Shown: positions 1-64,000 of the stretch, piece after piece
Layout of the letters: each line of letters begins with the position of its first letter
How positions within the stretch are numbered: the stretch's first letter is position 1
Source: Pocillopora damicornis
Taxonomy: Eukaryota
Assembly (NCBI RefSeq): GCF_003704095.1
Contig: NW_020843862.1
Coordinates: 1 to 64,000 of the forward strand
Length of the DNA stretch: 64,000 nt
Direction of reading: 5' to 3'
Program-made: the position numbers and the translations under genes
Notes under the pieces: model-generated
Seen by the model: the letters and a program-made list of their open reading frames with translations, nothing else
What the model was told of the DNA's origin: nothing
The model's database searches: none

Positions 1-19
1 ATATAGTTGAAATAGTAAC

Positions 20-1680
20 AATGAGATATGATAGAGATACAAAAAATTTTGTCCATTGTTGCCTTTTATAAAAGGATATATTCCCTTATTGTCATGTATG
101 GTGAAAGGTTAAATGATCTATATAAAAAAAGGGCAATAAATCGACTAAAGTGGTATTTTGACTCCTCTCACAAATAAAAGATTATTCTCCGTATTTGTAA
201 ACAGTTACTATTAAAATGAAAGGATTTGTTTGGTGAAGAAATGCAAGTGCTGAGTCAGTATTTTATAAGGATAACTATGACTGAAATCGAAAAAAATTAT
301 GTTCAATCAGAAAAATTTAAATATCAGAATTTATTAAAAATAAGTAAATGTGCAGGTGATGGGATGAACAACCATTTAAATAAAAACTATTGTTTTTTTA
401 ATTGTCTAGTCGCAATATATTACTATAGGGACAAGTGTTTAAACCTTAAAGTTTGGTTTCATGGTTTTCTTTACAAGTGAATATACAATAAATGTTATAA
501 CAACTGCAACTAATCTTCCAGCAGATTTATGATCTTTGTGGCATATAGTTCTGATCTGCTTGATGCCATTGTCATTCTTGTTGCTTAATTATATTCCATT
601 TCTTGTATAGCTGTTTTTCTCCAACTTTTTCTGAAAGTTACTTTTCCAAAGATTTATTTCTGTGGCTTCTATTTCCAATCTGCTTGATGCTTACGGTCCA
701 GCTCAACAGTTCCTGATGCCATCTCCTCCATTGTGAACAAGTGAGCAAAACTTCCAAGGCAAATTCATTCATTTTTAAAAGCACAAATTAAAAAAAGAAA
801 TTAGAAAAAAAAGGGCAGCTTAAGCTGGAGAGGGAATTTGGGTGAATTCCTCAGAGTTCCCAGTGGTGTGAGAACCTTGCAAGTGTGCCCACTGCAACAA
901 ATGCTTTGCACAGAAGTCAAATCTCTTATTTCATAACAGATCGCACCACGGGAATTGGTTTAAGTGTTTTTAGACATAGTTCAGGCTGACTAGTCAAATG
1001 GCTGAAATGAACTGACAGGACAAACTATGGTGTCTTAAAGTTGCACATTGGCCTTTTTGGTTCTTGCTTTAGATGAAACTTGACATGACTTTTGGAATAA
1101 TCCACTATGAATCTCTTTAAGAAATAAGTAGGAACAATCATGCATGAGCACTGCTTCCTGGTATTGGCAGAAGAGAGATAATGGAGAAATGATATAGTCA
1201 AAATCATGGTTGTGAGGCATGTTAGAGATACATTGTTGCCTTTCATAAAAAGGTCGCCTCCCTTATCACCATACAGGAGGGTAAGGTTAAATGATCTACT
1301 TGAAAAGAGTCGACAAAAAAAAGACGAGTGGATTTTTGACTCCTTTAACAGATTTAAGATTATTCTCTGTATTGGTAAACAGTATCTAGTGAATACATAA
1401 TCAAAATCATGGTTGAGGCATGATAGAGATGGAAAACAATCATGCATGAGCACTGCTTCCTGGTATTCTTGGCAGAAGAGAGATAATGGGGAAATAAATA
1501 AGGTTTAATGATCTCTAAGAAAATAGTAAAAAAAAAGACAAAACTGATATTTTGGCCCCTTTCATGGATTAATGATTATTCTCTGTATTTGTAAACAGTT
1601 CTAACAAAATAAAAATATTTGTTCAGCGAAGAAATGCTAGTGCTGATTCAGATAACAATTACAGAAGCTAAAAAAATAAT
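20..1680 (+). repeat. Diverged, shuffled local repeats (three copies of a 150-250 bp unit plus duplicated sub-blocks)
   Basis: The unit aggttaaatgatcta...ttttgactcct...gattattctc.gtatt.gtaaacagt occurs at about 105-205, 1284-1383 and 1501-1600. acaatcatgcatgagcactgcttcctggtatt occurs at about 1134 and 1436. Confidence 0.8.
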
Positions 1681-2010
1681 GAAATATAGAAAAAAATGTA
1701 CTGAAACATGTGACAATAATAAGTGAAAGAAGGCTCTTTACAAAAATGTATGTATCTAAAATAATAAATCAGTCGCAGCATGAACCCTTGTAGAACGGGA
1801 CATATTTCAAACCCATGTCAATGGTGAGGCATTGAGCGTACGGGGATGTATGGAGTCTTTAACAACTAAGTTCAATGTCTTACAGAGGCTTTATTTAAAT
1901 CATAGCGGCTCATTACGTTTTCGTGTTTGTTACATTGATGTTAACAACAGTTTGTAACAATTTTTCGCTCTAAGAACAACCAGAAGAAAGTATAACACAA
2001 CAAGAGCTGA

Positions 2011-2110
2011 NNNNNNNNNNNNNNNNNNNNNNNNNNNNNNNNNNNNNNNNNNNNNNNNNNNNNNNNNNNNNNNNNNNNNNNNNNNNNNNNNNNNNNNNNN
2101 NNNNNNNNNN
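2011..2110. other. Assembly gap (100 N)
   Basis: Run of N. Confidence 1.
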
Positions 2111-4744
2111 GGAAGTGGCATAGGATAATCAAATTTGTTCTGTATTTATTCCTGGTGTATTTAAACAAAGGGTAAAATTAATCAATGTCATGTATTATAA
2201 AATTTTATTACACACTTTTCATTTGAAGATGTGTTCTTTCAGTATGCCAGAAGGGAAGAGCTATGGTTGTGATTTTGTTTTATGTATTCTCAATATCTAC
2301 CTGAAATAATGCAGTTGCGTGTATGAGTTACCTCATCAAGGTAGATGGATGTACAGGATGTACATGACATGTAAATGTATGAAAAAATGCATTGAGTTCC
2401 AATTTGTGTTCATTGTTTCAGGAGGCCTTACTCAGGGGGGAGGATGCCTCTGGTACCAAATATGCAGTGGATGCTCTGGGGAACTCATTACCAGGCCTGA
2501 GTCCCTCAAGGAGGAGCCTTTTGGAAAGACAGATAAGAGTTTTCCTTCTCTGCAAAATAATGTTTAATTGCTAAGAGCCTACATGTAGTTTAAAATATAT
2601 TTGTTAAAGGACGATAAAAATGCTTTTGTCAAAGAATAATCCAAAATAAGATCTTGCTACAGATCTTTAAGATGTGACCAGAAAAGCTTACAATGTCACC
2701 ACACAGAAATAACTTCTGCCTTAACAGAGAAGCTTTTGTGAAGCGTTTCTATGCTCAAAAGTGATTTCATTGATTAATTATATTTTTGCGTGTCAATTAA
2801 GTTGTAAATTTTTGACCATTGAGGTAAAGTGTTAGGTCACATGTAATAGGAGGTGGCATAGAATAATTAAATCAGTTCTGTGAACAGGATGTATCTAATT
2901 AGGTATTTCCAGGGCGTTAGGCACGTAGTACCCATGAATCTTTATGGAACAAGCCTTGAATCCCACATGGAATTACATATCTGGGTGTGGATTTCCTTTG
3001 CTAATAAATGTAGTTTTTTTATGGAATAGAAGAGATGGATCATAAAATGGAACGTGTAATGCTGAATTGTCAACAATAACATCCGAATCAAGTGAAAGCA
3101 TACAGTCCAAGAACACTGAACCAGCATGTGTGGAATTTTCAGTAATGTATGCAGGAAATTCTGGGCAGAAAGCCTCCAAGAACAATCCTCCTTCACAATC
3201 TTAAAACACCATGTGGTAAATATTCACAAAATCTGATGGCTTAATCATTTTCTGGCCAGCTCCCATAGAGAAGATTAGCCACATGCGAACTTTCTGATTG
3301 TACATGCAGGGGCAGGACAAAATGGCTGACGATGTTGCACCTTCTGTCAAGCAATATAAGTTTAGTTACAGATTAAGTATTGATAACATCCTAGTAAACA
3401 TTAATTGTCGTGAAATTGTAAATGATTGTCATAGAGCATGTGTTAGATTTCACAACTTGTGAACAAAGTCCGCAATTGTTTTGCTTTGCGTGAGATGTTG
3501 CAATTGCATGTGTTTAGTCTGCTAAATAAGGAAGGAAAACCTGTTGTTGGGAAATAATAATTTAATATAGGATTATTACAATAGGTTTGCTTAGGGTTTT
3601 ATTGTACTTGTGATTGTAGGAAAAATACTAGCTTAGATACACAAGGCAAACTATAAATAGTATTGTAGACTGTAGTTTAAGTCAGAATTGTGAAAACCAT
3701 CAGAATTGTCAAGATCATCAGATTGTGAAGCTTAAATTATGGTGATCATCGCAAATATACCTAGAAAAACAAGATTGCTTACAGTCCTCTTTGATGGAGT
3801 TCATCAGCGACTGCAGAGATTCCATGACACCTTCTGAAGCAAACCATGTGAGAAAGCCGCATGCTTACTAGAAAGTATCTGAACAGTAATTTTTTCAAAG
3901 GTTGAGGAAAATATCAAAATTGAAAGCAAATTTTTGTCAAACCTGACAAACAAAAACAATACAAGAGTATGAGATGGAATAAAAAACAATGTAAATGACC
4001 TTGATATTTGCCACTTCAGGAGAGAAGACAGGAGGATGAAGAAAACCAGAGTGTCGTCAACATACTACAAAAAATATCATACAGCTCATTCAGCTATTTC
4101 TAATAGTATCCATACAGGTTTGCTGTTTGAACACCCTCCACAGATACCAAAAAAATTCTGACAATAGAAGTTTAAATTTGATAACCAAGAAGCATCATGT
4201 AACTGTTTCCAATAAATTTAACTTGTATTTAACTAAAGATCCCCTGCTTCATCCTACTACATTTGAGAGGTGAAAACCAGCAGCTAAAGGTAATTAACTC
4301 ATCACCCTTAGAGTGTGAAGCAGGACAATGGTGTGACTAGTGTTGCAATACTGGGATTTCCAACATTGGATCCCTCAATTTTTTCAGAGACTAAGTTTTA
4401 AGTTTGTACAGCTTATTTAAAGTCAATTATGCTTTATGTTAATATAATGCTTTCAGAACTTTATATTTATACAGTTATACAAAGGTTTTTTATTTTATCT
4501 TATGAGCCTTAAGAGCTTTCTTCCGCTACCTGTCCACAGACAGATAATTATTGTTGTATTACATAACCTCAATCTTAAAATTTCTGTTTTGTATACAAGT
4601 CGCAATCATTGTAAATGGCTTATTAATTTTTAATTCTTAACCTGAAGAAGGCCGAATGGCTAAACCGTCATGCATTAAACTCATCCAGAACAGTCAAGAG
4701 TTTGCCTCTTTGTTACATCCTTATAGTACACTTAACTACAAATT

Positions 4745-5950
4745 CATCAACCAAAAATAGAGAGAGAGAGAAAAAGAAAGACATACCCACATCGTTTCAG
4801 CACTTGAGAACGACAAAAAAACTCATAGAAAGGAACAAATTGAAATGACATGAAGAAATTCACTGCAGTAATTTCCATCTTCCGGGGACTGAAAAGAAAT
4901 CAGGAATTCTGGACTATTGAAAACACTAACTTACACTCAACTGAGTTGGTAAGTATAATGACAATCACTCTCCTGCTCCCACCCAGTCAGTTAAACATAG
5001 TTTTTATATATTTTATAATTACCATGTTCATGTTCCGATGATACATGAAAGTAGGTATTTTCATGTTCTCGATTAAGGCCATGCTTTTACAAATACAAGT
5101 ACAAGTGCAACTGAACAGATCACACAATATTATTATTGATGCTACAAGTTAACCAGTCCATCTATTCGACACTGGAAAGAAAAATATTAATGTGGATAGA
5201 CTGTTAAGAATCGAAAAATTGTAATTATTTAGCCGTTCAATGATTAACTAGTTGTCTAGGTGATTTTCGCTAATTTACCGCTTAGTTGTATCGCGGGCGC
5301 ATTTTTGAGACTTCGCTGTTCGTTCTAACGTGAAATTAAAAGGTGAAATTTATTGCTCTGTGTAACGACCCCTTTGGATACTGACCGTTCTGCCAATTGA
5401 GAACATAGACAATTTCACTACTTCTATTAACTAAAGTAATAATACAAGATGAGGGAACATGCTTAGTGATGTTGATCCCAGGCTCTCTCTATTTTGGCAC
5501 ATTGGTGAAGATGTCCCAATCATTCATTCATTCAATCATGGTTGTCCCATAAAATTCTAAATTCTAATCCCGTTAAAAAAGCATTATTTTTGCATCAGAT
5601 GCAATAAGAGTGTTTATGAAGTTAATCTTGAGTGCTCGCAATAATAATAATTATTATTGGACATACCGTGAAAAGCATAACAGAATTACTTATTTTTCCG
5701 GGCGCCATATATGGTGCTGGTAGTTGGTAGAATTCGTGAAATCGATTGGCTGATTCCATCGGCGGATTTATCGGCAGAAGTTGGAAATGGCTGAGGTTTC
5801 TGTGAGTATGTAACTTTGTTCTTAAAACAGATTTTGCTATGGTTGCAAGTGAAAAGTGTAAAGAAGTCCAAGCTCAGACAAGCCCTGAGAACCAAAGTCA
5901 ATTCTATGAAATTTAGTGTGTCCAACTCAGGATATTTTGTTAGTAAGACA
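4745..5950 (+). repeat. Local segmental duplication, copy 1 (copy 2 at about 7812-8893)
   Basis: Collinear shared blocks include caaccaaaaatagagagagag, ttttataatt.ccatgtt.atgttccgatgatac, actgaacagatcacacaatattattatt, gatgagggaacatgc.tagtgatgttgatccc and agctcagacaagccctgagaaccaaagtcaattc. Confidence 0.9.
5202..5405. mobile_element. Solo LTR (204 bp, TG...CA) with 5-bp target-site duplication
   Basis: Starts TGTT and ends AACA, flanked by TAGAC at 5197-5201 and 5406-5410. The paralogous copy of the flanking DNA near 8475-8490 has an empty site (gtggataaacattttcacta). Confidence 0.85.
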
Positions 5951-7811
5951 TGTTAGAAATGGAAATGATTATACATAGGTATGACCCTGTTTTTTTTTTT
6001 TTTTTATCCTGTGTTTGTAGCTATGCACCCATAGGTAAATTACATGGTTTACTTGACAAGTGGATAAGGCTAAGAAGAAGCAATCAGCTCAGGTGGCTTT
6101 GCGTAAACCAGATGAAGCACAAACTGAAAATGATGAGTGTACTCAGCCTGAAAACAGTGATGGTGGTGATACTGAAGATGTGCTTTTATCTGATAGCCAG
6201 TCATGTAGCAGTGCCTCTTCCCCTTAAACCAAAATGCTGCCTTCATCCGAGGAGGATTAGAGCAATAACACAGAGTCCTCATTTCTTGTTAAGATTATCA
6301 CTTTAGGGCCAGCTTTTACTTCTTAAAGCTCCTACTGTTAAATATTTCTTTTTCCTGCTAAGTTAAATTTGTTCTTATTGTTGTCCTGTCTGAGGATTTT
6401 GTGTGGTAAATTAACATGTGCAGGTTTCTTTACATTGTACCAGTTTTCTTAATTACTAAAGATGTCAGCCTATTTCATTGCCAGGTGTTAGGCAGTCAAA
6501 TCTTGTTCTGTAAAATATTGTCATTTCTGAAGGAAGACATTAAAACATTCATTATTGAAGTGATTTAATTTCTGCACATCATTATTATTTCTCAGTTTAA
6601 TAGACTAGCACACATAACTATAATGCAACCAATGAGCTAATTTAGTAATATTGAAGATATATGCCAAGAAGAAAAACAACTGATGTGACACCCATGGCAA
6701 CCACAATAGAAAGAAATCCAAACCCAGATATGGCTCCACTAGGAAAAACAGTCAAACCATGAACGTTATCATAAATATCATTAAGTGGTACTGCTTAAAA
6801 ACCAACAATGGTTACACATCAAAACCCCGAAATGTTCAGAGAAAACCATTCGTGAAAATATACAAAAAACATAAAAGATTAGAAGAACCTTCCATGTTCT
6901 CTTAAGAAAAAACACCAATGTGTTTGGTTACAAACCAAAATGGGAATAACTTAAAACTCAAAAATGTTTTCAGGATTAACATTCATGGAAATGGAGGAAA
7001 ATCCTGTAATGGTAATAATAGAAACAAATGTTAAAAGGAAAAAACCCATGATGGGATTTGCTTTTTTACCACTAATGGTATAACTCAAAATCACAATAAA
7101 GGAAAATTTATTACCATGAATATTTTCTGTACAAAAAACATTAATGGTTTCAGTTCTGCTTTCCATTAATGTATTTCAACATGTTATTCTATCATTTTCC
7201 ATTAAAAAAAACAAGAATTATTTTCAATTTTTTCCCTGTGTCACTGACCTGACAAATTGGCCGGAAAAGTACAGAGTAACATGGATGTTACGAATCAAGA
7301 TCTATTAAGCTTAGTTTCAGTGATTCTCCTGCTTGTTTTACGACAGTCCACCATAAATATAACAATTCAGCAGTTTTTTGCGAGAAGACACTGATGAAGG
7401 CGTGAAATTAGCCAAGTGCATTGGAGGTCATCTTAAAACACTGCAGGCAATTTCCTGAATTAGCTATACTGCTCTATGATTGGCTGAGCAGATAAACCAT
7501 ACTTTTCAGTTCAGGAACTGTCATTGGAAGTTCTTTTGTTCTTTTTGATATATCCATGGAATTAACCCTAGCGCAGGTTTGGTCTGGGGAAAGCCATTAC
7601 ACACAAAAACGTCTTTTAAAGGGTTAGTGTAAGCTCAACTAATGCTTTCAAAACTCTATATTAATACAGTCATGCAAAGTCCCTTTTTTCTGACACAAAC
7701 AAATTAGTCAAACTTGGTTACTAAGTCTCATGGTACTGTACCATTGACCATAGAAGACTGTTCGCGTGTGATCAAAATAATGAAAGCCATAACCTTGCCA
7801 GTATGACATCC

Positions 7812-8893
7812 ACCAACCAAAAATAGAGAGAGAGAGAGAGAGAATAACTATAGCACAGAGCATAACATCCACTCCCTTAACAAACGACGCCAACAGGATA
7901 CTAGAACAGATTAAGACCAACATCTGACAAGTTTTCAACACCATCAAGACAGACATAAGCAAAAGTTTGAGAAACTTATTCGAGAAAAACAGGTGGCTGT
8001 GTCACCTGTTGATACACCATATGTTGACAAAAGTAACTGGATTATTAATTAAATTTAACTTCTAGGTCCAATAGTGATGCCGAGATAGCCCTACTGAAGA
8101 AAGGACTGAACTATGCTACAAATATTCCTGCCACAAAGATCATTACCAAGGTCAAAACAGCCATAAAACAACTCAACACTGAACAAGCAGATACTGTCAG
8201 AAGAGCTGTTAACAGTATCCTTCAACAGGCAGAACCACTAGAGCCTAACCACAGCCTTTTTCACAAAACTAGTTTATATCTATTTTATAATTGCCATGTT
8301 TATGTTCCGATGATACTGGAAATAGGCATTTTCATGTTCTTGATTAAAGCCAAATTTCTTTTACGATTAATAGACTTCTTTACTTTGTGTTACTGAACAG
8401 ATCACACAATATTATTATTAATGCTACAAGTTAACCAGTCCATTTATAGGACACTGAAAAGAAAAATATTAATGTGGATAAACATTTTCACTATTTCTAT
8501 TAACTAAAGTGATAATCCAAGATGAGGGAACATGCCTAGTGATGTTGATCCCGAGCTCTCTATTCTTTGCCAAATTGGTTAAGATGTCCCAAGATTCATT
8601 CATTCATTCATTCAGTCATGGTTGTCCCCTAAAATCTCAATTCTAATCTCCGTTAAAAGTGCATTCTTCTTGCATCAGATACAGCAAGAGTTTTTATGAA
8701 GTCAATATTGAGTGCTTGAAATAATTATTATGTGTATAATTATGTAACTTTTTTCTTAAGACAGATTTTGCTTTGGTTGCAAAACTTGGACAAGTAAAAA
8801 GTGTAAAGAAGTCCGAGCTCAGACAAGCCCTGAGAACCAAAGTCAATTCCATGAAATTTAGTGTGTCCAACCCAGGATATTTTGTAAGCAAGA
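7812..8893 (+). repeat. Local segmental duplication, copy 2
   Basis: Same blocks as copy 1. It lacks the solo LTR and the 5660-5806 insert and carries the Penelope-like fragment. Confidence 0.9.
7885..8250 (+). mobile_element. Degenerate fragment of a Penelope-like retroelement ORF (region N-terminal to the RT)
   Basis: Frameshifted translation KTRHKQKFEKLIREKQ...YVDKSNWIIN/LTSRS/SDAEIALLKKGLNYATNIPATKIITKVKTAIKQLNTEQADTVRRAVNSILQQAEPLEPN. This matches the 'VINLS..L..E..LL.KGLNF' motif found upstream of PLE reverse transcriptases. Confidence 0.7.
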
Positions 8894-11800
8894 TTAATAT
8901 GGCTGCCTTTACATTATTGGGATTGTGGTAAGATAGCACAATTTTGTATGATAGAACTTCCTGTAAGCAGACACTCATCAGATGAGAAAGGATCTCTACT
9001 TAAGAAGATAAAGGTGTAGTGTTTGTAAGTGGCTGGCTTTATAAGCCACATAATATAACTATATAAACTTGACTAATTCTCACCTTAGAAATATGAATTT
9101 AAGGCATAAGTTTTACTGAAGCAGTATAGAAAAGTAATTGAAACCCGTTCAATTTAGTGAATTACATTGTTTTGCGTCTATGAATCCTAAATCACAAGTA
9201 AATTAAATATCAAGTCTTTTTTAATGGGTAAATTATCTACTGGTGGTTGATATATCAGTAATTGATCATTTCTGTTGTTTCTTATTTGAGAGTACAAGAA
9301 AACAAAGCCGCCCTAAATAGGGAAACCACAAAGGGGAAGCCACTGCAGCTAGCTAACTGCAAGAACTTACTTTCTTTATTAAAGTTTTTATTCTAAATTG
9401 TTTTCTATCATTTCCATGTTAACTGACAGTACTTGTTGTCACTTCCTTTGGATACACATTGAAGACTGGAATAAATAAATGGAGTCATTTGAAACTCAGT
9501 CTTTTTTAAGTGACAAATTTATATAATTGCGTGTAATGCTTACAATCACTAATCCAGATAGAGGTTGGTGCATAAATATATAAAGTATTGATCAGGAGAG
9601 GAACAATACATTAATTTAAAGCATGTAGACTATTAACAGTTGCAGAGCAACTGAAACTGGCCTCCCTTGTTGATTCATTATTGCAAATAGCTAGGCCAAC
9701 TTTGTAACTACTTCAGTGAAATGGAAAAAGCCCAAGAAAGCTCAGATGATAAACAAAGAAGAACCTACAAAATAAAGCAATCTTTTGAAAAGTACAGCTG
9801 GTCTTCTTGTAAATACATAGTACAATTATATTTATCATGATCTCTCCATGGGACAATTCCAGCCCAACATTCTGTTACAAAATGATTCCTCAACATGGAA
9901 AAATTGGATTGAAATTTGAAAAAAAATTTCAAATACATTTCTAATCTTTTTGAGAAAAGCAAACAGAGCTGCTGCTATCAAACAATGGCCAGGCACCAGA
10001 ATACCATGGCATTAATTCATCAGACAAAGAACAGAAAGAATTCAAATGAATTTTACTAAACAATATCAAAGAATGTTTAAAGATAATTCAGGTGGTGCAT
10101 GTTAAATGCTGATTCAAGTTAATTTCCACATGACCTTTGCACAAGTGATCATGAGAAGTTGGCTTGAATTTACTGGTTTGGGCATAAGTTAATATGAGTA
10201 TCGTTACTTTGTTATTATTTATAAGGTGGTGTCAAGAGAAACCTTCTTTGGCCACCCTAAAGGAAAAACCGCTGCTGCAGATGCTTCTTAATGGTTGCAG
10301 GAGGCTTTGACAATAAGTTTCCAATTGGAGATGTTGCGTTTTAAGTTTATGGAAACCTTAGCAATAATCCAACATAGTTGGTAGGCTTTGATAGCGGCTA
10401 CTAAGCGTGGTAAGGATGGGGTTGAACGGAGTCTCCGTAACACAACACCGCTCCAAAACGTGTCACGTTCATGTACTCAGGGCGAGTCGCCTTCGCCCTC
10501 AAGAAATCGAGGTCTTATCCGGCACATTCGAGTATTAAAAGGCATCGAAAGCAATGAACGCTAAAATTTGTAGTTACCTAAGTGTTTCTAGATCGTTACG
10601 TTTACGTTGCTGTCGTCCAAGAATTGTGGAACGACCTAACGTGCTCCAAGCTCTAAGGATTTGGCTCAAATTGGCCGATTACATATACACCTGTATTTCT
10701 TGAGAATGAAGATATTATGTTTAACGAAAGGAACTTTTTGACGTTATAATTCTCGCCTGTTTCTAAAGTTCAAGAAACATTCCTCACCTGGTACATTTCC
10801 TCTCGTGATCGTGTCGGCGGCTCCATTTCCGAGAAGTGCATATGGAGCGCTGTTGTCCTATAGATGGCTACGATTCTTCTTCCATAGTCTTGATAACCCA
10901 TTTTTTTTTCGATCAAACAAAATTTTCATTAAAACCGCTTATGAAGTAAGCTAAAAGTCCGCTGAGAGTGTCACGTACGAGACTAAAACCATTTCGCAAG
11001 TTCACCTCGTGGGTCACGCTCTTGATCGGCTTTGCTCACGCGGCCCTAACTCGTAGACTAATCACAGCGTGGCTACAAACTAACCTTCTGTAAGGCAGGA
11101 TAAAACGGTTCTCGAAGTAAGATTTGCTTTTTCTGGAGCACGACTGACGGAGGGAGGGATAGACACCGTTGGGGTTGGTCGGGCCTTCGCTAGCGCGAAC
11201 TTTGCACATACTCGAACCCTTCACGTGGTGCACTTCTATGAAGGCTGTAAGGGCATGCGCATTCCCAAAGTTTATGGTTTGAAAGTGTTCGTAGGAAAAC
11301 GAGCACAGCAAAGATTTCAACATAATGGATAATGTGCAAACCTATCCCTCTAAATGAAATTCCACAAGGATTTACCACTTTCAGTTCTTTGACATTAAAA
11401 ATAACTATTTTCCTTCTTTGCCTGGATATCATTTTTCTCTTTTTTTCAAATTGCAAGAGGGTTTTGATCATCTAATTTACGAAGGAAATTCTGTGAGAAA
11501 ACTTTTGAAAAACGAGCTTCCAAAAATATTCAAATATATCATAATTTGTATGAAAATAAAATCAGAACTATTATTGAACAAAACAAACTAACCTCTCTTT
11601 GGTGGTTGTTCCTTTGCATCATGCGAGTTTCCTTAGGACCGTTTCACTCGGTTTCAGGTCACTTGCATTGCCTTCATCCAAGACAGACGCACAAGCCCAA
11701 AAGTCATCTTTATTGCAATTTTTTTTAATAAGGTTCACGTTTCATAGCTAATCATTTAGAACTTTCGCTTTCTGAACATCTGTCTCAGGAAAGATATCCA

Positions 11801-12584
11801 GTTCAAAGCGGGAACACAAAGTGAAACTCCCCCGACCAATTGTGACTTCTGGCAAGTGTTGTGTATTACCTCAAAAGAATGTAATCTCGTAATTACCTTT
11901 AATAGGAAGATTTTTTTTTAGCACCTTCTGACCAAGAACGATTTAAAATACGGAGCCAGTGATTCAAGACTCAATCATGAAACAATAATTCAAGAGACCA
12001 AATTCCTATTAGAAAAACCCTCAATGTGATGACCCTTTTGAAAATAAATCTATATAAATACATTGATAATTTGTGAAAAATCGTGAGTGTGGATCAAAAT
12101 GACAGTTCCCAGAATGGTAAATATAAGGATATAACGTGTAAATACCTAAAAACATTTGTTGCTTTGCATTTAAATTATTGCACCAGTTTATCTTTACAAA
12201 TATATATTAAAATATAGTTTTAAAGAGGATAGGTGAAAAGGCTTCCCAATTTAAAATTGCCCAAATAAGACAACTTGACTATGATTGTCGAGAATTGTTA
12301 GGGTTGGCCTTGTTTGTCTATGGCGGTTTCGAAAATAATAAGAATCAAGCAGGCTCCATTGAATTGTCCAGACCCACAAATGGGTCTGTCCACGACAAAT
12401 CTGCCCGTACTAAATATAAATATGGCTTAGATGAAACGAGTTTATTTAATCTATCTCCTCTACCTAGAGTAAAGTGAAGTTGGACTCGACGACCTTACGC
12501 ATTCTTCTTGTAAAATAATATCAAAGACAGGTCTATCTAATATAATACGGCTGTCTGCACATTGGACCCTAATGGAGAGCCTAT

Positions 12585-15500
12585 TCACGACGAGTTCGCA
12601 GTTCTCCGACTGTTATGCAACCTCCTTGCTCTCATCATTCCTTGATATGTCGACATAAATTTATTTCCATATCCGTAAAATTTGGAAGAGCTCCAGTCTC
12701 GACAGTGTTGAGCTGACAGTCTAACTTCTTCATAATTCTTTGGTGTCCGTCTTGTGTATTGAGGTAGAATTTCACTAGCTTCAGCTGATAGCGCCTGTAA
12801 AACAAAAAGTAACACACCGTTAACCCAAACATTTTGATGCAGCTGAGACACAAATACTTGGAAAGTTTGCGTTCAGTCTGAGCCAATAGTCATGAATGCG
12901 TATGAAGCACGAGAAACGCGAGCCAGCGAGGGGTCTGGCACTGATATTGAGACCAGACCCCCAACAAACCTCTCCCCGACTCGTCTCAAATCTTCCCGCA
13001 GGCGAAGAATCGCGCGCCCTTCAGCGCTAATTGAGGGGGCTTGCTCACAGGCTAGGACAATCACTCTGTATTGTAGACTGTTACTTATAGAGTTCAAAAA
13101 AATTCCTGTTTTTCAGGCAAAATTTCACGATGTGAGTTGTTGCTACAAAACAAAGACGACCAAAGTCTTACCTTTAACCAGATCACTGCATCTGTACCAA
13201 AACCTTCCATGGAATAAAGCTGCATATCTCCATCAAAATATCTGGCATAGAGTCTTGATAATGGCAGCCCGTATCCATAGCCGGCCTGGAACGATATAAA
13301 AAACATATCAACAACGGATCTGAGCTGGCTTATCAAGACCCTTATTATTAATTTTCTATAATCTCATTAGCCGTCAATTTGATGCCGTTCCAAAATTGTT
13401 ACGAGGATTCAACTGCCGATCATTTCCAAGAGTAAACATACTTCACCCTATAACCCCCTGGTGATTAAAATATGGTTTTTAAAGTTTTTTCCTCTTAGCC
13501 GACATTTTAAATGAAACTTACGTTTCGGCTGTTTACGACGGTTGTTTATCATTGATAAACACACTTTGAAAGTAATCTTTCATTCCAAAAACAGTGCCCA
13601 AGATTTCGAAGTTCCATTTACTTATTATTCCGTAATCTACTGGTACCTCAAATAGGCGCTTATTTGAGGAAATGCGGTTTTTCAATAACTTCATATCTTG
13701 AAGCGTACATGGTTGTAATTGAAATTTCACATTGTTGGAAATTGTGTGTTTTCTTACCATAGGTGCAGCAGAACCAGCTTTCAGTGGCTCTGGTGCCGAT
13801 GTATAATGATACTCAAACACTTGATCAATTGTACTCTTTGGGATTCCACCTCCTTGATCAGAAATCTAAACAGGCAAAGGGAAAAGAACTCTAAACTTAA
13901 TGACAACAACATTAGGGCATTCTACATAATTGAACTCAAGCATTAAAAAAAGAGTCAAAGTTCGGAAAGCAATGATTAAATCATAATACAGCTTTCATTA
14001 AAAAAAAATAGTTGGACAATCCTATTGCAAGGAATGTCTAGAATTAGTCTTCATCAAAGGTTACTTTCAAATCATGCACATGTATATTCATGAAATAATT
14101 GTACCCGGTGAGAACTGTGTTGATAAAATAAATTGGCTACCATAGAGATTTTTTAAAGCTGATGTTTTGAGAATTAACACTCTCAGTCAGCTCAGACAAA
14201 GGGCCAACTCTCAAAATGTCAACTTAGCCCTTTACTCCCTAACATCAGTAATCATATTCTCCCTACTGTTCTCTGTACATTTACTAAGGTGCTGACAAGG
14301 AGAACTTGTTTAACAATCAAGAGTTTCTTTAGCTGGTGATCATTTCCTTTATTCTCATAACATTAATGTGTGATTCAGTGGTGATATTGTAAAGAGAAAT
14401 TGGATGCTGGTCACTCTTAGGGGTTAGAGGGTAAAGAAACCCCTCACAGCCTAAATTTAAATTATCAATTCAGTTGATAAAACCAAAAAAAGAGAACAAA
14501 AAGTTTGACTGTCAATGTAGGAGCCTTTGAAGAGTTCTCTTTTCTGAAGAGTTTATTACATGACAAGCATGTTTAATGAAGCTAGGCAACATCTAATTAA
14601 TGGCACACAGAAAAAGGAAGTGCTTCAACTTTGTGTGTAATATAAACATCCTTATCTTTCACTAGGAATAAATCAAACAAATCCAAAGTTCGGGAATTGT
14701 AAGTGAGTCTAGGAAACTACATGTAATGCTGAAGGCTGGCAAAATAGGCTGCTGAAACAGAGTTAAATTGATGCTACCTTGATTGTCATGTCATGTCTTC
14801 CTTTGGTTATCATGATCTTTATAGGAGGAACATCAGTACTACTTCCATGTTGTTCCACAACTGCACGCATGGCATTCTTAAATACAGAGCAGTATTGAAT
14901 ATCAGTTTTTTAAGCAATGATTTCTCATTTTTATTGCCATAGGCAGCCCACTTGTTAAAGCACAAAGTTGTATTGCAAACTTGATTAGCTAAGTTCACAC
15001 ACTGAAAAATGAAAAGCATATTTCAAAACCATTTAATGCCACTTTCCCTAATGATCCAGCTCCTTTAATGCAGCCCTACTGGAATATAACCTGGTAAAGG
15101 CTGACAGTTAAAACAAGTATTCTTTGCAAAAAGAATGAGACCTATTTTTGAAATGGTGGTGGATTATTCAACCCAGTGAAACTTTGTCACATTTTAAACA
15201 GTGTGCCAAGAACATACCTTTAATAATTCAAAGAGCATGTGATACAAGTGTCCAGGAACATAGGCCATTTGAATGGGTTTCTTAAGATCAACACCTAAAT
15301 GGAAAAAATAAAACACTGATTTACTTCTTCAACTTGAAAGTCATTACAAGAACAAAAGTAATTGTTACAACAAGGAATTCTGCTATTCTGAAAAAATGTA
15401 CATTTTTTAGAGACAACAAAGCGTTCATGGGGAGTCACAAACTGTATGAAATTAAAAAATAGATTCCATATTGCTATTTGTTGGTTTATTAATAAATCAC

Positions 15501-18500
15501 AGATGGGGTTGATGCAGCCAAGTGTGTCACTGATGTTCCTGCTATATTCTGACCTCTTCTGAGATCTGTTATTGAACAAACCCACAGCAACATGCATGGA
15601 ATCTAACTGTTTTGTTTGATAAAAAATCAAAATGTCGTTAACTGTGATGTCAGCTAAGCATCTGCCCTCCAGTGGTGCATAAGTGGGAACCAATCAAAAT
15701 GTATGTAGGATTCAGTTTATGGTATAGATCTATTTTTGTATAAATGATTGCATGCATTTATGTTAAAAGATAGCTTGAGAGAGGAAAGCTTACCATTAAA
15801 CTCAGAAATTTCCACCTCAGGAGCAGCACAATAATAATGTTCACAGAGGTAGGCAGCATTATTTACAGCATCTAAGAAAATAAGAGGAGGTATTTGATAT
15901 TGAGCATGGTATGACTTTAGACCTATAACTGTGTGCAGAATATTCTACTGACTACATTCCTATGACTGTTGATCCAAACAGGAGTTTGGAGCCTTGGTTT
16001 CTGAGAAAGTAAACAAATCTCAAGGGTAAGGACAAGAATCAACAGAACGTTCCACTCACATGTAATGTCAGGGGTGAAAATTGAACCTACACTACACCAA
16101 TAGATGGCAAGTGCTCTACACACCCCACTATCTGTGTTCACCTACTCTGTGATGGACAAAGATGCTTTAAAACGCAATGCAACAACATCAAGTGTATCAA
16201 ATACCTTCTACCACTGAAGCAACATGACAGGTTGGGTCAAAACAACCAATAAAATTGCTCTTGGAGCTTCTTGCATCTTGACCAAACAGCACCACTAGTA
16301 AATGAAGATACAAGAAAGAGAATGCTAAGGTTACCCTCAGTTTTATTCCAAAAACAGTTATCCCCTTCACTTCCAAGATCTAAACATCATTTCCCTGTAT
16401 GCTCTTCCACATACCGATATTTCTCAAAATCAAGCTTAAAGAATTTGGTGTTAGATCAACTAATATCTCCTTGATGATGTTGTTTTTTTTCTTTCTTCCC
16501 ATCATGAAACTGGTTGAGAAGGTATTGGCATTGAAATGTCTATGTTAAAGGGGGTTTTCAATTTTTCATTACAAATTCTAGTAATTTTATTATTTAAATC
16601 CAACCCAAAACACTTAATTTAACCAAGGTCTTGATTTAAGAGTGCCAATAGCCGGTCTGTTGTGTAATCTATTCACAATACTAGTAAAGATATTGACACA
16701 ATTAAGATCAATTAGAGGCTCCTTGGATCTAGTAGAAAATAATTAAAATTTTTTTATTCTGCTTTTGCAAAGTCGATCAAATCCTAGGTTTTCATAACAC
16801 TGCAACCCCCAAGTTGCAAGTAGGGGGCATAAAGCTCTTGCTTCCCAATTGAAAACTTCCAAACAAGGGCTCACTTAGATTCATATAAATTCAACCAGCA
16901 CCAAGCTTATCAACATCCTCACATGGGGAATACATCAATGCAGAAGGTTTAAAAATTGGAGGGAGTTTAAAACTGATTGAACAAAATACCACTGAAAAAG
17001 AGAAGTCTTGTTGCTAACAAAACTACCCTAAATTGGTTTAGCATGACTACATCATACAATGAGGTAAAAGCAATAAATAAAAGTGTACTTACGATGCTGA
17101 GTGATAAGCATTCGTATACTAATCCGATTCATGTAAAAACGATCTGTCAATAAAAAAACAGGGTGATCTTTAATCAACGGGAATTGAAAAACTATCTGCT
17201 ACCATGCAGAATTCGACCACTACGCTTGCAATTGAAGCAATATTTGGGAAAAATATTTTTACTGACAAAAGGAAATTCATTTTGTCAAGGAGATCAAGAT
17301 AAAGATAGATTTTGTTTGATGGCATGAATTACCTTTCTGCTTTGTGCAGTACCTGAATGAAAGCTAATTTTTTAGTGCTTAAGGAAAAATATTATTTACA
17401 ATATCAGTCTGAAAAAAGAACAAAAATAGCTTTCTTTCAAACACAACAATAAAATGTATGTTTACCTAAAAAGTATTCTATGGATGGATGAAATGCACCA
17501 TCTCCGTCCCTCTCTCTTAATTCCATAATTCCCTGAATTACAAAAAAAATTGAAATGTGATTTGAGCACAACTTTGAAGATGTAAAGGTAAGATATAAAG
17601 GTGGCTTATTCAATTGTTTGGGAAATGAAACTAAAATATAATACAAATGAAAGTTCTAATGAGTTGCACCAGCATAAACAAATACCTGAGCCATTGTCTC
17701 AACAACATTATCATGCCTCTGTTTAATGTGCTTCAGACTTTGGGTATATCTGAAACAAACATGTTAGAAGGCCATTGTTTATTTTCCATGTTCCAGACCT
17801 TGTCAGAAAAGAGTTCTTCAGCTGCTTGTAAAATAGTTCTTTACCACCACACTCCTCTACTAATACAGTGTTCTCCTTTTCAGGCATTAACTGGTAAAAT
17901 TCAATAACTGTTGTGCAATTATTAATGATTAAAATTGCTTGGAATTTATAAAATTTCAACAGGTATAAGGATTGCTCAACTGGTTTAAAATTTTCTTTAA
18001 CCTGTCATGCTTAAAATACGAGAGAACACTGCTTATGACTGCCTCCCAGTTAGCCCAATTGGTTAGAGCGCCGGACTGTTGTGCGGCAGGTCAAGGGTTT
18101 GAGCCCTGGCTGGACCAACACTCAAGGTCTTAAAATGACTGAGGAGAATTTGCTACCTTTCTATAATATCAGGAAATGGATAGACATTCTAGTCTTCTTG
18201 ATAAAGACAAATAAACCATAGGTCCCATCTCCTGCATCTATTGATAATTTGGTTAGGCAGGGGACAATAAAGAACCCACTCATGAGATTACTGTGATGTG
18301 GTCTGGCATGTAAAGTATAGTGTAAAATAGATTGCAGGTCCACATCAGCAACAGCTGCCATTTATTCAACCTGCTTTGCCAAATAAAGGATGTATGTATG
18401 TATGTATATTGCTGACACAACATTACCTATTGGAAACTTCATCTGTTTCTTGTTCATCTTGGAACTCAATTAACTCACTAAAGCTTTGAACATACCTTAA

Positions 18501-21071
18501 ACAGGAAGAAAACAAACAATAAATCAATTCAATAATACATAAATGAATACTAAAAAATTTATTCACAATTAAGGTCCTGATGTAATGAAGCTATAGAGAT
18601 TTGGAAACTTGGGCAAAGTAATGCCTTTCATTAGCTTGCATTTACATGACAATGTTGCCAGATAGCTTTTCCACAAATGAAGACATCTCCTTTAAATATC
18701 TCCTTTAAATGTTCCTCTTGGGCATAGAAAGGGATAAAAATACAAGTTCTCCTTTACAATTTTGGATCAACTCTTTTGAGTTTATGATCAGCTGCTTTAT
18801 CTAGAGAGAGAAACACATTAACAACAATAACTTTGTCTCAAGGGGGAGGCTCTACCTTTCAGAGCTATTGAGAACTTGCCCCAGAGTAGATTGATATAGG
18901 GCAGTTGATATGCACAACGTCAATTTGAAGTACTACATCAAAATAACACAGATTAACCTTTTCACCCTTTTGAGTCACTAGCATTTAATGTCTGCTCACA
19001 AATCACCCCTAAATCACACAATAGGGTCACAAGAACCGAGAGATGATCACGAATTAAAGAAGCTTTAGACTGTTAAGCAAATTCACCATGTCAGCACCAC
19101 TTATAGAGAATATAGATACTAGTGTTTAGGAGTAAAGGTTTAGCACTTACCAGCTTCTAACTAGCTCAACTGAAGGCATCTTAAGCAAATTCTTAGGAAG
19201 AAGATCAATCTCACGAATAATGTGTGCAAGTCGCACAGGTAATTCATGTCGACCAAACTGGAAAGATTCTATGGGTTTTGCGGTTTTGCCTGTAAATGGA
19301 AATAAAACCAAAGATTTATTTCCCCCTTGCAGTTTGACAAAATTTTTAATTTTTATTTTCAGCAACCAAGAGAGGGAAACTTTTCAGATTTCTTAAAATC
19401 AAAAGCACCCATGATGGTGATTAAAGCATAGTGCATGACCCCCAGGAAGACAAAGCATTAAATCCCACTTTTTTTGAAGACAGTTTAATGTGCAAGACTA
19501 CACAGTTTTATTGGTAACTATAGAAAAAAAAAATGTATCCTAACTACATTTAATCTAACTGACTTGCAGTTTAAAAATATTCTTAAGCTATTTCTTTTGC
19601 ATAAAGGACCTCTTGGTTAGCACCTTTTTCAAAAAGGTTTCTCTCTCATAGAGTAATCATGACATTGCAAAATTAACATGTGCAATTTGATATTGTTCCA
19701 TTATTTACACCTTAGTCTCAGATAAATTAACATGCCATTTATCTCTGTGAGTTTGTGTGCCAAATAATAAGGGTTTAAAACATAAAATGGGAAAAACATT
19801 GCACTGATGCACAGAGGAGCTCCACTAATCATCAATAATCATCAAAAGCGTAAGCATTGTTGGATGAGTAAAATCTTGTAGTTTCCTGATAATTGTTTCA
19901 ACAAAACAATTGTATAACTACAAAAAAAAAAAATATTCACAGTATGGAAATTGGGTCTCGATTATTAAAATCTTCGAGTAACTTGTAGATCAGAGAATTT
20001 TTTGACAAGAACTAGTTTTACTGGAATACATCATAAATAAAGCACATAGTTTATACTTAAATTTTAATAATGTTTACAGTGTATGAAAGCCAAAACTTTT
20101 TGTTTTATGGGTAACATTTGTGAGGCAAACTTACTTTTTCAATAACATGGTAAGGAACTGACAATAAAACATTTTGAGGGAATTCACAAAATTATGGCGG
20201 GGCAACTGAGTAAACATTCAAGGTATTGAAACCATGTCAGAAACCAGGTTAAAATGGGAGACCTTTAACGACAGGAGTTATATTGTTGACTGAATTTCAC
20301 ATAAAAACAGATGATGAATCATGATATTCAACCTCCGGACCATCATATGACGTAAAAGTAATCGAAAATCGGATGCGTTTCAAACATAAACACGGAAAAA
20401 AGGGGCATTTTGGGGGTGCCGTCCGCTACGTCAGCAAAGTAAATGACCTTTAAAGTGAAACACGATTTCAGATAAACAGACCCCCCCCCCCCGTAACTTG
20501 ATTTGATGATCAATTCAACGAAAAAAAACCTGAAGCTTTCAAAGCGGAGAATGTATAAATTTCGATCTCTTTAATCTAGAAAGCATGATAAAGGATTGTT
20601 TTTTTACGCGCGAATAAGCGCGCGAAAATATCCATCAACAAAGGTGGGGAAGGGTTAATTAAAAGAAAACGTGTTTGCGAAAAAATCTGGCCGAAGTTGC
20701 ATACAGGCAAAGGTTACCGTAGAGCAGATTTAAAAGCAATTGCGCTGCTAGAGCGAACCAAACAAATGGGAAAAAATGACTCTTACAAAGTAACGTAATT
20801 GATGTAGTTTTTCTGACTGATTGTTTATCTGTGAAAAGGTGTGGAAGAGATCGTAGTATTGAAAATGCGTTTTCATCTCCAAACTGATCCATTCACTTAA
20901 TACCGTTAATTGTTATGAAAAGACGACCTTTACTCCTTAATAAAGAATGGAAAATCTACTGTACTCACCGAAAGTCGTGAATTGCTCAATCGACAAAGAA
21001 GATTGTTGGTATCGACTGAAGCGTTGAATGAGCTTAGCGACATCTTCGCATAAAACTCTCGTGATCCGCAT
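12585..21071 (-). CDS. PDK: Pyruvate dehydrogenase (acetyl-transferring) kinase, mitochondrial; 13 coding exons, 422 aa
   Basis: Exons in transcript order: 21071-20969, 19289-19151, 18495-18427, 17749-17686, 17532-17466, 17143-17093, 16294-16205, 15871-15794, 15294-15218, 14876-14778, 13865-13758, 13285-13172, 12794-12585. All introns are GT-AG with matching phases; total 1269 nt. The translation starts [35 protein letters not shown] and contains [39 protein letters not shown], the N-box [14 protein letters not shown]1 [10 protein letters not shown]2 [18 protein letters not shown], and the C-terminal DW motif typical of PDKs. Confidence 0.96.
14113..14488. mobile_element. Palindromic Penelope-derived repeat interrupted by a nested TTAA-type MITE
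   Basis: The left part 14113-14223 and right part 14435-14488 align to the two arms of the element at 57340-57540. The MITE occupies about 14224-14434. Confidence 0.7.
14224..14434 (-). mobile_element. About 210-bp piggyBac-type MITE (family A), in PDK intron 10
   Basis: Ends are ttagcccttt...agagggtaaa (degenerate TTAA CCCT...AGGG TTAA). The reverse complement matches copies at 18953, 26535, 31716 and 34330. Confidence 0.75.
15448..15606. repeat. Imperfect palindromic (fold-back) MITE-like repeat, PDK intron 8
   Basis: tagattccat.ttgct...aataaatcacagat pairs with atctgttattgaacaaacccacagcaacatgcatggaatcta. Sequence related to the right flank occurs near 22890-22960. Confidence 0.55.
16000..16135 (-). 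mobile_element. Degenerate tRNA-derived SINE fragment, PDK intron 7
   Basis: The reverse strand reads gtgtagagcacttgcc...gtaggttcaattttc...catgtgagtgga, a decayed A/B-box head. Confidence 0.45.
18038..18407 (+). mobile_element. tRNA-derived SINE, antisense in PDK intron 3
   Basis: tRNA-like head with A box (TAGCCCAATTGGTTAGAGCG) and B box (GGTTTGAGCCC), a body ggaccaacactcaaggtcttaaaatgactgaggagaa..., and a 3' aataaagg(atgt)n tail. No proper acceptor stem. Confidence 0.78.
18953..19143 (+). mobile_element. piggyBac-type MITE (family A), PDK intron 2
   Basis: ttaaccttttcaccc...gtaaaggtttag, with internal atcacccctaaatcacac...gatgatcac...aaagaagct matching family A. Confidence 0.7.
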
Positions 21072-23905
21072 GATGAAATGTCCTATTATCCTCTGGTAGA
21101 TAAACTATTTTCCCTCTCCTTTTCGATGCTCATACTTCCTCCCACGGTACCTCAATAGGAATACAAGTGATTCTCAAAACAATTTAGCCATATCAACCTT
21201 TGCTCACTAACCTACAACAAGCGGGCAACAAGTAAGTATATGGAGATTATGTGGATGCGGGGAATGTGTCACATGAGCTTTTTAAACCAATCAGAGTGCA
21301 GATATTGTCCATGACAAGCGTCATGCACGCTCGCCAGTTTTTGAACAGGGGAGGGGTGATGGGTATATTTTTGTTGTTCTTCATATTTGACACAATGAAA
21401 TACTCTATATAGCACAATACAGAACGATACAATTTCTTTCTCAAATATATTGAAATCTTAACAGATAAAATTCTGCCTTACAATTTGCAAGAAACCGACG
21501 AGCAAAAACGTACAGAGAAGTATACGACTCTAACGACTGACTACCACCCGGTCAGGAGACTGTCACGATCAGTCAAGACACCGGTCTGGTATATCACGTT
21601 TTGCTGGAATTTCACTCGAATAACGCCAATGGCTCTCTTTATTTGAGAGTTTGCCACAGGCTGTATCCCTTTCTCAGTTATCGCATCCACACCTTGATAA
21701 TAATAATAATAATAATATACTAATGATTACATCTTTAGCCAAGGTGAACCCGTCAGCAATATTGGTGATATCAGTGGGTGCCCTAGTAACCTGACTTTCT
21801 CAAAATCGAGTATTTTTATGATAACGTTTGCAATTTCTGCTCTTGGTGTGGGTGAAGCAAGTCTTGCATCATCCTTCAAAGGTGACGACAAACCTTTCGC
21901 CGGTGTGACATAAACTGTTTTGGCCCCAGTCCTTTTGCGATTTATTTTCTTCTATGTACTTAGAGAAAGTTAGTTAAAACAAATGCCTATAATCGTATCA
22001 GCCTGCTCACTTATAAAAGTGAAAATGATATCATTTGAAATTTTATGGCTTTTACTACAGATCAAAATAAAATGAGCAGACTGTGTACAATGGCCGAAAA
22101 TACCCCTACGTGTCCAAAACACACTCTTCAATATGTATACTTCTAAACAAAACGAAACGAACCAAAGAATCGAAGCGAAGAGAAAAATTGAAGCAGTTGC
22201 TAAAATAAAAATACAAATTATAAGTTACTACAATTATATGTAAACAAATTGAAAAACGTAAAAACAAAATAAAAGATAATAAAGACACTCACAAACGTTG
22301 TACGAGATTCTGGGACGACTTGCTGAGTTACTGGTTAAGGACGGTATAGAGCGAATTAAAGCGACTGAGAAAAATGATCCATCACAGTTCAACGATAAAC
22401 CCGAATAAATAAAATTTACGGTAATGAACTTATACGAATGTTACAATCAAAGGGAATTTATGCGTTAAAAAAAATGCACGTGAAAATAAAAAAATCTTGA
22501 TGAACGCGCGACGGAAAGAAAAAAGACGAATTTATAATGAATGACGTCAATAAATAATTTTTGTCGGCAACACTTTGTATTTCCCCTGCTGCCGTCAATG
22601 TTCCATTAAGCTGGCGATCCTTCTAAGTCAATCGACTCATGTTGAAAGAAGGTTTTAATGTGGCTATGAGTCATCTTCAAAAATTTAGTTCACTTCAAGA
22701 GCTCTCCTCTTTGGTTTCTGATTTAGCAGTTAGTTGCCAGGGGCCTCTCCCGTGGGAGGCGAGACTTTAGCCCGTCCTTACACTGTGATCTTCATGATAT
22801 CTCTAGCCCACAAGTGGCACATCAAAACTTTATTCAGTAAAACACTATCATTTATAGAGTTTTACTGAAAAAATGAACAAAAGTACGACGTGGAATCTCT
22901 TTGTTTTATATCATAAAAAGACAAAAGAAAATGTCGATGGTGAAGTCACTGTATGCGTCATCGATATCCGCTCCATCCTCGGAGACCCCGGGGCTGTGAG
23001 TCGATTTCAAGTCAGGGCGGAAGAGCCCCTGGGGACATTGTCCTACAAGACTAGTTCCAAACGGTCACAGTCGTTCTGGTATCTGATTGATGCCAGAAAA
23101 TCTTTGTGTTTTTCTGCCCAATCAGAGTGAAGTATGGTTTAAAGTCCTCTCGTGTGTTTTAACACGGAGATGTACAAGAAGTTCAGTTGCTCGCCTTGTT
23201 TGTTTACGCCGTGCGACGAAGCTTTGCTCGAGGTGAAAAGTTTCAGTCTCAGCACACAATGTAAGAGAAATCGATCAGATTGTACGCAAAAATCTTACAA
23301 TAAATTATACTGAATACTTTTGCAGGTATCACAAGAGAACGTATTTAAAAGTTTACGAGGTCCGTATAAAACATAATGGTTGCATGCGTTAATATGTCGC
23401 TTTAAACGTTAGACGAGATGTAAGCTTAAATCGGTCTAGATTTCTCGTATAATTTGCTGTGACTGAAACTTTGCCAATCCCGTGAAGTTATTTCGTCGCA
23501 TGGGCCACGCAGGTACGTCGAGCAACTGGCGCTTACGCTTACGTTGCTTTCTGTGAACGCCAAAATCAAATCTCCTTCGACTAGTTGTTTAGGGAAGGTT
23601 CAGGGTTTTTTTTTTACGATGAGTGGGAATAATCCGAGTGAAAATGTTTTTCCTTTTTTCGCGAGCGTCTAAAAACTGCCAGGACACCAAAAACCCAGAA
23701 TTGTACAATCAGTAAATTTATGCAGGTATTGCGGACCTATTTTCCTTCGAACTATTTCGGATTAGTTCGGAAAGCATTCGCTGTCACTCGTAAGTAGACG
23801 ATGACGTAGTAAGAACCTAAGTTTCATTAGGGTATTAGTCGTAGACAGCTGAAGGAGGTCTACTTTGATATTTGCGTAACATGTAGTTGTTTTCTTTTTT
23901 TCCAA
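21072..23905. promoter_or_regulatory. Divergent (head-to-head) intergenic region between PDK and WDSUB1
   Basis: The start codons point away from each other 2.8 kb apart. CpG is visibly retained here compared with the flanking gene bodies. No specific promoter element was assigned. Confidence 0.55.
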
Positions 23906-26376
23906 ATGGCTGTACTAGTTAACACCTTCGCAAAACATGCAACAGACGTGACCTCGTGTAGCTTTTCACCTAACAGTAAAGTTTTAGCTTCAAGTTCTGG
24001 GGACAAATCGATTCGATTGTGGAATATTGAAAATGGAAGCGAGTTGTCGGTGTCACCATTGCTTGGGCATACATACAGTGTAAACTCTTGCAGTTTCTCG
24101 CCGTTTGGAACTATACTTGCAACAGCCTCGACGGACTGTAGTGTTTTCCTCTGGGATGTTGATTCTGGTTCTATGATTACGGTTCTGCAAGGACATAAAA
24201 ACGTTGTTCGCGTATGTCGGTTTTCACCAAACTCTCGATTCCTCCTTACCGGTTCTGCGGATGAAACGTTTTGTATTTGGGATGTATCTTCTAAAAAGCT
24301 CGTCAAATGCGTGGATGGATTGGAAAGTAGTGTGTTGACTTGTTGTTTTACGCCAGATAGCTTACACATAGTGACTGGAACGAGTATGGGAGATTTGTGT
24401 ATCTGGGATGCTCAGAGTGGAAAAATGATGAAGTTCTATGCGGAAGGACACGATTTAGGAGTAGCTGACTGTTGCTTCTCGCCAACTTTTGGATCAGCTA
24501 GTAAGTTACGCTTACAGTTCTTTGCAGTTTGTGTTTTTCGTAATAAGATTTACTGGGGGCCTTTTGAAACAAATATTATCGATCTAATCATTTTGAGTTG
24601 AAGGTTGAGTGACTGTTTTCGAGGGAGTTTTGAGTACAAAAGCTTCATCATTAGCAATTGGTGTGGATCAAATAGTCAATTCTGTGTTGTTATTTATAAA
24701 CTGCATAATTCCTAGTAATGAACTTGTGTTAAAAAGATACTGCTATCTTTGTTCCTTCAGTTTGCATCCCTGCCTAAATTTCTCCTATTTCAGTTTTCTA
24801 GTGGGTTAAGAATGGCCGCTATGACTACCTAAACAAGTCGCTTTACAATACTTCTTGTACAAAATTATCCTCACCCAGCCCTGCTATCGATTATCCATTA
24901 TTTCCTTTGTTAAGTTATTTAATTAGATGATAGATAATAATGTGAAGATTTTATTAGTGTTGCAGCTGCACATATTTCATTTGAATAAGTCACTGAATTA
25001 GTGAAAAATATTACGATTTTTCATACAAATCAGTACTTCCCTATATTTCTGTCAGAATGGAAGGAGATCCATCAGCAAACTTAGGGGTTGCCCTCAATGT
25101 ACTTGAAAAATGATGATTCTTATTTTCTTGTATACACGTAGATCATAAGAGTATGTCATCAATGATTAATTAATTCATACTTGAGCATAGTTAAGCATAA
25201 CTTTTTTTTTTTGGAATGCATGTATGGAAGAGGACTGGAGCCATGGACAAACTGTTGAGATAGTTGGTTATGGTACATTCTTCCAAACTGTCTCTCATAT
25301 CCATAATCAAATGTTTGGGTAATTGATGATGGTTTGTTAAAATCACACAATGAACCTGCTCAGACATGTACAATAGCCTGTACCTTGTGATTATCAACAT
25401 ATATTGTGGTCCTAGCTTTTCCTTCTTGTTCTAAGTCCTATTGTTGTTGTATTGTGAAGAAAGGTTTTCTTTATTTTTGATACTCTGTCACCATCTCCCA
25501 CCTCTCATGACCATTTTTCAGTTTTTATTTTTTTATTTTTCTCTATCATTTCTCAACTACCAGTATTATTTTTCTTTTTACTCATTTGTTGTATCCAAGT
25601 TTTTATGCAAACTTAAGCATATCTCAGTGGCTGCTGGGATTTCGTTTTTGTGAATCCCATATGGTAACCAGCAATGTGATGTATAAATTTTGCAGAAAGG
25701 CAATTGTGATTTATGAATTTACAAATTGGTATCAGGGGTGATTTGCCATCTGAAATATATATGACCAGTGAGTTTTTTATTTCATTTCATGAAAACCCCA
25801 TGATTTCTCAGAAACCTTATGCTCAAGAAGAAAAAATTGAAGTTTCCTTTAGTAAGATGTTGTAATGGGCGAAATGTTTTTGAAAGTATACAGGACTGAT
25901 TCATTTTTCTAAAATTTTTATGGCCGAAACAGGACCCCCTTTTGTTACTTTCTGCATAGGGCATCTTTGTTGAAATCTCTAGTAAATAACTTGTATTCCA
26001 TCATCTCTTTGAATAAATCAACACCCCAGGCTCAATTTTGTTTTAAATTAATCATTTTAGCATGTAAGATTACATGATGTTCCAACTATCTTGATGAATT
26101 TAAGAAGACATCCAAACTGATGATGTTCCAACTATCTTGATGAATTTAAGCAGTCATCCAAATTGCTTGATTGTCTGTGTTAATTTGTGATATGTTTTGA
26201 TAGGGTGGCTAAAAACATGCATGAATCTTATAACTTTCATGAACCACTGTCATACCCTACAGGTAGCAATACCCTCCCCTCCCTTGGTGGGGAGGGTACT
26301 GCTGCATGTAGGCTACCATCGTTTAAAACTGACTCCAGTTTTAAATACAGAAATGCAAGATTTTATTTATTTATTT

Positions 26377-26425
<49 letters not shown>

Positions 26426-29400
26426 TGTTGAATGAGCAGCACTTCTAACCTACACTGTATAACTTTGGCCCTTGTAAAGTACAGCTCTACATGAAAATGT
26501 TCTTGAAATATTCATCAAAATGATTCACAGTAAATTAACTCATCTACTCATAACAATGACTCAAACCTAATTTCTCTTTCAATTTCATCCCTGAATCACA
26601 TGTTAAGAACTTCTTGATTGTTAAACAAATTCTGTCTTTCAGCACCTTAGGAAATCTGTAGGGAACAGTAGGGAGAATAATTATGCATACTGATGTTGGG
26701 GTGTACAGAACACTAAAGGGTTAATGAGTACATCAATTTTGTAATTAATATTTTTCATACTTGTTTGATTTTGTAGTTGAATAACANNNNNNNNNNNNNN
26801 NNNNNNNNNNNNNNNNNNNNNNNNNNNNNNNNNNNNNNNNNNNNNNNNNNNNNNNNNNNNNNNNNNNNNNNNNNNNNNNNNNNNNNAGGGCCCAGTGCAT
26901 GGCATTGCTATGTCACCAAATGGCAAAATCATGGCATCAGGGTAAGCAAGCTGTGCTACTGATCACAAAGGGCGAGATAAAGTCTGTAGAGAGAAAAAAG
27001 GGACTTCATGTTAAACACAAAAGCCCTCTGTTTCACTGTGACCTTTAACAGGAATTATATCTGTAACAAGAGAAGCATGATCCAAAAAAACCTATCTTTT
27101 CCCTAATTCTTTGCACACTGTGTGGAGATTCAGCTTGGGTGTTTAAACATGTGAGTAGTGCAGCAAAGCTTGCCACAACATTGGTTAAATTTACTACCAA
27201 TTTGTACCAGATCTTGAAAACCTTGCACATCTTGTTACACACACAATTTTTTGAGGGCATCAGTTTCTTAAATAGTCAGAAGCTTAGGTCCATAGGCAAG
27301 GAATGTGTTTTCCCTGGTCAAACACAAACGGGGATCAAGTGTTGATTATGCTTTCTTGTTTATTTCTTTTGCAGGTCTTCAGACAAGTTAGTTATCCTTT
27401 GGGATCCAGTAAGTTAATGACAGAAAATGTGTTTGTTAATTACTTTAGATTCAACTCCCATACATACCTGATTTTTTTTTCAGGCTTTATTTTCACCACT
27501 GCATATTAAGTAGTGTTCCTAACTGCAGTGATCTCTCTCATCTTCATTTACTAATCAGCAATTCAGATTTATCATATTCATGTATTCATTCATCAAACCT
27601 TAAAACTGGCTGAACTTTTGACCAAATTTTTCATGAAGTGCTCTCACAATGACTGAAGTTGGGTTGTACATTTCTCAAAATTTTGATACTTTGTCTTTCT
27701 TTGTGAACTCATCATACTTTTAGGTTCTCTTTTGTTTTAATTCGCTTTCAAGAAAAGCAAATAATTGTAAATTTTCATGGGGTTTTTCGTGTGAAAGGAA
27801 ATATGTATTTGACTCTAGAATGAGTACCTATGGTTTGTAATGATTACCTGGGGAATTTCTTTTTAACAGTTACTGGGAGTATCATTGCTAACATTGGAGG
27901 GGCATACAAGGTATGTTTGTGGAATTAACCCTTATCACTCTTTTTGCTAGATTATATGTTAATTTTTTTGCAAACCAGGCATGTTGCTTAACCCTTTTTT
28001 CCTGGGAGTGACCAAAAGGGAATTTCTCCCCACATTGTTGATATATAATCAAGCAGAAAGGTGACAAGAAGACAGAAAAGTTTTTTTAGTTATGGAATAT
28101 TGCTGATGTAACACCAAATTTAAAAGAAAAATATAGCAGACATTGGAGAGAATTGATATTTAGATCTTGGGAATGAAAGTGATTTGCAGAAAGCACTCTT
28201 TTCAGGGTAGCACTTATTTAAAAAATTATCATATTTCTTAAAACAATCAAATTTATGCTAACATAGAGAAGCACAAATTTATAGAGAAGACAAATTTACT
28301 TCACCCTTTAACTCCCAGAAGTGATCAACATGAAACTTATCCCGATAATATCCTTACATTATTCTGCAAACAGCTAATGAGAATACTCAAACTTATTAGG
28401 TAGAAGTTGTTGTCTTGATCTACCAGTAACCCCAAATTCTCATACTAATTTACAAGGATATGTCTAGCAGCTAGAGGGGAGAATTATCAATCAGATCTTG
28501 GGAGTTAAAGATCTCATATTGTCTGTTACTAATGAAAAAAGGTATTGAGACCTCTGTGGTGAAGACTCATATTTATCTTCTTTATTTAGGTATGTAAATT
28601 GTTGTGCATTTTCTTTGGATGGGAACTGGATGGCAACAGGATCAAATGACAGAACGGTGAAGCTGTGGAAAATTTGTTTAACTGAGAGTGGTACGTTCAG
28701 ACACATATAAAATTTTATAAGCTGTTAGTTATTTCATATTTATCATTGAGATGGTTTTTTTCCTTTACATTAAAAAAGGGGTCACCTTTTGACCTGCAAA
28801 TAACTGCATACAAATTATAGTCTGTTCATGCACAGTGTTGTAGAGCTGCATTTTAGGCCACACGACATCCTTTTCATGTGTGACTGCAATCACCCATGAA
28901 ATATTTCCCTTCCAAGCTGAATTTTTTTTTGGTGTGCTTGCCTTGCATTTATCAAAGTAGTAATGTGCTGCACTCCAAACCAAACAGGTGAACTGGACCA
29001 GTCAGGCAGATCAACAACAAAGCCAATTCTTCAGAGTACACCAGTGAAGAAACAGGAGCCTCAGGTATGGTTTGTTGATTGATCATCACAGATTAAATTA
29101 GAAAGCCACCTTTTAAACATTGTGGTTTCATGAACTTAGGCAGGGAAGTCAGACACTCTAGCAGTTCTAGCTTTTCTGATAATTGTTGATTTTACCGTTT
29201 CTTGCCTTTGGGATGATTCTGTCATAAGAATGTGGCATTGTTTAATGAAAAATTTTCTTACTGAAGGTAGCTGTGTATTTTTATGAAAGTTTGACTGTGT
29301 TTGCCTTTGGTTCATACTCAGGAACCCAAGAAACAAAGGAAGAAACTTGTGACATGGAGTATTGATGATGTCTGTAGCTGGCTTATTTCACTGGATCTTG

Positions 29401-30195
29401 ATATTTACTGTGAATCATTCCGTCAGAATGCCATTGATGGAATGGAGCTGTCCAATATGACCAGTGAAGTGTTGGCATCAGACCTTGGTATTGGTGAGTG
29501 GAGTGATAAGAGGGCCAGTTGGAATGATATGCAGAATTACTTTCCTTTCTTAAACCTTTCACTCCCAAGGTTTTATTATGGAAGTCTTGGTCGTACTGTC
29601 CACTGTGACTTTCTGAAGTTACATTGATCAACAAAAGTGTTGGACAGTGGCCACCGTTCTTCTACTGATTTGAATTCTTGTTGATCCAAGGGATATTTTA
29701 AAATTATTTTCCTTGATATTAGCGTGATGAAGGTAATCCGTTCTCACCAAAGCCCTATGACTGACTGCTTTTACCCTTCAATCTTCTAGAGGTGATTGAC
29801 AGCCGCCATCTTCTCACACTTGAAATCTGTTTACCCGCAAACTGATGATACAATATTTCAACATGTTATCTAGATCTAAAACCGAATTCTCCTATAAACC
29901 AAGTTTTCAAGATTGTGTCACAACCATTAGGGAGAATTAGAGGCGTGAATTTAGGACTTAGAAGGTTAAAGAACAAACTGGATGAAGTTTACAAAGCACA
30001 TCTTTTATCCCAATTTATAGTTGAAAAAATCAGAAGACCAACTTATCGAATCATTTTCAGGTCCAGCTGGTCATCGAAATAAAATTTTGCGAACAGTTAA
30101 GGAAATTAAGAAGGAGGAACTAGAGGAAGATATACCTGATGAATTTCTGTGTCCCATAACAAGAGAAATCATGACTGATCCTGTCATTGCCGCAG
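23906..30195 (+). CDS. WDSUB1: WD repeat, SAM and U-box domain-containing protein 1 (incomplete: internal segment and last U-box exon not visible, probably in N gaps)
   Basis: Exons: 23906-24500 (WD40 repeats, ends at gtaagt); partial exon emerging from the gap at 26887-26941 (GPVHGIAMSPNGKIMASG); 27375-27408 (SSDKLVILWDP); 27870-27910 (LLGVSLLTLEGHTR); 28590-28690 (YVNCCAFSLDGNWMATGSNDRTVKLW); 28988-29064 (linker); 29322-29493 (SAM: WSIDDVCSWLISLDLDIYCESFRQNAIDGMEL...DLGI); 30061-30195 (GPAGHRNKIL and U-box start IPDEFLCPITREIMTDPVIAA). Phases are consistent from 26887 onward. The WD40+SAM+U-box order is diagnostic. Confidence 0.94.
26074..26165 (+). repeat. 46-bp tandem duplication
   Basis: tgatgttccaactatcttgatgaatttaag occurs at 26075 and 26121. 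Confidence 0.92.
26361..26425. repeat. (TTTA)n microsatellite
   Basis: Directly visible. Confidence 0.95.
26535..26724 (+). mobile_element. piggyBac-type MITE (family A, internally deleted), WDSUB1 intron
   Basis: ttaactc...cttgattgttaaacaaattct...cagcaccttaggaaat...tgcatactgatgttggggtg...aaagggttaa. Confidence 0.72.
26787..26886. other. Assembly gap (100 N) interrupting WDSUB1
   Basis: Run of N; coding sequence resumes mid-exon at 26887. Confidence 1.
27988..28183 (+). mobile_element. piggyBac-type MITE (family B-like), WDSUB1 intron
   Basis: Starts ttaacccttt...agtgacca...aatttctcc and ends gagaattgatatttagatcttgggaatgaaag, similar to the 28300 copy. Confidence 0.6.
28300..28510 (+). mobile_element. 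piggyBac-type MITE (family B), WDSUB1 intron
   Basis: Terminal inverted repeat ctttaactccca...tgggagttaaag; about 210 bp. Confidence 0.7.
29770..29968 (+). mobile_element. Diverged piggyBac-type MITE (family B-like), WDSUB1 intron
   Basis: tttacccttc...ggtgattgaca...tagatctaaaaccgaattctc...gggagaatt...gaaggttaa. Confidence 0.5.
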
Positions 30196-30463
30196 GTTGG
30201 CACAGTTTCTGGTTTTTAATTACGTTTTCTTCTTAGTTGGAAACGTGGTAGCCCCGTGGTTATGTAACTTGTTTCTGGATGTAAGGACAAGGGTTTGAAC
30301 CTTGGCCGGGTTACTTAGCTTTTTTCAGAGGGTGGGTTGGGCAAACCGTTAGGGAAATTTGATGAAATGTGAGAGGGGGGAGCTCTCTTTCTGATGGTGG
30401 AGATCAATATTAAGTGATTTCTGAAATATAGTTCCGAGTGAACTGGCTAAAACGTTTTTTTTT

Positions 30464-30563
30464 NNNNNNNNNNNNNNNNNNNNNNNNNNNNNNNNNNNNN
30501 NNNNNNNNNNNNNNNNNNNNNNNNNNNNNNNNNNNNNNNNNNNNNNNNNNNNNNNNNNNNNNN
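30464..30563. other. Assembly gap (100 N), probably hiding the WDSUB1 terminal exon
   Basis: Run of N downstream of the last visible U-box exon. Confidence 1.
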
Positions 30564-31647
30564 TTGGTGCCGTTGTTGAAATGTTTCGTTTTGAAATACG
30601 CAGTTGTTGACAATATTTTTTTGTGCGAAACATTACTTTGTTTTTGAGTCATGAAGTCTGTGAGAATGAGCAACCACCATCAGGAAAAAAAATGCCGCGC
30701 TTGAGTCAAGTATGTTGGTAAAGGAGGAGGAGGAGGAATTTGCCATTGTTTAATTACCTATATCAACTTTGTATCGAAACACGGTCAGTTTGGCCACTCT
30801 TGATTTCATCAAAATATATAATCTACAACCTGGCGATGCGGCAGTTCGACTTACACTGGGGCCCCGTTAACTTGAATTTGGTCGACGCGAAGCCTCTTTG
30901 TAACTCGAACAAGATCCGATTTCCCTTGACCCATTTTTTCAGTCATTTTTCCTTAACAAACTCGAACCCCACTAGCTTGAACCTTTTTTCGCTTTCCTTT
31001 GAAGGACTAGTTTGCAGGGTTCTACTGTATCGCGTTTGGTGTTTTTTTCCCGTTTTTGTTGCCGTTATTTTAAGCATTGCGCCACTGTTATATCGGTTGT
31101 CTCTATTTATGTTCCACCTTCAACTGGTTAACTTTCGGTTTCTAAATTACCAAAATAAACAAGTAGTGCATCACCAAATTCTTTAGCTTTTTGCATTCAG
31201 TTCGTCATGACCAATTTCCATAAATCTCGGATCATGTCATGAGGTGCACAAATGTTTCATCGATTTTTAAACTCGATTAAAAATGACTGTGCTAGGAGGT
31301 AAAAAGTTGAAGAGGAATGAATTAAAACTTTGAATCTTCTGACCAGTATCTAATTTCTCCTTACATTATCACTCTGAATCAAACACAGAGGTCTTGTGGG
31401 TAATTTGTGTGTAAATTTTTGATAGGTTGGTTTCGCACGGATATGAAAGTTGTAACTTTCACAAAGTATCATCACTGCTTGACTCCAGCCTAGATAAAGT
31501 ACTGCGAGAAGTTTTTTTATTTATATATATATTGAATGAGCAGCAGTTTCTTATGGCCAACATTGCTTGATTTTGGCCCTTGTAAAGTACAGCTCTTCAT
31601 GAAAATGTTCTCTAATTATTTATTAAAAATTATCAGTCACAGTGACT

Positions 31648-32051
31648 CAACTCTGTTACTCCTGACAGTGACTCGCATCTACTTTCTCCTTACAAAAACA
31701 TCCCTGAATCACACATTAACCCTTATGAGTGACCAACATTTAATTTCTCCTCACAACATCACCCCTGAATCACACATTAAGGTCATGAGAATAAAGGAGA
31801 TGATCACCAACTTAAGAAGCTCTTGATTGTCATACAAATTCTCCTTGTCAGAACCCTAGGAAATGTCTAGGGAGTAGTATGGAGAATATGCATACTGATG
31901 TTGGGGAGTTAAGTGTTAAGGTCACGGGAGTAAAGGAAATGATCACCAACTCAGAGAAGCTCTTGATTGTTAAACAGATTCTCCTTGTCGGTGCCTCAAG
32001 AAATGTATGCAGATCAGTATGGAGAATATGCATGCTGATGTAAAGGATTAA
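31648..32051 (+). mobile_element. Tandem cluster of partial and complete family A MITEs
   Basis: A partial 5' piece (about 31648-31715), a near-complete copy (31716-31918) and a repeated 3' half (about 31916-32051). gatcaccaact...agaagctcttgattgt and agtatggagaatatgcat each occur twice. Confidence 0.8.
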
Positions 32052-33479
32052 GAAAATTGTAATTTGTGGTAATCCTAGTTAGCATAAATTAATATTTTGT
32101 CGGCGCGTATCAGAGGACTAGGGGCGGATGCGAGGTGCGCGGAGGGTTATGGGATTGTGGTGTGTGAGTAGAGGTCGTTAGTAGGGCAAGGCATTCTACG
32201 GTCAGTCTTCAACGTGTTTAGTTGTTCGTTTTCGTTTTTGTATAGATTTTGAGCTGTACTTGCATACTACCTTGAGTAACTGTGTATAATATGTCATTCA
32301 CAGGATACCCTGAAACCTCAAGGGTGGCACCGCTGCCTTGGTTGGGGGTAAACGTACCCCGTTTTTTCCACCTGCTGGTTTTAAGGGGTTTTCATGTCCG
32401 GCTTTGGTGCATTTAGTTTACTTCAATCGTAAGACTTCTGTAAGCATATCGATTTGGCGTTAAATAAACGATGGCTTTGCTGACCAACGCGCTCAGATAT
32501 CAACTCTTTGTGTGCCCGGTTGAGTAGTGGAGGCAAAGCTAGAAAAGGTTAATCATAAGTTCATCATGAAAATGTTTATTTATACGTGTAAATTTCTATA
32601 AGGAAATACACCTGCAAAAACACCCGTTGTAAATCTCATCTACTCAAGTTTAAAGACTTGTTTTTGAAATCATCCATTCTTAGTGTACAGCCATTGCTCG
32701 TGTGAATCACATGCCATTGCAATACTACTTAATGTATTAAACTATAAGTCGATTCTTAAGTTATGCATACAGTTCAAAAAAGCACTGAATTTGTCTATGT
32801 CCCTTGAATGCCGAGTTTTTTTTTTAACAACCCTTTGTTTGTTTTTTCCTTAAACACAGCAAGTATTCATTGAAAGTTTGAATCAAAAACGTTATAACCA
32901 CAATCTCTTTACTGATATATGCTCCAATTAAAGACAAATCCCTTAAAAGCTATTGGCGCTTATTTACAAAACTAGATTTTTTTAACTACCTCATATTTCT
33001 TTGTCTAAAACTTAAAACTGGATTTTGTACCACTATGAAGCCGTTTTCCTTCATGTTCATTACACACCACACAAAGCGTTAAGTACAGTTAAAACAAAAA
33101 AAAATGAATGATTCAATCTTAGGATATTACACGCCCATTCAAATGTCAAACCTGCTCATAAATACATCTTTTTAGTGTATTTCTTTTTTAAGAGCTGATT
33201 AAAATTACGATAATCGCCAAACGGTATTCGTATCTTAATTTAATCATTCCTCATCTAACTTTCATATAACGCGCTCGTAAAGTCCTGCTTTCAGACCCCT
33301 GATCAACAACGGTCCTCAGAGCGCCTTTCATCTTAATCTTGAATAATATTAATATAATATTAATCAGTGCCTTCCAGCCTAATCTTGAATAATATTAATC
33401 CTATTAATCGCAATCAGATACTGTGTCAGATTGCACTGATAAGTCGGTTTCTTTTCAAACGTCTTGTATAACACGCGCA

Positions 33480-36400
33480 TCAGAGCGACGTTACTGTTCT
33501 ATACTGTCCATTGATCTCTTGTGATTTCTGGCCATTGAGTCTTTGACTGCTGTCTCTTCGTTTTGGAGGATCTGGTTTTGTTGGATGACCACTGTTCGTG
33601 TGCACTCCACTGGTGTTCTTTGGCTCATCTTGCTTAGGAGGCTCTATCACCCAATGGATAACATTTTTAGCATCCTTCTTTCGCTTTGCCTCCTCATCAG
33701 TCGCCATCAATCTACTCAGAAGTCGCTCCTCTGCGATCTTTAATCGTTCGTTTTGATTCTCGTCATATGACAATCTCTTTGTCATTCCTTTGTACGGCGG
33801 GCTTCGCGGATTGCCAACGGTCAAATGGTCGGAATCGCCGGAACTTTCCGAGCATGAATCGGAAAAAGGCAGCGAAGTGTCCGATGATTTATCGGAACCG
33901 GCCCGATGTCTGTCAAAATCTGAGCGGTGGAAATTGGTTGGCAAAGTGTAAAAATGCCTTTCCCTAAATTCGCCTTCGGAAGTTTTTATTGCGGCAATGT
34001 CGGACTGTGATCGTGGCCTTATTTCGGCAATCTCTGGTTTTCGTAACGTGTCGCTTCGATACGAATCACGTTTCTGGTATTCGGGTCTTTTCGGGACATC
34101 CGTGGCTGAGCGCCGTCTGGGTAGGTCTGGAACTGTTAGTCTGGAAAGAGTGGATGTGACGTCATCAGTAGAGGACCTTATTGATGACGGAGGAGAATCA
34201 TCACTTTTTAATGACGAGACTGTGGATTAAACAAACGTAAACATCAAAATTATTTTCTTCGTTAAAAACTAAATTCACGCAATAACATTAGAAGTACTGT
34301 ACAGAATTTTCCTATCTCCTAGACACTGTTTTAGCACTGAAACCCGTGAGAGTGACCAGAATCTCATTTCTGATTACAATATCGACACTGCGTCAAACAT
34401 TAAGGTCATGAGATTAAATGGTACGACCACCAACTAAAGAACTTCTTGATTGATAAACACATTTTCCTTTTCGGTACAGAAGGAATTGAACTGAGAACAG
34501 AGTGGAATATATGCATACCGATGCTGGGGTGTAAAGGGGTAAGACCTACAAAAGGAATGGGACCAATCATGAAAACATGAAAAAACATTATCACGGCCAC
34601 TGACATTGAAGACACTGAATAATAGGAAAAGTTTGCTATGATTCATTCCGCGATGTGATTGCTTTCTTTGACTTTTTTAATCATTCCCTGACACAAGAGA
34701 CATTTTGTTCATGAAAATGAACTATCGCAGCATGGCAGAGTAAATTTCATTTTCCGTGAGGAATTTTGTGTCTAATGAAAGTGCGTTTCGTTCAGTAACG
34801 GAAGCAGGAAAACACGACGAAAGAATGAGATTGAAGAGCGGTGAAATGCGCTTCCTATTTACTCTTTACCACACAGGTCATGTGTGACAGTGTATCCGTA
34901 AACAAACTATGGTAAGCATTGTCTTAACACCTGCTCAATGGACAAAACTTTCAAGAATATTATTTCAATTGTTCCATAAACACGCGGTTACAAGCACAAC
35001 GAAAACCAAAACACTCTCATGACACTCTTATGAGGAGACATCTCTACTTGATCAAATCTCTGCGTTCTAAAAATTCCACTAAAGTTCTCTGTCTCTCCTA
35101 CATTCCCGAAGAATCTTGAAGTTACCATGGACACCTTTTAAACCCCCCCATAAGAGCCCATCAACGGTAGCATAAACCCTGGCAATTGAGCAGAAACTTA
35201 TCTATATCTACAGCTGTCATTTGACCCCCTACTGAACGGCCGACAATTCGATTCCAGTTAGATAGCGGTTTATCGTTCTCGCGATAATTTTATTATCATA
35301 ACATCAGAAATGTGTGTTTTAGCTATCAAGCAATATCTTGTGAAAATATTCCTCGAACAAAAATATGCATAGCTCTTGTTCTGTTATCTTCAAAACATAA
35401 TATGGGAGCCAGAAATCAATACTATCGTCAACGATCGATCACCTAACATCGACATAGAGGTCACGAAACTTACTTGTACTTCGTCCCAATGGACTCGAAG
35501 CTCTTTCAACGCTTTTCCAAAACTGGTCTGAGAGATTTTCCAGTGATTTATGATAATTCTGCACGGTCCTGTTCCTCTGCTTGAAATCTTTGACGTCTGT
35601 ATTTTCTGTTGGCGTAATAAAAGTGATATTAAGCTTTTGTAAACACGTCATGAATGAAACGGTTCGTGAATATTGTTTGGAGCAGTTGGTAAAAGTTATA
35701 TTTATAAATTTTGCACGTCTCGCAATAAATTGCGTTTGCTGCTCAGGAACAGTCTTTTGAAACATGAAAAACTAAGTCCCAAACAGAAGTTGTAACCGTA
35801 TACATTCGCTTTGAAGTTGATACAGTAACCGGCTATCAGAATAGATCATTGAAATTCGTACTTCTTGATTTAAACTTTATTACTCTACATATGAATAATC
35901 CGAGCCAGCAAAGTAATCCATTGGAAACAAGACACGTTAGCTCTCTACTGAGTCAAACTGACGTATCTTTACAATCTGACTTGAAGAACTGTGTCCTTGA
36001 AAAGAAAAAAAAACACAGCGCATACTGAGGCTTCGAACGTGATGGAATATAAACTATGCGAGAAGGAAATATAAAAACACGATATTCGGAGTTGAAGGCT
36101 CTTGTTAGGAAGATTTTAGTAGTTGATTTCTCGGAATACTGAGTGAGATCCAAAGTGTTTTGCTTTTTTTTTTAAACGATCTAAGCAGTCACGCTACTTG
36201 TGTAAGTCGCAGAGTTTCACTCACAAATATTCAGTCCCCGGAAAGAGATCGAATCAGAGTACACGAAAACGGATTAAGACTGTTGAATGAAACAGGATTT
36301 ATGGTGTTATCTCCATTGGGACTCAGTCAAGTCTTCTTATTTCGTTTAAAACCATAAAACCGTCAGCTTTCGATCTCCACGAGACCACAAGATCACTAGG

Positions 36401-39400
36401 AAGTAGTTTTAAACAATAAGATAAAAGGCGAGGTTTCTTTGTGGTACTGATAAGATCCACTGTCTTAAAATTCCGTCAGGCAATCCATGTAAATTCAATC
36501 GCTAAAGAATGGAGTTAGTAGCGGAATAGTTTAATAGCGCGTATTACTGAACCGAAAGAAGATCAATCAGTTGACTGACAAAACTCACCCGTAGCGTGAG
36601 GGTCATATCTGTATAGAGACCTGAAGTAGTTATCTGTAGTAAAGAAAACACAACAACATTAATGCTTTCAATATATAGCACAACATTACAATACATAGAG
36701 GTAGTAATTTCGTGTGTAAAATCACTTCACAAACTCAGCAAAGAATAACCTTGAATAACTCTAGCTCTGACAACGGAAGGCTTCGCAACAAACGTGTTAC
36801 CCTTCTCGGGAAACTTCGGTTTGACTCTCTTAAACTTCAACATAATTCAACCTTAGTTGCTTCTATCACCATCATTTAACGTTAACAATGTCTGTTTGTC
36901 GCTTTTGAACCGCTGCAACACTACTACAAACACATCAGGTTTCCTTTCGCCATTTTAGTATATCACCATAAACGATTCCACAACCAGTTTCCGTTCGCTC
37001 GTACGTGGTGACAAACTGTTTCGCGGATTGTCTCACAGCCAGAGAACAACTTGATCGCAATACTGCAACAATGAGATGCAATTGACTAGTGAACCGAAGC
37101 AATCTTCCTAATCCAGCGCGCGATTTCAGAATTTTGCATAGAAGTGTAAAGACGTGATATCAATCGACCGTGGGCGTGTACGATAAGTAATTTGTTGCCC
37201 TAGGAAGTCACATAAACTGTCGGTGTGCGAATTTGATTTATCCACTGCCGTTCTTTGGTAGTTAAAATACACCCGACATTCCGTAATACAGATGTAACAA
37301 TAAGTCGCCTCGTCATAGCCAACACCAATATTAATGGGCTTTTGACTACGCTAAACAAATTACATCTAATTATGCCTAATTATGCGGTTTGCTCCTTTTA
37401 AAGCAATCAAAAGGCACGGTTCGTTTACATTCCTGAGGCTAAGGACGGAAGTTTTTTAGGTTATTAGCACGGGGTCTTAAAATGTCAAACTGATAAATGT
37501 TTTTGTTGTTCTTTGCTTCTATTTCTTGTAAGGGAGTTTGTTTTTGAATTTCTACACAGCTTCTTGGCTTGTTAAACCGTGGGAATAACTGAAGCCACAA
37601 ACAGCGCATTGTTTATTCAACAGTAGGATGCTGTTTGAGTTCGTCCTTCAACTCGTCAGTCACGAGAGGCCCCCTCAAAAGCTAAGGGATAGCGGTAGAC
37701 AGGGAGGGAGTTCTGAACTTGGACAAACTTCTTCCCACAGAAGAAACGCCTTTCCGTTTCGATACCGAGACAGGAATGGCTTAACTGGTGCGTTTGCTAA
37801 AACAACTAGGCTAAAACCTTTTTTTATCATACAAACAATAGATCCTGTTGTTTTTTTCGTTTCCTTATTGTTCTGGCGCTTTCTTTCTTTGCGGTTTCGG
37901 GTTTGCCGCCTTTTCATTGACGACCGTATGCAGAACAAAAATAGCAAAAAGCAATTTCCTGCCATAAATAATATCGATAGGCTTCAATTTCTCGGAATAA
38001 TGCCTAAAAATAAACCAATACCCCCTAAACTTTTGTGTTAACAGTAAAAGGATATAGTTTGTTGAACTTTGATATAAAGCTTTGGCGAAAAAATTAGGCA
38101 CACGCTCTTAAAATTGAATGAATCAACGCAATCAAAAATGCCGCTTTTTTTTTAGCAAGGAGCGAATTGTCGTGAATTTGAAGGATTAAATTAAGCCCGA
38201 AGAAAATCGGATTTAGCCATCAAGTTTAACTGGTAAAATATTGTAGATTCAGTAAAGTTACACACAAAATTTTTATCCGCTTGCGTCAACATATATTACG
38301 TAAGTTTGGTATCAAAACTCGTTTTACCTGTTCTGAAGCCACGAGCAGGCAAGGTGGCCGCGCGTTCCTTGTGTATCTCACTGAGGTCTGGGTGTGAGAG
38401 CGAACTCTGATCCTTGCTGAGGTTCCCGGATGAGAGAGTGTTGCTTGACACGCTTAAGGATTCCTCAGAACCAGAGCTACCAGCGTGGAATGAACTGGCA
38501 CGTGACTTGGGGTCTTGTGGAAGCTCTACATTAAAATGGAGGAGTTTGAGTTCTAGTAAAGTTACAATTAGTAATTCATATGAGCGGAATAGTTATTTTT
38601 TTTTATAAAATTTCCGCTTGTCTCTTTTTTTCTTAATTTGCATGAACCATGTCCGTGGATCAACAAGTCAAGAGCTCTTGAAGGCTACTTACATTTGTTA
38701 CTTGTGACAAAAATTAATTAGAGTACAGCTCACGATCATTGCTAAATTACAATAGAGAATTTCTGGCAACGAAGCCACAAAAAGCAAAATTTCAGAACTG
38801 TTAAACCATGTGCGCATGCAACTATGAACATACAGCGTGTGCTTAATTAGAAATTTAACGTTCAAAGTTCAGAATCTGTTCTCTACGAAATCTTGTCGTG
38901 GGCGTCTTTAGTGGACCATAGATTATAGGCTTGAGCGGTTTTTTCTGCAAGGCATCTTTAACTGCACGAAAACCGTTTCATTTGCTAAAAAATCGTTTTC
39001 AATTCTTCCGATCCCTAGAACTAGATGTCGACTCTCCCGTCTCTCTGTTCAATGTTTCTTGTAGTTTTAGCTCTGGAAAGCCGCTGTTTAATCAGACAAT
39101 TTCCGTGGTTTACATTCTTCTTTATTTGTGTCAACTGTCTGCCTTACAATGTACTAATATTGAAGGGAAGACATTTCTTTTCAGTCACCCTTGGGAGTGA
39201 CGAGTATGATATATATTATGTTTACTGAGTTAAAAAAATCGTTTGGAGAAATATGCTTGCGTTGTAGCACGCTTCTAAAATTGCCCTCTCTTGAGTAACT
39301 AGTGACCCGCTGTGAATTTCCTCGAACCATGACACGAACGTGCTGCAACTTCTGCATTTAACAAAAACTCTGTTGGTGAAAAAACTACAAACTATTTAAC

Positions 39401-41335
39401 GAAATCGCCTCCTCCATGTGGACAAGCTTTGGACACTTACAGACACGCCGCAGTTTTTGGAATTTTACTTGCTCTTCATACAGAATAAGAAGGAACTGGA
39501 AGATCTTTCCATTTATTGTTTCTAGGCTTAAATTTGAATTTATGTTAAGATTTGACAGCTAATAATTAAACAAGTTACGGAATTGTCATCGCAACTATTT
39601 CGGAATTATTTTGATCTGCCACTAAATTTACAAACGGAACAATGTTAAGGAAGTCATACAACTGTCTCCAAGGTAACGGAGGTGCATGTTTTGATAAGAG
39701 AAGATTATGCCATGGGTAATTAGCTCTGAAAACTCTCAAGACTGGATACTCATTTTCGCTATAACATCCGGAAACCTCAACAAACAACATGGATTACACG
39801 AAATTGACATTTACTGAGCTCGATAATTCTACTTGCACAGTCATAAGCTACTTGGTGTTTTGTTACGCTATGAAAATATGACGAATATTAATTATTAATA
39901 CTAATTAAATAGCAAAGGCCGATGAGCGAGATCATTCACTTGTTTTCGTCGTCTGCGTTAGCAGACGTTTTAAAATCCTTTTAAGGAATCAACTAGAAGT
40001 CGTCCACCGGCCGTTTCGTTTCATATTCTTGGTTTGAAAAGCCTTTTCGAATAATCTCCTACTGTATTATGAAACTCTCGTTTCAAGACTCGCGTCTGTA
40101 GGTACAAAGTCACTCATCGCGTGCCGGAGATTTGGCTGTTAGTCAATTGAAACAGCGATTCATGAATCCAACCACGTCTTTCGTGGTGATCACAGTCTGC
40201 CGCTGAACCGAACACTTCTGAAAGAGGAAGTTAAACTGTCTACTATGGCCAGTTTGCGAGCTATACTTCTCCAACTGATTGTTCCAAATTTGTTTTTGTG
40301 GTTTAAAGTTTACGCAAAACAATTAAATGACTCGTGGGGCATAAAGTTTTCAACGGGGAATGTCACGTAATGTTTTGAAGCCACAGACACTTTTTCTTCC
40401 TTGGCGAGCTCGCTTTAGTTCTGTAAGACAGCTTATCGTGCAATACAAGGTTCCAGTCGTCATTAAAAGTTTTAAAAATTTTCCATAACACACCTAAACA
40501 ATATCGGACTGTAAACTTCCAAATCGAGAATGCAAAATATGCCACTTGTTCTTTTCAGTACTCAACTTTCTCCTAACAAAGCGCTTTTTGACTCTAGTAG
40601 TTTCAATGCGTTATCACAGAGCCTAACGTTTATATACTGCTTTGCACACACAACGACAAGAACTCTTTCTAATTTATTGGTAGGACGAATAACAACTCAG
40701 TAATAAATATGTAATAAAACGGCTGATTAACCAAGACTTATACAACTGTTGTTGCAAAGCTGTGTTGTATTGAAATCGACTATGACAGCGACACTCTACA
40801 GTTCTCAGTCAGTTGAGCGCATAGTCTCGCTTGTTTCGTGTTTGGAATTTTTTAAGTTTGTAAACAAATTACTCAAAACAGTAAGCTTAAGCTAGAAATT
40901 CAGGGAGATTTTAGCGAAATTTTTGGCCAAGGAATAACTGGATGTCTATGGCTCTAGATTAATTGTCCAAACTTCTGTTCCGCTCTTCTGTTACAACCTT
41001 CTGTAAAACTTAGGCCCAAGATAAGCTTAGTAACTTTGTAACTGTGCGTAACAACTGAGTATTCCCACTGATGGAAGTCTCTCCTTGCGAAGGCTGACTC
41101 ATTGAAACTGTGCTCGTATTTTAGAATCAACAGCCGGTAACTTAAACGTATTTACAACCGAGTACTTACTTTGACACAAAGGGCACGGTTTATCCACAAA
41201 AAGACACGAGTAACATCGCGGATGACCACAAGTGTCGATCAGTCGCCTCTTGTGCGCACTGTCGTATCTCTCTCCGCAGTCAGGACAAGTGATAAACTTG
41301 GGTGAAGACCACTGATTATCCATAACTGTAGGCAT
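33480..41335 (-). CDS. RING-finger protein with TANC/rolling-pebbles-like N-terminal C3HC4 RING, disordered Ser/Arg-rich body and C-terminal PDZ-binding motif (about 426 aa)
   Basis: Exons: 41335-41170 (MPTVMDNQWSSPKFITCPDCGERYDSAHKRRLIDTCGHPRCYSCLFVDKPCPLCQ); 38525-38328 (alternative in-frame acceptor at 38552); 36633-36589 (DNYFRSLYRYDPHAT); 35605-35474 (ENTDVKDFKQRNRTVQNYHKSLENLSDQFWKSVERASSPLGRST); 34219-33480 (ends YRTVTSL*). All introns are phase 1 GT-AG and the frame is open over 1281 nt. Further small exons cannot be excluded. Confidence 0.82.
34330..34542 (+). mobile_element. piggyBac-type MITE (family A), last intron of the RING gene
   Basis: gagtgaccag...acattaaggtcatgaga...caccaactaaagaacttcttgattg...atatgcataccgatgctggggtgtaaaggggtaa. 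Confidence 0.72.
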
Positions 41336-42028
41336 TGGTTCTCTAGAACGTCGCGAGTGCACTTCAATCTTTGCTGTTTACTGAAACACAAGCAAGCCAG
41401 CGTAAATAAACAAAGCTAAAAGCTAATGGAACTTGAGAAAGCCGCAAATTGTTAACGCGTCTGGCGCGCACACTGAAGAGATGTGAGAGTTTTTTCACCT
41501 CGATCTGTCTACTGAAGCTCTAAATCTTCGTGGTCTGTGAGTGAAGAATGTTACTGATGTCTGTTGCGTCTCGATCAAAAATGTCTTAGTCTGCACTAGC
41601 TTAGGTCCAATACAGATGTGACGGAAGCAAAAAGAAAAAAAAGAAAGCATAATATAATATGCTGGGTGACAAGTGGTTAAATATCCAGAGCTCGATAAAT
41701 TGATTGGAAAATGCCTTGATGACAATGGAACAAAAGAAGTGTCAAGAAACACATCGCGAAAAATTACGCTTCAAACTGTTCACACACAGCAAAGTGTCCA
41801 CGCGTGACAAGGCTTTGTAGAAAGCTTAATCTCGTAAAAATGAAAAGAATTAGAAATATAAAGTAGTGCTTTACTCCGGCGAAAGAGGCAAACATATGAA
41901 TTCTTATGAACTTTTGCAGAGACAATGGTTAAGACGCGCTAATAGCTCATGATTTTTATACGTTACGCAAGGGCAAAGACGTGGAATTTAGAGTTCAAGG
42001 GGTGAAAAAGTTGTCCACACGCACGCTT

Positions 42029-42397
42029 CAGTTTGCCCCCTTGCAAAGTCATTGTCCTTGAAAGAATTGCTTCACAGCGCGGATTTTTTGTCTGCAGGCT
42101 ACTCCCTGACTTTGAACTACCTTAGATAATAGTGCAATTTCAAATCATCGTTGGTACACACTGCAGTGACAAAGATTACGACTTGATCTCTTGCCGTTAA
42201 TCCAGTTTACAGAATCTTTTCTTTGCAAAGGTGTCTCGACAATTGTTTGGCCTAGAGTCTCAAATGAAACATGAAATATCTCACGCTGATCCAGATTTGG
42301 CTGTAATTTCTTTAAAAAACTGGACAGCATGTGAGTTTTTGAGTGTAAACTTCGCAGGCATTACTATTAAGCAATCCGGATTTTGTACCCAACTCGA
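42029..42397 (+). repeat. About 370-bp direct repeat, copy 1
   Basis: Near-identical to 44603-44972 (roughly ten differences by eye). Confidence 0.95.
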
Positions 42398-44602
42398 TGC
42401 CGGCAGATTGCAGGCAATAAATTAAATTACACGCGATAAAGTTGGAGTATCAATCACTTAAAATGAGCCAATAGGAAAGCAGATATTCAGGCAAGCGATC
42501 AGTGAGACAATTTGCAAATTGTCAATTCGCCGAAATGGAACATTCATTTCATCTTCAAAACAAGCGCAAATCTTGTTTCAGGGTAATCAGGATAAAAGAC
42601 TGTGGTGAATATTAACCGCACGATGCAGACGATAAGAAGGCAAAGTCTAAACTACCCACACACTTCAGATTCCACCCCCTGCACAGATTGATACCTCTCC
42701 TGACGAAGGAGTAGAGTACAAGTCTTATAGCGTGCGCAGAACCGCAAGACCTCTATTCTTTACGTAACAAAATGTTTTAGCTCTCGTCAATAAATTGAAA
42801 GAGGCCCTGTATCAAATTAGCTTCGAAACGAAGCAGAGAAATGAAGAAAACAACTAATGATCATCCATAATAATTTCGTTTCCTTCGCCGTTTTTAAATT
42901 GTCTCTTTTGAGTCAGCGAATAGAATGCTTTTTCCAAATAAAGCGGCATTTTTGCTTTGCGTGTAAATCTTGGCAAATCATGTGACTGTATTCAGTAGTG
43001 CACTGCAGTCCTAAGTTTACATTGGACAAATGATAAGTAATAGATACGTCATTGCCTCCCTTTATGGCCTTCTAAGGTGACTAGACAGAGTGGTACCAAT
43101 TGACTGAGAAAAGCAAATTGCATGTTACTCAGACGATACTGGTTTACCAAGACAATATGAAGACCACGATTCATAAAAACAATTTTTTTTTAAAGAATTT
43201 TTTCTTCGCTAAGCAATCTCATTGAGCTGATCTTGGAATATTTAGGAATGGTATTCGTAGAACTGAGAGGAACACGCACTTCATCAAGAAGCTTAAGTGA
43301 GTTAAAAGATCACATGCCTTGTGCAAAAATCGTATTTATCGTAAAGAATCGTGTCGATGATGAAAATTTTCGACCGCGCCTTCTCTGAATTCTCTCATCT
43401 ATCGAAGGCACTGTCTTTTTTTTCCTCGAAGGTCTACAGGGCCAAAGATACCAAGAGAATATTCTCTTGTAAGACACTCAATCCTAAAGTAATAAAGTCT
43501 TTTAATGATGCATCGTCTGGATGGACGAAAAATGTAAATGAAGATATAGGTTAATTAAGTCTTTTGTTGTTTAAAGTTGTTTCACCTCCTCCTGATTAAT
43601 AATTTTATCTATGCAATTTGTTCTTAACGTTATTCTTTAGAGATTTCTTCAGAAATTTATAAACTGACTTTAAGGATAAGTCCTTCGTAGCTATTTTAGT
43701 TAAACTTACTGTCATGGCGTGGTTTCTCTTGGGCCTTCCACTCTCACAACTACTAAACTAAAAGTCGTGAAACGCTGCTTGACGAAAAATAATTTCTGAA
43801 GTAGATGGCATTGGTTAAAGCTAAATTTCCGGTATTCAAGCTTCGAAAACTCGAGAATTGGGTGATGGGTTGTTTTCCGTTTCCTTTCCAGTCAACCAGC
43901 CGTTAAGATTAACCATGCATATCTCCCGTTTGAAAATGCGGAGACCTCGCCTCGTGATGAATCTATACTGAAACAGGTATCCTGCTGTGCCCTAAAGCAA
44001 CATGTTATGTAATGAGGCAACGCTTTCTCTTTTAGCAAAATGACTGTTCAGATTGAGTAATTAAGGGTGTAATATCTCCAGTATTGTTCACTTTGAACCC
44101 ACGCACTTAGTAACTTGTTCCCCCTCAGTTTACACCCACGAAAATTCTAAAAGTTATAATTTCGAGTCAAATGAAAAAGTACGATCAATTCACACTAGTG
44201 AATTAAAAAGCTGCCGAGCTTATGTTAGAGGAGTTAAAATCAAAACAAACAACGCAAGGGTCAGGGTAGTTTCATCATGAAAAGGATGACTCAAGCTATG
44301 GAGAAAGAAGACAAAGGTGAACACCAGGTTGTAGTGAAAACTTCCAGCGTGTACATATCTCTTTACAGGACTTCACAACTGATTTTGGGCTGTTTTTATG
44401 CCTGATATCACAGTCCCGCCAATATTAGTCTAAACATTTAATAGAAAATTCTTCTCTATTTCCATCCTTGATGACAATATCAAAGCCAAACTACGGGAAA
44501 TTGCGAAATTTGAACCTTGCACCGGCACTGTTAGGAATCTTTCAGCCAAAAATAAATTATTGCCTCGGTGTTTTTTCCTAAAAAAAACCTGTGAAACCAC
44601 TA

Positions 44603-44972
44603 CAGTTTGCCCCCTTGCAAAGTCATTGTCCTTGAAAGAATTGCTTCACAGCGCGGATTTTTTGTCTGCAGGCTACTCCCTGACTTTGAACTACCTTAGA
44701 TAAGAGTGCAATTTCAAATCATCGTTGGTACACACTGCAGTGACAAAGATTACGACTTGATCTCTTGCCGTTAATCCAGTTTACAGAATCTTTTCTTCGC
44801 AAAGGTGTCTCGACAATTGTTTGGCCTAGAGTCTCAACTGAAACATGAAATATCTCACGCTGATCCAGATTTGGCTGTAATTTCTTTAAAAAACTGGACA
44901 GTATGGTGATTTTTTTAGTATAAACTTCGCAGGTATTACTATTAAGCAATCCGGATTTTGTACCCAACTCGA
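44603..44972 (+). repeat. About 370-bp direct repeat, copy 2
   Basis: Near-identical to 42029-42397. Confidence 0.95.
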
Positions 44973-47900
44973 CAGGAATAGTGCATGAGTTTAGTCTCAG
45001 ACTATGCTGTTTGTGTTCAAGTGTTTTCATTTCCAAGCTTTGTTTACTCAAGTCCTTAATGATGTTGTTATCGTTAGATACTCATGGCCAGTCAAAACCA
45101 AACACAGTAATATAACAAACATATCTTAGTTAAAGTGTTAAACTCTTCCCGATCAGGTGGATCCTAAAGAATGATAAGCTTTTGATTCGTTAATGTTGGG
45201 GCCGAGTCTGGCTCAAAAACTTCGATTAAACTTCTCTTTTAGTCTTGTTAATCCCTCATTCCATTGTATGAAAAGTTTATTATTTTAAATAATAAAAATA
45301 GTGACAAAGATGGGGACAATGATGGGACTCAAACCAGTAAATATTGGCAAACAAAATTCAATATTTTACTGAAAGTGAAAGTAAATATTTATCAAACTTT
45401 TTATTTAAGAATCCTTCCAAGACTTAGTCGGTTCTTTCTCAGACGTTTTCTAGGCTTGTAATACGCGATTATGCAACGATAGTCTTGGATTCATAACTGA
45501 TTTACTCGCAACAGAGTGACTGACTCTATTCGTCTGATAACGGTAGGTCGCGTGCGCGTGAAAAAGTCTAATAATGCTAGGCTTTAAATCCTCTCAATGA
45601 AAACTAATAAACAGAGTTATTCATTTGACAAGTTTTCAATATGTGTTTCTTTGTTTTTTGCGGCGTTTACACCATCTGTTCATTGTCTTTCTTTTTATAA
45701 GAAATTAGAATATTATATGGAAGTTTTGAAGATGTGCTCACGGAAACATCGATTCAAGGAAAGCTGTTCTTCAGTTTTTCATGGGAAACACACAATCAAC
45801 GAAACCGGCAATGAAAAAAGACAAAAAAAGTTGCAGGATACCGCGCTCACAGACATCACTTAATGGTTTATTTATTCTTTTAAAATCTAAACCACAGCTT
45901 CGTATTGCAATTCTTGCACCACCCACTAAATATGATGTAAAAACTTGATTTTATTCCAAAAGTCCAGTTTAATTGTTTTGAATTCATTCGTAGAGGATAA
46001 AGTTCAACTGGACAGCGTCCAAAATTTTTGTCACAAATTTGGAATCGTCAGCAGTATTGTTTTCTTGGAGACTCGACTAAAATCGATCATAGCTGTTTCT
46101 GGCGTGGTAAATCGATAGTTTTCGATCATTGAAGGATGCGCTTCAATTAAGGTATTATCAAAGACCGATACTTAAACAACCTGAACGGCCTTGTGATTTC
46201 GGAGTAGAGTATCTAGAGACGTCATTTGTAAAAGTGACTGACGAACAGAGTGGGACTTTTCGTGGACGTACGTAAAGTCAGACAACCGAATATTGATTTG
46301 AAAGGACCGCACTAACAATATTTCAACGTCGTCAGCAACCGGAGTAAAGAATTACATATATCTGATATGACAAACAGGTTGATGGCATCTGATCAAATTC
46401 AGTCCTCAGTCATTTGAAGGTGCGAGATACTCGCGATGTCTCGTAAGAACACTTTCTTTTACGAACAATACATTAGGAATACATGTTTCCTTTTTTCTTC
46501 ATTAGAAACAAATCAAGTCACAAAACCAGAGAACCGGATGTCTTTGTTGAAATCAAAATGACTCATCAAATTGAGACGATGGCGTGAGTGAATTGTAGCG
46601 TGTTAACAGCAAGTCAAGTGGATAACGATAGAACAGACGGGTTATGAAACGGAAAACTGTTGGATATCCGCCAATAAAATTTAATATCTTAGCAAGTAGT
46701 GACTCCATAACCTCGTCTTTACGGAACTGAGAAATTAATTTTCAGCAGGTCTCAAAGCTTAAAATCAGTGCATTATGCCAATTCCGTGAACAAAGTGGTG
46801 TTCAGAGAAACGGAAAACGCGGTTAGACATTTGTAACAAAATTCCAATTTTAGCAAGTGACTCAATCAAAGCACGGCATCAGGAAATAAAGCATTTACGT
46901 TCTAGTTACTGGAAAAGCTTAAGATTTATGAATTATCAGTTTAAAAGAACGAAGCTACTTACTTTTTACGTTGATGAGATTGGCAAGATGGGCTCACTTT
47001 AACAGAGGGCACATTAAATCGATGTTCGTGTGATTTCCATTACCATTTAGCTGAATATTAAAAATATCATTCGTTCACTTGCAAAACTTGTCACACAACG
47101 TTATGTCAGTTAGGGGCAGTCGCCCTGATAGAAGAGAAAATAGCTTGAAATAGGGGTTCTTTTGAGAATGAGCAGTGACGTAAATTATGCTTACAAAAGC
47201 AAGTTAAATTTGTAAAGTAATGTCAGCTTTTGAAATGTATATTTGGAATCTCGTGACCACACACGAACAGGCGAACGGCGAGGACATAGTTTCCATGCGT
47301 AATTTGCTTTTATTTGTTTCGTTTTAGGTTTTTTTTTTCTTCAGTCTTACGATTATTCATCTGTAAATTCAAAGGTCAAGATCATTAAAGAATATACATA
47401 GAGGACATTTGTCACTCAAGAAAGTATGTTTTACAGCAGTTATTGTTGAAAGGAAATCACATTCGGAAAAGCACTACAGAAAACCAACCACCCACTGCAA
47501 TAATAAAATGAAATCAAATAATGTACTTGTACACACATAGAGGACTCGGTATACATTTACGAAACACTACTCATTATGTATTCAACTCTTCTCGTTTACG
47601 CTGAACAAATTTGATCTTAATGCTGTAACATAACAAGCCGATTTTACACATCAGTTCCCCCTACCTTTTAAATGATTCTCCGCTTTGCGAGATCTTTTGT
47701 TTCTTTGTGGAAAGATCCTACAAAATTCTGCTATACAGCCACAGTTTCAGAAGCAGCGTTAATGTGGTAACGCTTTGGCGCGAAATACCGTCTTGTAGTT
47801 ACTATGACTTGACACCGCTTTTTATTGCAGCAGGCGGTTTCATAATATTTGACGTCATTTATTTCTTGCCGAGATATTTTCGGTTTGTTATTTTTTGTTC

Positions 47901-50900
47901 CAGATCTCATTAAAGATGGAATCTGAAGTAGCTAATTGCTCATTGCATTGTATTCTGATGTCGTCGGCAATTGTATTAAATCAAGTTACGTCAGTGATCC
48001 CACAATATAGCGGAAACCCTCCTTACAGCGTCACGCGAGCGAGTGGTCAAATATCATACCGAAACGAATGTTAGCGTATTGTTCGGAAAAACTCATCCAT
48101 GACTACTCGAAGATGTTACGAATAGAGCCCGAACATTTCCGAAATCTTAACTGCTTTCAACAAGTACCAACCTTGAACGACATTTTTTAAGAGTTGTTAA
48201 TATTCGCTGACTTTGTCTTAGCTGAGAATAAGCGACCTCAATAGTCAGCAGTTTTTGACATTATTTTTTGGTATTTACCCTGAGTCAGTCGCCTAGGTAA
48301 CTCGCTAATGTTGATTTTCTCCCGGAAAAGAGAGGCAACCGTCCTAATACCTTTATCCTGAGCGAAGAGCAAGAGGAGACGAGCACTCAACGTGAATTTC
48401 TGCATATATGATGGATAAATAGGTTTGTTTTGAATTTAATTTAACAACTGACTTGCAAGGCACGTCATGAAATAAAACTTTAAGAATGAAGGAAAATTTG
48501 AAATCCGGAAATAGCTATGATGATATGATACGATGGCGAAAATATTTCCTTTGGTAAAATGAACGAGGATTCCGCTAACAAAAGATAAGAAAACAGTTTA
48601 TTTCTCATCAGGAAATACGACATTTTTGCGTTTGAACTTTTCAAGCTATTGACTAACGAGCAACGACAAACAAATGATACCTGAAGATTGTAAAATATAA
48701 GTTTGTTTTCCATCCTAGTTAAAATGAAATAAACGTTTATTAGCAAATCTCTTCTTCAAGTTTACGTCAGGCGAAGTTTAGACGCACAGGAAGCTTAACA
48801 TAGCGACTGATCTTCAGCTGGTTTCTTGGCTCTACAATTGATAGTGACAATCTTTGACACCTGAGTTTACGGTTCGCAAATGAGACGATGTGAAATAAAC
48901 AAGGAATTCATTGGAAAAAAATTATCAAACTGAAAACGGAATTGGCGAGTGGCAGAATTACTGATATTATTCCGTCCAAAGAAAATGTTAGAGTACGAAT
49001 TCAATACTCTCTTCTCTAACCACTAGAAGTACTTCCTTCCTCCATCGTTGAAAGTAAAAGTTATGATTTGATTTGACAACGATGTCTGTGAGGGATGCTT
49101 TCCATGCATATCTTGTTAGTAAATTAAAAGGCATAAAAATAACTACAGACAAGGAATCTTGTTATAGTATGACGTATTCTGGGCAATGTAGCCATGAATA
49201 AAATACCATATAGGTCATACTTCAAGTTAAGGCAAAAGAATTCAAAATAGAGATTGTTTTCCTCTTAGTTATCCAGGCTTTCATTCCCCTCCACACCAAA
49301 ATAACATATTATTTTCCTTCTGTGGTTTTTAAAAGGCAATATCATACGATCAGGAAGAGTGAGAAGTCCAAGGATAGATATCTTTCATGTCCCGTGAAAG
49401 GTCCAAATATTCATATCTTTCCTCGTAAAAGACGCCCAGGAATCTTTCACTCTATATTGCCCATTCATGCCTTTTTAACCGACCCAGCTGCTCATGTCCG
49501 AAGTTGAGACAAAAACACGCAACAACAACAAAAAAATTAAACATAACAAAAACAACTACAACAAAAACAGCAACGCTTTATTAAAATAGTTAATAAAATT
49601 GACGCGGTAGTTTCCGGGTGTAAAACAACAAGCGTTGTTGGGCGTTTCAGAAGTGTTTTTAGAATGTTATGTGGGAATTGTAACATTCAACGGAAGCGAA
49701 ATAGTTTGGAGCGTAGGTGGAGAGAAATTTTTTAATTACTAACTACTTCTCTTGAGAGAAGGAAATAGTTGATTTGTGTGACGTCGCGTTTCAGACGAAT
49801 GACAAAAATTTACATCCTGTTGTCGCTAAAATGTTCAGTGAAGGCACGCAATGCACCGGTTGTTGTTGTGTTCTGTACATGAAATATTTCCACAAATAAA
49901 TAATAAACGATGTACGAAAGAAAAATGAGAATGATTTGTTTACTTTTACTGCTTTGCTGCTAGAGCTTCGTGTTGCCATTCGGAAGTGACTATTTATGGC
50001 AGTTTTAGTATTTTTAGACAGTTTATCCCTTTAATCCAGGCATCTAATTGGAGATACGTGTTTCTACTTGCAGCGCTTAACAGATAGACCGGGTTGTTTT
50101 TCTACATTTGTGTTTAGAAATTAATTGTAATCCTCCTAAAGACGATTTGTAATTCACTTCAGGTTCCATGACGTCAGTAGTATCTAAATAAAAACAACAT
50201 GGCGTCTCCTGTTTCCAACCACAGTCTCTTTTTATATCAACAACTGAAATGACTTGTGGCACGTACGTGTTATTTACTTTTCCATGAAAAGAGTAGCACT
50301 CAAGCGATTTTTATGTTGCAAGGGAGAGACATACAGCTATATGAAAGGCAACTGCATGCATGCTACACTGAAGCATACTTAAAAATGTCTCGTTGTCAAG
50401 TACCTCATCAAAAACAATTTGGCGAATTGCTTTCTCATCCGATTATCATCTAATCTTGATTAATATATTGGCACATTGAAGCAAGTAGTAAACACAGCTA
50501 CAAGACTAGAACCAAGCTAATTTTCTTGATGGTTTGACTAAATTCTTCAACTCATCCACATTCCGGGCTTGAATCTTTGCTAGAATGATACTGATGATAA
50601 ACAAATCACCTAAATTTTGGGCTGGAGCAGCTGGAGAAACTGCCGTTAGTTTCTTCTTTATTTTCCTGCAAACTCTTCAATTATTTTCTGCTTTATAATT
50701 TACTTCTAGAAAGTCGGCATTAAGTTTAAACTCTAAATACACTTCGACAATTTACAAGAACAAAGTTTCAATGTCTCTTTCAATATTTGCTCTGTCTCAT
50801 TGTAAGAAAAAAGGGAAAACCGCTGAATGACTGAAACATTTGAAAGCCTTTTTGGATGAAGTAAAGAAAACACATTTCACGCAAGAACTTGTGACCTTTT

Positions 50901-53900
50901 GCTGTTCGTCGAAAAACACTCGCGCGCGGCCATTGACTTTTCTAGTGAGCGAAACAAGTTGATAAGTGCCAGATTTAAAGCGCCTCTTAGGTCTCGAGAG
51001 GAAACGGAAGAAGCTGAAATAATAGTAAAGACCACCATCATTTTCTGTGAAACGAATTTGAACACTGACTGACTGAAAAATATATTTGAAGGTTTTACAT
51101 CATACAAGTGATCGTAAAAGTGCTACGAACATTCTTCGCCTCTTCTTTGCCAATTTCCTTTCGCCATTGCTGTCTTATGCTCGTTAAACCTACACTATCT
51201 TCAAGATGTCCCAAATTAACCGGTGAGAGCCACTGAAGACCTCCTTAAATCAAACATTTGAGTTCTTGGCTTTAGACTGTGATATTTGCCGATGGATTGC
51301 GTTACATTAATAAGATGAAACGTTCCTATCTTCACCGCACAGTCAGCGTAACTAAAATACTTGAATTACCGACGGATGGAAAAGAATTTAGGTTGAAGAG
51401 CTTACAAGGCACTTCTGTTGTTGTCGCATATCAGTTACTTGAAGAAACGAGGGTTAACACTTCAACTGAAAAATTTTAAGCCGTGATTAACGGATAGATT
51501 ATCTTGTCGGGAAGGAAAGCAAATTATTTTCGTTCAGTTTGCAATTAACGTGTAGGTTAAAACAGATTGCATAGAAATTATTCGGCTTTTCAAAGAGAAA
51601 GTGGTAAATTTGAAAGGATGTAGATCAGAAAACTTTGGTTTCCGTAAGGAAGGCTTAAATGCCGCACACACTCTGTAATATGAAATTTGTGCGATGGTGC
51701 AGTTGGGTAAAATGCTCTGGAGTATCTTATTCATCGACATTTTTTTAAGGTGCTTTCTGTACGCTACCTTACTCATTCGATTCTCTATGAGGAAAAAGGG
51801 AAGGACCAAATTCGTTCAAGCTGAGATTGTAAGCTGCAACTGACATAACATCGGCTAGAAGAGGAACCAGTAAACTTAACACAATCGCGACGATGCAAAA
51901 TCAGAGAGAGAAATTTGGAACTGACTCACCGATCCAACCTCACCTGAATAAGCGAAAGCCAGCTGTCAGCTTTGATTCACCTTGAGGCAATACTTGTTTA
52001 CCGTTCCAGTGTTGATCACAACTGAAAAGTAGACCAAAGGAAATCGGTTTATCTTAAGTACATTCTTGTAGCCTGCGTGGGAAAAGAATTTCCATTAAAA
52101 GTAAACACAAGCATCCGAAAGTATTTGAAGATGTTTGGATTAAATTACGACAGTAACCAGACGTTGCCGGTATTACGTAAAACTTTGACATTATTTTTGC
52201 AAAGAAATAATTCTATCACACATCCGCCGAGGAAATTAAAAGTAAAAGGTGTTGTATCAATCATACCAATTGATGTTCACTGGTCAGTAGAATATTTGCA
52301 TTCTGTTCTTTATCAACTCTTTTTGCTTAACTTTTTTTGTTTGGTCGTTAAGCCCAGGAACTTATTGGAATATTGTAAATTCTTTTGATAGTAAACAAAA
52401 ATGCGTTTTGTTATTGTTCCTCACGTTTCTCATGGACGAAACGATTTTCTGTGTGAAATTAACCCCTACATCCAAGGCGTGGAGACGCGTTTTCATTCCT
52501 GCCCGCTATCTAATCGCCTTTTTTCACATTTCCCTATACAAGTGTTGCGGCCAACTTAGGCAAATTATTTTGATTCTATGATAAGGGTGGTTTCCTGAAA
52601 TGTTAAGTAATTTACCAGGGGCTTTCCCATACCTATTGTGCAAACCAGAGGCAGATAGATTTTTGTATATCTCAGGAGGGCACGTTTTCAATAATTTAGA
52701 TACAAAAGAATAAAATTTGTATTTATGAAAAGTTTGATTCCAGATTCTAACAAAAGTAAATTACTGTGCAATTCTTTTTCATTTAGCTTCGCAAAGAACC
52801 CTCAATCAGCCTGCAAACTGTATAGTATAGTGGAAGAGAGCATTCTTGGAGCTTTTTGTCTTACCCAGTACCTGTAGTTGTCTAAAAGTCTTTCTGTCTG
52901 AGTATTTATCGCTGAATTTTCTAAGACACCACTGATAAATTATTGTTATTTCAATTTTCAGCGAGGGCCCTCACTAGCAGGCTTGGAACCACTTGTGAAC
53001 TTTCTTTGTCTTGTCTTGTGATTGATGGTTAAGGCGTGGCCAACGTACAGCCTTATCAATGGCACTTGTGACCCTCTTTTTGTCGAGAAAGTGACGAAAA
53101 TAAAGAATTTTTTACTTATTCAAAGCATTATTCATACCGAGCCTGAAATTTAATTCTTTTTTAATCTACCAAGCCCCGCACAGTGCATAACTTAAATGGC
53201 TTATGCTTTGTCGCAGTAAGAACCGTAAATGGCCCAAATTCCGGTGAGGATTGCGGACAAATATTGAGTTGGGGGGGCTGCCTAAAATAAAACTCTTTAT
53301 CTTAATGTTGAGTTACATACTGAACACTGCGTGGTGGAGGGAAAACTACTTAGGATCATTAACATTACAGAATAGCCATCTTTTGTATTGATGCATTAAC
53401 TAAGACGTTGAAAAACACGGCGGAGACGTCATTTGAAAATGATAACTAACAAACACCTTAGTAACTGCGTTATTAGTTTATATTATCGAGGCACAATTCA
53501 TGATAATGATATGTGCCACTAATAAAGAATAATTGTTGATTTGTCAGGGTTATGAAAAAAATTTCTTCAACTTTTCTGAGGTTTACTTTTGTTGACGTGT
53601 TAGATGACGCCTCTAAACGTTCGTGTACAATAATAAAAAATAAGTCGCCGAAATGGATGAAAATATTGGTGGATATTTCCTGACTGAGATACTTCAAAAC
53701 CAACAAAAGGGAAGAGCAAAATGAGCCGGAAATAATTTAGATTTTCTATGATCATCCTAATTAATATTAGTAAGCGTTCAATTGCATTTGAAACGACTCT
53801 CAAGTATAACAGGAAATTATATTTGGGGTCTGACGTCAATGGGAAATGCATTATGGGAAAATTTGTACAAAAGTGAATATACGCTGTCGAACTTTGTTTT

Positions 53901-54385
53901 GACTGATTGACTGGTTTATTATACGTAAGGAAATGAATAAGACTGACGTGATTGTGTTAATTTCGTGTGTGTAAAATTGTTTTTGTTTCGCCTCGACAAT
54001 TATGGGCCACTGTAACGACATGAACTGTTTGCTAAACTTGTCCGGCTGAACTGAATGGAAGAGCGATGAAAAAATCACAACAAATAAAATTAAGTTCTTC
54101 TTCTATCTCAGTTGATTTTCATTTGAGTATATGCGAAGTCTCCTAATTATTCTTGGCTTTCATGATTATGTCGGTCACATATTAAGGGAGCTTGGAGAAA
54201 CTTAAGTCACATTTGATCAATAATGTGTGGATCTTCGTTCATGCTAGATTTTTAAACTGAGTTTGAGCAAATCTGAAAGGTTCTTATTCAGTGGTACCAT
54301 TTTCATCAAATTTCCAATTTCATCTTTAGAAGTGCTCTTTTTGCTATGTGCATGCAATTACTATAAGTGGGACAGTCACCATCTA

Positions 54386-54873
54386 TCAGTCAGTCAGTTA
54401 GTCCGTCAATAAGTCAGTCAGTCAGTCAGTCATTCAGTCAGTCAGTCAGTCAGTCAGTTAGTCAGTCAGTCAGTCAGTCGGTCGGTCAGTCAGTCAGTCA
54501 TTCGGTCAGTTAGTCAGTCAGTCAGTCGGTCGGCCAGTCAGTCAGTCAGTTAGTCCGTCAATCAGTCAGTCAGTCATTCAGTCATTCAGTCAGTTAGTCA
54601 GTCAGTCGGTCAGTCGGTCAGTCAGTCAGTCAGTCATTCGGTCAGTCAGTCAGTCAGTCAGTCGGTCGGCCAGTCAGTCAGCCAGTCAGTCAGTCAGTCA
54701 GTTGGTCAGTCGGTCAGTTGGTCAGTCCGTCAGTCAGTCGGTCAGTCGGTCAGTCAGTCGGTCAGTTGGTCAGTGAGTCAGCCAGTCAGCCAGTTAGTCA
54801 GTTGGTCAGTCCGTCAATCAGTTAGTCAGTCAGTGAATCAGTGAATCAGTGAATCAGTGAATCAGTGAATCAG
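54386..54873. repeat. Long imperfect (CAGT)n microsatellite ending in (CAGTGAAT)n
   Basis: Directly visible. Confidence 0.98.
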
Positions 54874-56314
54874 AATTTTAAGTTGGTCTCTCGTCAAAAT
54901 CAAATAAACTCATTACAATAAAAATCTAATTCATTTTCGTCAGTTATCACTATTTAAAAATAAGCATTTCTGTGAAAATACACCCAGTACAGGTAAAGAA
55001 ATACGCTCAGAATTTGGCATCTACAATAAAAAGAAGAAAGTTATTGTGTTCAAAACTGGAAAAAATCAGTTTGGATAGTTCGAAGAATGAATTATAGCGG
55101 TGAATCAATCAGGATTACGAATTATAAGACATGTTAATTCAAGAGCAGTCTCAAAGCTTGCATGAATAATGTCATGCGAGGAGTGTTCCGTGCAGATTAA
55201 CCTTTCAGTGTAGTAATTGAGTCTAAAGATATGTTATCCTTACGAAAACCAGCAGATTACTCTTAGATTTGTCTTTTAATTTGCTGTTATTGAAAGTTTT
55301 AATTATTTACCAATGTCCTTTGTATTTGGAAAAAGGTGCTGATCTGCATGTAACGTCACAGACAACTTAACGAACTTAAAATTATCGTGAATTCGCTCCG
55401 AATGTGAATTAAGGCTCGAAAAGTCAGCTTTTAAAAATTCTCCACGGTGATTGATCTACTTTCCGTCTTTATCGATTTCCAGTTTCATAAACTTGCTGAC
55501 GAAGCACAAAGATTTCTAAAGAAAATAATTACTTAGACTTAGCTCCTTCCTATGCAAGTTTAATTGAATAAAAATGGCGCCTACTGTTCTCATTACAAAG
55601 CGTTCACAATTGGTTCCCATAAACCTTGTATTCCACAGCTGTACCCTTTTAGGCTTTGGATTGAGTGTCTAGAAAAGCCGAGATCAGAATAATTTGAGAA
55701 ATTTTTAAGTCTTAAAAGAGGCATCCAGCCTGGACTGTACTGAAGTAGAACAATTTCTCAAATTGCTAAAGAATCTACAGAGTGGAGTAAAACGAGTTGC
55801 AATCAAGTTGATCAACAAATCGACAAGTCTCGCACTCGAATGTAGACAGCCTCTGCAATATAACCCTAATATAGTCAATGACTCTAAGAAGACGAGTCTA
55901 AACACTTCCCTCGTGCTTACCTTTTGGATCACTAGGTATGTTGTGAAAATTCCCAAAAGAGAATGAAAGATAATAAGCCACGTAGTTGTGAACTTGGTTT
56001 ACAGACCAGCACTGCTGGAAACGTTTGCAGTTTCTGTAAGTTATGTGGTGACCAATTGATACCCTTGATTATCTACGTCATTGGAATCTTTTGCGCCCTT
56101 TGTTTATTCACACGCAAAACAATTCACGGAATGACCGGAATGAAGCATTGTATGTATGTAACTATGAATAAAAGGGCCTTTTTAAGACTTCTTTTTACGA
56201 GCCCTGTTCATATATTCCCTCAAGGAGTGCTGAAGATATTTTCTTTACGGTCTGCCAAGAGTTAAAGGTTAGAGGGTAGAGGTCAAGAAATAAATCTGCT
56301 CAAACATTGGAAGG

Positions 56315-56450
56315 AAATGTCCGAAATCGGACGGAAACGTCCAAAATCAGACGAAAGCGTCCGAAATAAACATTCCAAATCGGACGAAAGCGTTCAAAAG
56401 GAGACAGAATCGTCCAAATCCAGACGGAAGAGTCCAAAATTTGATGGAGA
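56315..56450. repeat. Degenerate array of about 20-bp hairpin-forming units (consensus about cgtccaaaatcggacgaaag)
   Basis: About six units, each with CGTCC-loop-GGACG self-complementarity to varying degrees. Confidence 0.65.
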
Positions 56451-56830
56451 TGCCTTCTCCTCTTGTGATGGATGTATCGTCTGTTTTTCTGGAAATTTGT
56501 AAAGTTTGTTTAACTCGCTTCTCAGAGACAAAAAAAAGTTTTGGCGTCTGTGCGAAAATTTTGTCTTAGCAGTGGTGAGACTGGTTAACTTAGGTTTGTT
56601 AGCGCGTTTAAGACAATTTTTTATCATACACTTAATTACAATTAAGACATCGTTTATATCATCAATCTAAAAAGCTACTTTTCCTGTGGGTATATTTTGT
56701 ATTTTGTAGAAAATCTTTTGTATCAAGATTGTAAACTCACGGTTATCTAAATAATAGGTACCGTAATTGAAGGACCGAGGTTGTTCATAATATCTTCCAC
56801 ACATTCATACTGAGCATTAGTATATCATGC

Positions 56831-57135
56831 AAATCTGTAATAGATGAACTTGGACAGTGACGAGCTCCTGTGAGTATCGAGCCCTTCAAGTGACATCATA
56901 TGGCAGAGGGTTTATTAGATTCTGGACCATTGGTTAGCATTGCTGGACCATTGGTTATCAGTGCTGGACCACTGATAACTGAGGATTAGAGTATTAACCA
57001 AATCTGTAATAGATGAACTTGGACAGTAGCAAGCTCCGGTGAGTATCGAGCTCTTCAGGTGACATCATATGTCAGAGGGTTTATTAGATTCTGGACCATT
57101 GGTGAGCGGTGCTGGACCACTGGTGAGCAGTGCTG
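56831..57135 (+). repeat. 170-bp-period tandem duplication containing a 21-bp minisatellite
   Basis: aaatctgtaatagatgaacttggacagt begins at 56831 and at 57001. Each copy ends in repeats of ctggaccattggttagcagtg-like units. Confidence 0.92.
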
Positions 57136-57339
57136 TTGAAACGTATCCTTCCTTCAGGTTCGTCAAAGGACGACGCAGTATGATGTCGTTTATGCATATC
57201 TAAAGTGTCACGTACAAGAAACTCATTGACAGCAGTTACCTTTGCGCTCTATCATATTTTAATTAAACTGTCTGCACATACAATAAAAGGGGTAAGTTTC
57301 TAAAGAAACTGGTGCTGCGTCGGTGGGAGAGCATAACAG

Positions 57340-57540
57340 GGTAAATTAGCATTAAACTGAGTTGAAAACGTAAATTGGCCACCGTTAAGAGTTTCGGAGA
57401 TGACGTTTCAAGCGTTAGCCCTTCGTCGGATGGAATGATTCGCGCTCACGAAGGACTAACGCTCGGAATGTCACTTTCCTTCGAAACTCTTAACGGTGGC
57501 CAATTTACGTTATCATCTCAGTTGACATTACTAAATTACC
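57340..57540. mobile_element. About 200-bp palindromic Penelope-derived repeat with two degenerate minimal hammerhead cores
   Basis: The arms share a perfect 30-bp inverted match (aacgtaaattggccaccgttaagagtttcg). The centre has ccgacgaagggctaacgcttgaaacgtc on the minus strand and ctcacgaaggactaacgctcggaatgtc on the plus strand. Confidence 0.75.
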
Positions 57541-60198
57541 ATGTCTGCGCATAAAGTAGAGTTGGATTACTGCTTTAATTTTGCTTGGGGTAACTTGCAG
57601 AAAGTCGAGTTCATAAAAAATTGATGCGCGATAGTTGAAATGTGAAAAGGCAGAAGTGTATCATTCAAACCCTCATGTTATTTTTGAGGTATATTTTAAG
57701 TTTCGGACGGTGCTTGGAAGCTGCGTGCTCGTAATAAACGTTTACAGGTTTTCAATGAGACAAAACTTTTAATTTTTTCTTTAACCGAAACTGACCTAAT
57801 TGCTTCATTGACTTAGCTCTCACCAAACGATTTACGTTTTAAACTTGAGTATTTTAAGCTGCAGATCTCAGAAGACATCAAAGTGGCGTGAAAACAGACA
57901 AATCGCAATAGGAACGCTAAGGCGGATATGTCAATAATGTTTTAGCTTCATTTCGGCGTCTTACTTGTTCGATCTCAAACGGCATCTGCTCTATGGTAAT
58001 GAAAAGACTATTAAAATGAGAAAAATTTGGAAACAGCCTTTAGGTTTGCTGTGAAAAGTTGTTCCTGTTTGGTTTAGCTAAGTTTGCTTAAGAAGGTGTG
58101 AAAAATGCGTTAACACACAGCAAAGAAAATGATAAATTTTTCGAAAACATCTGTACCCTGAAAGAGGATAGGTTACAACCAATCAGGGAAAGCTTAGAAT
58201 TCGATTCATTGCATGAAGCAGATGTAAGTGATCTCAATGAAATTTAAATAACGAGTTTCATGTTTATCAAGGATAAATCCTTCCTCTGTTATTATCCGTA
58301 AAAACTTGGGTTGTTTTGATCTAAAACTGAGCGCAGTTCTCCACGGTGAATACGTATAAAAAAACAAAATATTTTTCTCGAAATTAATTTGTGATAAAAA
58401 TTATTAAAACATAGTCTCTTCACAAACCCACGACCAAATGTTCAAACGTCTTCGGTAAAGGATAGGGTACTTTTATTTCGAAACTTTCTACCGTTCACAC
58501 ACAACCTTGTAATATACCACATCATGAGATTTTAAACCCAAATTTACTTCGTATTCATCAGGAATTAAAGTTCATTTAAATTGGGATATTGAGTGTCTAA
58601 GATGAAAACCGACGAGGTAAGATTTGGATCAAAACCTTCAGTTATCTCTTAAATTTGAAGAGATTACACACCGTTGTTTTTGGTTATCACGAATATTTGC
58701 ATTTTATACGTGGTTTTTAGTTTGTTTATTGATTTTGTTTTGACAGGAAAAATGACCGCTGCATATGCAAGCATGACTTTCCTCAAGACAGGAAGTTCTC
58801 ATAGATAAATAAAGGAAAACTTTAAGAAAGTTGGTTCATTAGGAATAAAAAGGAAAATCTATTGATAATAACCTGAGTGCATCATAATGGTCGGATTCTG
58901 TTCCTCTGTCATTTATTGTCAAGTACCGCTCTTTTGTAAAAGAAAATTAAACAAAAGAAATAAGTAATTTGTTGTACAGATCAGACGGAAGAGTAAAGCT
59001 TTCTTCGCACACATAAGATCTCCATTTCCCCCTCCTTGTTGTGCTCTTTCTAGCAATCCGACAGCTGTGCGTTTAGAGCGTTTAGAGTTAGCAATTTATC
59101 ACCCTTGGTTTCATAATTATTCAGAAAATTCTACCAAAATCGGCTCCTAGATTCACAAACAACAGGAACAAAACTTGAAAGCAAATGTTTAAATGTCGAA
59201 TTTACCTCTACAGAATATGTCAATTAACTGAGAAAGAGATTATAAAAGACATTTGGGCTTAAATAGATTCCCTCATTGCTGAACAATTCCAAAGAATAGG
59301 GATTAATAAATCTAAGTAGAAACAAGTGTTTTCCAAAATGACCATTTAAATCATCTCATTTTAAATTCCCTAAGGAAACACAAAGACCTTTTTTGGCAGA
59401 AATCCCCAAAATTCAGAACTGAATTCAACATTTATTTAAGAATTAGTACGAGCAGATTTCATTGCAGATTCCTGACTCAGTTTATGCCTTACACGTTTTT
59501 GTAAACTTAACACGACAATTTTCGACTAGATTGGAAGAGACTTTCTTACAGAATTTATCAAAAATTCTATTGCAAATTATAAAGAGATCTTAATAATCCA
59601 AACAGCTGTATTCATCTGCGGAAAAAACGCGCGTGTTTCTCTCCGTTGTCAATTTTTTAAAATTATTTACTCGCGAAACAGCTGTTTTGAGCTCCATAAA
59701 TTGGTTTTATTGTTCTGTCTGTCGTAGCTCCATTCATTGAACGGGTGTTGTTTATACTCTGATTATTAGTACCTTTCAGCCAATCACATCGTTCCTATTC
59801 TCCCCAGAATAATATGCAGCTTTCACGGCAGAGTAATTTATGCGCTTTAATGAAAATATAGAACAAAAGTAAAGATAGAGCCAAAAAGCGGACACAAATT
59901 GATCGCGAACACCACTCAACAACTGGCGCCGTTTCGAATTACGATCGCCTTGAGTCGATTTCCTTCAAAAGACTTTTTATCTAACAACGCGGAAATATTC
60001 TTTTTTTCACCAAAATTTCTCGGTTTTGGTATCAGCTTTATGTACGAGTAATATTCTATTCGAATGCGAGCTATTGAGTAATAATCTGTATTCATTCGCT
60101 AAAGGCCCGAGTCAGTTTTTTCCGCACAGAACACGGCATATTGTCGAAGGCAGCCGAAGCTGGTCTGTGATGAACACAACACTGTAGAGTCCAAGAAA

Positions 60199-60854
60199 AT
60201 GATTGCCAAGAAGGTTAGCATCACAAACTGTAGCCCCAAACCGATCGTGAAGCCGGCGGCGGCGACCTCGTCTTCATGGCCTCTACCAAGCCTACGGCTT
60301 GTTATAGTTTGTGTTTCTTTAGCTGTCACTCTCACGATGTCAGCTATGATCATTTTTGTGGACGTACGAGCGCCTTCTTTGGCCGATATCTTTTTGTCCA
60401 CAATGTATTTTCCTTTGGGTCAAGGACTGCAACTGAAGGCTCGGCGTTGGTCAAATAACAAGACCGAGTGTTTACACTTTTTCAAGACTAAAGACGAAAA
60501 CTTCAGGCGCTTTGAAGGTCTGCAGTGCGGACACGCGTTCTGGCAAAGCACTGCTAATCTCGAGGAAAAAGATCGATATGTAAAAAAAATTGCCACGAAT
60601 TACAGACTGTTCGAGAGGGAATCACTCGCCAGCAAGTATTTTGATGAATATTGGCACGAAAAACTCAAAGATCCATTACCAACGAGTTTTTATAACGAAG
60701 AAACTAAAAACTCTCCGAAAGCGGGGAATGAATTCCGCGCATTCAGATGGGATCCACTCGTGCCTTTGCCAACAGAAATATCCCACATTTCGGGTGCGAG
60801 TCAGTGGATTCACCGCGCCGGTTCCACATCTAGACATATCATCTACATTTTCAG
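60199..60854 (+). CDS. First coding exon of a probable type II single-pass membrane protein, possibly with kelch/beta-propeller repeats; gene probably continues beyond the window
   Basis: A 218-codon open frame runs from ATG 60199 to a donor TTCAG|gtaggt at 60854/60855. It has a short basic N-terminus, a hydrophobic segment LVIVCVSLAVTLTMSAMIIFV (about aa 34-54) and an N-glycosylation sequon NKT. It ends WDPLVPLPTEISH...IIYIF, which resembles the start of a kelch blade. No second exon was confidently identified. Confidence 0.72.
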
Positions 60855-63579
60855 GTAGGTAGGAAAAAAGTTGACACGAAGGTTAAAAGATCTCGTGGGA
60901 ATTAATAAATTTAAAAGTCGGCGACATAATTATTTTCATTTTAGGGTTTGTTTTAAAATATTTGTTAAATGTTGAAAACAAATTTTTCGAACAGATATTT
61001 TGTTAGCCGATGTGAAGATGAAAAGCTAAACTCGATGCTTTCAATCGCACGTCAGAACAGGCTTCAATGGCACCAAAAGACAATATTTCAACGCTATTGA
61101 AATACGATTGCTCGAAGTAATTTACACCGATCGCGAGAGTCTAGCTAGCAATTGATTTCAAAGATATACTCAAAAAAGAGAAAGAAAAAAAGAAAAAAAT
61201 TTACGGTGTACATAATATTTTTTCATTTAGCACCGAGCGTCGGCGAAAATCAATGAGATATAAATTTTCCCGAACGTCTTTAAAATAGTTTTAGGAAAAT
61301 GGGCGATTCAAATATTCATTGTGCGAAATGGATAAAAAAAACGGTGCATATAAGGAACGAAGTTTTTTTACATTGATTTTTACGTTTGACAAAGGAGAAA
61401 GAAAAAAAAGAAAGGCCATAAGGAATAATTGCCAAACACACCTTAGAAAAGCTACGGCAAGAGAAATTCGTATGCGTCCAATATCCGGTTTGGAATTTTT
61501 TTTCATTTGAAGTAGTTTGTACAGTTGTTTGCGGAACTAAACGGCATATTCAGTTTTTGATATCGTTATATTTCGCATCAAACAATACGAAATCTAAAAA
61601 ACCTGAATGGTCTTATTTGTTTATTCCATCTGATCATACAGGCGATGATAGAATGTTGTGTTTTGAAATATTTGTAACTTCTTTTCATGTGTATCAGTGA
61701 AAGAGATAGCGGTTTGGGATAAAATGAACGATGAAATAAAATCCAGTTATTTTGCAGTCAGTACATTGGGTTTATTTTATTAAGGAAAGAACAAAGTTCT
61801 AACTTCTGTCATGAATTACCAGTTTGAATAACAAACAGGCCCTGCTGGATAGAATAAAAATTTAATTAAAAACTCTCAGGCCTTCAATACAGTTTTAGGC
61901 CAGTGTTGGGTATTTCATGGATCAGTTTCTGAAATATTTGTTTGATCGAACATAACTTTGATTGCCTAAGGCCAGAGTATACTTCAATAAAGTAATGAAA
62001 GCGTAGCACCGCAAGAACAGGTTGAAACAGGCGGTTATTCACAAATGGGAGGGAAATACCAATTAACAAGTTACAAATTTACAATAAGGGTACATTTGGA
62101 GTGGATAAAACACTTTTTAAAACTCATAAATGTGGCTTAGTTAAATTGGATCATGAAAGAAACAACACTGGTAAAAGAGTGGGTAGATATGATGGAGTCT
62201 TCCTATGTGATGTGGAAACCTTACTGACTTGCGTTCAACAGAACTTAATATCAGGTTACCATACCTCCCTTGTGGTTTATGTGGCTTGTCTTCATCCTTT
62301 CCGACCGTTATTGGAAAAAAAAAACTTTGTCGTCATTCTTTTTTTTTTTGTCATCTTTTTTTTGTAAACTCTATGGATCATATCCCGCTCTCGACGGATA
62401 AGGAACCAACAGGTTTACTTCGCTCCCCGCTGTTCGAAGAGTTGGTCGTTCACACGCGATAAACCAAAATGTTAATTCGTTTTCCTGGTACTTCGTTTAC
62501 TCTGTTTATACAACAAATCCTATTGAAACTCTGACTGATTAAAAATGGTGCAAGTCGCTACTATTTCCGTTCAGAAAGAAGACGATTTGTGTAATTAAAG
62601 AGATCTGCTGATAGTATTTCAGTGTTCTTTTCGGTGCGCTGATAATTGAAATCATAATTTCTAATTGTCTGTTTTTTTTTTCTAATGTCAGTTCTTAAAA
62701 AAGATCCCAAGTATTTGAAAGCGAAAGAATGACAAAGGCGCACACCAGGAAATGACAATCAATACCGTATACTTATTAAAATGGAAGAGTGAAATGAATG
62801 TTTTTTTCTAAGAACTTGACAGTAAACTACTTGCTTAAAAGCCTCCAAATAAAAATAACTGAACATGTAGCCTGATAAATTTTTCTTCGTCCGAAGAAAT
62901 TGCGTTCAGTCATCAAGTTGAAGAACTTATAGCCCCAGATCAAGACCCCCATAACCCGATATATGTTTTTGGGCAATGAAAATGCTGCTGTACTGCGACT
63001 CGCAAAGAAACTTGTGATTCAGGAAGGTTTCGCTTGTTGTCGTTTTAAGCTTCAAATCGTGAAAGGTCGAGAGTGATTCAATATTAAACGTTTGAAGCAA
63101 AGGGCTAGGGAGACAAAAAATTTTGGCTATATTTCCAAAGAAGGTAAACAACGAAGATTAAAAGACAGTAAGAGCACATTTAAAAAGTGAACATTTATCT
63201 TGAATTTTGCCAACAGGTGCCAACAAAAAATGAATACTTTGATCTAACCGAGTGTCAAATATCGGAAGAACAATTACATCAAGTGAGATGGCGGCACTGA
63301 TAAAAGCTTACATTTCCTAGGGTTTATGTCAATAGTAATTATTGTAATAATGATATGATTCAAGTATGATGCACGGTTCTAAGACTGATGTCAGCCTTAT
63401 AATAATGGTGACCTAATCTTCTTGAAAACACACCTTATTGCATGCATTAACGTTATCACAGAGAGCCCTGCTGATTTACATGTATTTTCCGAGGAAGATT
63501 TAGTTGGTTTTTATCAAGTAGATGGATATTATTTTTATGGCATCGTCAATAGCTTAATTAATTTTTGATGAAGTAGCTG

Positions 63580-63843
63580 TCATTAGTCATTGTCAAGGGA
63601 GGAGGGGGCTGGGGCGAGGATATTTTGAGGGATCATATAGTATTCAGGGAAAATGGAGGGGGATCAGTTGTCGCTAACAGAGTTTTAAGGGGGGGCATAG
63701 AAAATTGACTGCCAATAGGGGGGGGGGAATTTAAATACTGCAGAGCCTTATAGGGAATACAGGTAAACGTTTGACCATTTTATTGTGACACAATCATAAT
63801 CATCTGACCCCCTCCCAAAGGCGATAAATATTGACTGGTTCCT
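63580..63843. mobile_element. G-rich MITE-like dispersed repeat
   Basis: Abrupt change to G-run-rich sequence. The left end agtcattgtcaagggaggaggggg loosely mirrors the right end ccccctcccaaaggcgataaatattgact. Single copy in this window. Confidence 0.4.
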
Positions 63844-64000
63844 TCTGTAGACATCTCACGGGTTCTAAATCCGTCTTTAAGTAAGGTAGGAACATCTTCA
63901 TAAGATTCGCTACCATCGATCGGAAAAAAAGTGTTTTTTTGAAGGGCTTTTCAATACCTAGAAGACGTTTATTGATCCTTTTTTATCGATGATGAATTTC

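What the first reader, a model, noticed from the sequence alone, without database searches (positions are those of the whole stretch)
12585..41335. Possible deep microsynteny: WDSUB1 tail-to-tail with a TANC-like gene, with PDK alongside
Seen: WDSUB1 (+) and the TANC-like RING gene (-) are adjacent and convergent, and PDK is head-to-head with WDSUB1. Known, recalled and not checked: human TANC1 and WDSUB1 are adjacent convergent neighbours at 2q24, PDK1 is on 2q31, and TANC2 and PDK2 are both on 17q. Inference: the WDSUB1-TANC pair may be a gene adjacency conserved since the cnidarian-bilaterian ancestor. That would independently support orthology of the short RING gene to TANC despite its different architecture.
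Basis: partly seen in the sequence, partly recalled or inferred. Interest (0 to 1): 0.72.

Follow-up and report, generated by a model that had tools for sequence, protein, structure and literature searches.

The report
Coral mini-TANC gene beside WDSUB1
This coral has a short, expressed gene lying tail-to-tail with WDSUB1 that carries only a TANC-type zinc finger and a TANC-like tail; it is likely the sea-anemone-and-coral counterpart of the human synapse scaffold TANC1, which is also WDSUB1's neighbour, so the pairing is likely older than the split between corals and bilaterally symmetric animals.

Summary
The layout is real: PDK (−), WDSUB1 (+) and a five-exon 426-aa RING gene (−), all spliced in RNA contigs. 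The RING is the rols/TANC type: reciprocal best hit, one tree group with TANC RINGs, same phase-1 donor behind it. The gene lacks NTPase, ankyrin and TPR; I found no TANC body in the genome. It ends in a class I PDZ-ligand motif like many TANCs. Accession proxies put it beside WDSUB1 in Pocilloporidae, Porites and the octocoral Xenia; a published block lists the Nematostella pair in successive rows. TANC1–WDSUB1 are neighbours in human, mouse and sturgeon. Against: different scaffolds in Branchiostoma belcheri and Acropora digitifera; no invertebrate bilaterian shown to keep the pair; the same RING occurs in hemichordate C2H2 proteins; human orientation only recalled. PDK linkage looks cnidarian, not deeper. 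Verdict: ancestral adjacency about 0.65; a probable TANC orthologue that fails TANC's architecture test. The scan had not noted this pair elsewhere.

The parts
12585..21071 (-). PDK (pyruvate dehydrogenase kinase family), 13 coding exons, 422 aa; RNA contigs extend to about 11700 and 21525
   Evidence: Pfam; RNA joints; model
21072..23905 (.). Head-to-head interval between the PDK and WDSUB1 start codons (2,835 bp ATG to ATG)
23906..24500 (+). WDSUB1 first coding exon, WD40 repeats
   Evidence: (99-100% identical to Pocillopora WDSUB1 records)
26889..29064 (+). WDSUB1 middle exons (about 26889-26941, 27375-27408, 27870-27910, 28590-28690, 28988-29064); some residues lost in the N gap 26787-26886
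29322..29493 (+). WDSUB1 SAM-domain exon
   Evidence: Pfam SAM_2 E 8e-12; joints
30061..30196 (+). WDSUB1 exon with the start of the U-box; the last coding exon is not in the window (probably in the N gap 30464-30563)
   Evidence: Pfam U-box E 5e-8
30600..31645 (+). Probable WDSUB1 3' UTR (approximate; contigs cannot show strand or end)
   Evidence: RNA contig pieces
32552..33479 (-). 3' UTR of the RING gene (approximate end)
   Evidence: contigs read through the stop codon; AATAAA near 32580 seen
33480..34219 (-). RING gene exon 5: long Ser/Arg-rich, probably disordered tail and stop codon
33483..33494 (-). C-terminal V-T-S-L, a class I PDZ-ligand motif
35474..35605 (-). RING gene exon 4 (holds the family-conserved Y.KSLENL motif)
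36589..36633 (-). RING gene exon 3 (holds part of the family-conserved FR.D.YFRSLYRY motif)
36750..36843 (-). Coding part of an alternative first exon giving a RING-less 336-aa isoform
   Evidence: proteins P0020, P0023, P0035, P0045; window frame and donor; RNA contigs end at 36750 in 4 of 4 runs
38328..38525 (-). RING gene exon 2
41170..41335 (-). RING gene first coding exon; C3HC4 RING at 41287-41174, phase-1 donor one codon after the last Cys

Best explanation
The window holds PDK, WDSUB1 and, tail-to-tail with WDSUB1, an expressed 426-aa gene made of a rols/TANC-type RING, a long low-complexity linker and a PDZ-ligand-like end; it is likely the anthozoan orthologue of TANC, and its adjacency to WDSUB1 is likely inherited from the cnidarian-bilaterian ancestor. 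Shown: gene structure, RING type, absence of NTPase/ankyrin/TPR in the gene, and no detectable TANC body in the genome. Inferred history: the gene has the two ends of an invertebrate TANC without the middle. I slightly favour (about 55:45) loss of the NTPase-ANK-TPR exon block in anthozoans over its gain in bilaterians. All four introns are phase 1, which would allow either event in frame. Vertebrates then likely lost the RING while keeping the address. Inferred function: a PDZ-anchored RING E3 ligase or adaptor at membranes or junctions. The tail would dock on Dlg/Scribble-type scaffolds, the RING would recruit an E2, and the RING-less isoform would act as a pure adaptor. The pair likely persists by inertia across a short convergent gap, not by strict co-regulation, since several lineages appear to have broken it.
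For: RING type: a profile of 9 anthozoan proteins against 1.84 billion proteins gave 289 hits at E<=0.001. All 6 of the 150 listed hits longer than 1,400 aa carry AAA_lid_TANC1, HTH_TANC1 and ankyrins, and 5 of 6 are named TANC2 or TANC2-like, the sixth through its cluster members. Reciprocal test: a fragment with the B. belcheri TANC RING finds the window at 53 bits and the next locus at 22.9. The coral RING has the same 38-aa spacing and 21-24 identities with 6 TANC RINGs. Tree: anthozoan, TANC, Ptychodera and unplaced RINGs are split from 20 other coral RINGs at 95/91. A phase-1 donor follows the RING in corals and in 10 of 18 distinct non-anthozoan locus types (7 show no donor, 1 is a phase-0 match inside a continuous ORF). 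Tail: class I PDZ motif in 7 of 9 anthozoan representatives and 4 of 6 named TANCs, against 0 of 112 and 1 of 120 control proteins and 2-4% expected from composition; vertebrate TANCs end in such a motif (PMC5533708). Adjacency proxy: of 15 anthozoan species with both records (the near-identical P. damicornis record left out), 6 have accessions 1-8 apart, including Stylophora and the octocoral Xenia (consecutive), and 3 more share a sub-megabase scaffold. In Robert et al. 2022 block 411 the Nematostella RING gene EDO37593 and WDSUB1 are successive rows. Vertebrates: human order, mouse 6.2 kb apart, sturgeon neighbouring windows. Crude chance: 0.05-0.2% per pair with orientation, or 4-16 chance pairs per genome, against at least 378 real eumetazoan pairs (PMC3514665).
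Against: B. belcheri TANC and WDSUB1 are on different scaffolds, and no invertebrate bilaterian was shown to keep the pair. A. digitifera splits them, and 5 other acroporids have them on one chromosome with distant or non-comparable accessions. In Exaiptasia five block rows lie between them, and Aurelia shows no RING-gene row. The bilaterian rows of block 411 hold only KMT2 and wit, so its 'Planulozoa novel' label does not cover this pair. Outside the RING and the last three residues there is no similarity to TANC N-termini (HMM E>=0.04, hhalign probability 0.1%). The same RING sits in Ptychodera C2H2 zinc-finger proteins, which, with up to four RING copies, outrank the TANCs; one scores 24 of 38 against the coral. 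So the module moves between genes. The PDZ motif is absent in Actinia and Nematostella records, present in only 1 of 6 metagenome TANC ORFs, and also ends the downstream ORF at the coral ANKRD50-like locus. Accession order is only a proxy. Human orientation is recalled.
Confidence: 0.62

Rival explanations
1. The short gene is the ancestral form. TANC/rols arose in the bilaterian stem when an ANKRD50-like NTPase-ankyrin(-TPR) cassette was joined to this RING gene at the WDSUB1 locus. The adjacency is still ancestral; only the polarity differs. This is counted inside the best explanation's 45% share.
For: Short form in Scleractinia, Actiniaria and Octocorallia. The coral has an intact NTPase-ANK gene on another contig as a possible donor lineage. 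No TANC body was found in the genome. Phase-1 introns throughout.
Against: TANC cores are 43-54% alike across bilaterians but only 25-30% to the best coral gene, which suggests an old split from ANKRD50. A Hydra gene was matched to rolling pebbles/TANC2 in PMC7541080 (its domain content not seen).
Confidence: 0.28
2. The RING gene shares its RING with TANC by descent, but the adjacency in corals and vertebrates is convergent: both genes stayed on one ancestral chromosome and became neighbours twice.
For: Broken in B. belcheri and A. digitifera, rearranged in Exaiptasia. Only two lineages show it. A genome-wide scan would meet 4-16 such chance pairs. Convergent pairs are not the enriched class among conserved pairs (PMC3514665).
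Against: Chance per pair is about 0.1%. The pair is old within both lineages (hexacorals plus an octocoral; fish plus mammals).
Confidence: 0.25
3. The short gene is not a TANC orthologue. It is an anthozoan gene that picked up the TANC-type RING exon by shuffling, as the Ptychodera C2H2 proteins did, and true TANC was lost or is hidden in assembly gaps.
For: Same RING in C2H2 proteins. The RING exon appears skippable in frame in Acropora (P0036). No similarity in the linker. 47 columns cannot separate orthology from shuffling. The genome is in 4,393 pieces.
Against: It needs both the WDSUB1 neighbourhood and the PDZ tail to be coincidences. The RING is single-copy in the genome.
Confidence: 0.13

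Closest known systems
TANC/rolling pebbles family (Drosophila Rols7; invertebrate 'TANC2-like'; vertebrate TANC1/TANC2)
   Same: N-terminal 38-aa C3HC4 RING of the same type with a phase-1 donor behind it; C-terminal class I PDZ-ligand motif; neighbour of WDSUB1 like vertebrate TANC1.
   Different: 426 aa against 1,400-2,000; no STAND NTPase, ankyrin or TPR; linker not alignable. It keeps the part that is dispensable for Rols7 rescue in flies (PMC2171639) and lacks the parts that are essential there.
Conserved ancestral microsyntenic pairs (CAMPs, Irimia et al. 2012, PMC3514665)
   Same: Two unrelated genes tightly linked in cnidarians and vertebrates, with a short intergenic gap.
   Different: Seen here in two major lineages, not the four required; 3'-3', not the enriched 5'-5' class. 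I could not read their gene list.
Microsyntenic block 411 of Robert et al. 2022 (PMC8851819, supplementary file 4)
   Same: Lists the Nematostella and Exaiptasia RING genes (OG0012091) with WDSUB1, and the PDK orthogroup with WDSUB1 in Exaiptasia and Aurelia.
   Different: Does not name the gene TANC ('tanc' 0 hits in the stored part; the Nematostella row is annotated only 'Ankyrin repeats'). Its bilaterian rows are KMT2 and wit only. The KMT2-type FYRC and SMAD MH2 hits of this genome are on other contigs.
ANKRD50-like NTPase-ankyrin gene (G000:C1689)
   Same: Best match in this genome to the TANC NTPase core; a downstream ORF ends in a PDZ-type motif.
   Different: HTH_TANC1 110 bits against 177-210 for TANCs; 25-30% identity; no TANC RING or TPR match there. 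The name ANKRD50 is recalled, not from a call.

Membership tests
TANC/rols | STAND P-loop NTPase with AAA lid and winged helix | tested here: not met
   No Pfam family at E<=1e-5 in the 426-aa protein; transcripts pass the stop into UTR
TANC/rols | Ankyrin repeats | tested here: not met
TANC/rols | TPR repeats | tested here: not met
   None in the gene; best genome match to a TANC TPR E 0.003, 29%
TANC/rols | rols-type N-terminal RING (invertebrate members) | tested here: met
   but shared with Ptychodera C2H2 proteins
TANC/rols | C-terminal class I PDZ-binding motif | tested here: met
   Motif present, 7 of 9 anthozoan representatives; binding not tested
TANC/rols | Nesting inside the TANC clade | tested here: inconclusive
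   Beside, not inside, the 98/93 bilaterian clade; 47 columns
CAMP (Irimia 2012) | Non-paralogous genes with at most four intervening genes | tested here: met
   No gene between them in the window; mouse table lists them successively
CAMP (Irimia 2012) | Conserved in at least four major lineages | tested here: inconclusive
   Cnidarians and vertebrates yes; B. belcheri no; no other lineage could be matched
CAMP (Irimia 2012) | Conserved orientation | not testable with these tools
   Strand not given; convergent orientation in human is recalled
WDSUB1 | WD40 + SAM + U-box in one gene | tested here: met
PDK | BCDHK_Adom3 + HATPase_c kinase | tested here: met
   (HATPase_c under cut-off on one exon); PDK versus BCKDK not tested by tree; the Exaiptasia neighbour of WDSUB1 is named PDK2
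RING-HC E3 ligase | C3HC4 ligand pattern | tested here: met
   Eight ligands invariant; nearest solved RINGs RNF4, TRIM32, Roquin at E 2e-5 to 8e-4
RING-HC E3 ligase | Ubiquitin ligase activity | not testable with these tools
   Needs an assay

The most novel reading that the evidence does not exclude
The synaptic and myoblast-fusion scaffold TANC/rols was built in the bilaterian stem by inserting an ANKRD50-like NTPase-ankyrin-TPR cassette into a small RING-plus-PDZ-ligand gene that still survives in corals and anemones next to WDSUB1. Vertebrates later dropped the RING, so human TANC1 and the coral gene are orthologues at the same genomic address with no alignable domain left in common.
Probability: 0.28. 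Interest if true: 0.66.

Novelty: new variant of a known kind. Interest (0 to 1): 0.46.

Why it matters
One more cnidarian-vertebrate gene pair is ordinary: hundreds are known (PMC3514665). What is less ordinary is that the pair exposes a hidden orthologue. Databases call this anthozoan family 'uncharacterized', and a TANC family study sampled no cnidarian (PMC5533708). If the reading holds, a neurodevelopmental-disease scaffold family has three architectures: RING+tail in anthozoans, complete in invertebrate bilaterians, RING-less in vertebrates. One look at medusozoan, placozoan and sponge genomes would decide whether TANC is a bilaterian assembly or an anthozoan reduction. It also gives a natural setting, testable in Nematostella, for the function of the rols RING, which was dispensable in fly fusion rescue.

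Tried and rejected
1. A longer TANC gene with WDSUB1 and PDK nested in an intron: rejected; contigs read through the stop into UTR, and TANC body searches did not hit this contig. 2. A split TANC with the body elsewhere: best candidate C1689 is far less TANC-like than TANCs are to each other; the searches are exon-wise and score only top candidates, so a gap-hidden gene is not excluded. 3. Block 411 as proof of deep WDSUB1-TANC synteny: rejected, bilaterian rows lack both genes. 4. RING-less isoform as a parallel of Rols6: the passages read do not say that Rols6 lacks the RING; dropped. 5. Similarity between the linker and TANC N-termini: none. 6. A 'G followed by K/E/M' proxy for the intron after the RING (35 of 103 fragments) was too loose and was replaced by DNA. 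7. AlphaFold2 model: mean pLDDT 43.6, 353 of 430 residues under 50, RING not confidently folded; no fold search run. 8. Atlas searches gave generic RING and fungal NACHT clusters only. 9. Protostome adjacency: the cluster I took for Crassostrea WDSUB1 was Saccostrea, and P0327 was Lingula with no WDSUB1 match; no protostome pair could be compared. 10. None of the 13 metagenome loci tested (of 41) showed WDSUB1; most are too short to reach it. 11. Supplements of PMC8809688, PMC10719294, PMC11175523 and PMC7269912 gave no hit for the gene names; those of PMC3514665 could not be read. 12. The first WDSUB1 search was swamped by bacterial WD40 proteins. No complex was predicted.
Full report
What is in the window. 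The DNA is from a Pocillopora coral by protein identity. Three genes fill 12585-41335 as described. PDK runs on the minus strand from 21071 to 12585 in 13 coding exons, 422 aa; RNA contigs join its introns. WDSUB1 starts at 23906 on the plus strand, 2,835 bp from the PDK start, and has WD40, SAM and U-box matches. Its last coding exon is missing, probably in the N gap at 30464-30563. The third gene runs on the minus strand from 41335 to 33480 in five exons, all introns GT-AG and phase 1, 426 aa. All four introns are joined in 4 of 4 RNA runs from four studies, and contigs pass the stop into about 0.9 kb of UTR. The gene is therefore short in fact, not by annotation error, and converges on WDSUB1 across about 1-2 kb.

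The short gene as a family. A search with the first exon gave 14 proteins among 18 candidates, none longer than 496 aa; the named ones are stony corals, anemones and octocorals. The alignment of nine shows a near-invariant RING and two short motifs in an otherwise variable, Ser/Arg-rich sequence. AlphaFold2 gave no confident fold (mean pLDDT 43.6). An alternative first exon at 36843-36750 gives a RING-less isoform, also seen in three coral clusters.

Is it TANC-related? A profile of the nine was run against 1.84 billion proteins: 289 hits, 150 listed. All six listed hits over 1,400 aa have the TANC NTPase lid, winged helix and ankyrins and come from amphioxus, oyster, crayfish, sea spider and two insects. 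The highest non-anthozoan scores, however, were Ptychodera C2H2-type proteins with repeated copies of the same RING. In reverse, the amphioxus RING finds only this locus strongly, 53 bits against 22.9. In a 47-column tree of 50 RINGs, the anthozoan, TANC, Ptychodera and unplaced RINGs are separated from 20 other coral RINGs at 95/91. Bilaterian TANCs form a 98/93 clade with the anthozoans (94/88) outside it; 12 of 32 outgroup loci had no complete RING and were left out. In 41 metagenome loci, a phase-1 donor follows the RING in corals and in 10 of 18 distinct non-anthozoan types, and 8 loci show a TANC NTPase downstream. The short proteins end in a class I PDZ-ligand motif in 7 of 9 representatives, as do 4 of 6 named TANCs but only 1 of 6 metagenome TANC ORFs; controls gave 0 of 112 and 1 of 120. 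Between RING and tail nothing aligns to TANC.

Is there a TANC body elsewhere? Searches of the genome with HTH_TANC1, AAA_lid_TANC1 and a TANC N-terminal protein all rank contig C1689 first. That gene scores 110 bits where TANCs score 177-210, is 25-30% identical to TANC cores that are 43-54% identical to each other, and looks like ANKRD50 (recalled). A TANC TPR query found nothing better than E 0.003. The assembly is fragmented and only top candidates are scored, so this is good but not final evidence of absence.

Synteny. No eukaryote genomes other than the window's own could be read, so I used accession order and scaffold length as proxies. Of 15 anthozoan species with both genes, leaving out the near-identical P. 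damicornis record: 6 have accessions 1-8 apart (Stylophora, P. verrucosa, P. meandrina, Porites harrisoni, P. lutea, Xenia); 3 share a sub-megabase scaffold (P. lobata, Actinia, Nematostella); 5 acroporids share only a chromosome; and A. digitifera has them on different scaffolds. Supplementary file 4 of Robert et al. 2022 (stored copy cut at 4 MB) lists the Nematostella RING gene and WDSUB1 in successive rows of block 411, the Exaiptasia pair with five rows between, and WDSUB1 beside the PDK orthogroup in Exaiptasia and Aurelia. The bilaterian rows of that block contain only KMT2 and wit. In vertebrates TANC1 and WDSUB1 are neighbours in human, mouse (6.2 kb) and sturgeon; the strands are not given there, and I recall them as convergent. 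In B. belcheri the genes are on different scaffolds. No protostome pair could be matched.

Weighing. If both genes stayed on one ancestral chromosome, chance adjacency with matching orientation is about 0.05-0.2% per pair, or 4-16 pairs per genome, on assumed group sizes. At least 378 real pairs date to the eumetazoan ancestor (PMC3514665). That favours inheritance; the amphioxus break pulls it back. I put ancestral adjacency at about 0.65 and orthology to TANC at about 0.8. By architecture the gene is not a TANC family member: three defining domains were tested and not met. By descent it probably is the same gene.

How it likely works (inferred). A C3HC4 RING, a disordered linker with short conserved motifs and a PDZ-ligand end fit a scaffold-anchored E3 ligase or adaptor. 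Vertebrate TANCs bind PSD-95, SAP97 and SCRIB through such an end (PMC5533708). In flies the RING can be deleted from Rols7 without loss of rescue, while ankyrin and TPR regions are needed (PMC2171639), so the anthozoan protein cannot be doing the Rols fusion job. Polarity is open. The deep divergence of TANC from the ANKRD50-like gene and a Hydra gene matched to rolling pebbles (PMC7541080) lean towards anthozoan loss; the uniform short form across Anthozoa leans towards bilaterian assembly.

What is in print. Searches for WDSUB1+TANC1 (10 papers listed, none on deep synteny by title or abstract), WDSUB1+synteny (1, tilapia BRD genes), TANC2+Nematostella+ortholog+postsynaptic (0), TANC family phylogeny and searches showed no description of this gene or pair. 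The library lacks most subscription papers. Seen: passages of PMC3128111, PMC8192126, PMC8805411, PMC2171639, PMC11395957, PMC4232600, PMC7541080; passages and section 16 of PMC5533708; abstract and first third of Results of PMC3514665, whose pair list I could not see and which may bear on novelty; passages and supplement searches of PMC8851819; supplement searches only of PMC8809688, PMC10719294, PMC11175523, PMC7269912. That vertebrate TANCs lack the RING rests on 'ring' having 0 hits in PMC5533708, its description of a disordered N-terminus, and recall. One earlier scan note concerned alternative first exons of an arthropod TANC gene; none concerned this pair.

Verdict. Observation confirmed; interpretation partly supported. 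A probable ancient gene pair, ordinary as such, that points to an undescribed reduced or primordial form of TANC in anthozoans. Interest 0.46; new variant of a known kind.

Noticed in passing
window 36843-36750 (-): Alternative first exon giving a RING-less isoform; the same N-terminus (MLKFKRVK...) occurs in unnamed transcript-derived proteins of the clusters that hold Stylophora/Pocillopora, Montipora and Acropora records.
   Followed up: partly
P0194, P0197, P0313 (Ptychodera flava records): The TANC-type RING occurs in tandem copies in hemichordate proteins with C2H2 zinc fingers, an apparent case of module shuffling.
   Followed up: partly
window 12585-30196: PDK next to WDSUB1 is also seen in Exaiptasia (successive rows) and Aurelia (Seg1718.3 and .4, the latter in the PDK orthogroup though annotated RCC1), so it is probably a cnidarian-wide pair.
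   Followed up: partly
G000:C1689:174188-179948 (L009): NTPase-ankyrin gene that looks like ANKRD50 (recalled), head-to-head with a USP35/38-like gene (recalled); a downstream ORF ends in E-T-K-I, a PDZ-type end.
   Followed up: partly
G000:C3883, C824, C1698, C3384, C2883, C4004, C2911: An expanded set of long single-ORF STAND NTPase genes weakly matching HTH_TANC1 (26-68 bits), often in pairs on one contig.
   Followed up: no
window about 28300-28510, 31350-32050, 14150-14470: A dispersed repeat with very high contig depth in RNA runs lies in WDSUB1 and PDK introns and in the gap between the convergent 3' ends.
   Followed up: no
Acropora muricata records: Two WDSUB1 records on one chromosome (XP_067020426, XP_067023268), and split WDSUB1 models in A. 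millepora, suggest rearrangement or duplication where the pair seems broken.
   Followed up: no
P0209, P0211, P0248, L066, L067: Unplaced TANC-type RINGs from unnamed contigs fall outside both the anthozoan and the bilaterian TANC clades; they could be medusozoan or other key outgroups.
   Followed up: partly
window 54462-54844 and 60103-60858 (+): A simple tetranucleotide-type repeat giving SVSQ-rich frames, and an unexamined 251-aa open frame.
   Followed up: no
window 17093: RNA contigs of 4 of 4 runs carry a different base at the last position of a PDK exon, which makes that joint look non-canonical in the table.
   Followed up: partly

Follow-up and report, generated by a model that had tools for sequence, protein, structure and literature searches.

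A Coral RING Gene beside WDSUB1 and Its Likely Relation to the TANC Locus

Organization of the RING Gene and Its Transcripts

The stretch analyzed here (the window) comprises the first 64,000 nucleotides of contig NW_020843862.1 of the coral Pocillopora damicornis (assembly GCF_003704095.1). It contains a small gene of five coding exons, all of phase 1, which run on the minus strand from 41335 to 33480 and, as judged from the open reading frames and from RNA, encode a protein of 426 amino acids. The coding length is 1281 nt (426 codons and the stop), and all junctions are GT..AG. The RING exon (41170..41380, minus strand, as are all exons below) has a 45 nt 5′ untranslated region that opens with an in-frame TAA; from the ATG at 41335 onward it holds codons 1-55 and one further base, its coding part (41335..41170) being 166 nt long. 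It carries a C3HC4 RING of the subtype known from TANC and Rolling pebbles (Rols) proteins (41174..41287, residues 17-54; CPDC..CGHPRCYSC..CPLC). Exon 2 (38525..38328, 198 nt) encodes a serine-rich disordered segment that ends in LPARGFRT, exon 3 (36633..36589, 45 nt) a conserved motif, (D)NYFRSLYRYDPHAT, and exon 4 (35605..35474, 132 nt) a conserved helix motif, NYHKSLENLSDQFWKSVE. Exon 5 (34219..33480, 740 nt including the TGA stop) encodes 245 residues, among them RPRSQS, PFSDSCSESSGDSD, YDENQNERLKIAEERL and NVIHWVIEPP, and ends in VTSL (33483..33494), which has the pattern of a class I PDZ ligand. An initial annotation, made from the letters alone, had proposed five phase-1 exons, an open frame of about 426 codons, an N-terminal C3HC4 RING and a TVTSL end, and all of these hold.

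RNA support comes from assembled contigs of four runs, which belong to four separate studies. The joints that link 41170 to 38525, 38328 to 36633 and 36589 to 35605 are present in contigs of the four runs, and at the joint of exons 4 and 5 a loose RNA end at 35474 continues with the letters of 34190-34219. The split codons are confirmed, since a 430-residue transcript-derived protein of a close relative (P0224; 89-98% identity per exon) and a Porites protein of 419 residues (P0012) are both colinear with all five exons. A minor RNA form retains part of intron 2 (36750..38327, with a joint from 36750 to 36633); its frame would stop after exon 2, giving a product of about 131 residues. The five coding exons stand as first proposed, but the RING exon, taken at first to be the first exon, extends to 41380, and non-coding 5′ exons at about 41.5, 47.0, and 47.7 kb are alternatively spliced to it. 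Their 3′ ends lie at 41499..41530 (RNA run X1), 46963..46992 and 47665..47694 (both in runs X4, X11, and X15), with 5′ limits beyond the data. An N-terminal extension through these upstream exons is ruled out by the TAA at 41380-41378, which fixes the start codon at ATG 41335. The gene is thus genuine and expressed, with a determined transcript structure.

The Gene in Anthozoa and Its Position beside WDSUB1

Eight named anthozoan genera have full-length orthologues, each of them annotated as "uncharacterized," and RefSeq and other gene models of these genera give the same small protein. No other named taxon appeared among the matches found, and the gene is anthozoan-wide. We found no paper that ties these proteins to TANC or WDSUB1, and literature searches with the accession numbers, and with TANC together with Nematostella, were blank. 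The proteins are already known as database deposits, as "uncharacterized" entries only.

WDSUB1 (23906..about 30233, plus strand) lies downstream of the RING gene in the window and is convergent with it. Its WD40 and SAM exons and the first half of its U-box were seen, as expected from the earlier proposal that the 3′ region of WDSUB1 lies there. The remaining half of the U-box did not turn up in the window; it may fall within the 30464-30563 gap. TANC exons had been considered as hidden inside this gap; we reject them, as the gap is beyond the stop codon of the RING gene, within WDSUB1 territory.

In human, TANC1 adjoins WDSUB1 directly, with 3.1 kb between its end and that gene (PMC2680219, Table II). 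Our comparison of this adjacency covers human and anthozoans. A position beside WDSUB1 like that of human TANC1 was found in the window, in Nematostella, where the orthologue is again convergent with WDSUB1, and in the octocoral Dendronephthya, where a convergent WDSUB1 is 1.4 kb away. It was not found in Porites lutea, where a P450 gene, not WDSUB1, lies within 10 kb downstream. The Nematostella neighbor was named WDSUB1 by direct reading of the U-box C-terminus; a tblastx comparison of the flanks from Nematostella and Porites with the WDSUB1 region of the window was blank. Inspection by eye of the open reading frames of the window gave none of the extended 2q24-type synteny (BAZ2B, PKP4, MARCH7). 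Convergent synteny with WDSUB1 is a feature of the gene within Anthozoa.

The RING Belongs to the TANC Subtype

The RING exon was searched against 1.84 billion representatives and gave 260 matches at E ≤ 0.001. Among the best 150 of these, 141 have its exact spacing, C-x2-C-x15-C-x-H-x2-C-x2-C-x6-C-x2-C, which is constant in the RING, and 145 have the strict or loose form of the motif, with the signature KR[RK]L[IV]DxCGHxRC[YF]xC[ML]F. These numbers indicate that the RING is a member of a discrete subfamily of fixed spacing. The named full-length bilaterian members examined (insects, amphioxus, and a gastropod) are all TANC proteins. The long named ones are TANC2 or TANC2-like proteins of Ischnura, Homalodisca, Aedes, and Branchiostoma, together with a Babylonia protein; HTH_TANC1, AAA_lid_TANC1, and Ank domains are present in every long named match tested, and TPRs in three of the four that were scanned with Pfam, Homalodisca being the exception. 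The initial annotation had linked this RING subtype to TANC and Rols, quoting the string KRKLIDTCGHERCYSC, which is present in a hemipteran TANC2. The searches bear out the link: the best matches are of TANC type, and no unrelated RING family precedes them. A profile comparison with TANC by hhalign agrees (E 1.8e-19). In cluster look-ups, short RING fragments returned mostly marine contigs.

The coral genome has a single RING of this type. The RINGs of amphioxus and hemipteran TANCs match only the RING exon there (E about 5e-12; next best at least 0.01), and the next-best match of the RING exon in the same genome is the RING of Roquin (E 0.004). The coral RING is, to judge from these reciprocal matches, the one-to-one counterpart of the N-terminal RING of bilaterian TANC/Rolling pebbles. 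Searches of PDB sequences with the RING gave weak generic RING matches only (Roquin, E 0.025), and the Porites orthologue, when run against the ESM Atlas, gave generic RINGs alone, with scores of 0.80 or less. An intron after the RING was not shown to be shared with amphioxus, in which the genomic reading frame continues unbroken beyond the RING.

The TANC Core Is Absent from the Coral Gene

TANC proteins have a core of a STAND NTPase, ankyrin repeats, and TPRs. The coral gene lacks this core. A tblastn search with four TANC proteins finds the RING alone in the window, so that its introns hold no core exons, and Pfam gives no match to core domains in any exon of the gene. The STAND P-loop NTPase with AAA lid and winged-helix domain (PF25520, PF25521) is missing by Pfam, tblastn, and RNA joints; the ankyrin block and the three TPRs that follow it are missing by Pfam and by tblastn in the window. 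The RNA joints leave no room for extra exons, and orthologues agree, as the initial annotation had supposed in seeing no core exons in the introns. In the four runs exon 2 is the sole 3′ partner of the RING exon, which is not spliced to NTPase, ankyrin, or TPR exons.

A separate RING-bearing TANC is likewise not present in the coral genome, where amphioxus and hemipteran TANC RINGs reach no other exon. Four of its 14 HTH_TANC1 loci were inspected, and none is a canonical TANC; with this coverage a diverged or unassembled TANC is conceivable. The most TANC-core-like locus, on another contig (C1689), is ANKRD50-like, matches ANKRD50 clusters best, lacks RING and TPRs, and ends in ETKI. Two other loci have NTPase, HTH, and ankyrin domains without TPRs or a RING. 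The STAND-ankyrin gene of C1689 sits 175 kb inside its contig, separate from that of the RING gene, and no WDSUB1-like sequence was found near it.

These data bear on the reading that the five exons are only part of a larger TANC gene, either as a short isoform or as a fragment modelled wrongly, with the core beyond the contig start or in a gap. The window does begin at the contig start and contains three 100-N gaps, and unannotated upstream exons do exist. However, exon 5 closes with a stop at which transcripts of related species also end, with untranslated regions, and the space downstream is occupied by WDSUB1 on the opposite strand. Upstream exons are barred from extending the frame by the TAA at 41380, the RING exon has the single 3′ partner noted above, gene models of eight genera predict the same small protein, and the STAND-ankyrin gene is deep within another contig. 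We consider a fragment extremely improbable.

Disordered Region and C-terminal Tail

AlphaFold2 gives the whole protein a pLDDT of 39.6, mostly below 50, and the protein is predicted to be mostly intrinsically disordered. When the profile of the small-protein family was aligned to TANC by hhalign, 41 RING columns aligned and nothing else, and a comparison with the regions that precede the NTPase in nine RING-bearing TANCs detected no likeness beyond the RING. The C-terminal pattern x-[ST]-x-[LV] is kept in seven of the eight anthozoan genera, the tails in the small family being TVTSL, STAL, VSTL, VNTL, and MTDV. RING-bearing TANCs end in ETNL, ETAL, ETSL, or ITDL. The Nematostella protein ends in ANTS, so the motif is dispensable there. 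A tail motif of three residues is weak evidence for common descent. The name "mini-TANC" given by the initial annotation overstates the likeness, which comes down to the 41 RING columns and a generic class I motif.

Adaptor or E3 Ligase

The protein had been proposed to be a PDZ-anchored RING adaptor or E3 ligase. The C-terminal tail would dock it on PDZ scaffolds, and partners would be recruited by the RING together with four linear motifs conserved in the disordered region, one of them an RxRxxS basophilic-kinase site. We infer PDZ binding and adaptor function from the tail pattern and the motifs; the E3 part of the proposal is somewhat doubtful because of the E2-contact residue and the short loop, as described below.

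In active RINGs E2 binds to a surface formed by a hydrophobic residue, usually I, L, or V, at the second position past the first Cys, and by a helix that lies between ligands 6 and 7. A canonical stand-alone E3, anchored to PDZ scaffolds and marking scaffold-bound substrates for degradation, would be consistent with several features of the coral RING. All eight cross-brace zinc ligands are present, the C3HC4 ligands being invariant, and, as in active RINGs, the residue next after the seventh ligand is Pro. The RING is modelled in a RING fold (pLDDT 74.9) nearest the RINGs of TRIM32, RNF4, and Roquin; the best Foldseek matches are RING domains with TM about 0.55 and weak E-values, none reaching E ≤ 0.001. 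The E2-binding surface, however, was not found. The E2-contact position is D, E, or N in the anthozoan family and S, T, or G in 122 of 133 TANC-type RINGs, and the six residues between ligands 6 and 7 leave scant room for the helix. Pfam RING models remain below their cut-offs (zf-RING_5 scores 21.5 bits against 27.9), and the literature that we found reports no E3 activity for Rols or TANC. A stand-alone E3 is accordingly an unlikely reading. We favor a protein-binding or partner-dependent RING, because in the subfamily the E2-contact residue is not the usual hydrophobic one and the loop between ligands 6 and 7 is very short. In Drosophila, Rols7 without its RING leaves myoblast fusion unaffected (PMC2171639).

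Origin of the Gene

We infer orthology of the coral locus and the TANC locus: the gene is probably the anthozoan counterpart of TANC, with the RING and a PDZ-ligand tail and without the STAND NTPase-ankyrin-TPR core. A different reading is that an ancient duplication or shuffling of a TANC-type RING exon produced an independent RING paralogue, which adjoins WDSUB1 by chance. The restriction of homology to the RING and the loss of WDSUB1 synteny in Porites lutea would fit such an origin, as would the hemichordate Ptychodera, in which TANC-type RINGs were copied into other contexts, e.g., tandem RINGs with C2H2 or FYVE domains. Yet the coral RING is the sole one of its type in the genome and a reciprocal best match, no canonical TANC that could have been the source of a copy was found among the four of 14 HTH_TANC1 loci inspected, and by our own estimate chance adjacency to WDSUB1 in human and three anthozoan orders has a probability of about 1 in 10^3-10^4. 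We therefore regard an independent paralogue as improbable.

If the gene is the counterpart of the TANC locus, it was either never fused to the core or is a TANC that was secondarily gutted. We lean slightly toward TANC and RING genes that were ancestrally separate, with fusion in the bilaterian stem. In a tentative version of this history, the cnidarian-bilaterian ancestor had a small RING-disordered-PDZ-ligand gene beside WDSUB1, anthozoans kept this state, and insertion of an ANKRD50-like STAND NTPase-ankyrin module and TPRs in the bilaterian stem gave rise to TANC. If so, TANC owes its RING and its place in the genome, and perhaps also the PDZ tail, to the small RING gene.

TANC1, TANC2, and Rols serve as scaffolds at the postsynapse and in myoblast fusion, and TANC2 counts among the neurodevelopmental disease genes. 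We know of no function for the RING of the invertebrate TANC forms. A free-standing RING protein with a PDZ-ligand tail offers a simple system for finding what the TANC-type RING binds or does. The coral gene may also reveal how the TANC scaffold was assembled or dismantled, as a dated, synteny-anchored case of a large multidomain scaffold that gained or lost its core.

Comparison with Known Systems

Among coral genes and PDB entries alike, the N-terminal RING of Roquin (RC3H1/2) ranks next in similarity to the coral RING. The two share an N-terminal QW..F..CP.C context, and in each the loop that precedes the last pair of ligands is short. The likeness is generic (37% identity), Pfam finds neither a ROQ domain nor a CCCH zinc finger after the coral RING, and the true Roquin gene is present elsewhere in the coral genome, on contig C4335. 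ANKRD50 resembles the coral locus on C1689, whose ETKI tail is of PDZ type; human ANKRD50 has been described with a PDZ-binding motif. That locus is a different gene from the RING gene and has no RING, so the coral STAND-ankyrin genes inspected are not RING-bearing TANCs.

The closest known systems are TANC1, TANC2, and Rolling pebbles (Rols7, Antisocial). Vertebrate TANCs are, to our knowledge, described without a RING. TANC/Rols proteins are 1400-2600 residues long, against 426 in the coral, and have the STAND NTPase, AAA lid, winged-helix domain, ankyrin repeats, and TPRs, all of which the coral protein lacks; the coral protein differs also in a disordered region with its own anthozoan-conserved motifs. 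The two share the spacing and signature of the RING (50-60% identity) and a C-terminus of class I PDZ-ligand type. The RING is at the extreme N-terminus in the coral protein, as in amphioxus TANC2-like, and the coral gene, like human TANC1, adjoins WDSUB1.

Gene Structure and Transcripts

The gene is read from the minus strand in five coding exons, at 41335..41170, 38525..38328, 36633..36589, 35605..35474 and 34219..33480. All five have canonical GT..AG borders in phase 1, and the fifth ends in a TGA stop; together they amount to 1281 nt (426 codons and the stop). Residues 1-55 contain CPDC-x15-CGHPRCYSC-x6-CPLC, and the final five residues are TVTSL. The initial annotation had predicted five phase-1 exons and about 426 aa, a structure now borne out by the borders, RNA joints and colinear orthologues.

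The stretch is covered by 22 public runs, 14 of them recorded as RNA, and splice joints were read over 35450-41449 from contigs of four RNA runs (four studies). Joints 41170|38525, 38328|36633 and 36589|35605 are present; for the joint of exons 4 and 5, a loose contig end at 35474 reads the letters of 34190-34219. In these four runs the sole joint leaving the 3' side of the RING exon leads to exon 2. The RING exon begins at 41380, preceded by AG at 41382-81, and is spliced to three alternative upstream exons with last letters at about 41.5, 47.0 and 47.7 kb. These non-coding 5' exons, seen in RNA contigs on the minus strand (3' ends at 41499-41530, 46963-46992 and 47665-47694), extend the gene at least 6 kb past the limits annotated initially. 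They are unable to lengthen the protein because the RING exon opens with a TAA in frame with the ATG at 41335.

A minor RNA form retains most of intron 2, between 38327 and 36750 (stretch 36750-38357), followed by joint 36750|36633; its depth is between about a tenth and a third that of the exon contigs in the four runs. Retention would close the frame after exon 2, giving about 131 aa with the RING and a serine-rich part and without the PDZ tail. Alternatively, this transcript may be a target of decay.

Orthologues

Exons were searched one by one, and whole-protein comparisons used two natural full-length orthologues, P0012 from Porites and P0224 from a close relative. The terminal exon matched 21 relatives, including the 419-aa protein of a 1920-nt transcript contig with UTRs, which is colinear with all five exons. 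The transcript-derived protein of the close relative (430 aa) shares 89-98% identity with each exon, and its sequence confirms the codons split across exon borders. The named proteins recovered by a family profile are from Anthozoa only (Porites, Montipora, Acropora, Actinostola, Actinia, Nematostella, Xenia, and Dendronephthya), a result bounded by the shared words and length bounds on which the search relies. All of them are labeled 'uncharacterized' or 'RING-type domain-containing'. The sequences are already public, but unnamed; the literature yielded no paper for the orthologues' accession numbers, nor for TANC together with Nematostella. In octocorals there is a further first exon encoding a divergent form of the RING (MSLKIEVPKFLKCPECEEKY..; P0183 vs P0032 of Xenia; P0228, P0034), which represents either an alternative isoform or a paralogue.

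The RING Domain and TANC

Pfam gives zf-RING_5 alone, below threshold, on the RING exon, and no match on the remaining exons. A phmmer search with the 55-aa RING exon against 1.84 billion representatives returned 260 matches at E<=0.001. Among the best 150 of these, 141 have the exact spacing C-x2-C-x15-C-x-H-x2-C-x2-C-x6-C-x2-C, and 145 have the RING motif in strict or loose form. As anticipated in the initial annotation, the long matches are TANC proteins: TANC2 or TANC2-like of damselfly, leafhopper, mosquito and amphioxus, to which an amphioxus-seeded search added a gastropod protein. These long proteins bear HTH_TANC1, AAA_lid_TANC1 and Ank, and all except that of the leafhopper bear TPR. 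The string KRKLIDTCGHERCYSC, by which the initial annotation named this RING subtype, is found in hemipteran TANC2. The hemichordate Ptychodera flava (P0026, P0028, P0145) has TANC-type RINGs in tandem, joined to C2H2 zinc fingers and a FYVE-like region; here the module has been reused in a way specific to that lineage.

The coral genome (234 Mb, 4393 contigs) has no close copy of the RING exon elsewhere; the second-best match is the RING of Roquin (E 0.004). The TANC RINGs of amphioxus and hemipteran match this exon alone (E about 5e-12; next at least 0.01), so that the RING of the coral gene and that of TANC are reciprocal-best counterparts. The coral Roquin orthologue, with the genome's next most similar RING, lies at 793-1653 of L002, a stretch of contig C4335. 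When the family was compared with the part ahead of the NTPase in nine RING-bearing TANCs (BLASTP, profile-profile), 41 RING columns aligned, and no likeness was found outside them. The absence of TANC core exons noted initially holds within the 64-kb window by tblastn with TANC proteins.

HTH_TANC1 (PF25521) matches the coral genome at 14 places. The best locus, C1689:174188-179948 (L022 4188-9948), encodes an NTPase, AAA_lid_TANC1, HTH_TANC1 and about 16 ankyrin repeats, and lacks both RING and TPR. For its protein an Atlas search ranked ANKRD50 clusters (0.99) above TANC2, and its class I PDZ-type tail, SMETKI, agrees with the PDZ-binding motif reported in human ANKRD50 (PMC6754446). Two more loci each encode, in a single exon, an NTPase-HTH-ANK protein of about 1670 aa, likewise lacking TPR and RING. 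No canonical TANC was present among the 4 of 14 loci inspected, nor was a separate RING-bearing TANC, a possibility raised initially, seen there or with the TANC RINGs, which match this exon only. At least 13 further HTH_TANC1-bearing STAND genes (contigs C824, C3883, C1698, C3384, C2883, C4004) make up an expansion of ANKRD50/TANC-like NTPases in the coral; several consist of one open frame (about 1600-1700 aa; NTPase, HTH, ankyrin), some in nearby opposite-strand pairs.

Neighborhood and Origin

WDSUB1, placed just downstream by the initial annotation, lies there on the plus strand, convergent with the gene and recognized by WD40, SAM and U-box. The second half of its U-box (DGYSYER.. in Nematostella) did not turn up in the open frames downstream of the first half (30233-33480), and may lie in the 100-N gap at 30464-30563. 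The comparison covered the window, Nematostella, Dendronephthya, Porites lutea and human. The convergent neighbor in Nematostella lies at a distance of 9.6 kb and has a U-box C-terminus; that of the octocoral Dendronephthya, at 1.4 kb, is WDSUB1 by all three domains; Porites lutea has a P450 gene at that position, not WDSUB1. The human TANC1-WDSUB1 pair is presumably also tail-to-tail. TANC1 (159,533,391-159,797,416) immediately adjoins WDSUB1 (159,800,549-159,851,482) (PMC2680219 Table II). Elsewhere in the window, open frames at 13097-13865 (minus strand) are similar to the ATP-binding domain found in PDK/BCKDK-type kinases of mitochondria (..SDQGGGIP..), and overlapping open frames of SVSQSV-type repeats at 54462-54841 are tandem low-complexity, not obviously coding.

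The gene is likely the anthozoan counterpart of the TANC locus, since its RING is reciprocal-best, TANC1's neighbor is common to both, and no TANC with a RING or TPRs was seen in the rest of the genome. Two histories would fit: entry of the core into the gene in the bilaterian stem, or its loss in anthozoans. Loss would be mechanically easy, because the exons, all in phase 1, could drop out in frame. The absence of a TANC-like remnant and the bilaterian-only record lean against it; the published TANC phylogeny holds bilaterian orthologues only (PMC5533708).

Function and Comparison with TANC

Structure prediction gives a disordered protein with short helices (pLDDT 39.6). Invariant across hexacorals and octocorals are FRxDxYxRxLYxYxP, SLExLxxxF..V, an RxRxxS site and the Pro of a conserved P-x3-V stretch (NVIHWV in the coral).

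The gene had been proposed to encode a PDZ-anchored RING adaptor or E3 ligase. A true E3 ubiquitin ligase is a live rival, as the RING models as a RING fold (pLDDT 74.9; nearest TRIM32, RNF4 and Roquin), but the residue two positions past the first Cys, an E2-contact position, is D/E/N in the family whereas it is S/T/G in TANCs, and ligands 6 and 7 are only six residues apart. Judged by established RING-E2 structures, both this residue and the spacing of ligands 6 and 7 speak against canonical E2 binding. Given these features, and since Rols7 without its RING still rescued myoblast fusion (PMC2171639), we favor an adaptor that would be tethered via its PDZ ligand, with the RING binding a partner.

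The tails of the family (TVTSL, STAL, VSTL, VNTL, MTDV) follow x-[ST]-x-[LV] in seven of eight genera, a predicted PDZ-ligand pattern; the Nematostella orthologue ends in ANTS at a genuine genomic stop. In amphioxus TANC the RING, at residues 16-53, likewise occupies the very start of the protein. RING-bearing TANCs end in ETNL, ETAL, ETSL or ITDL, and the C-terminal motif of TANC binds PSD-95, SAP97 and SCRIB (PMC5533708).
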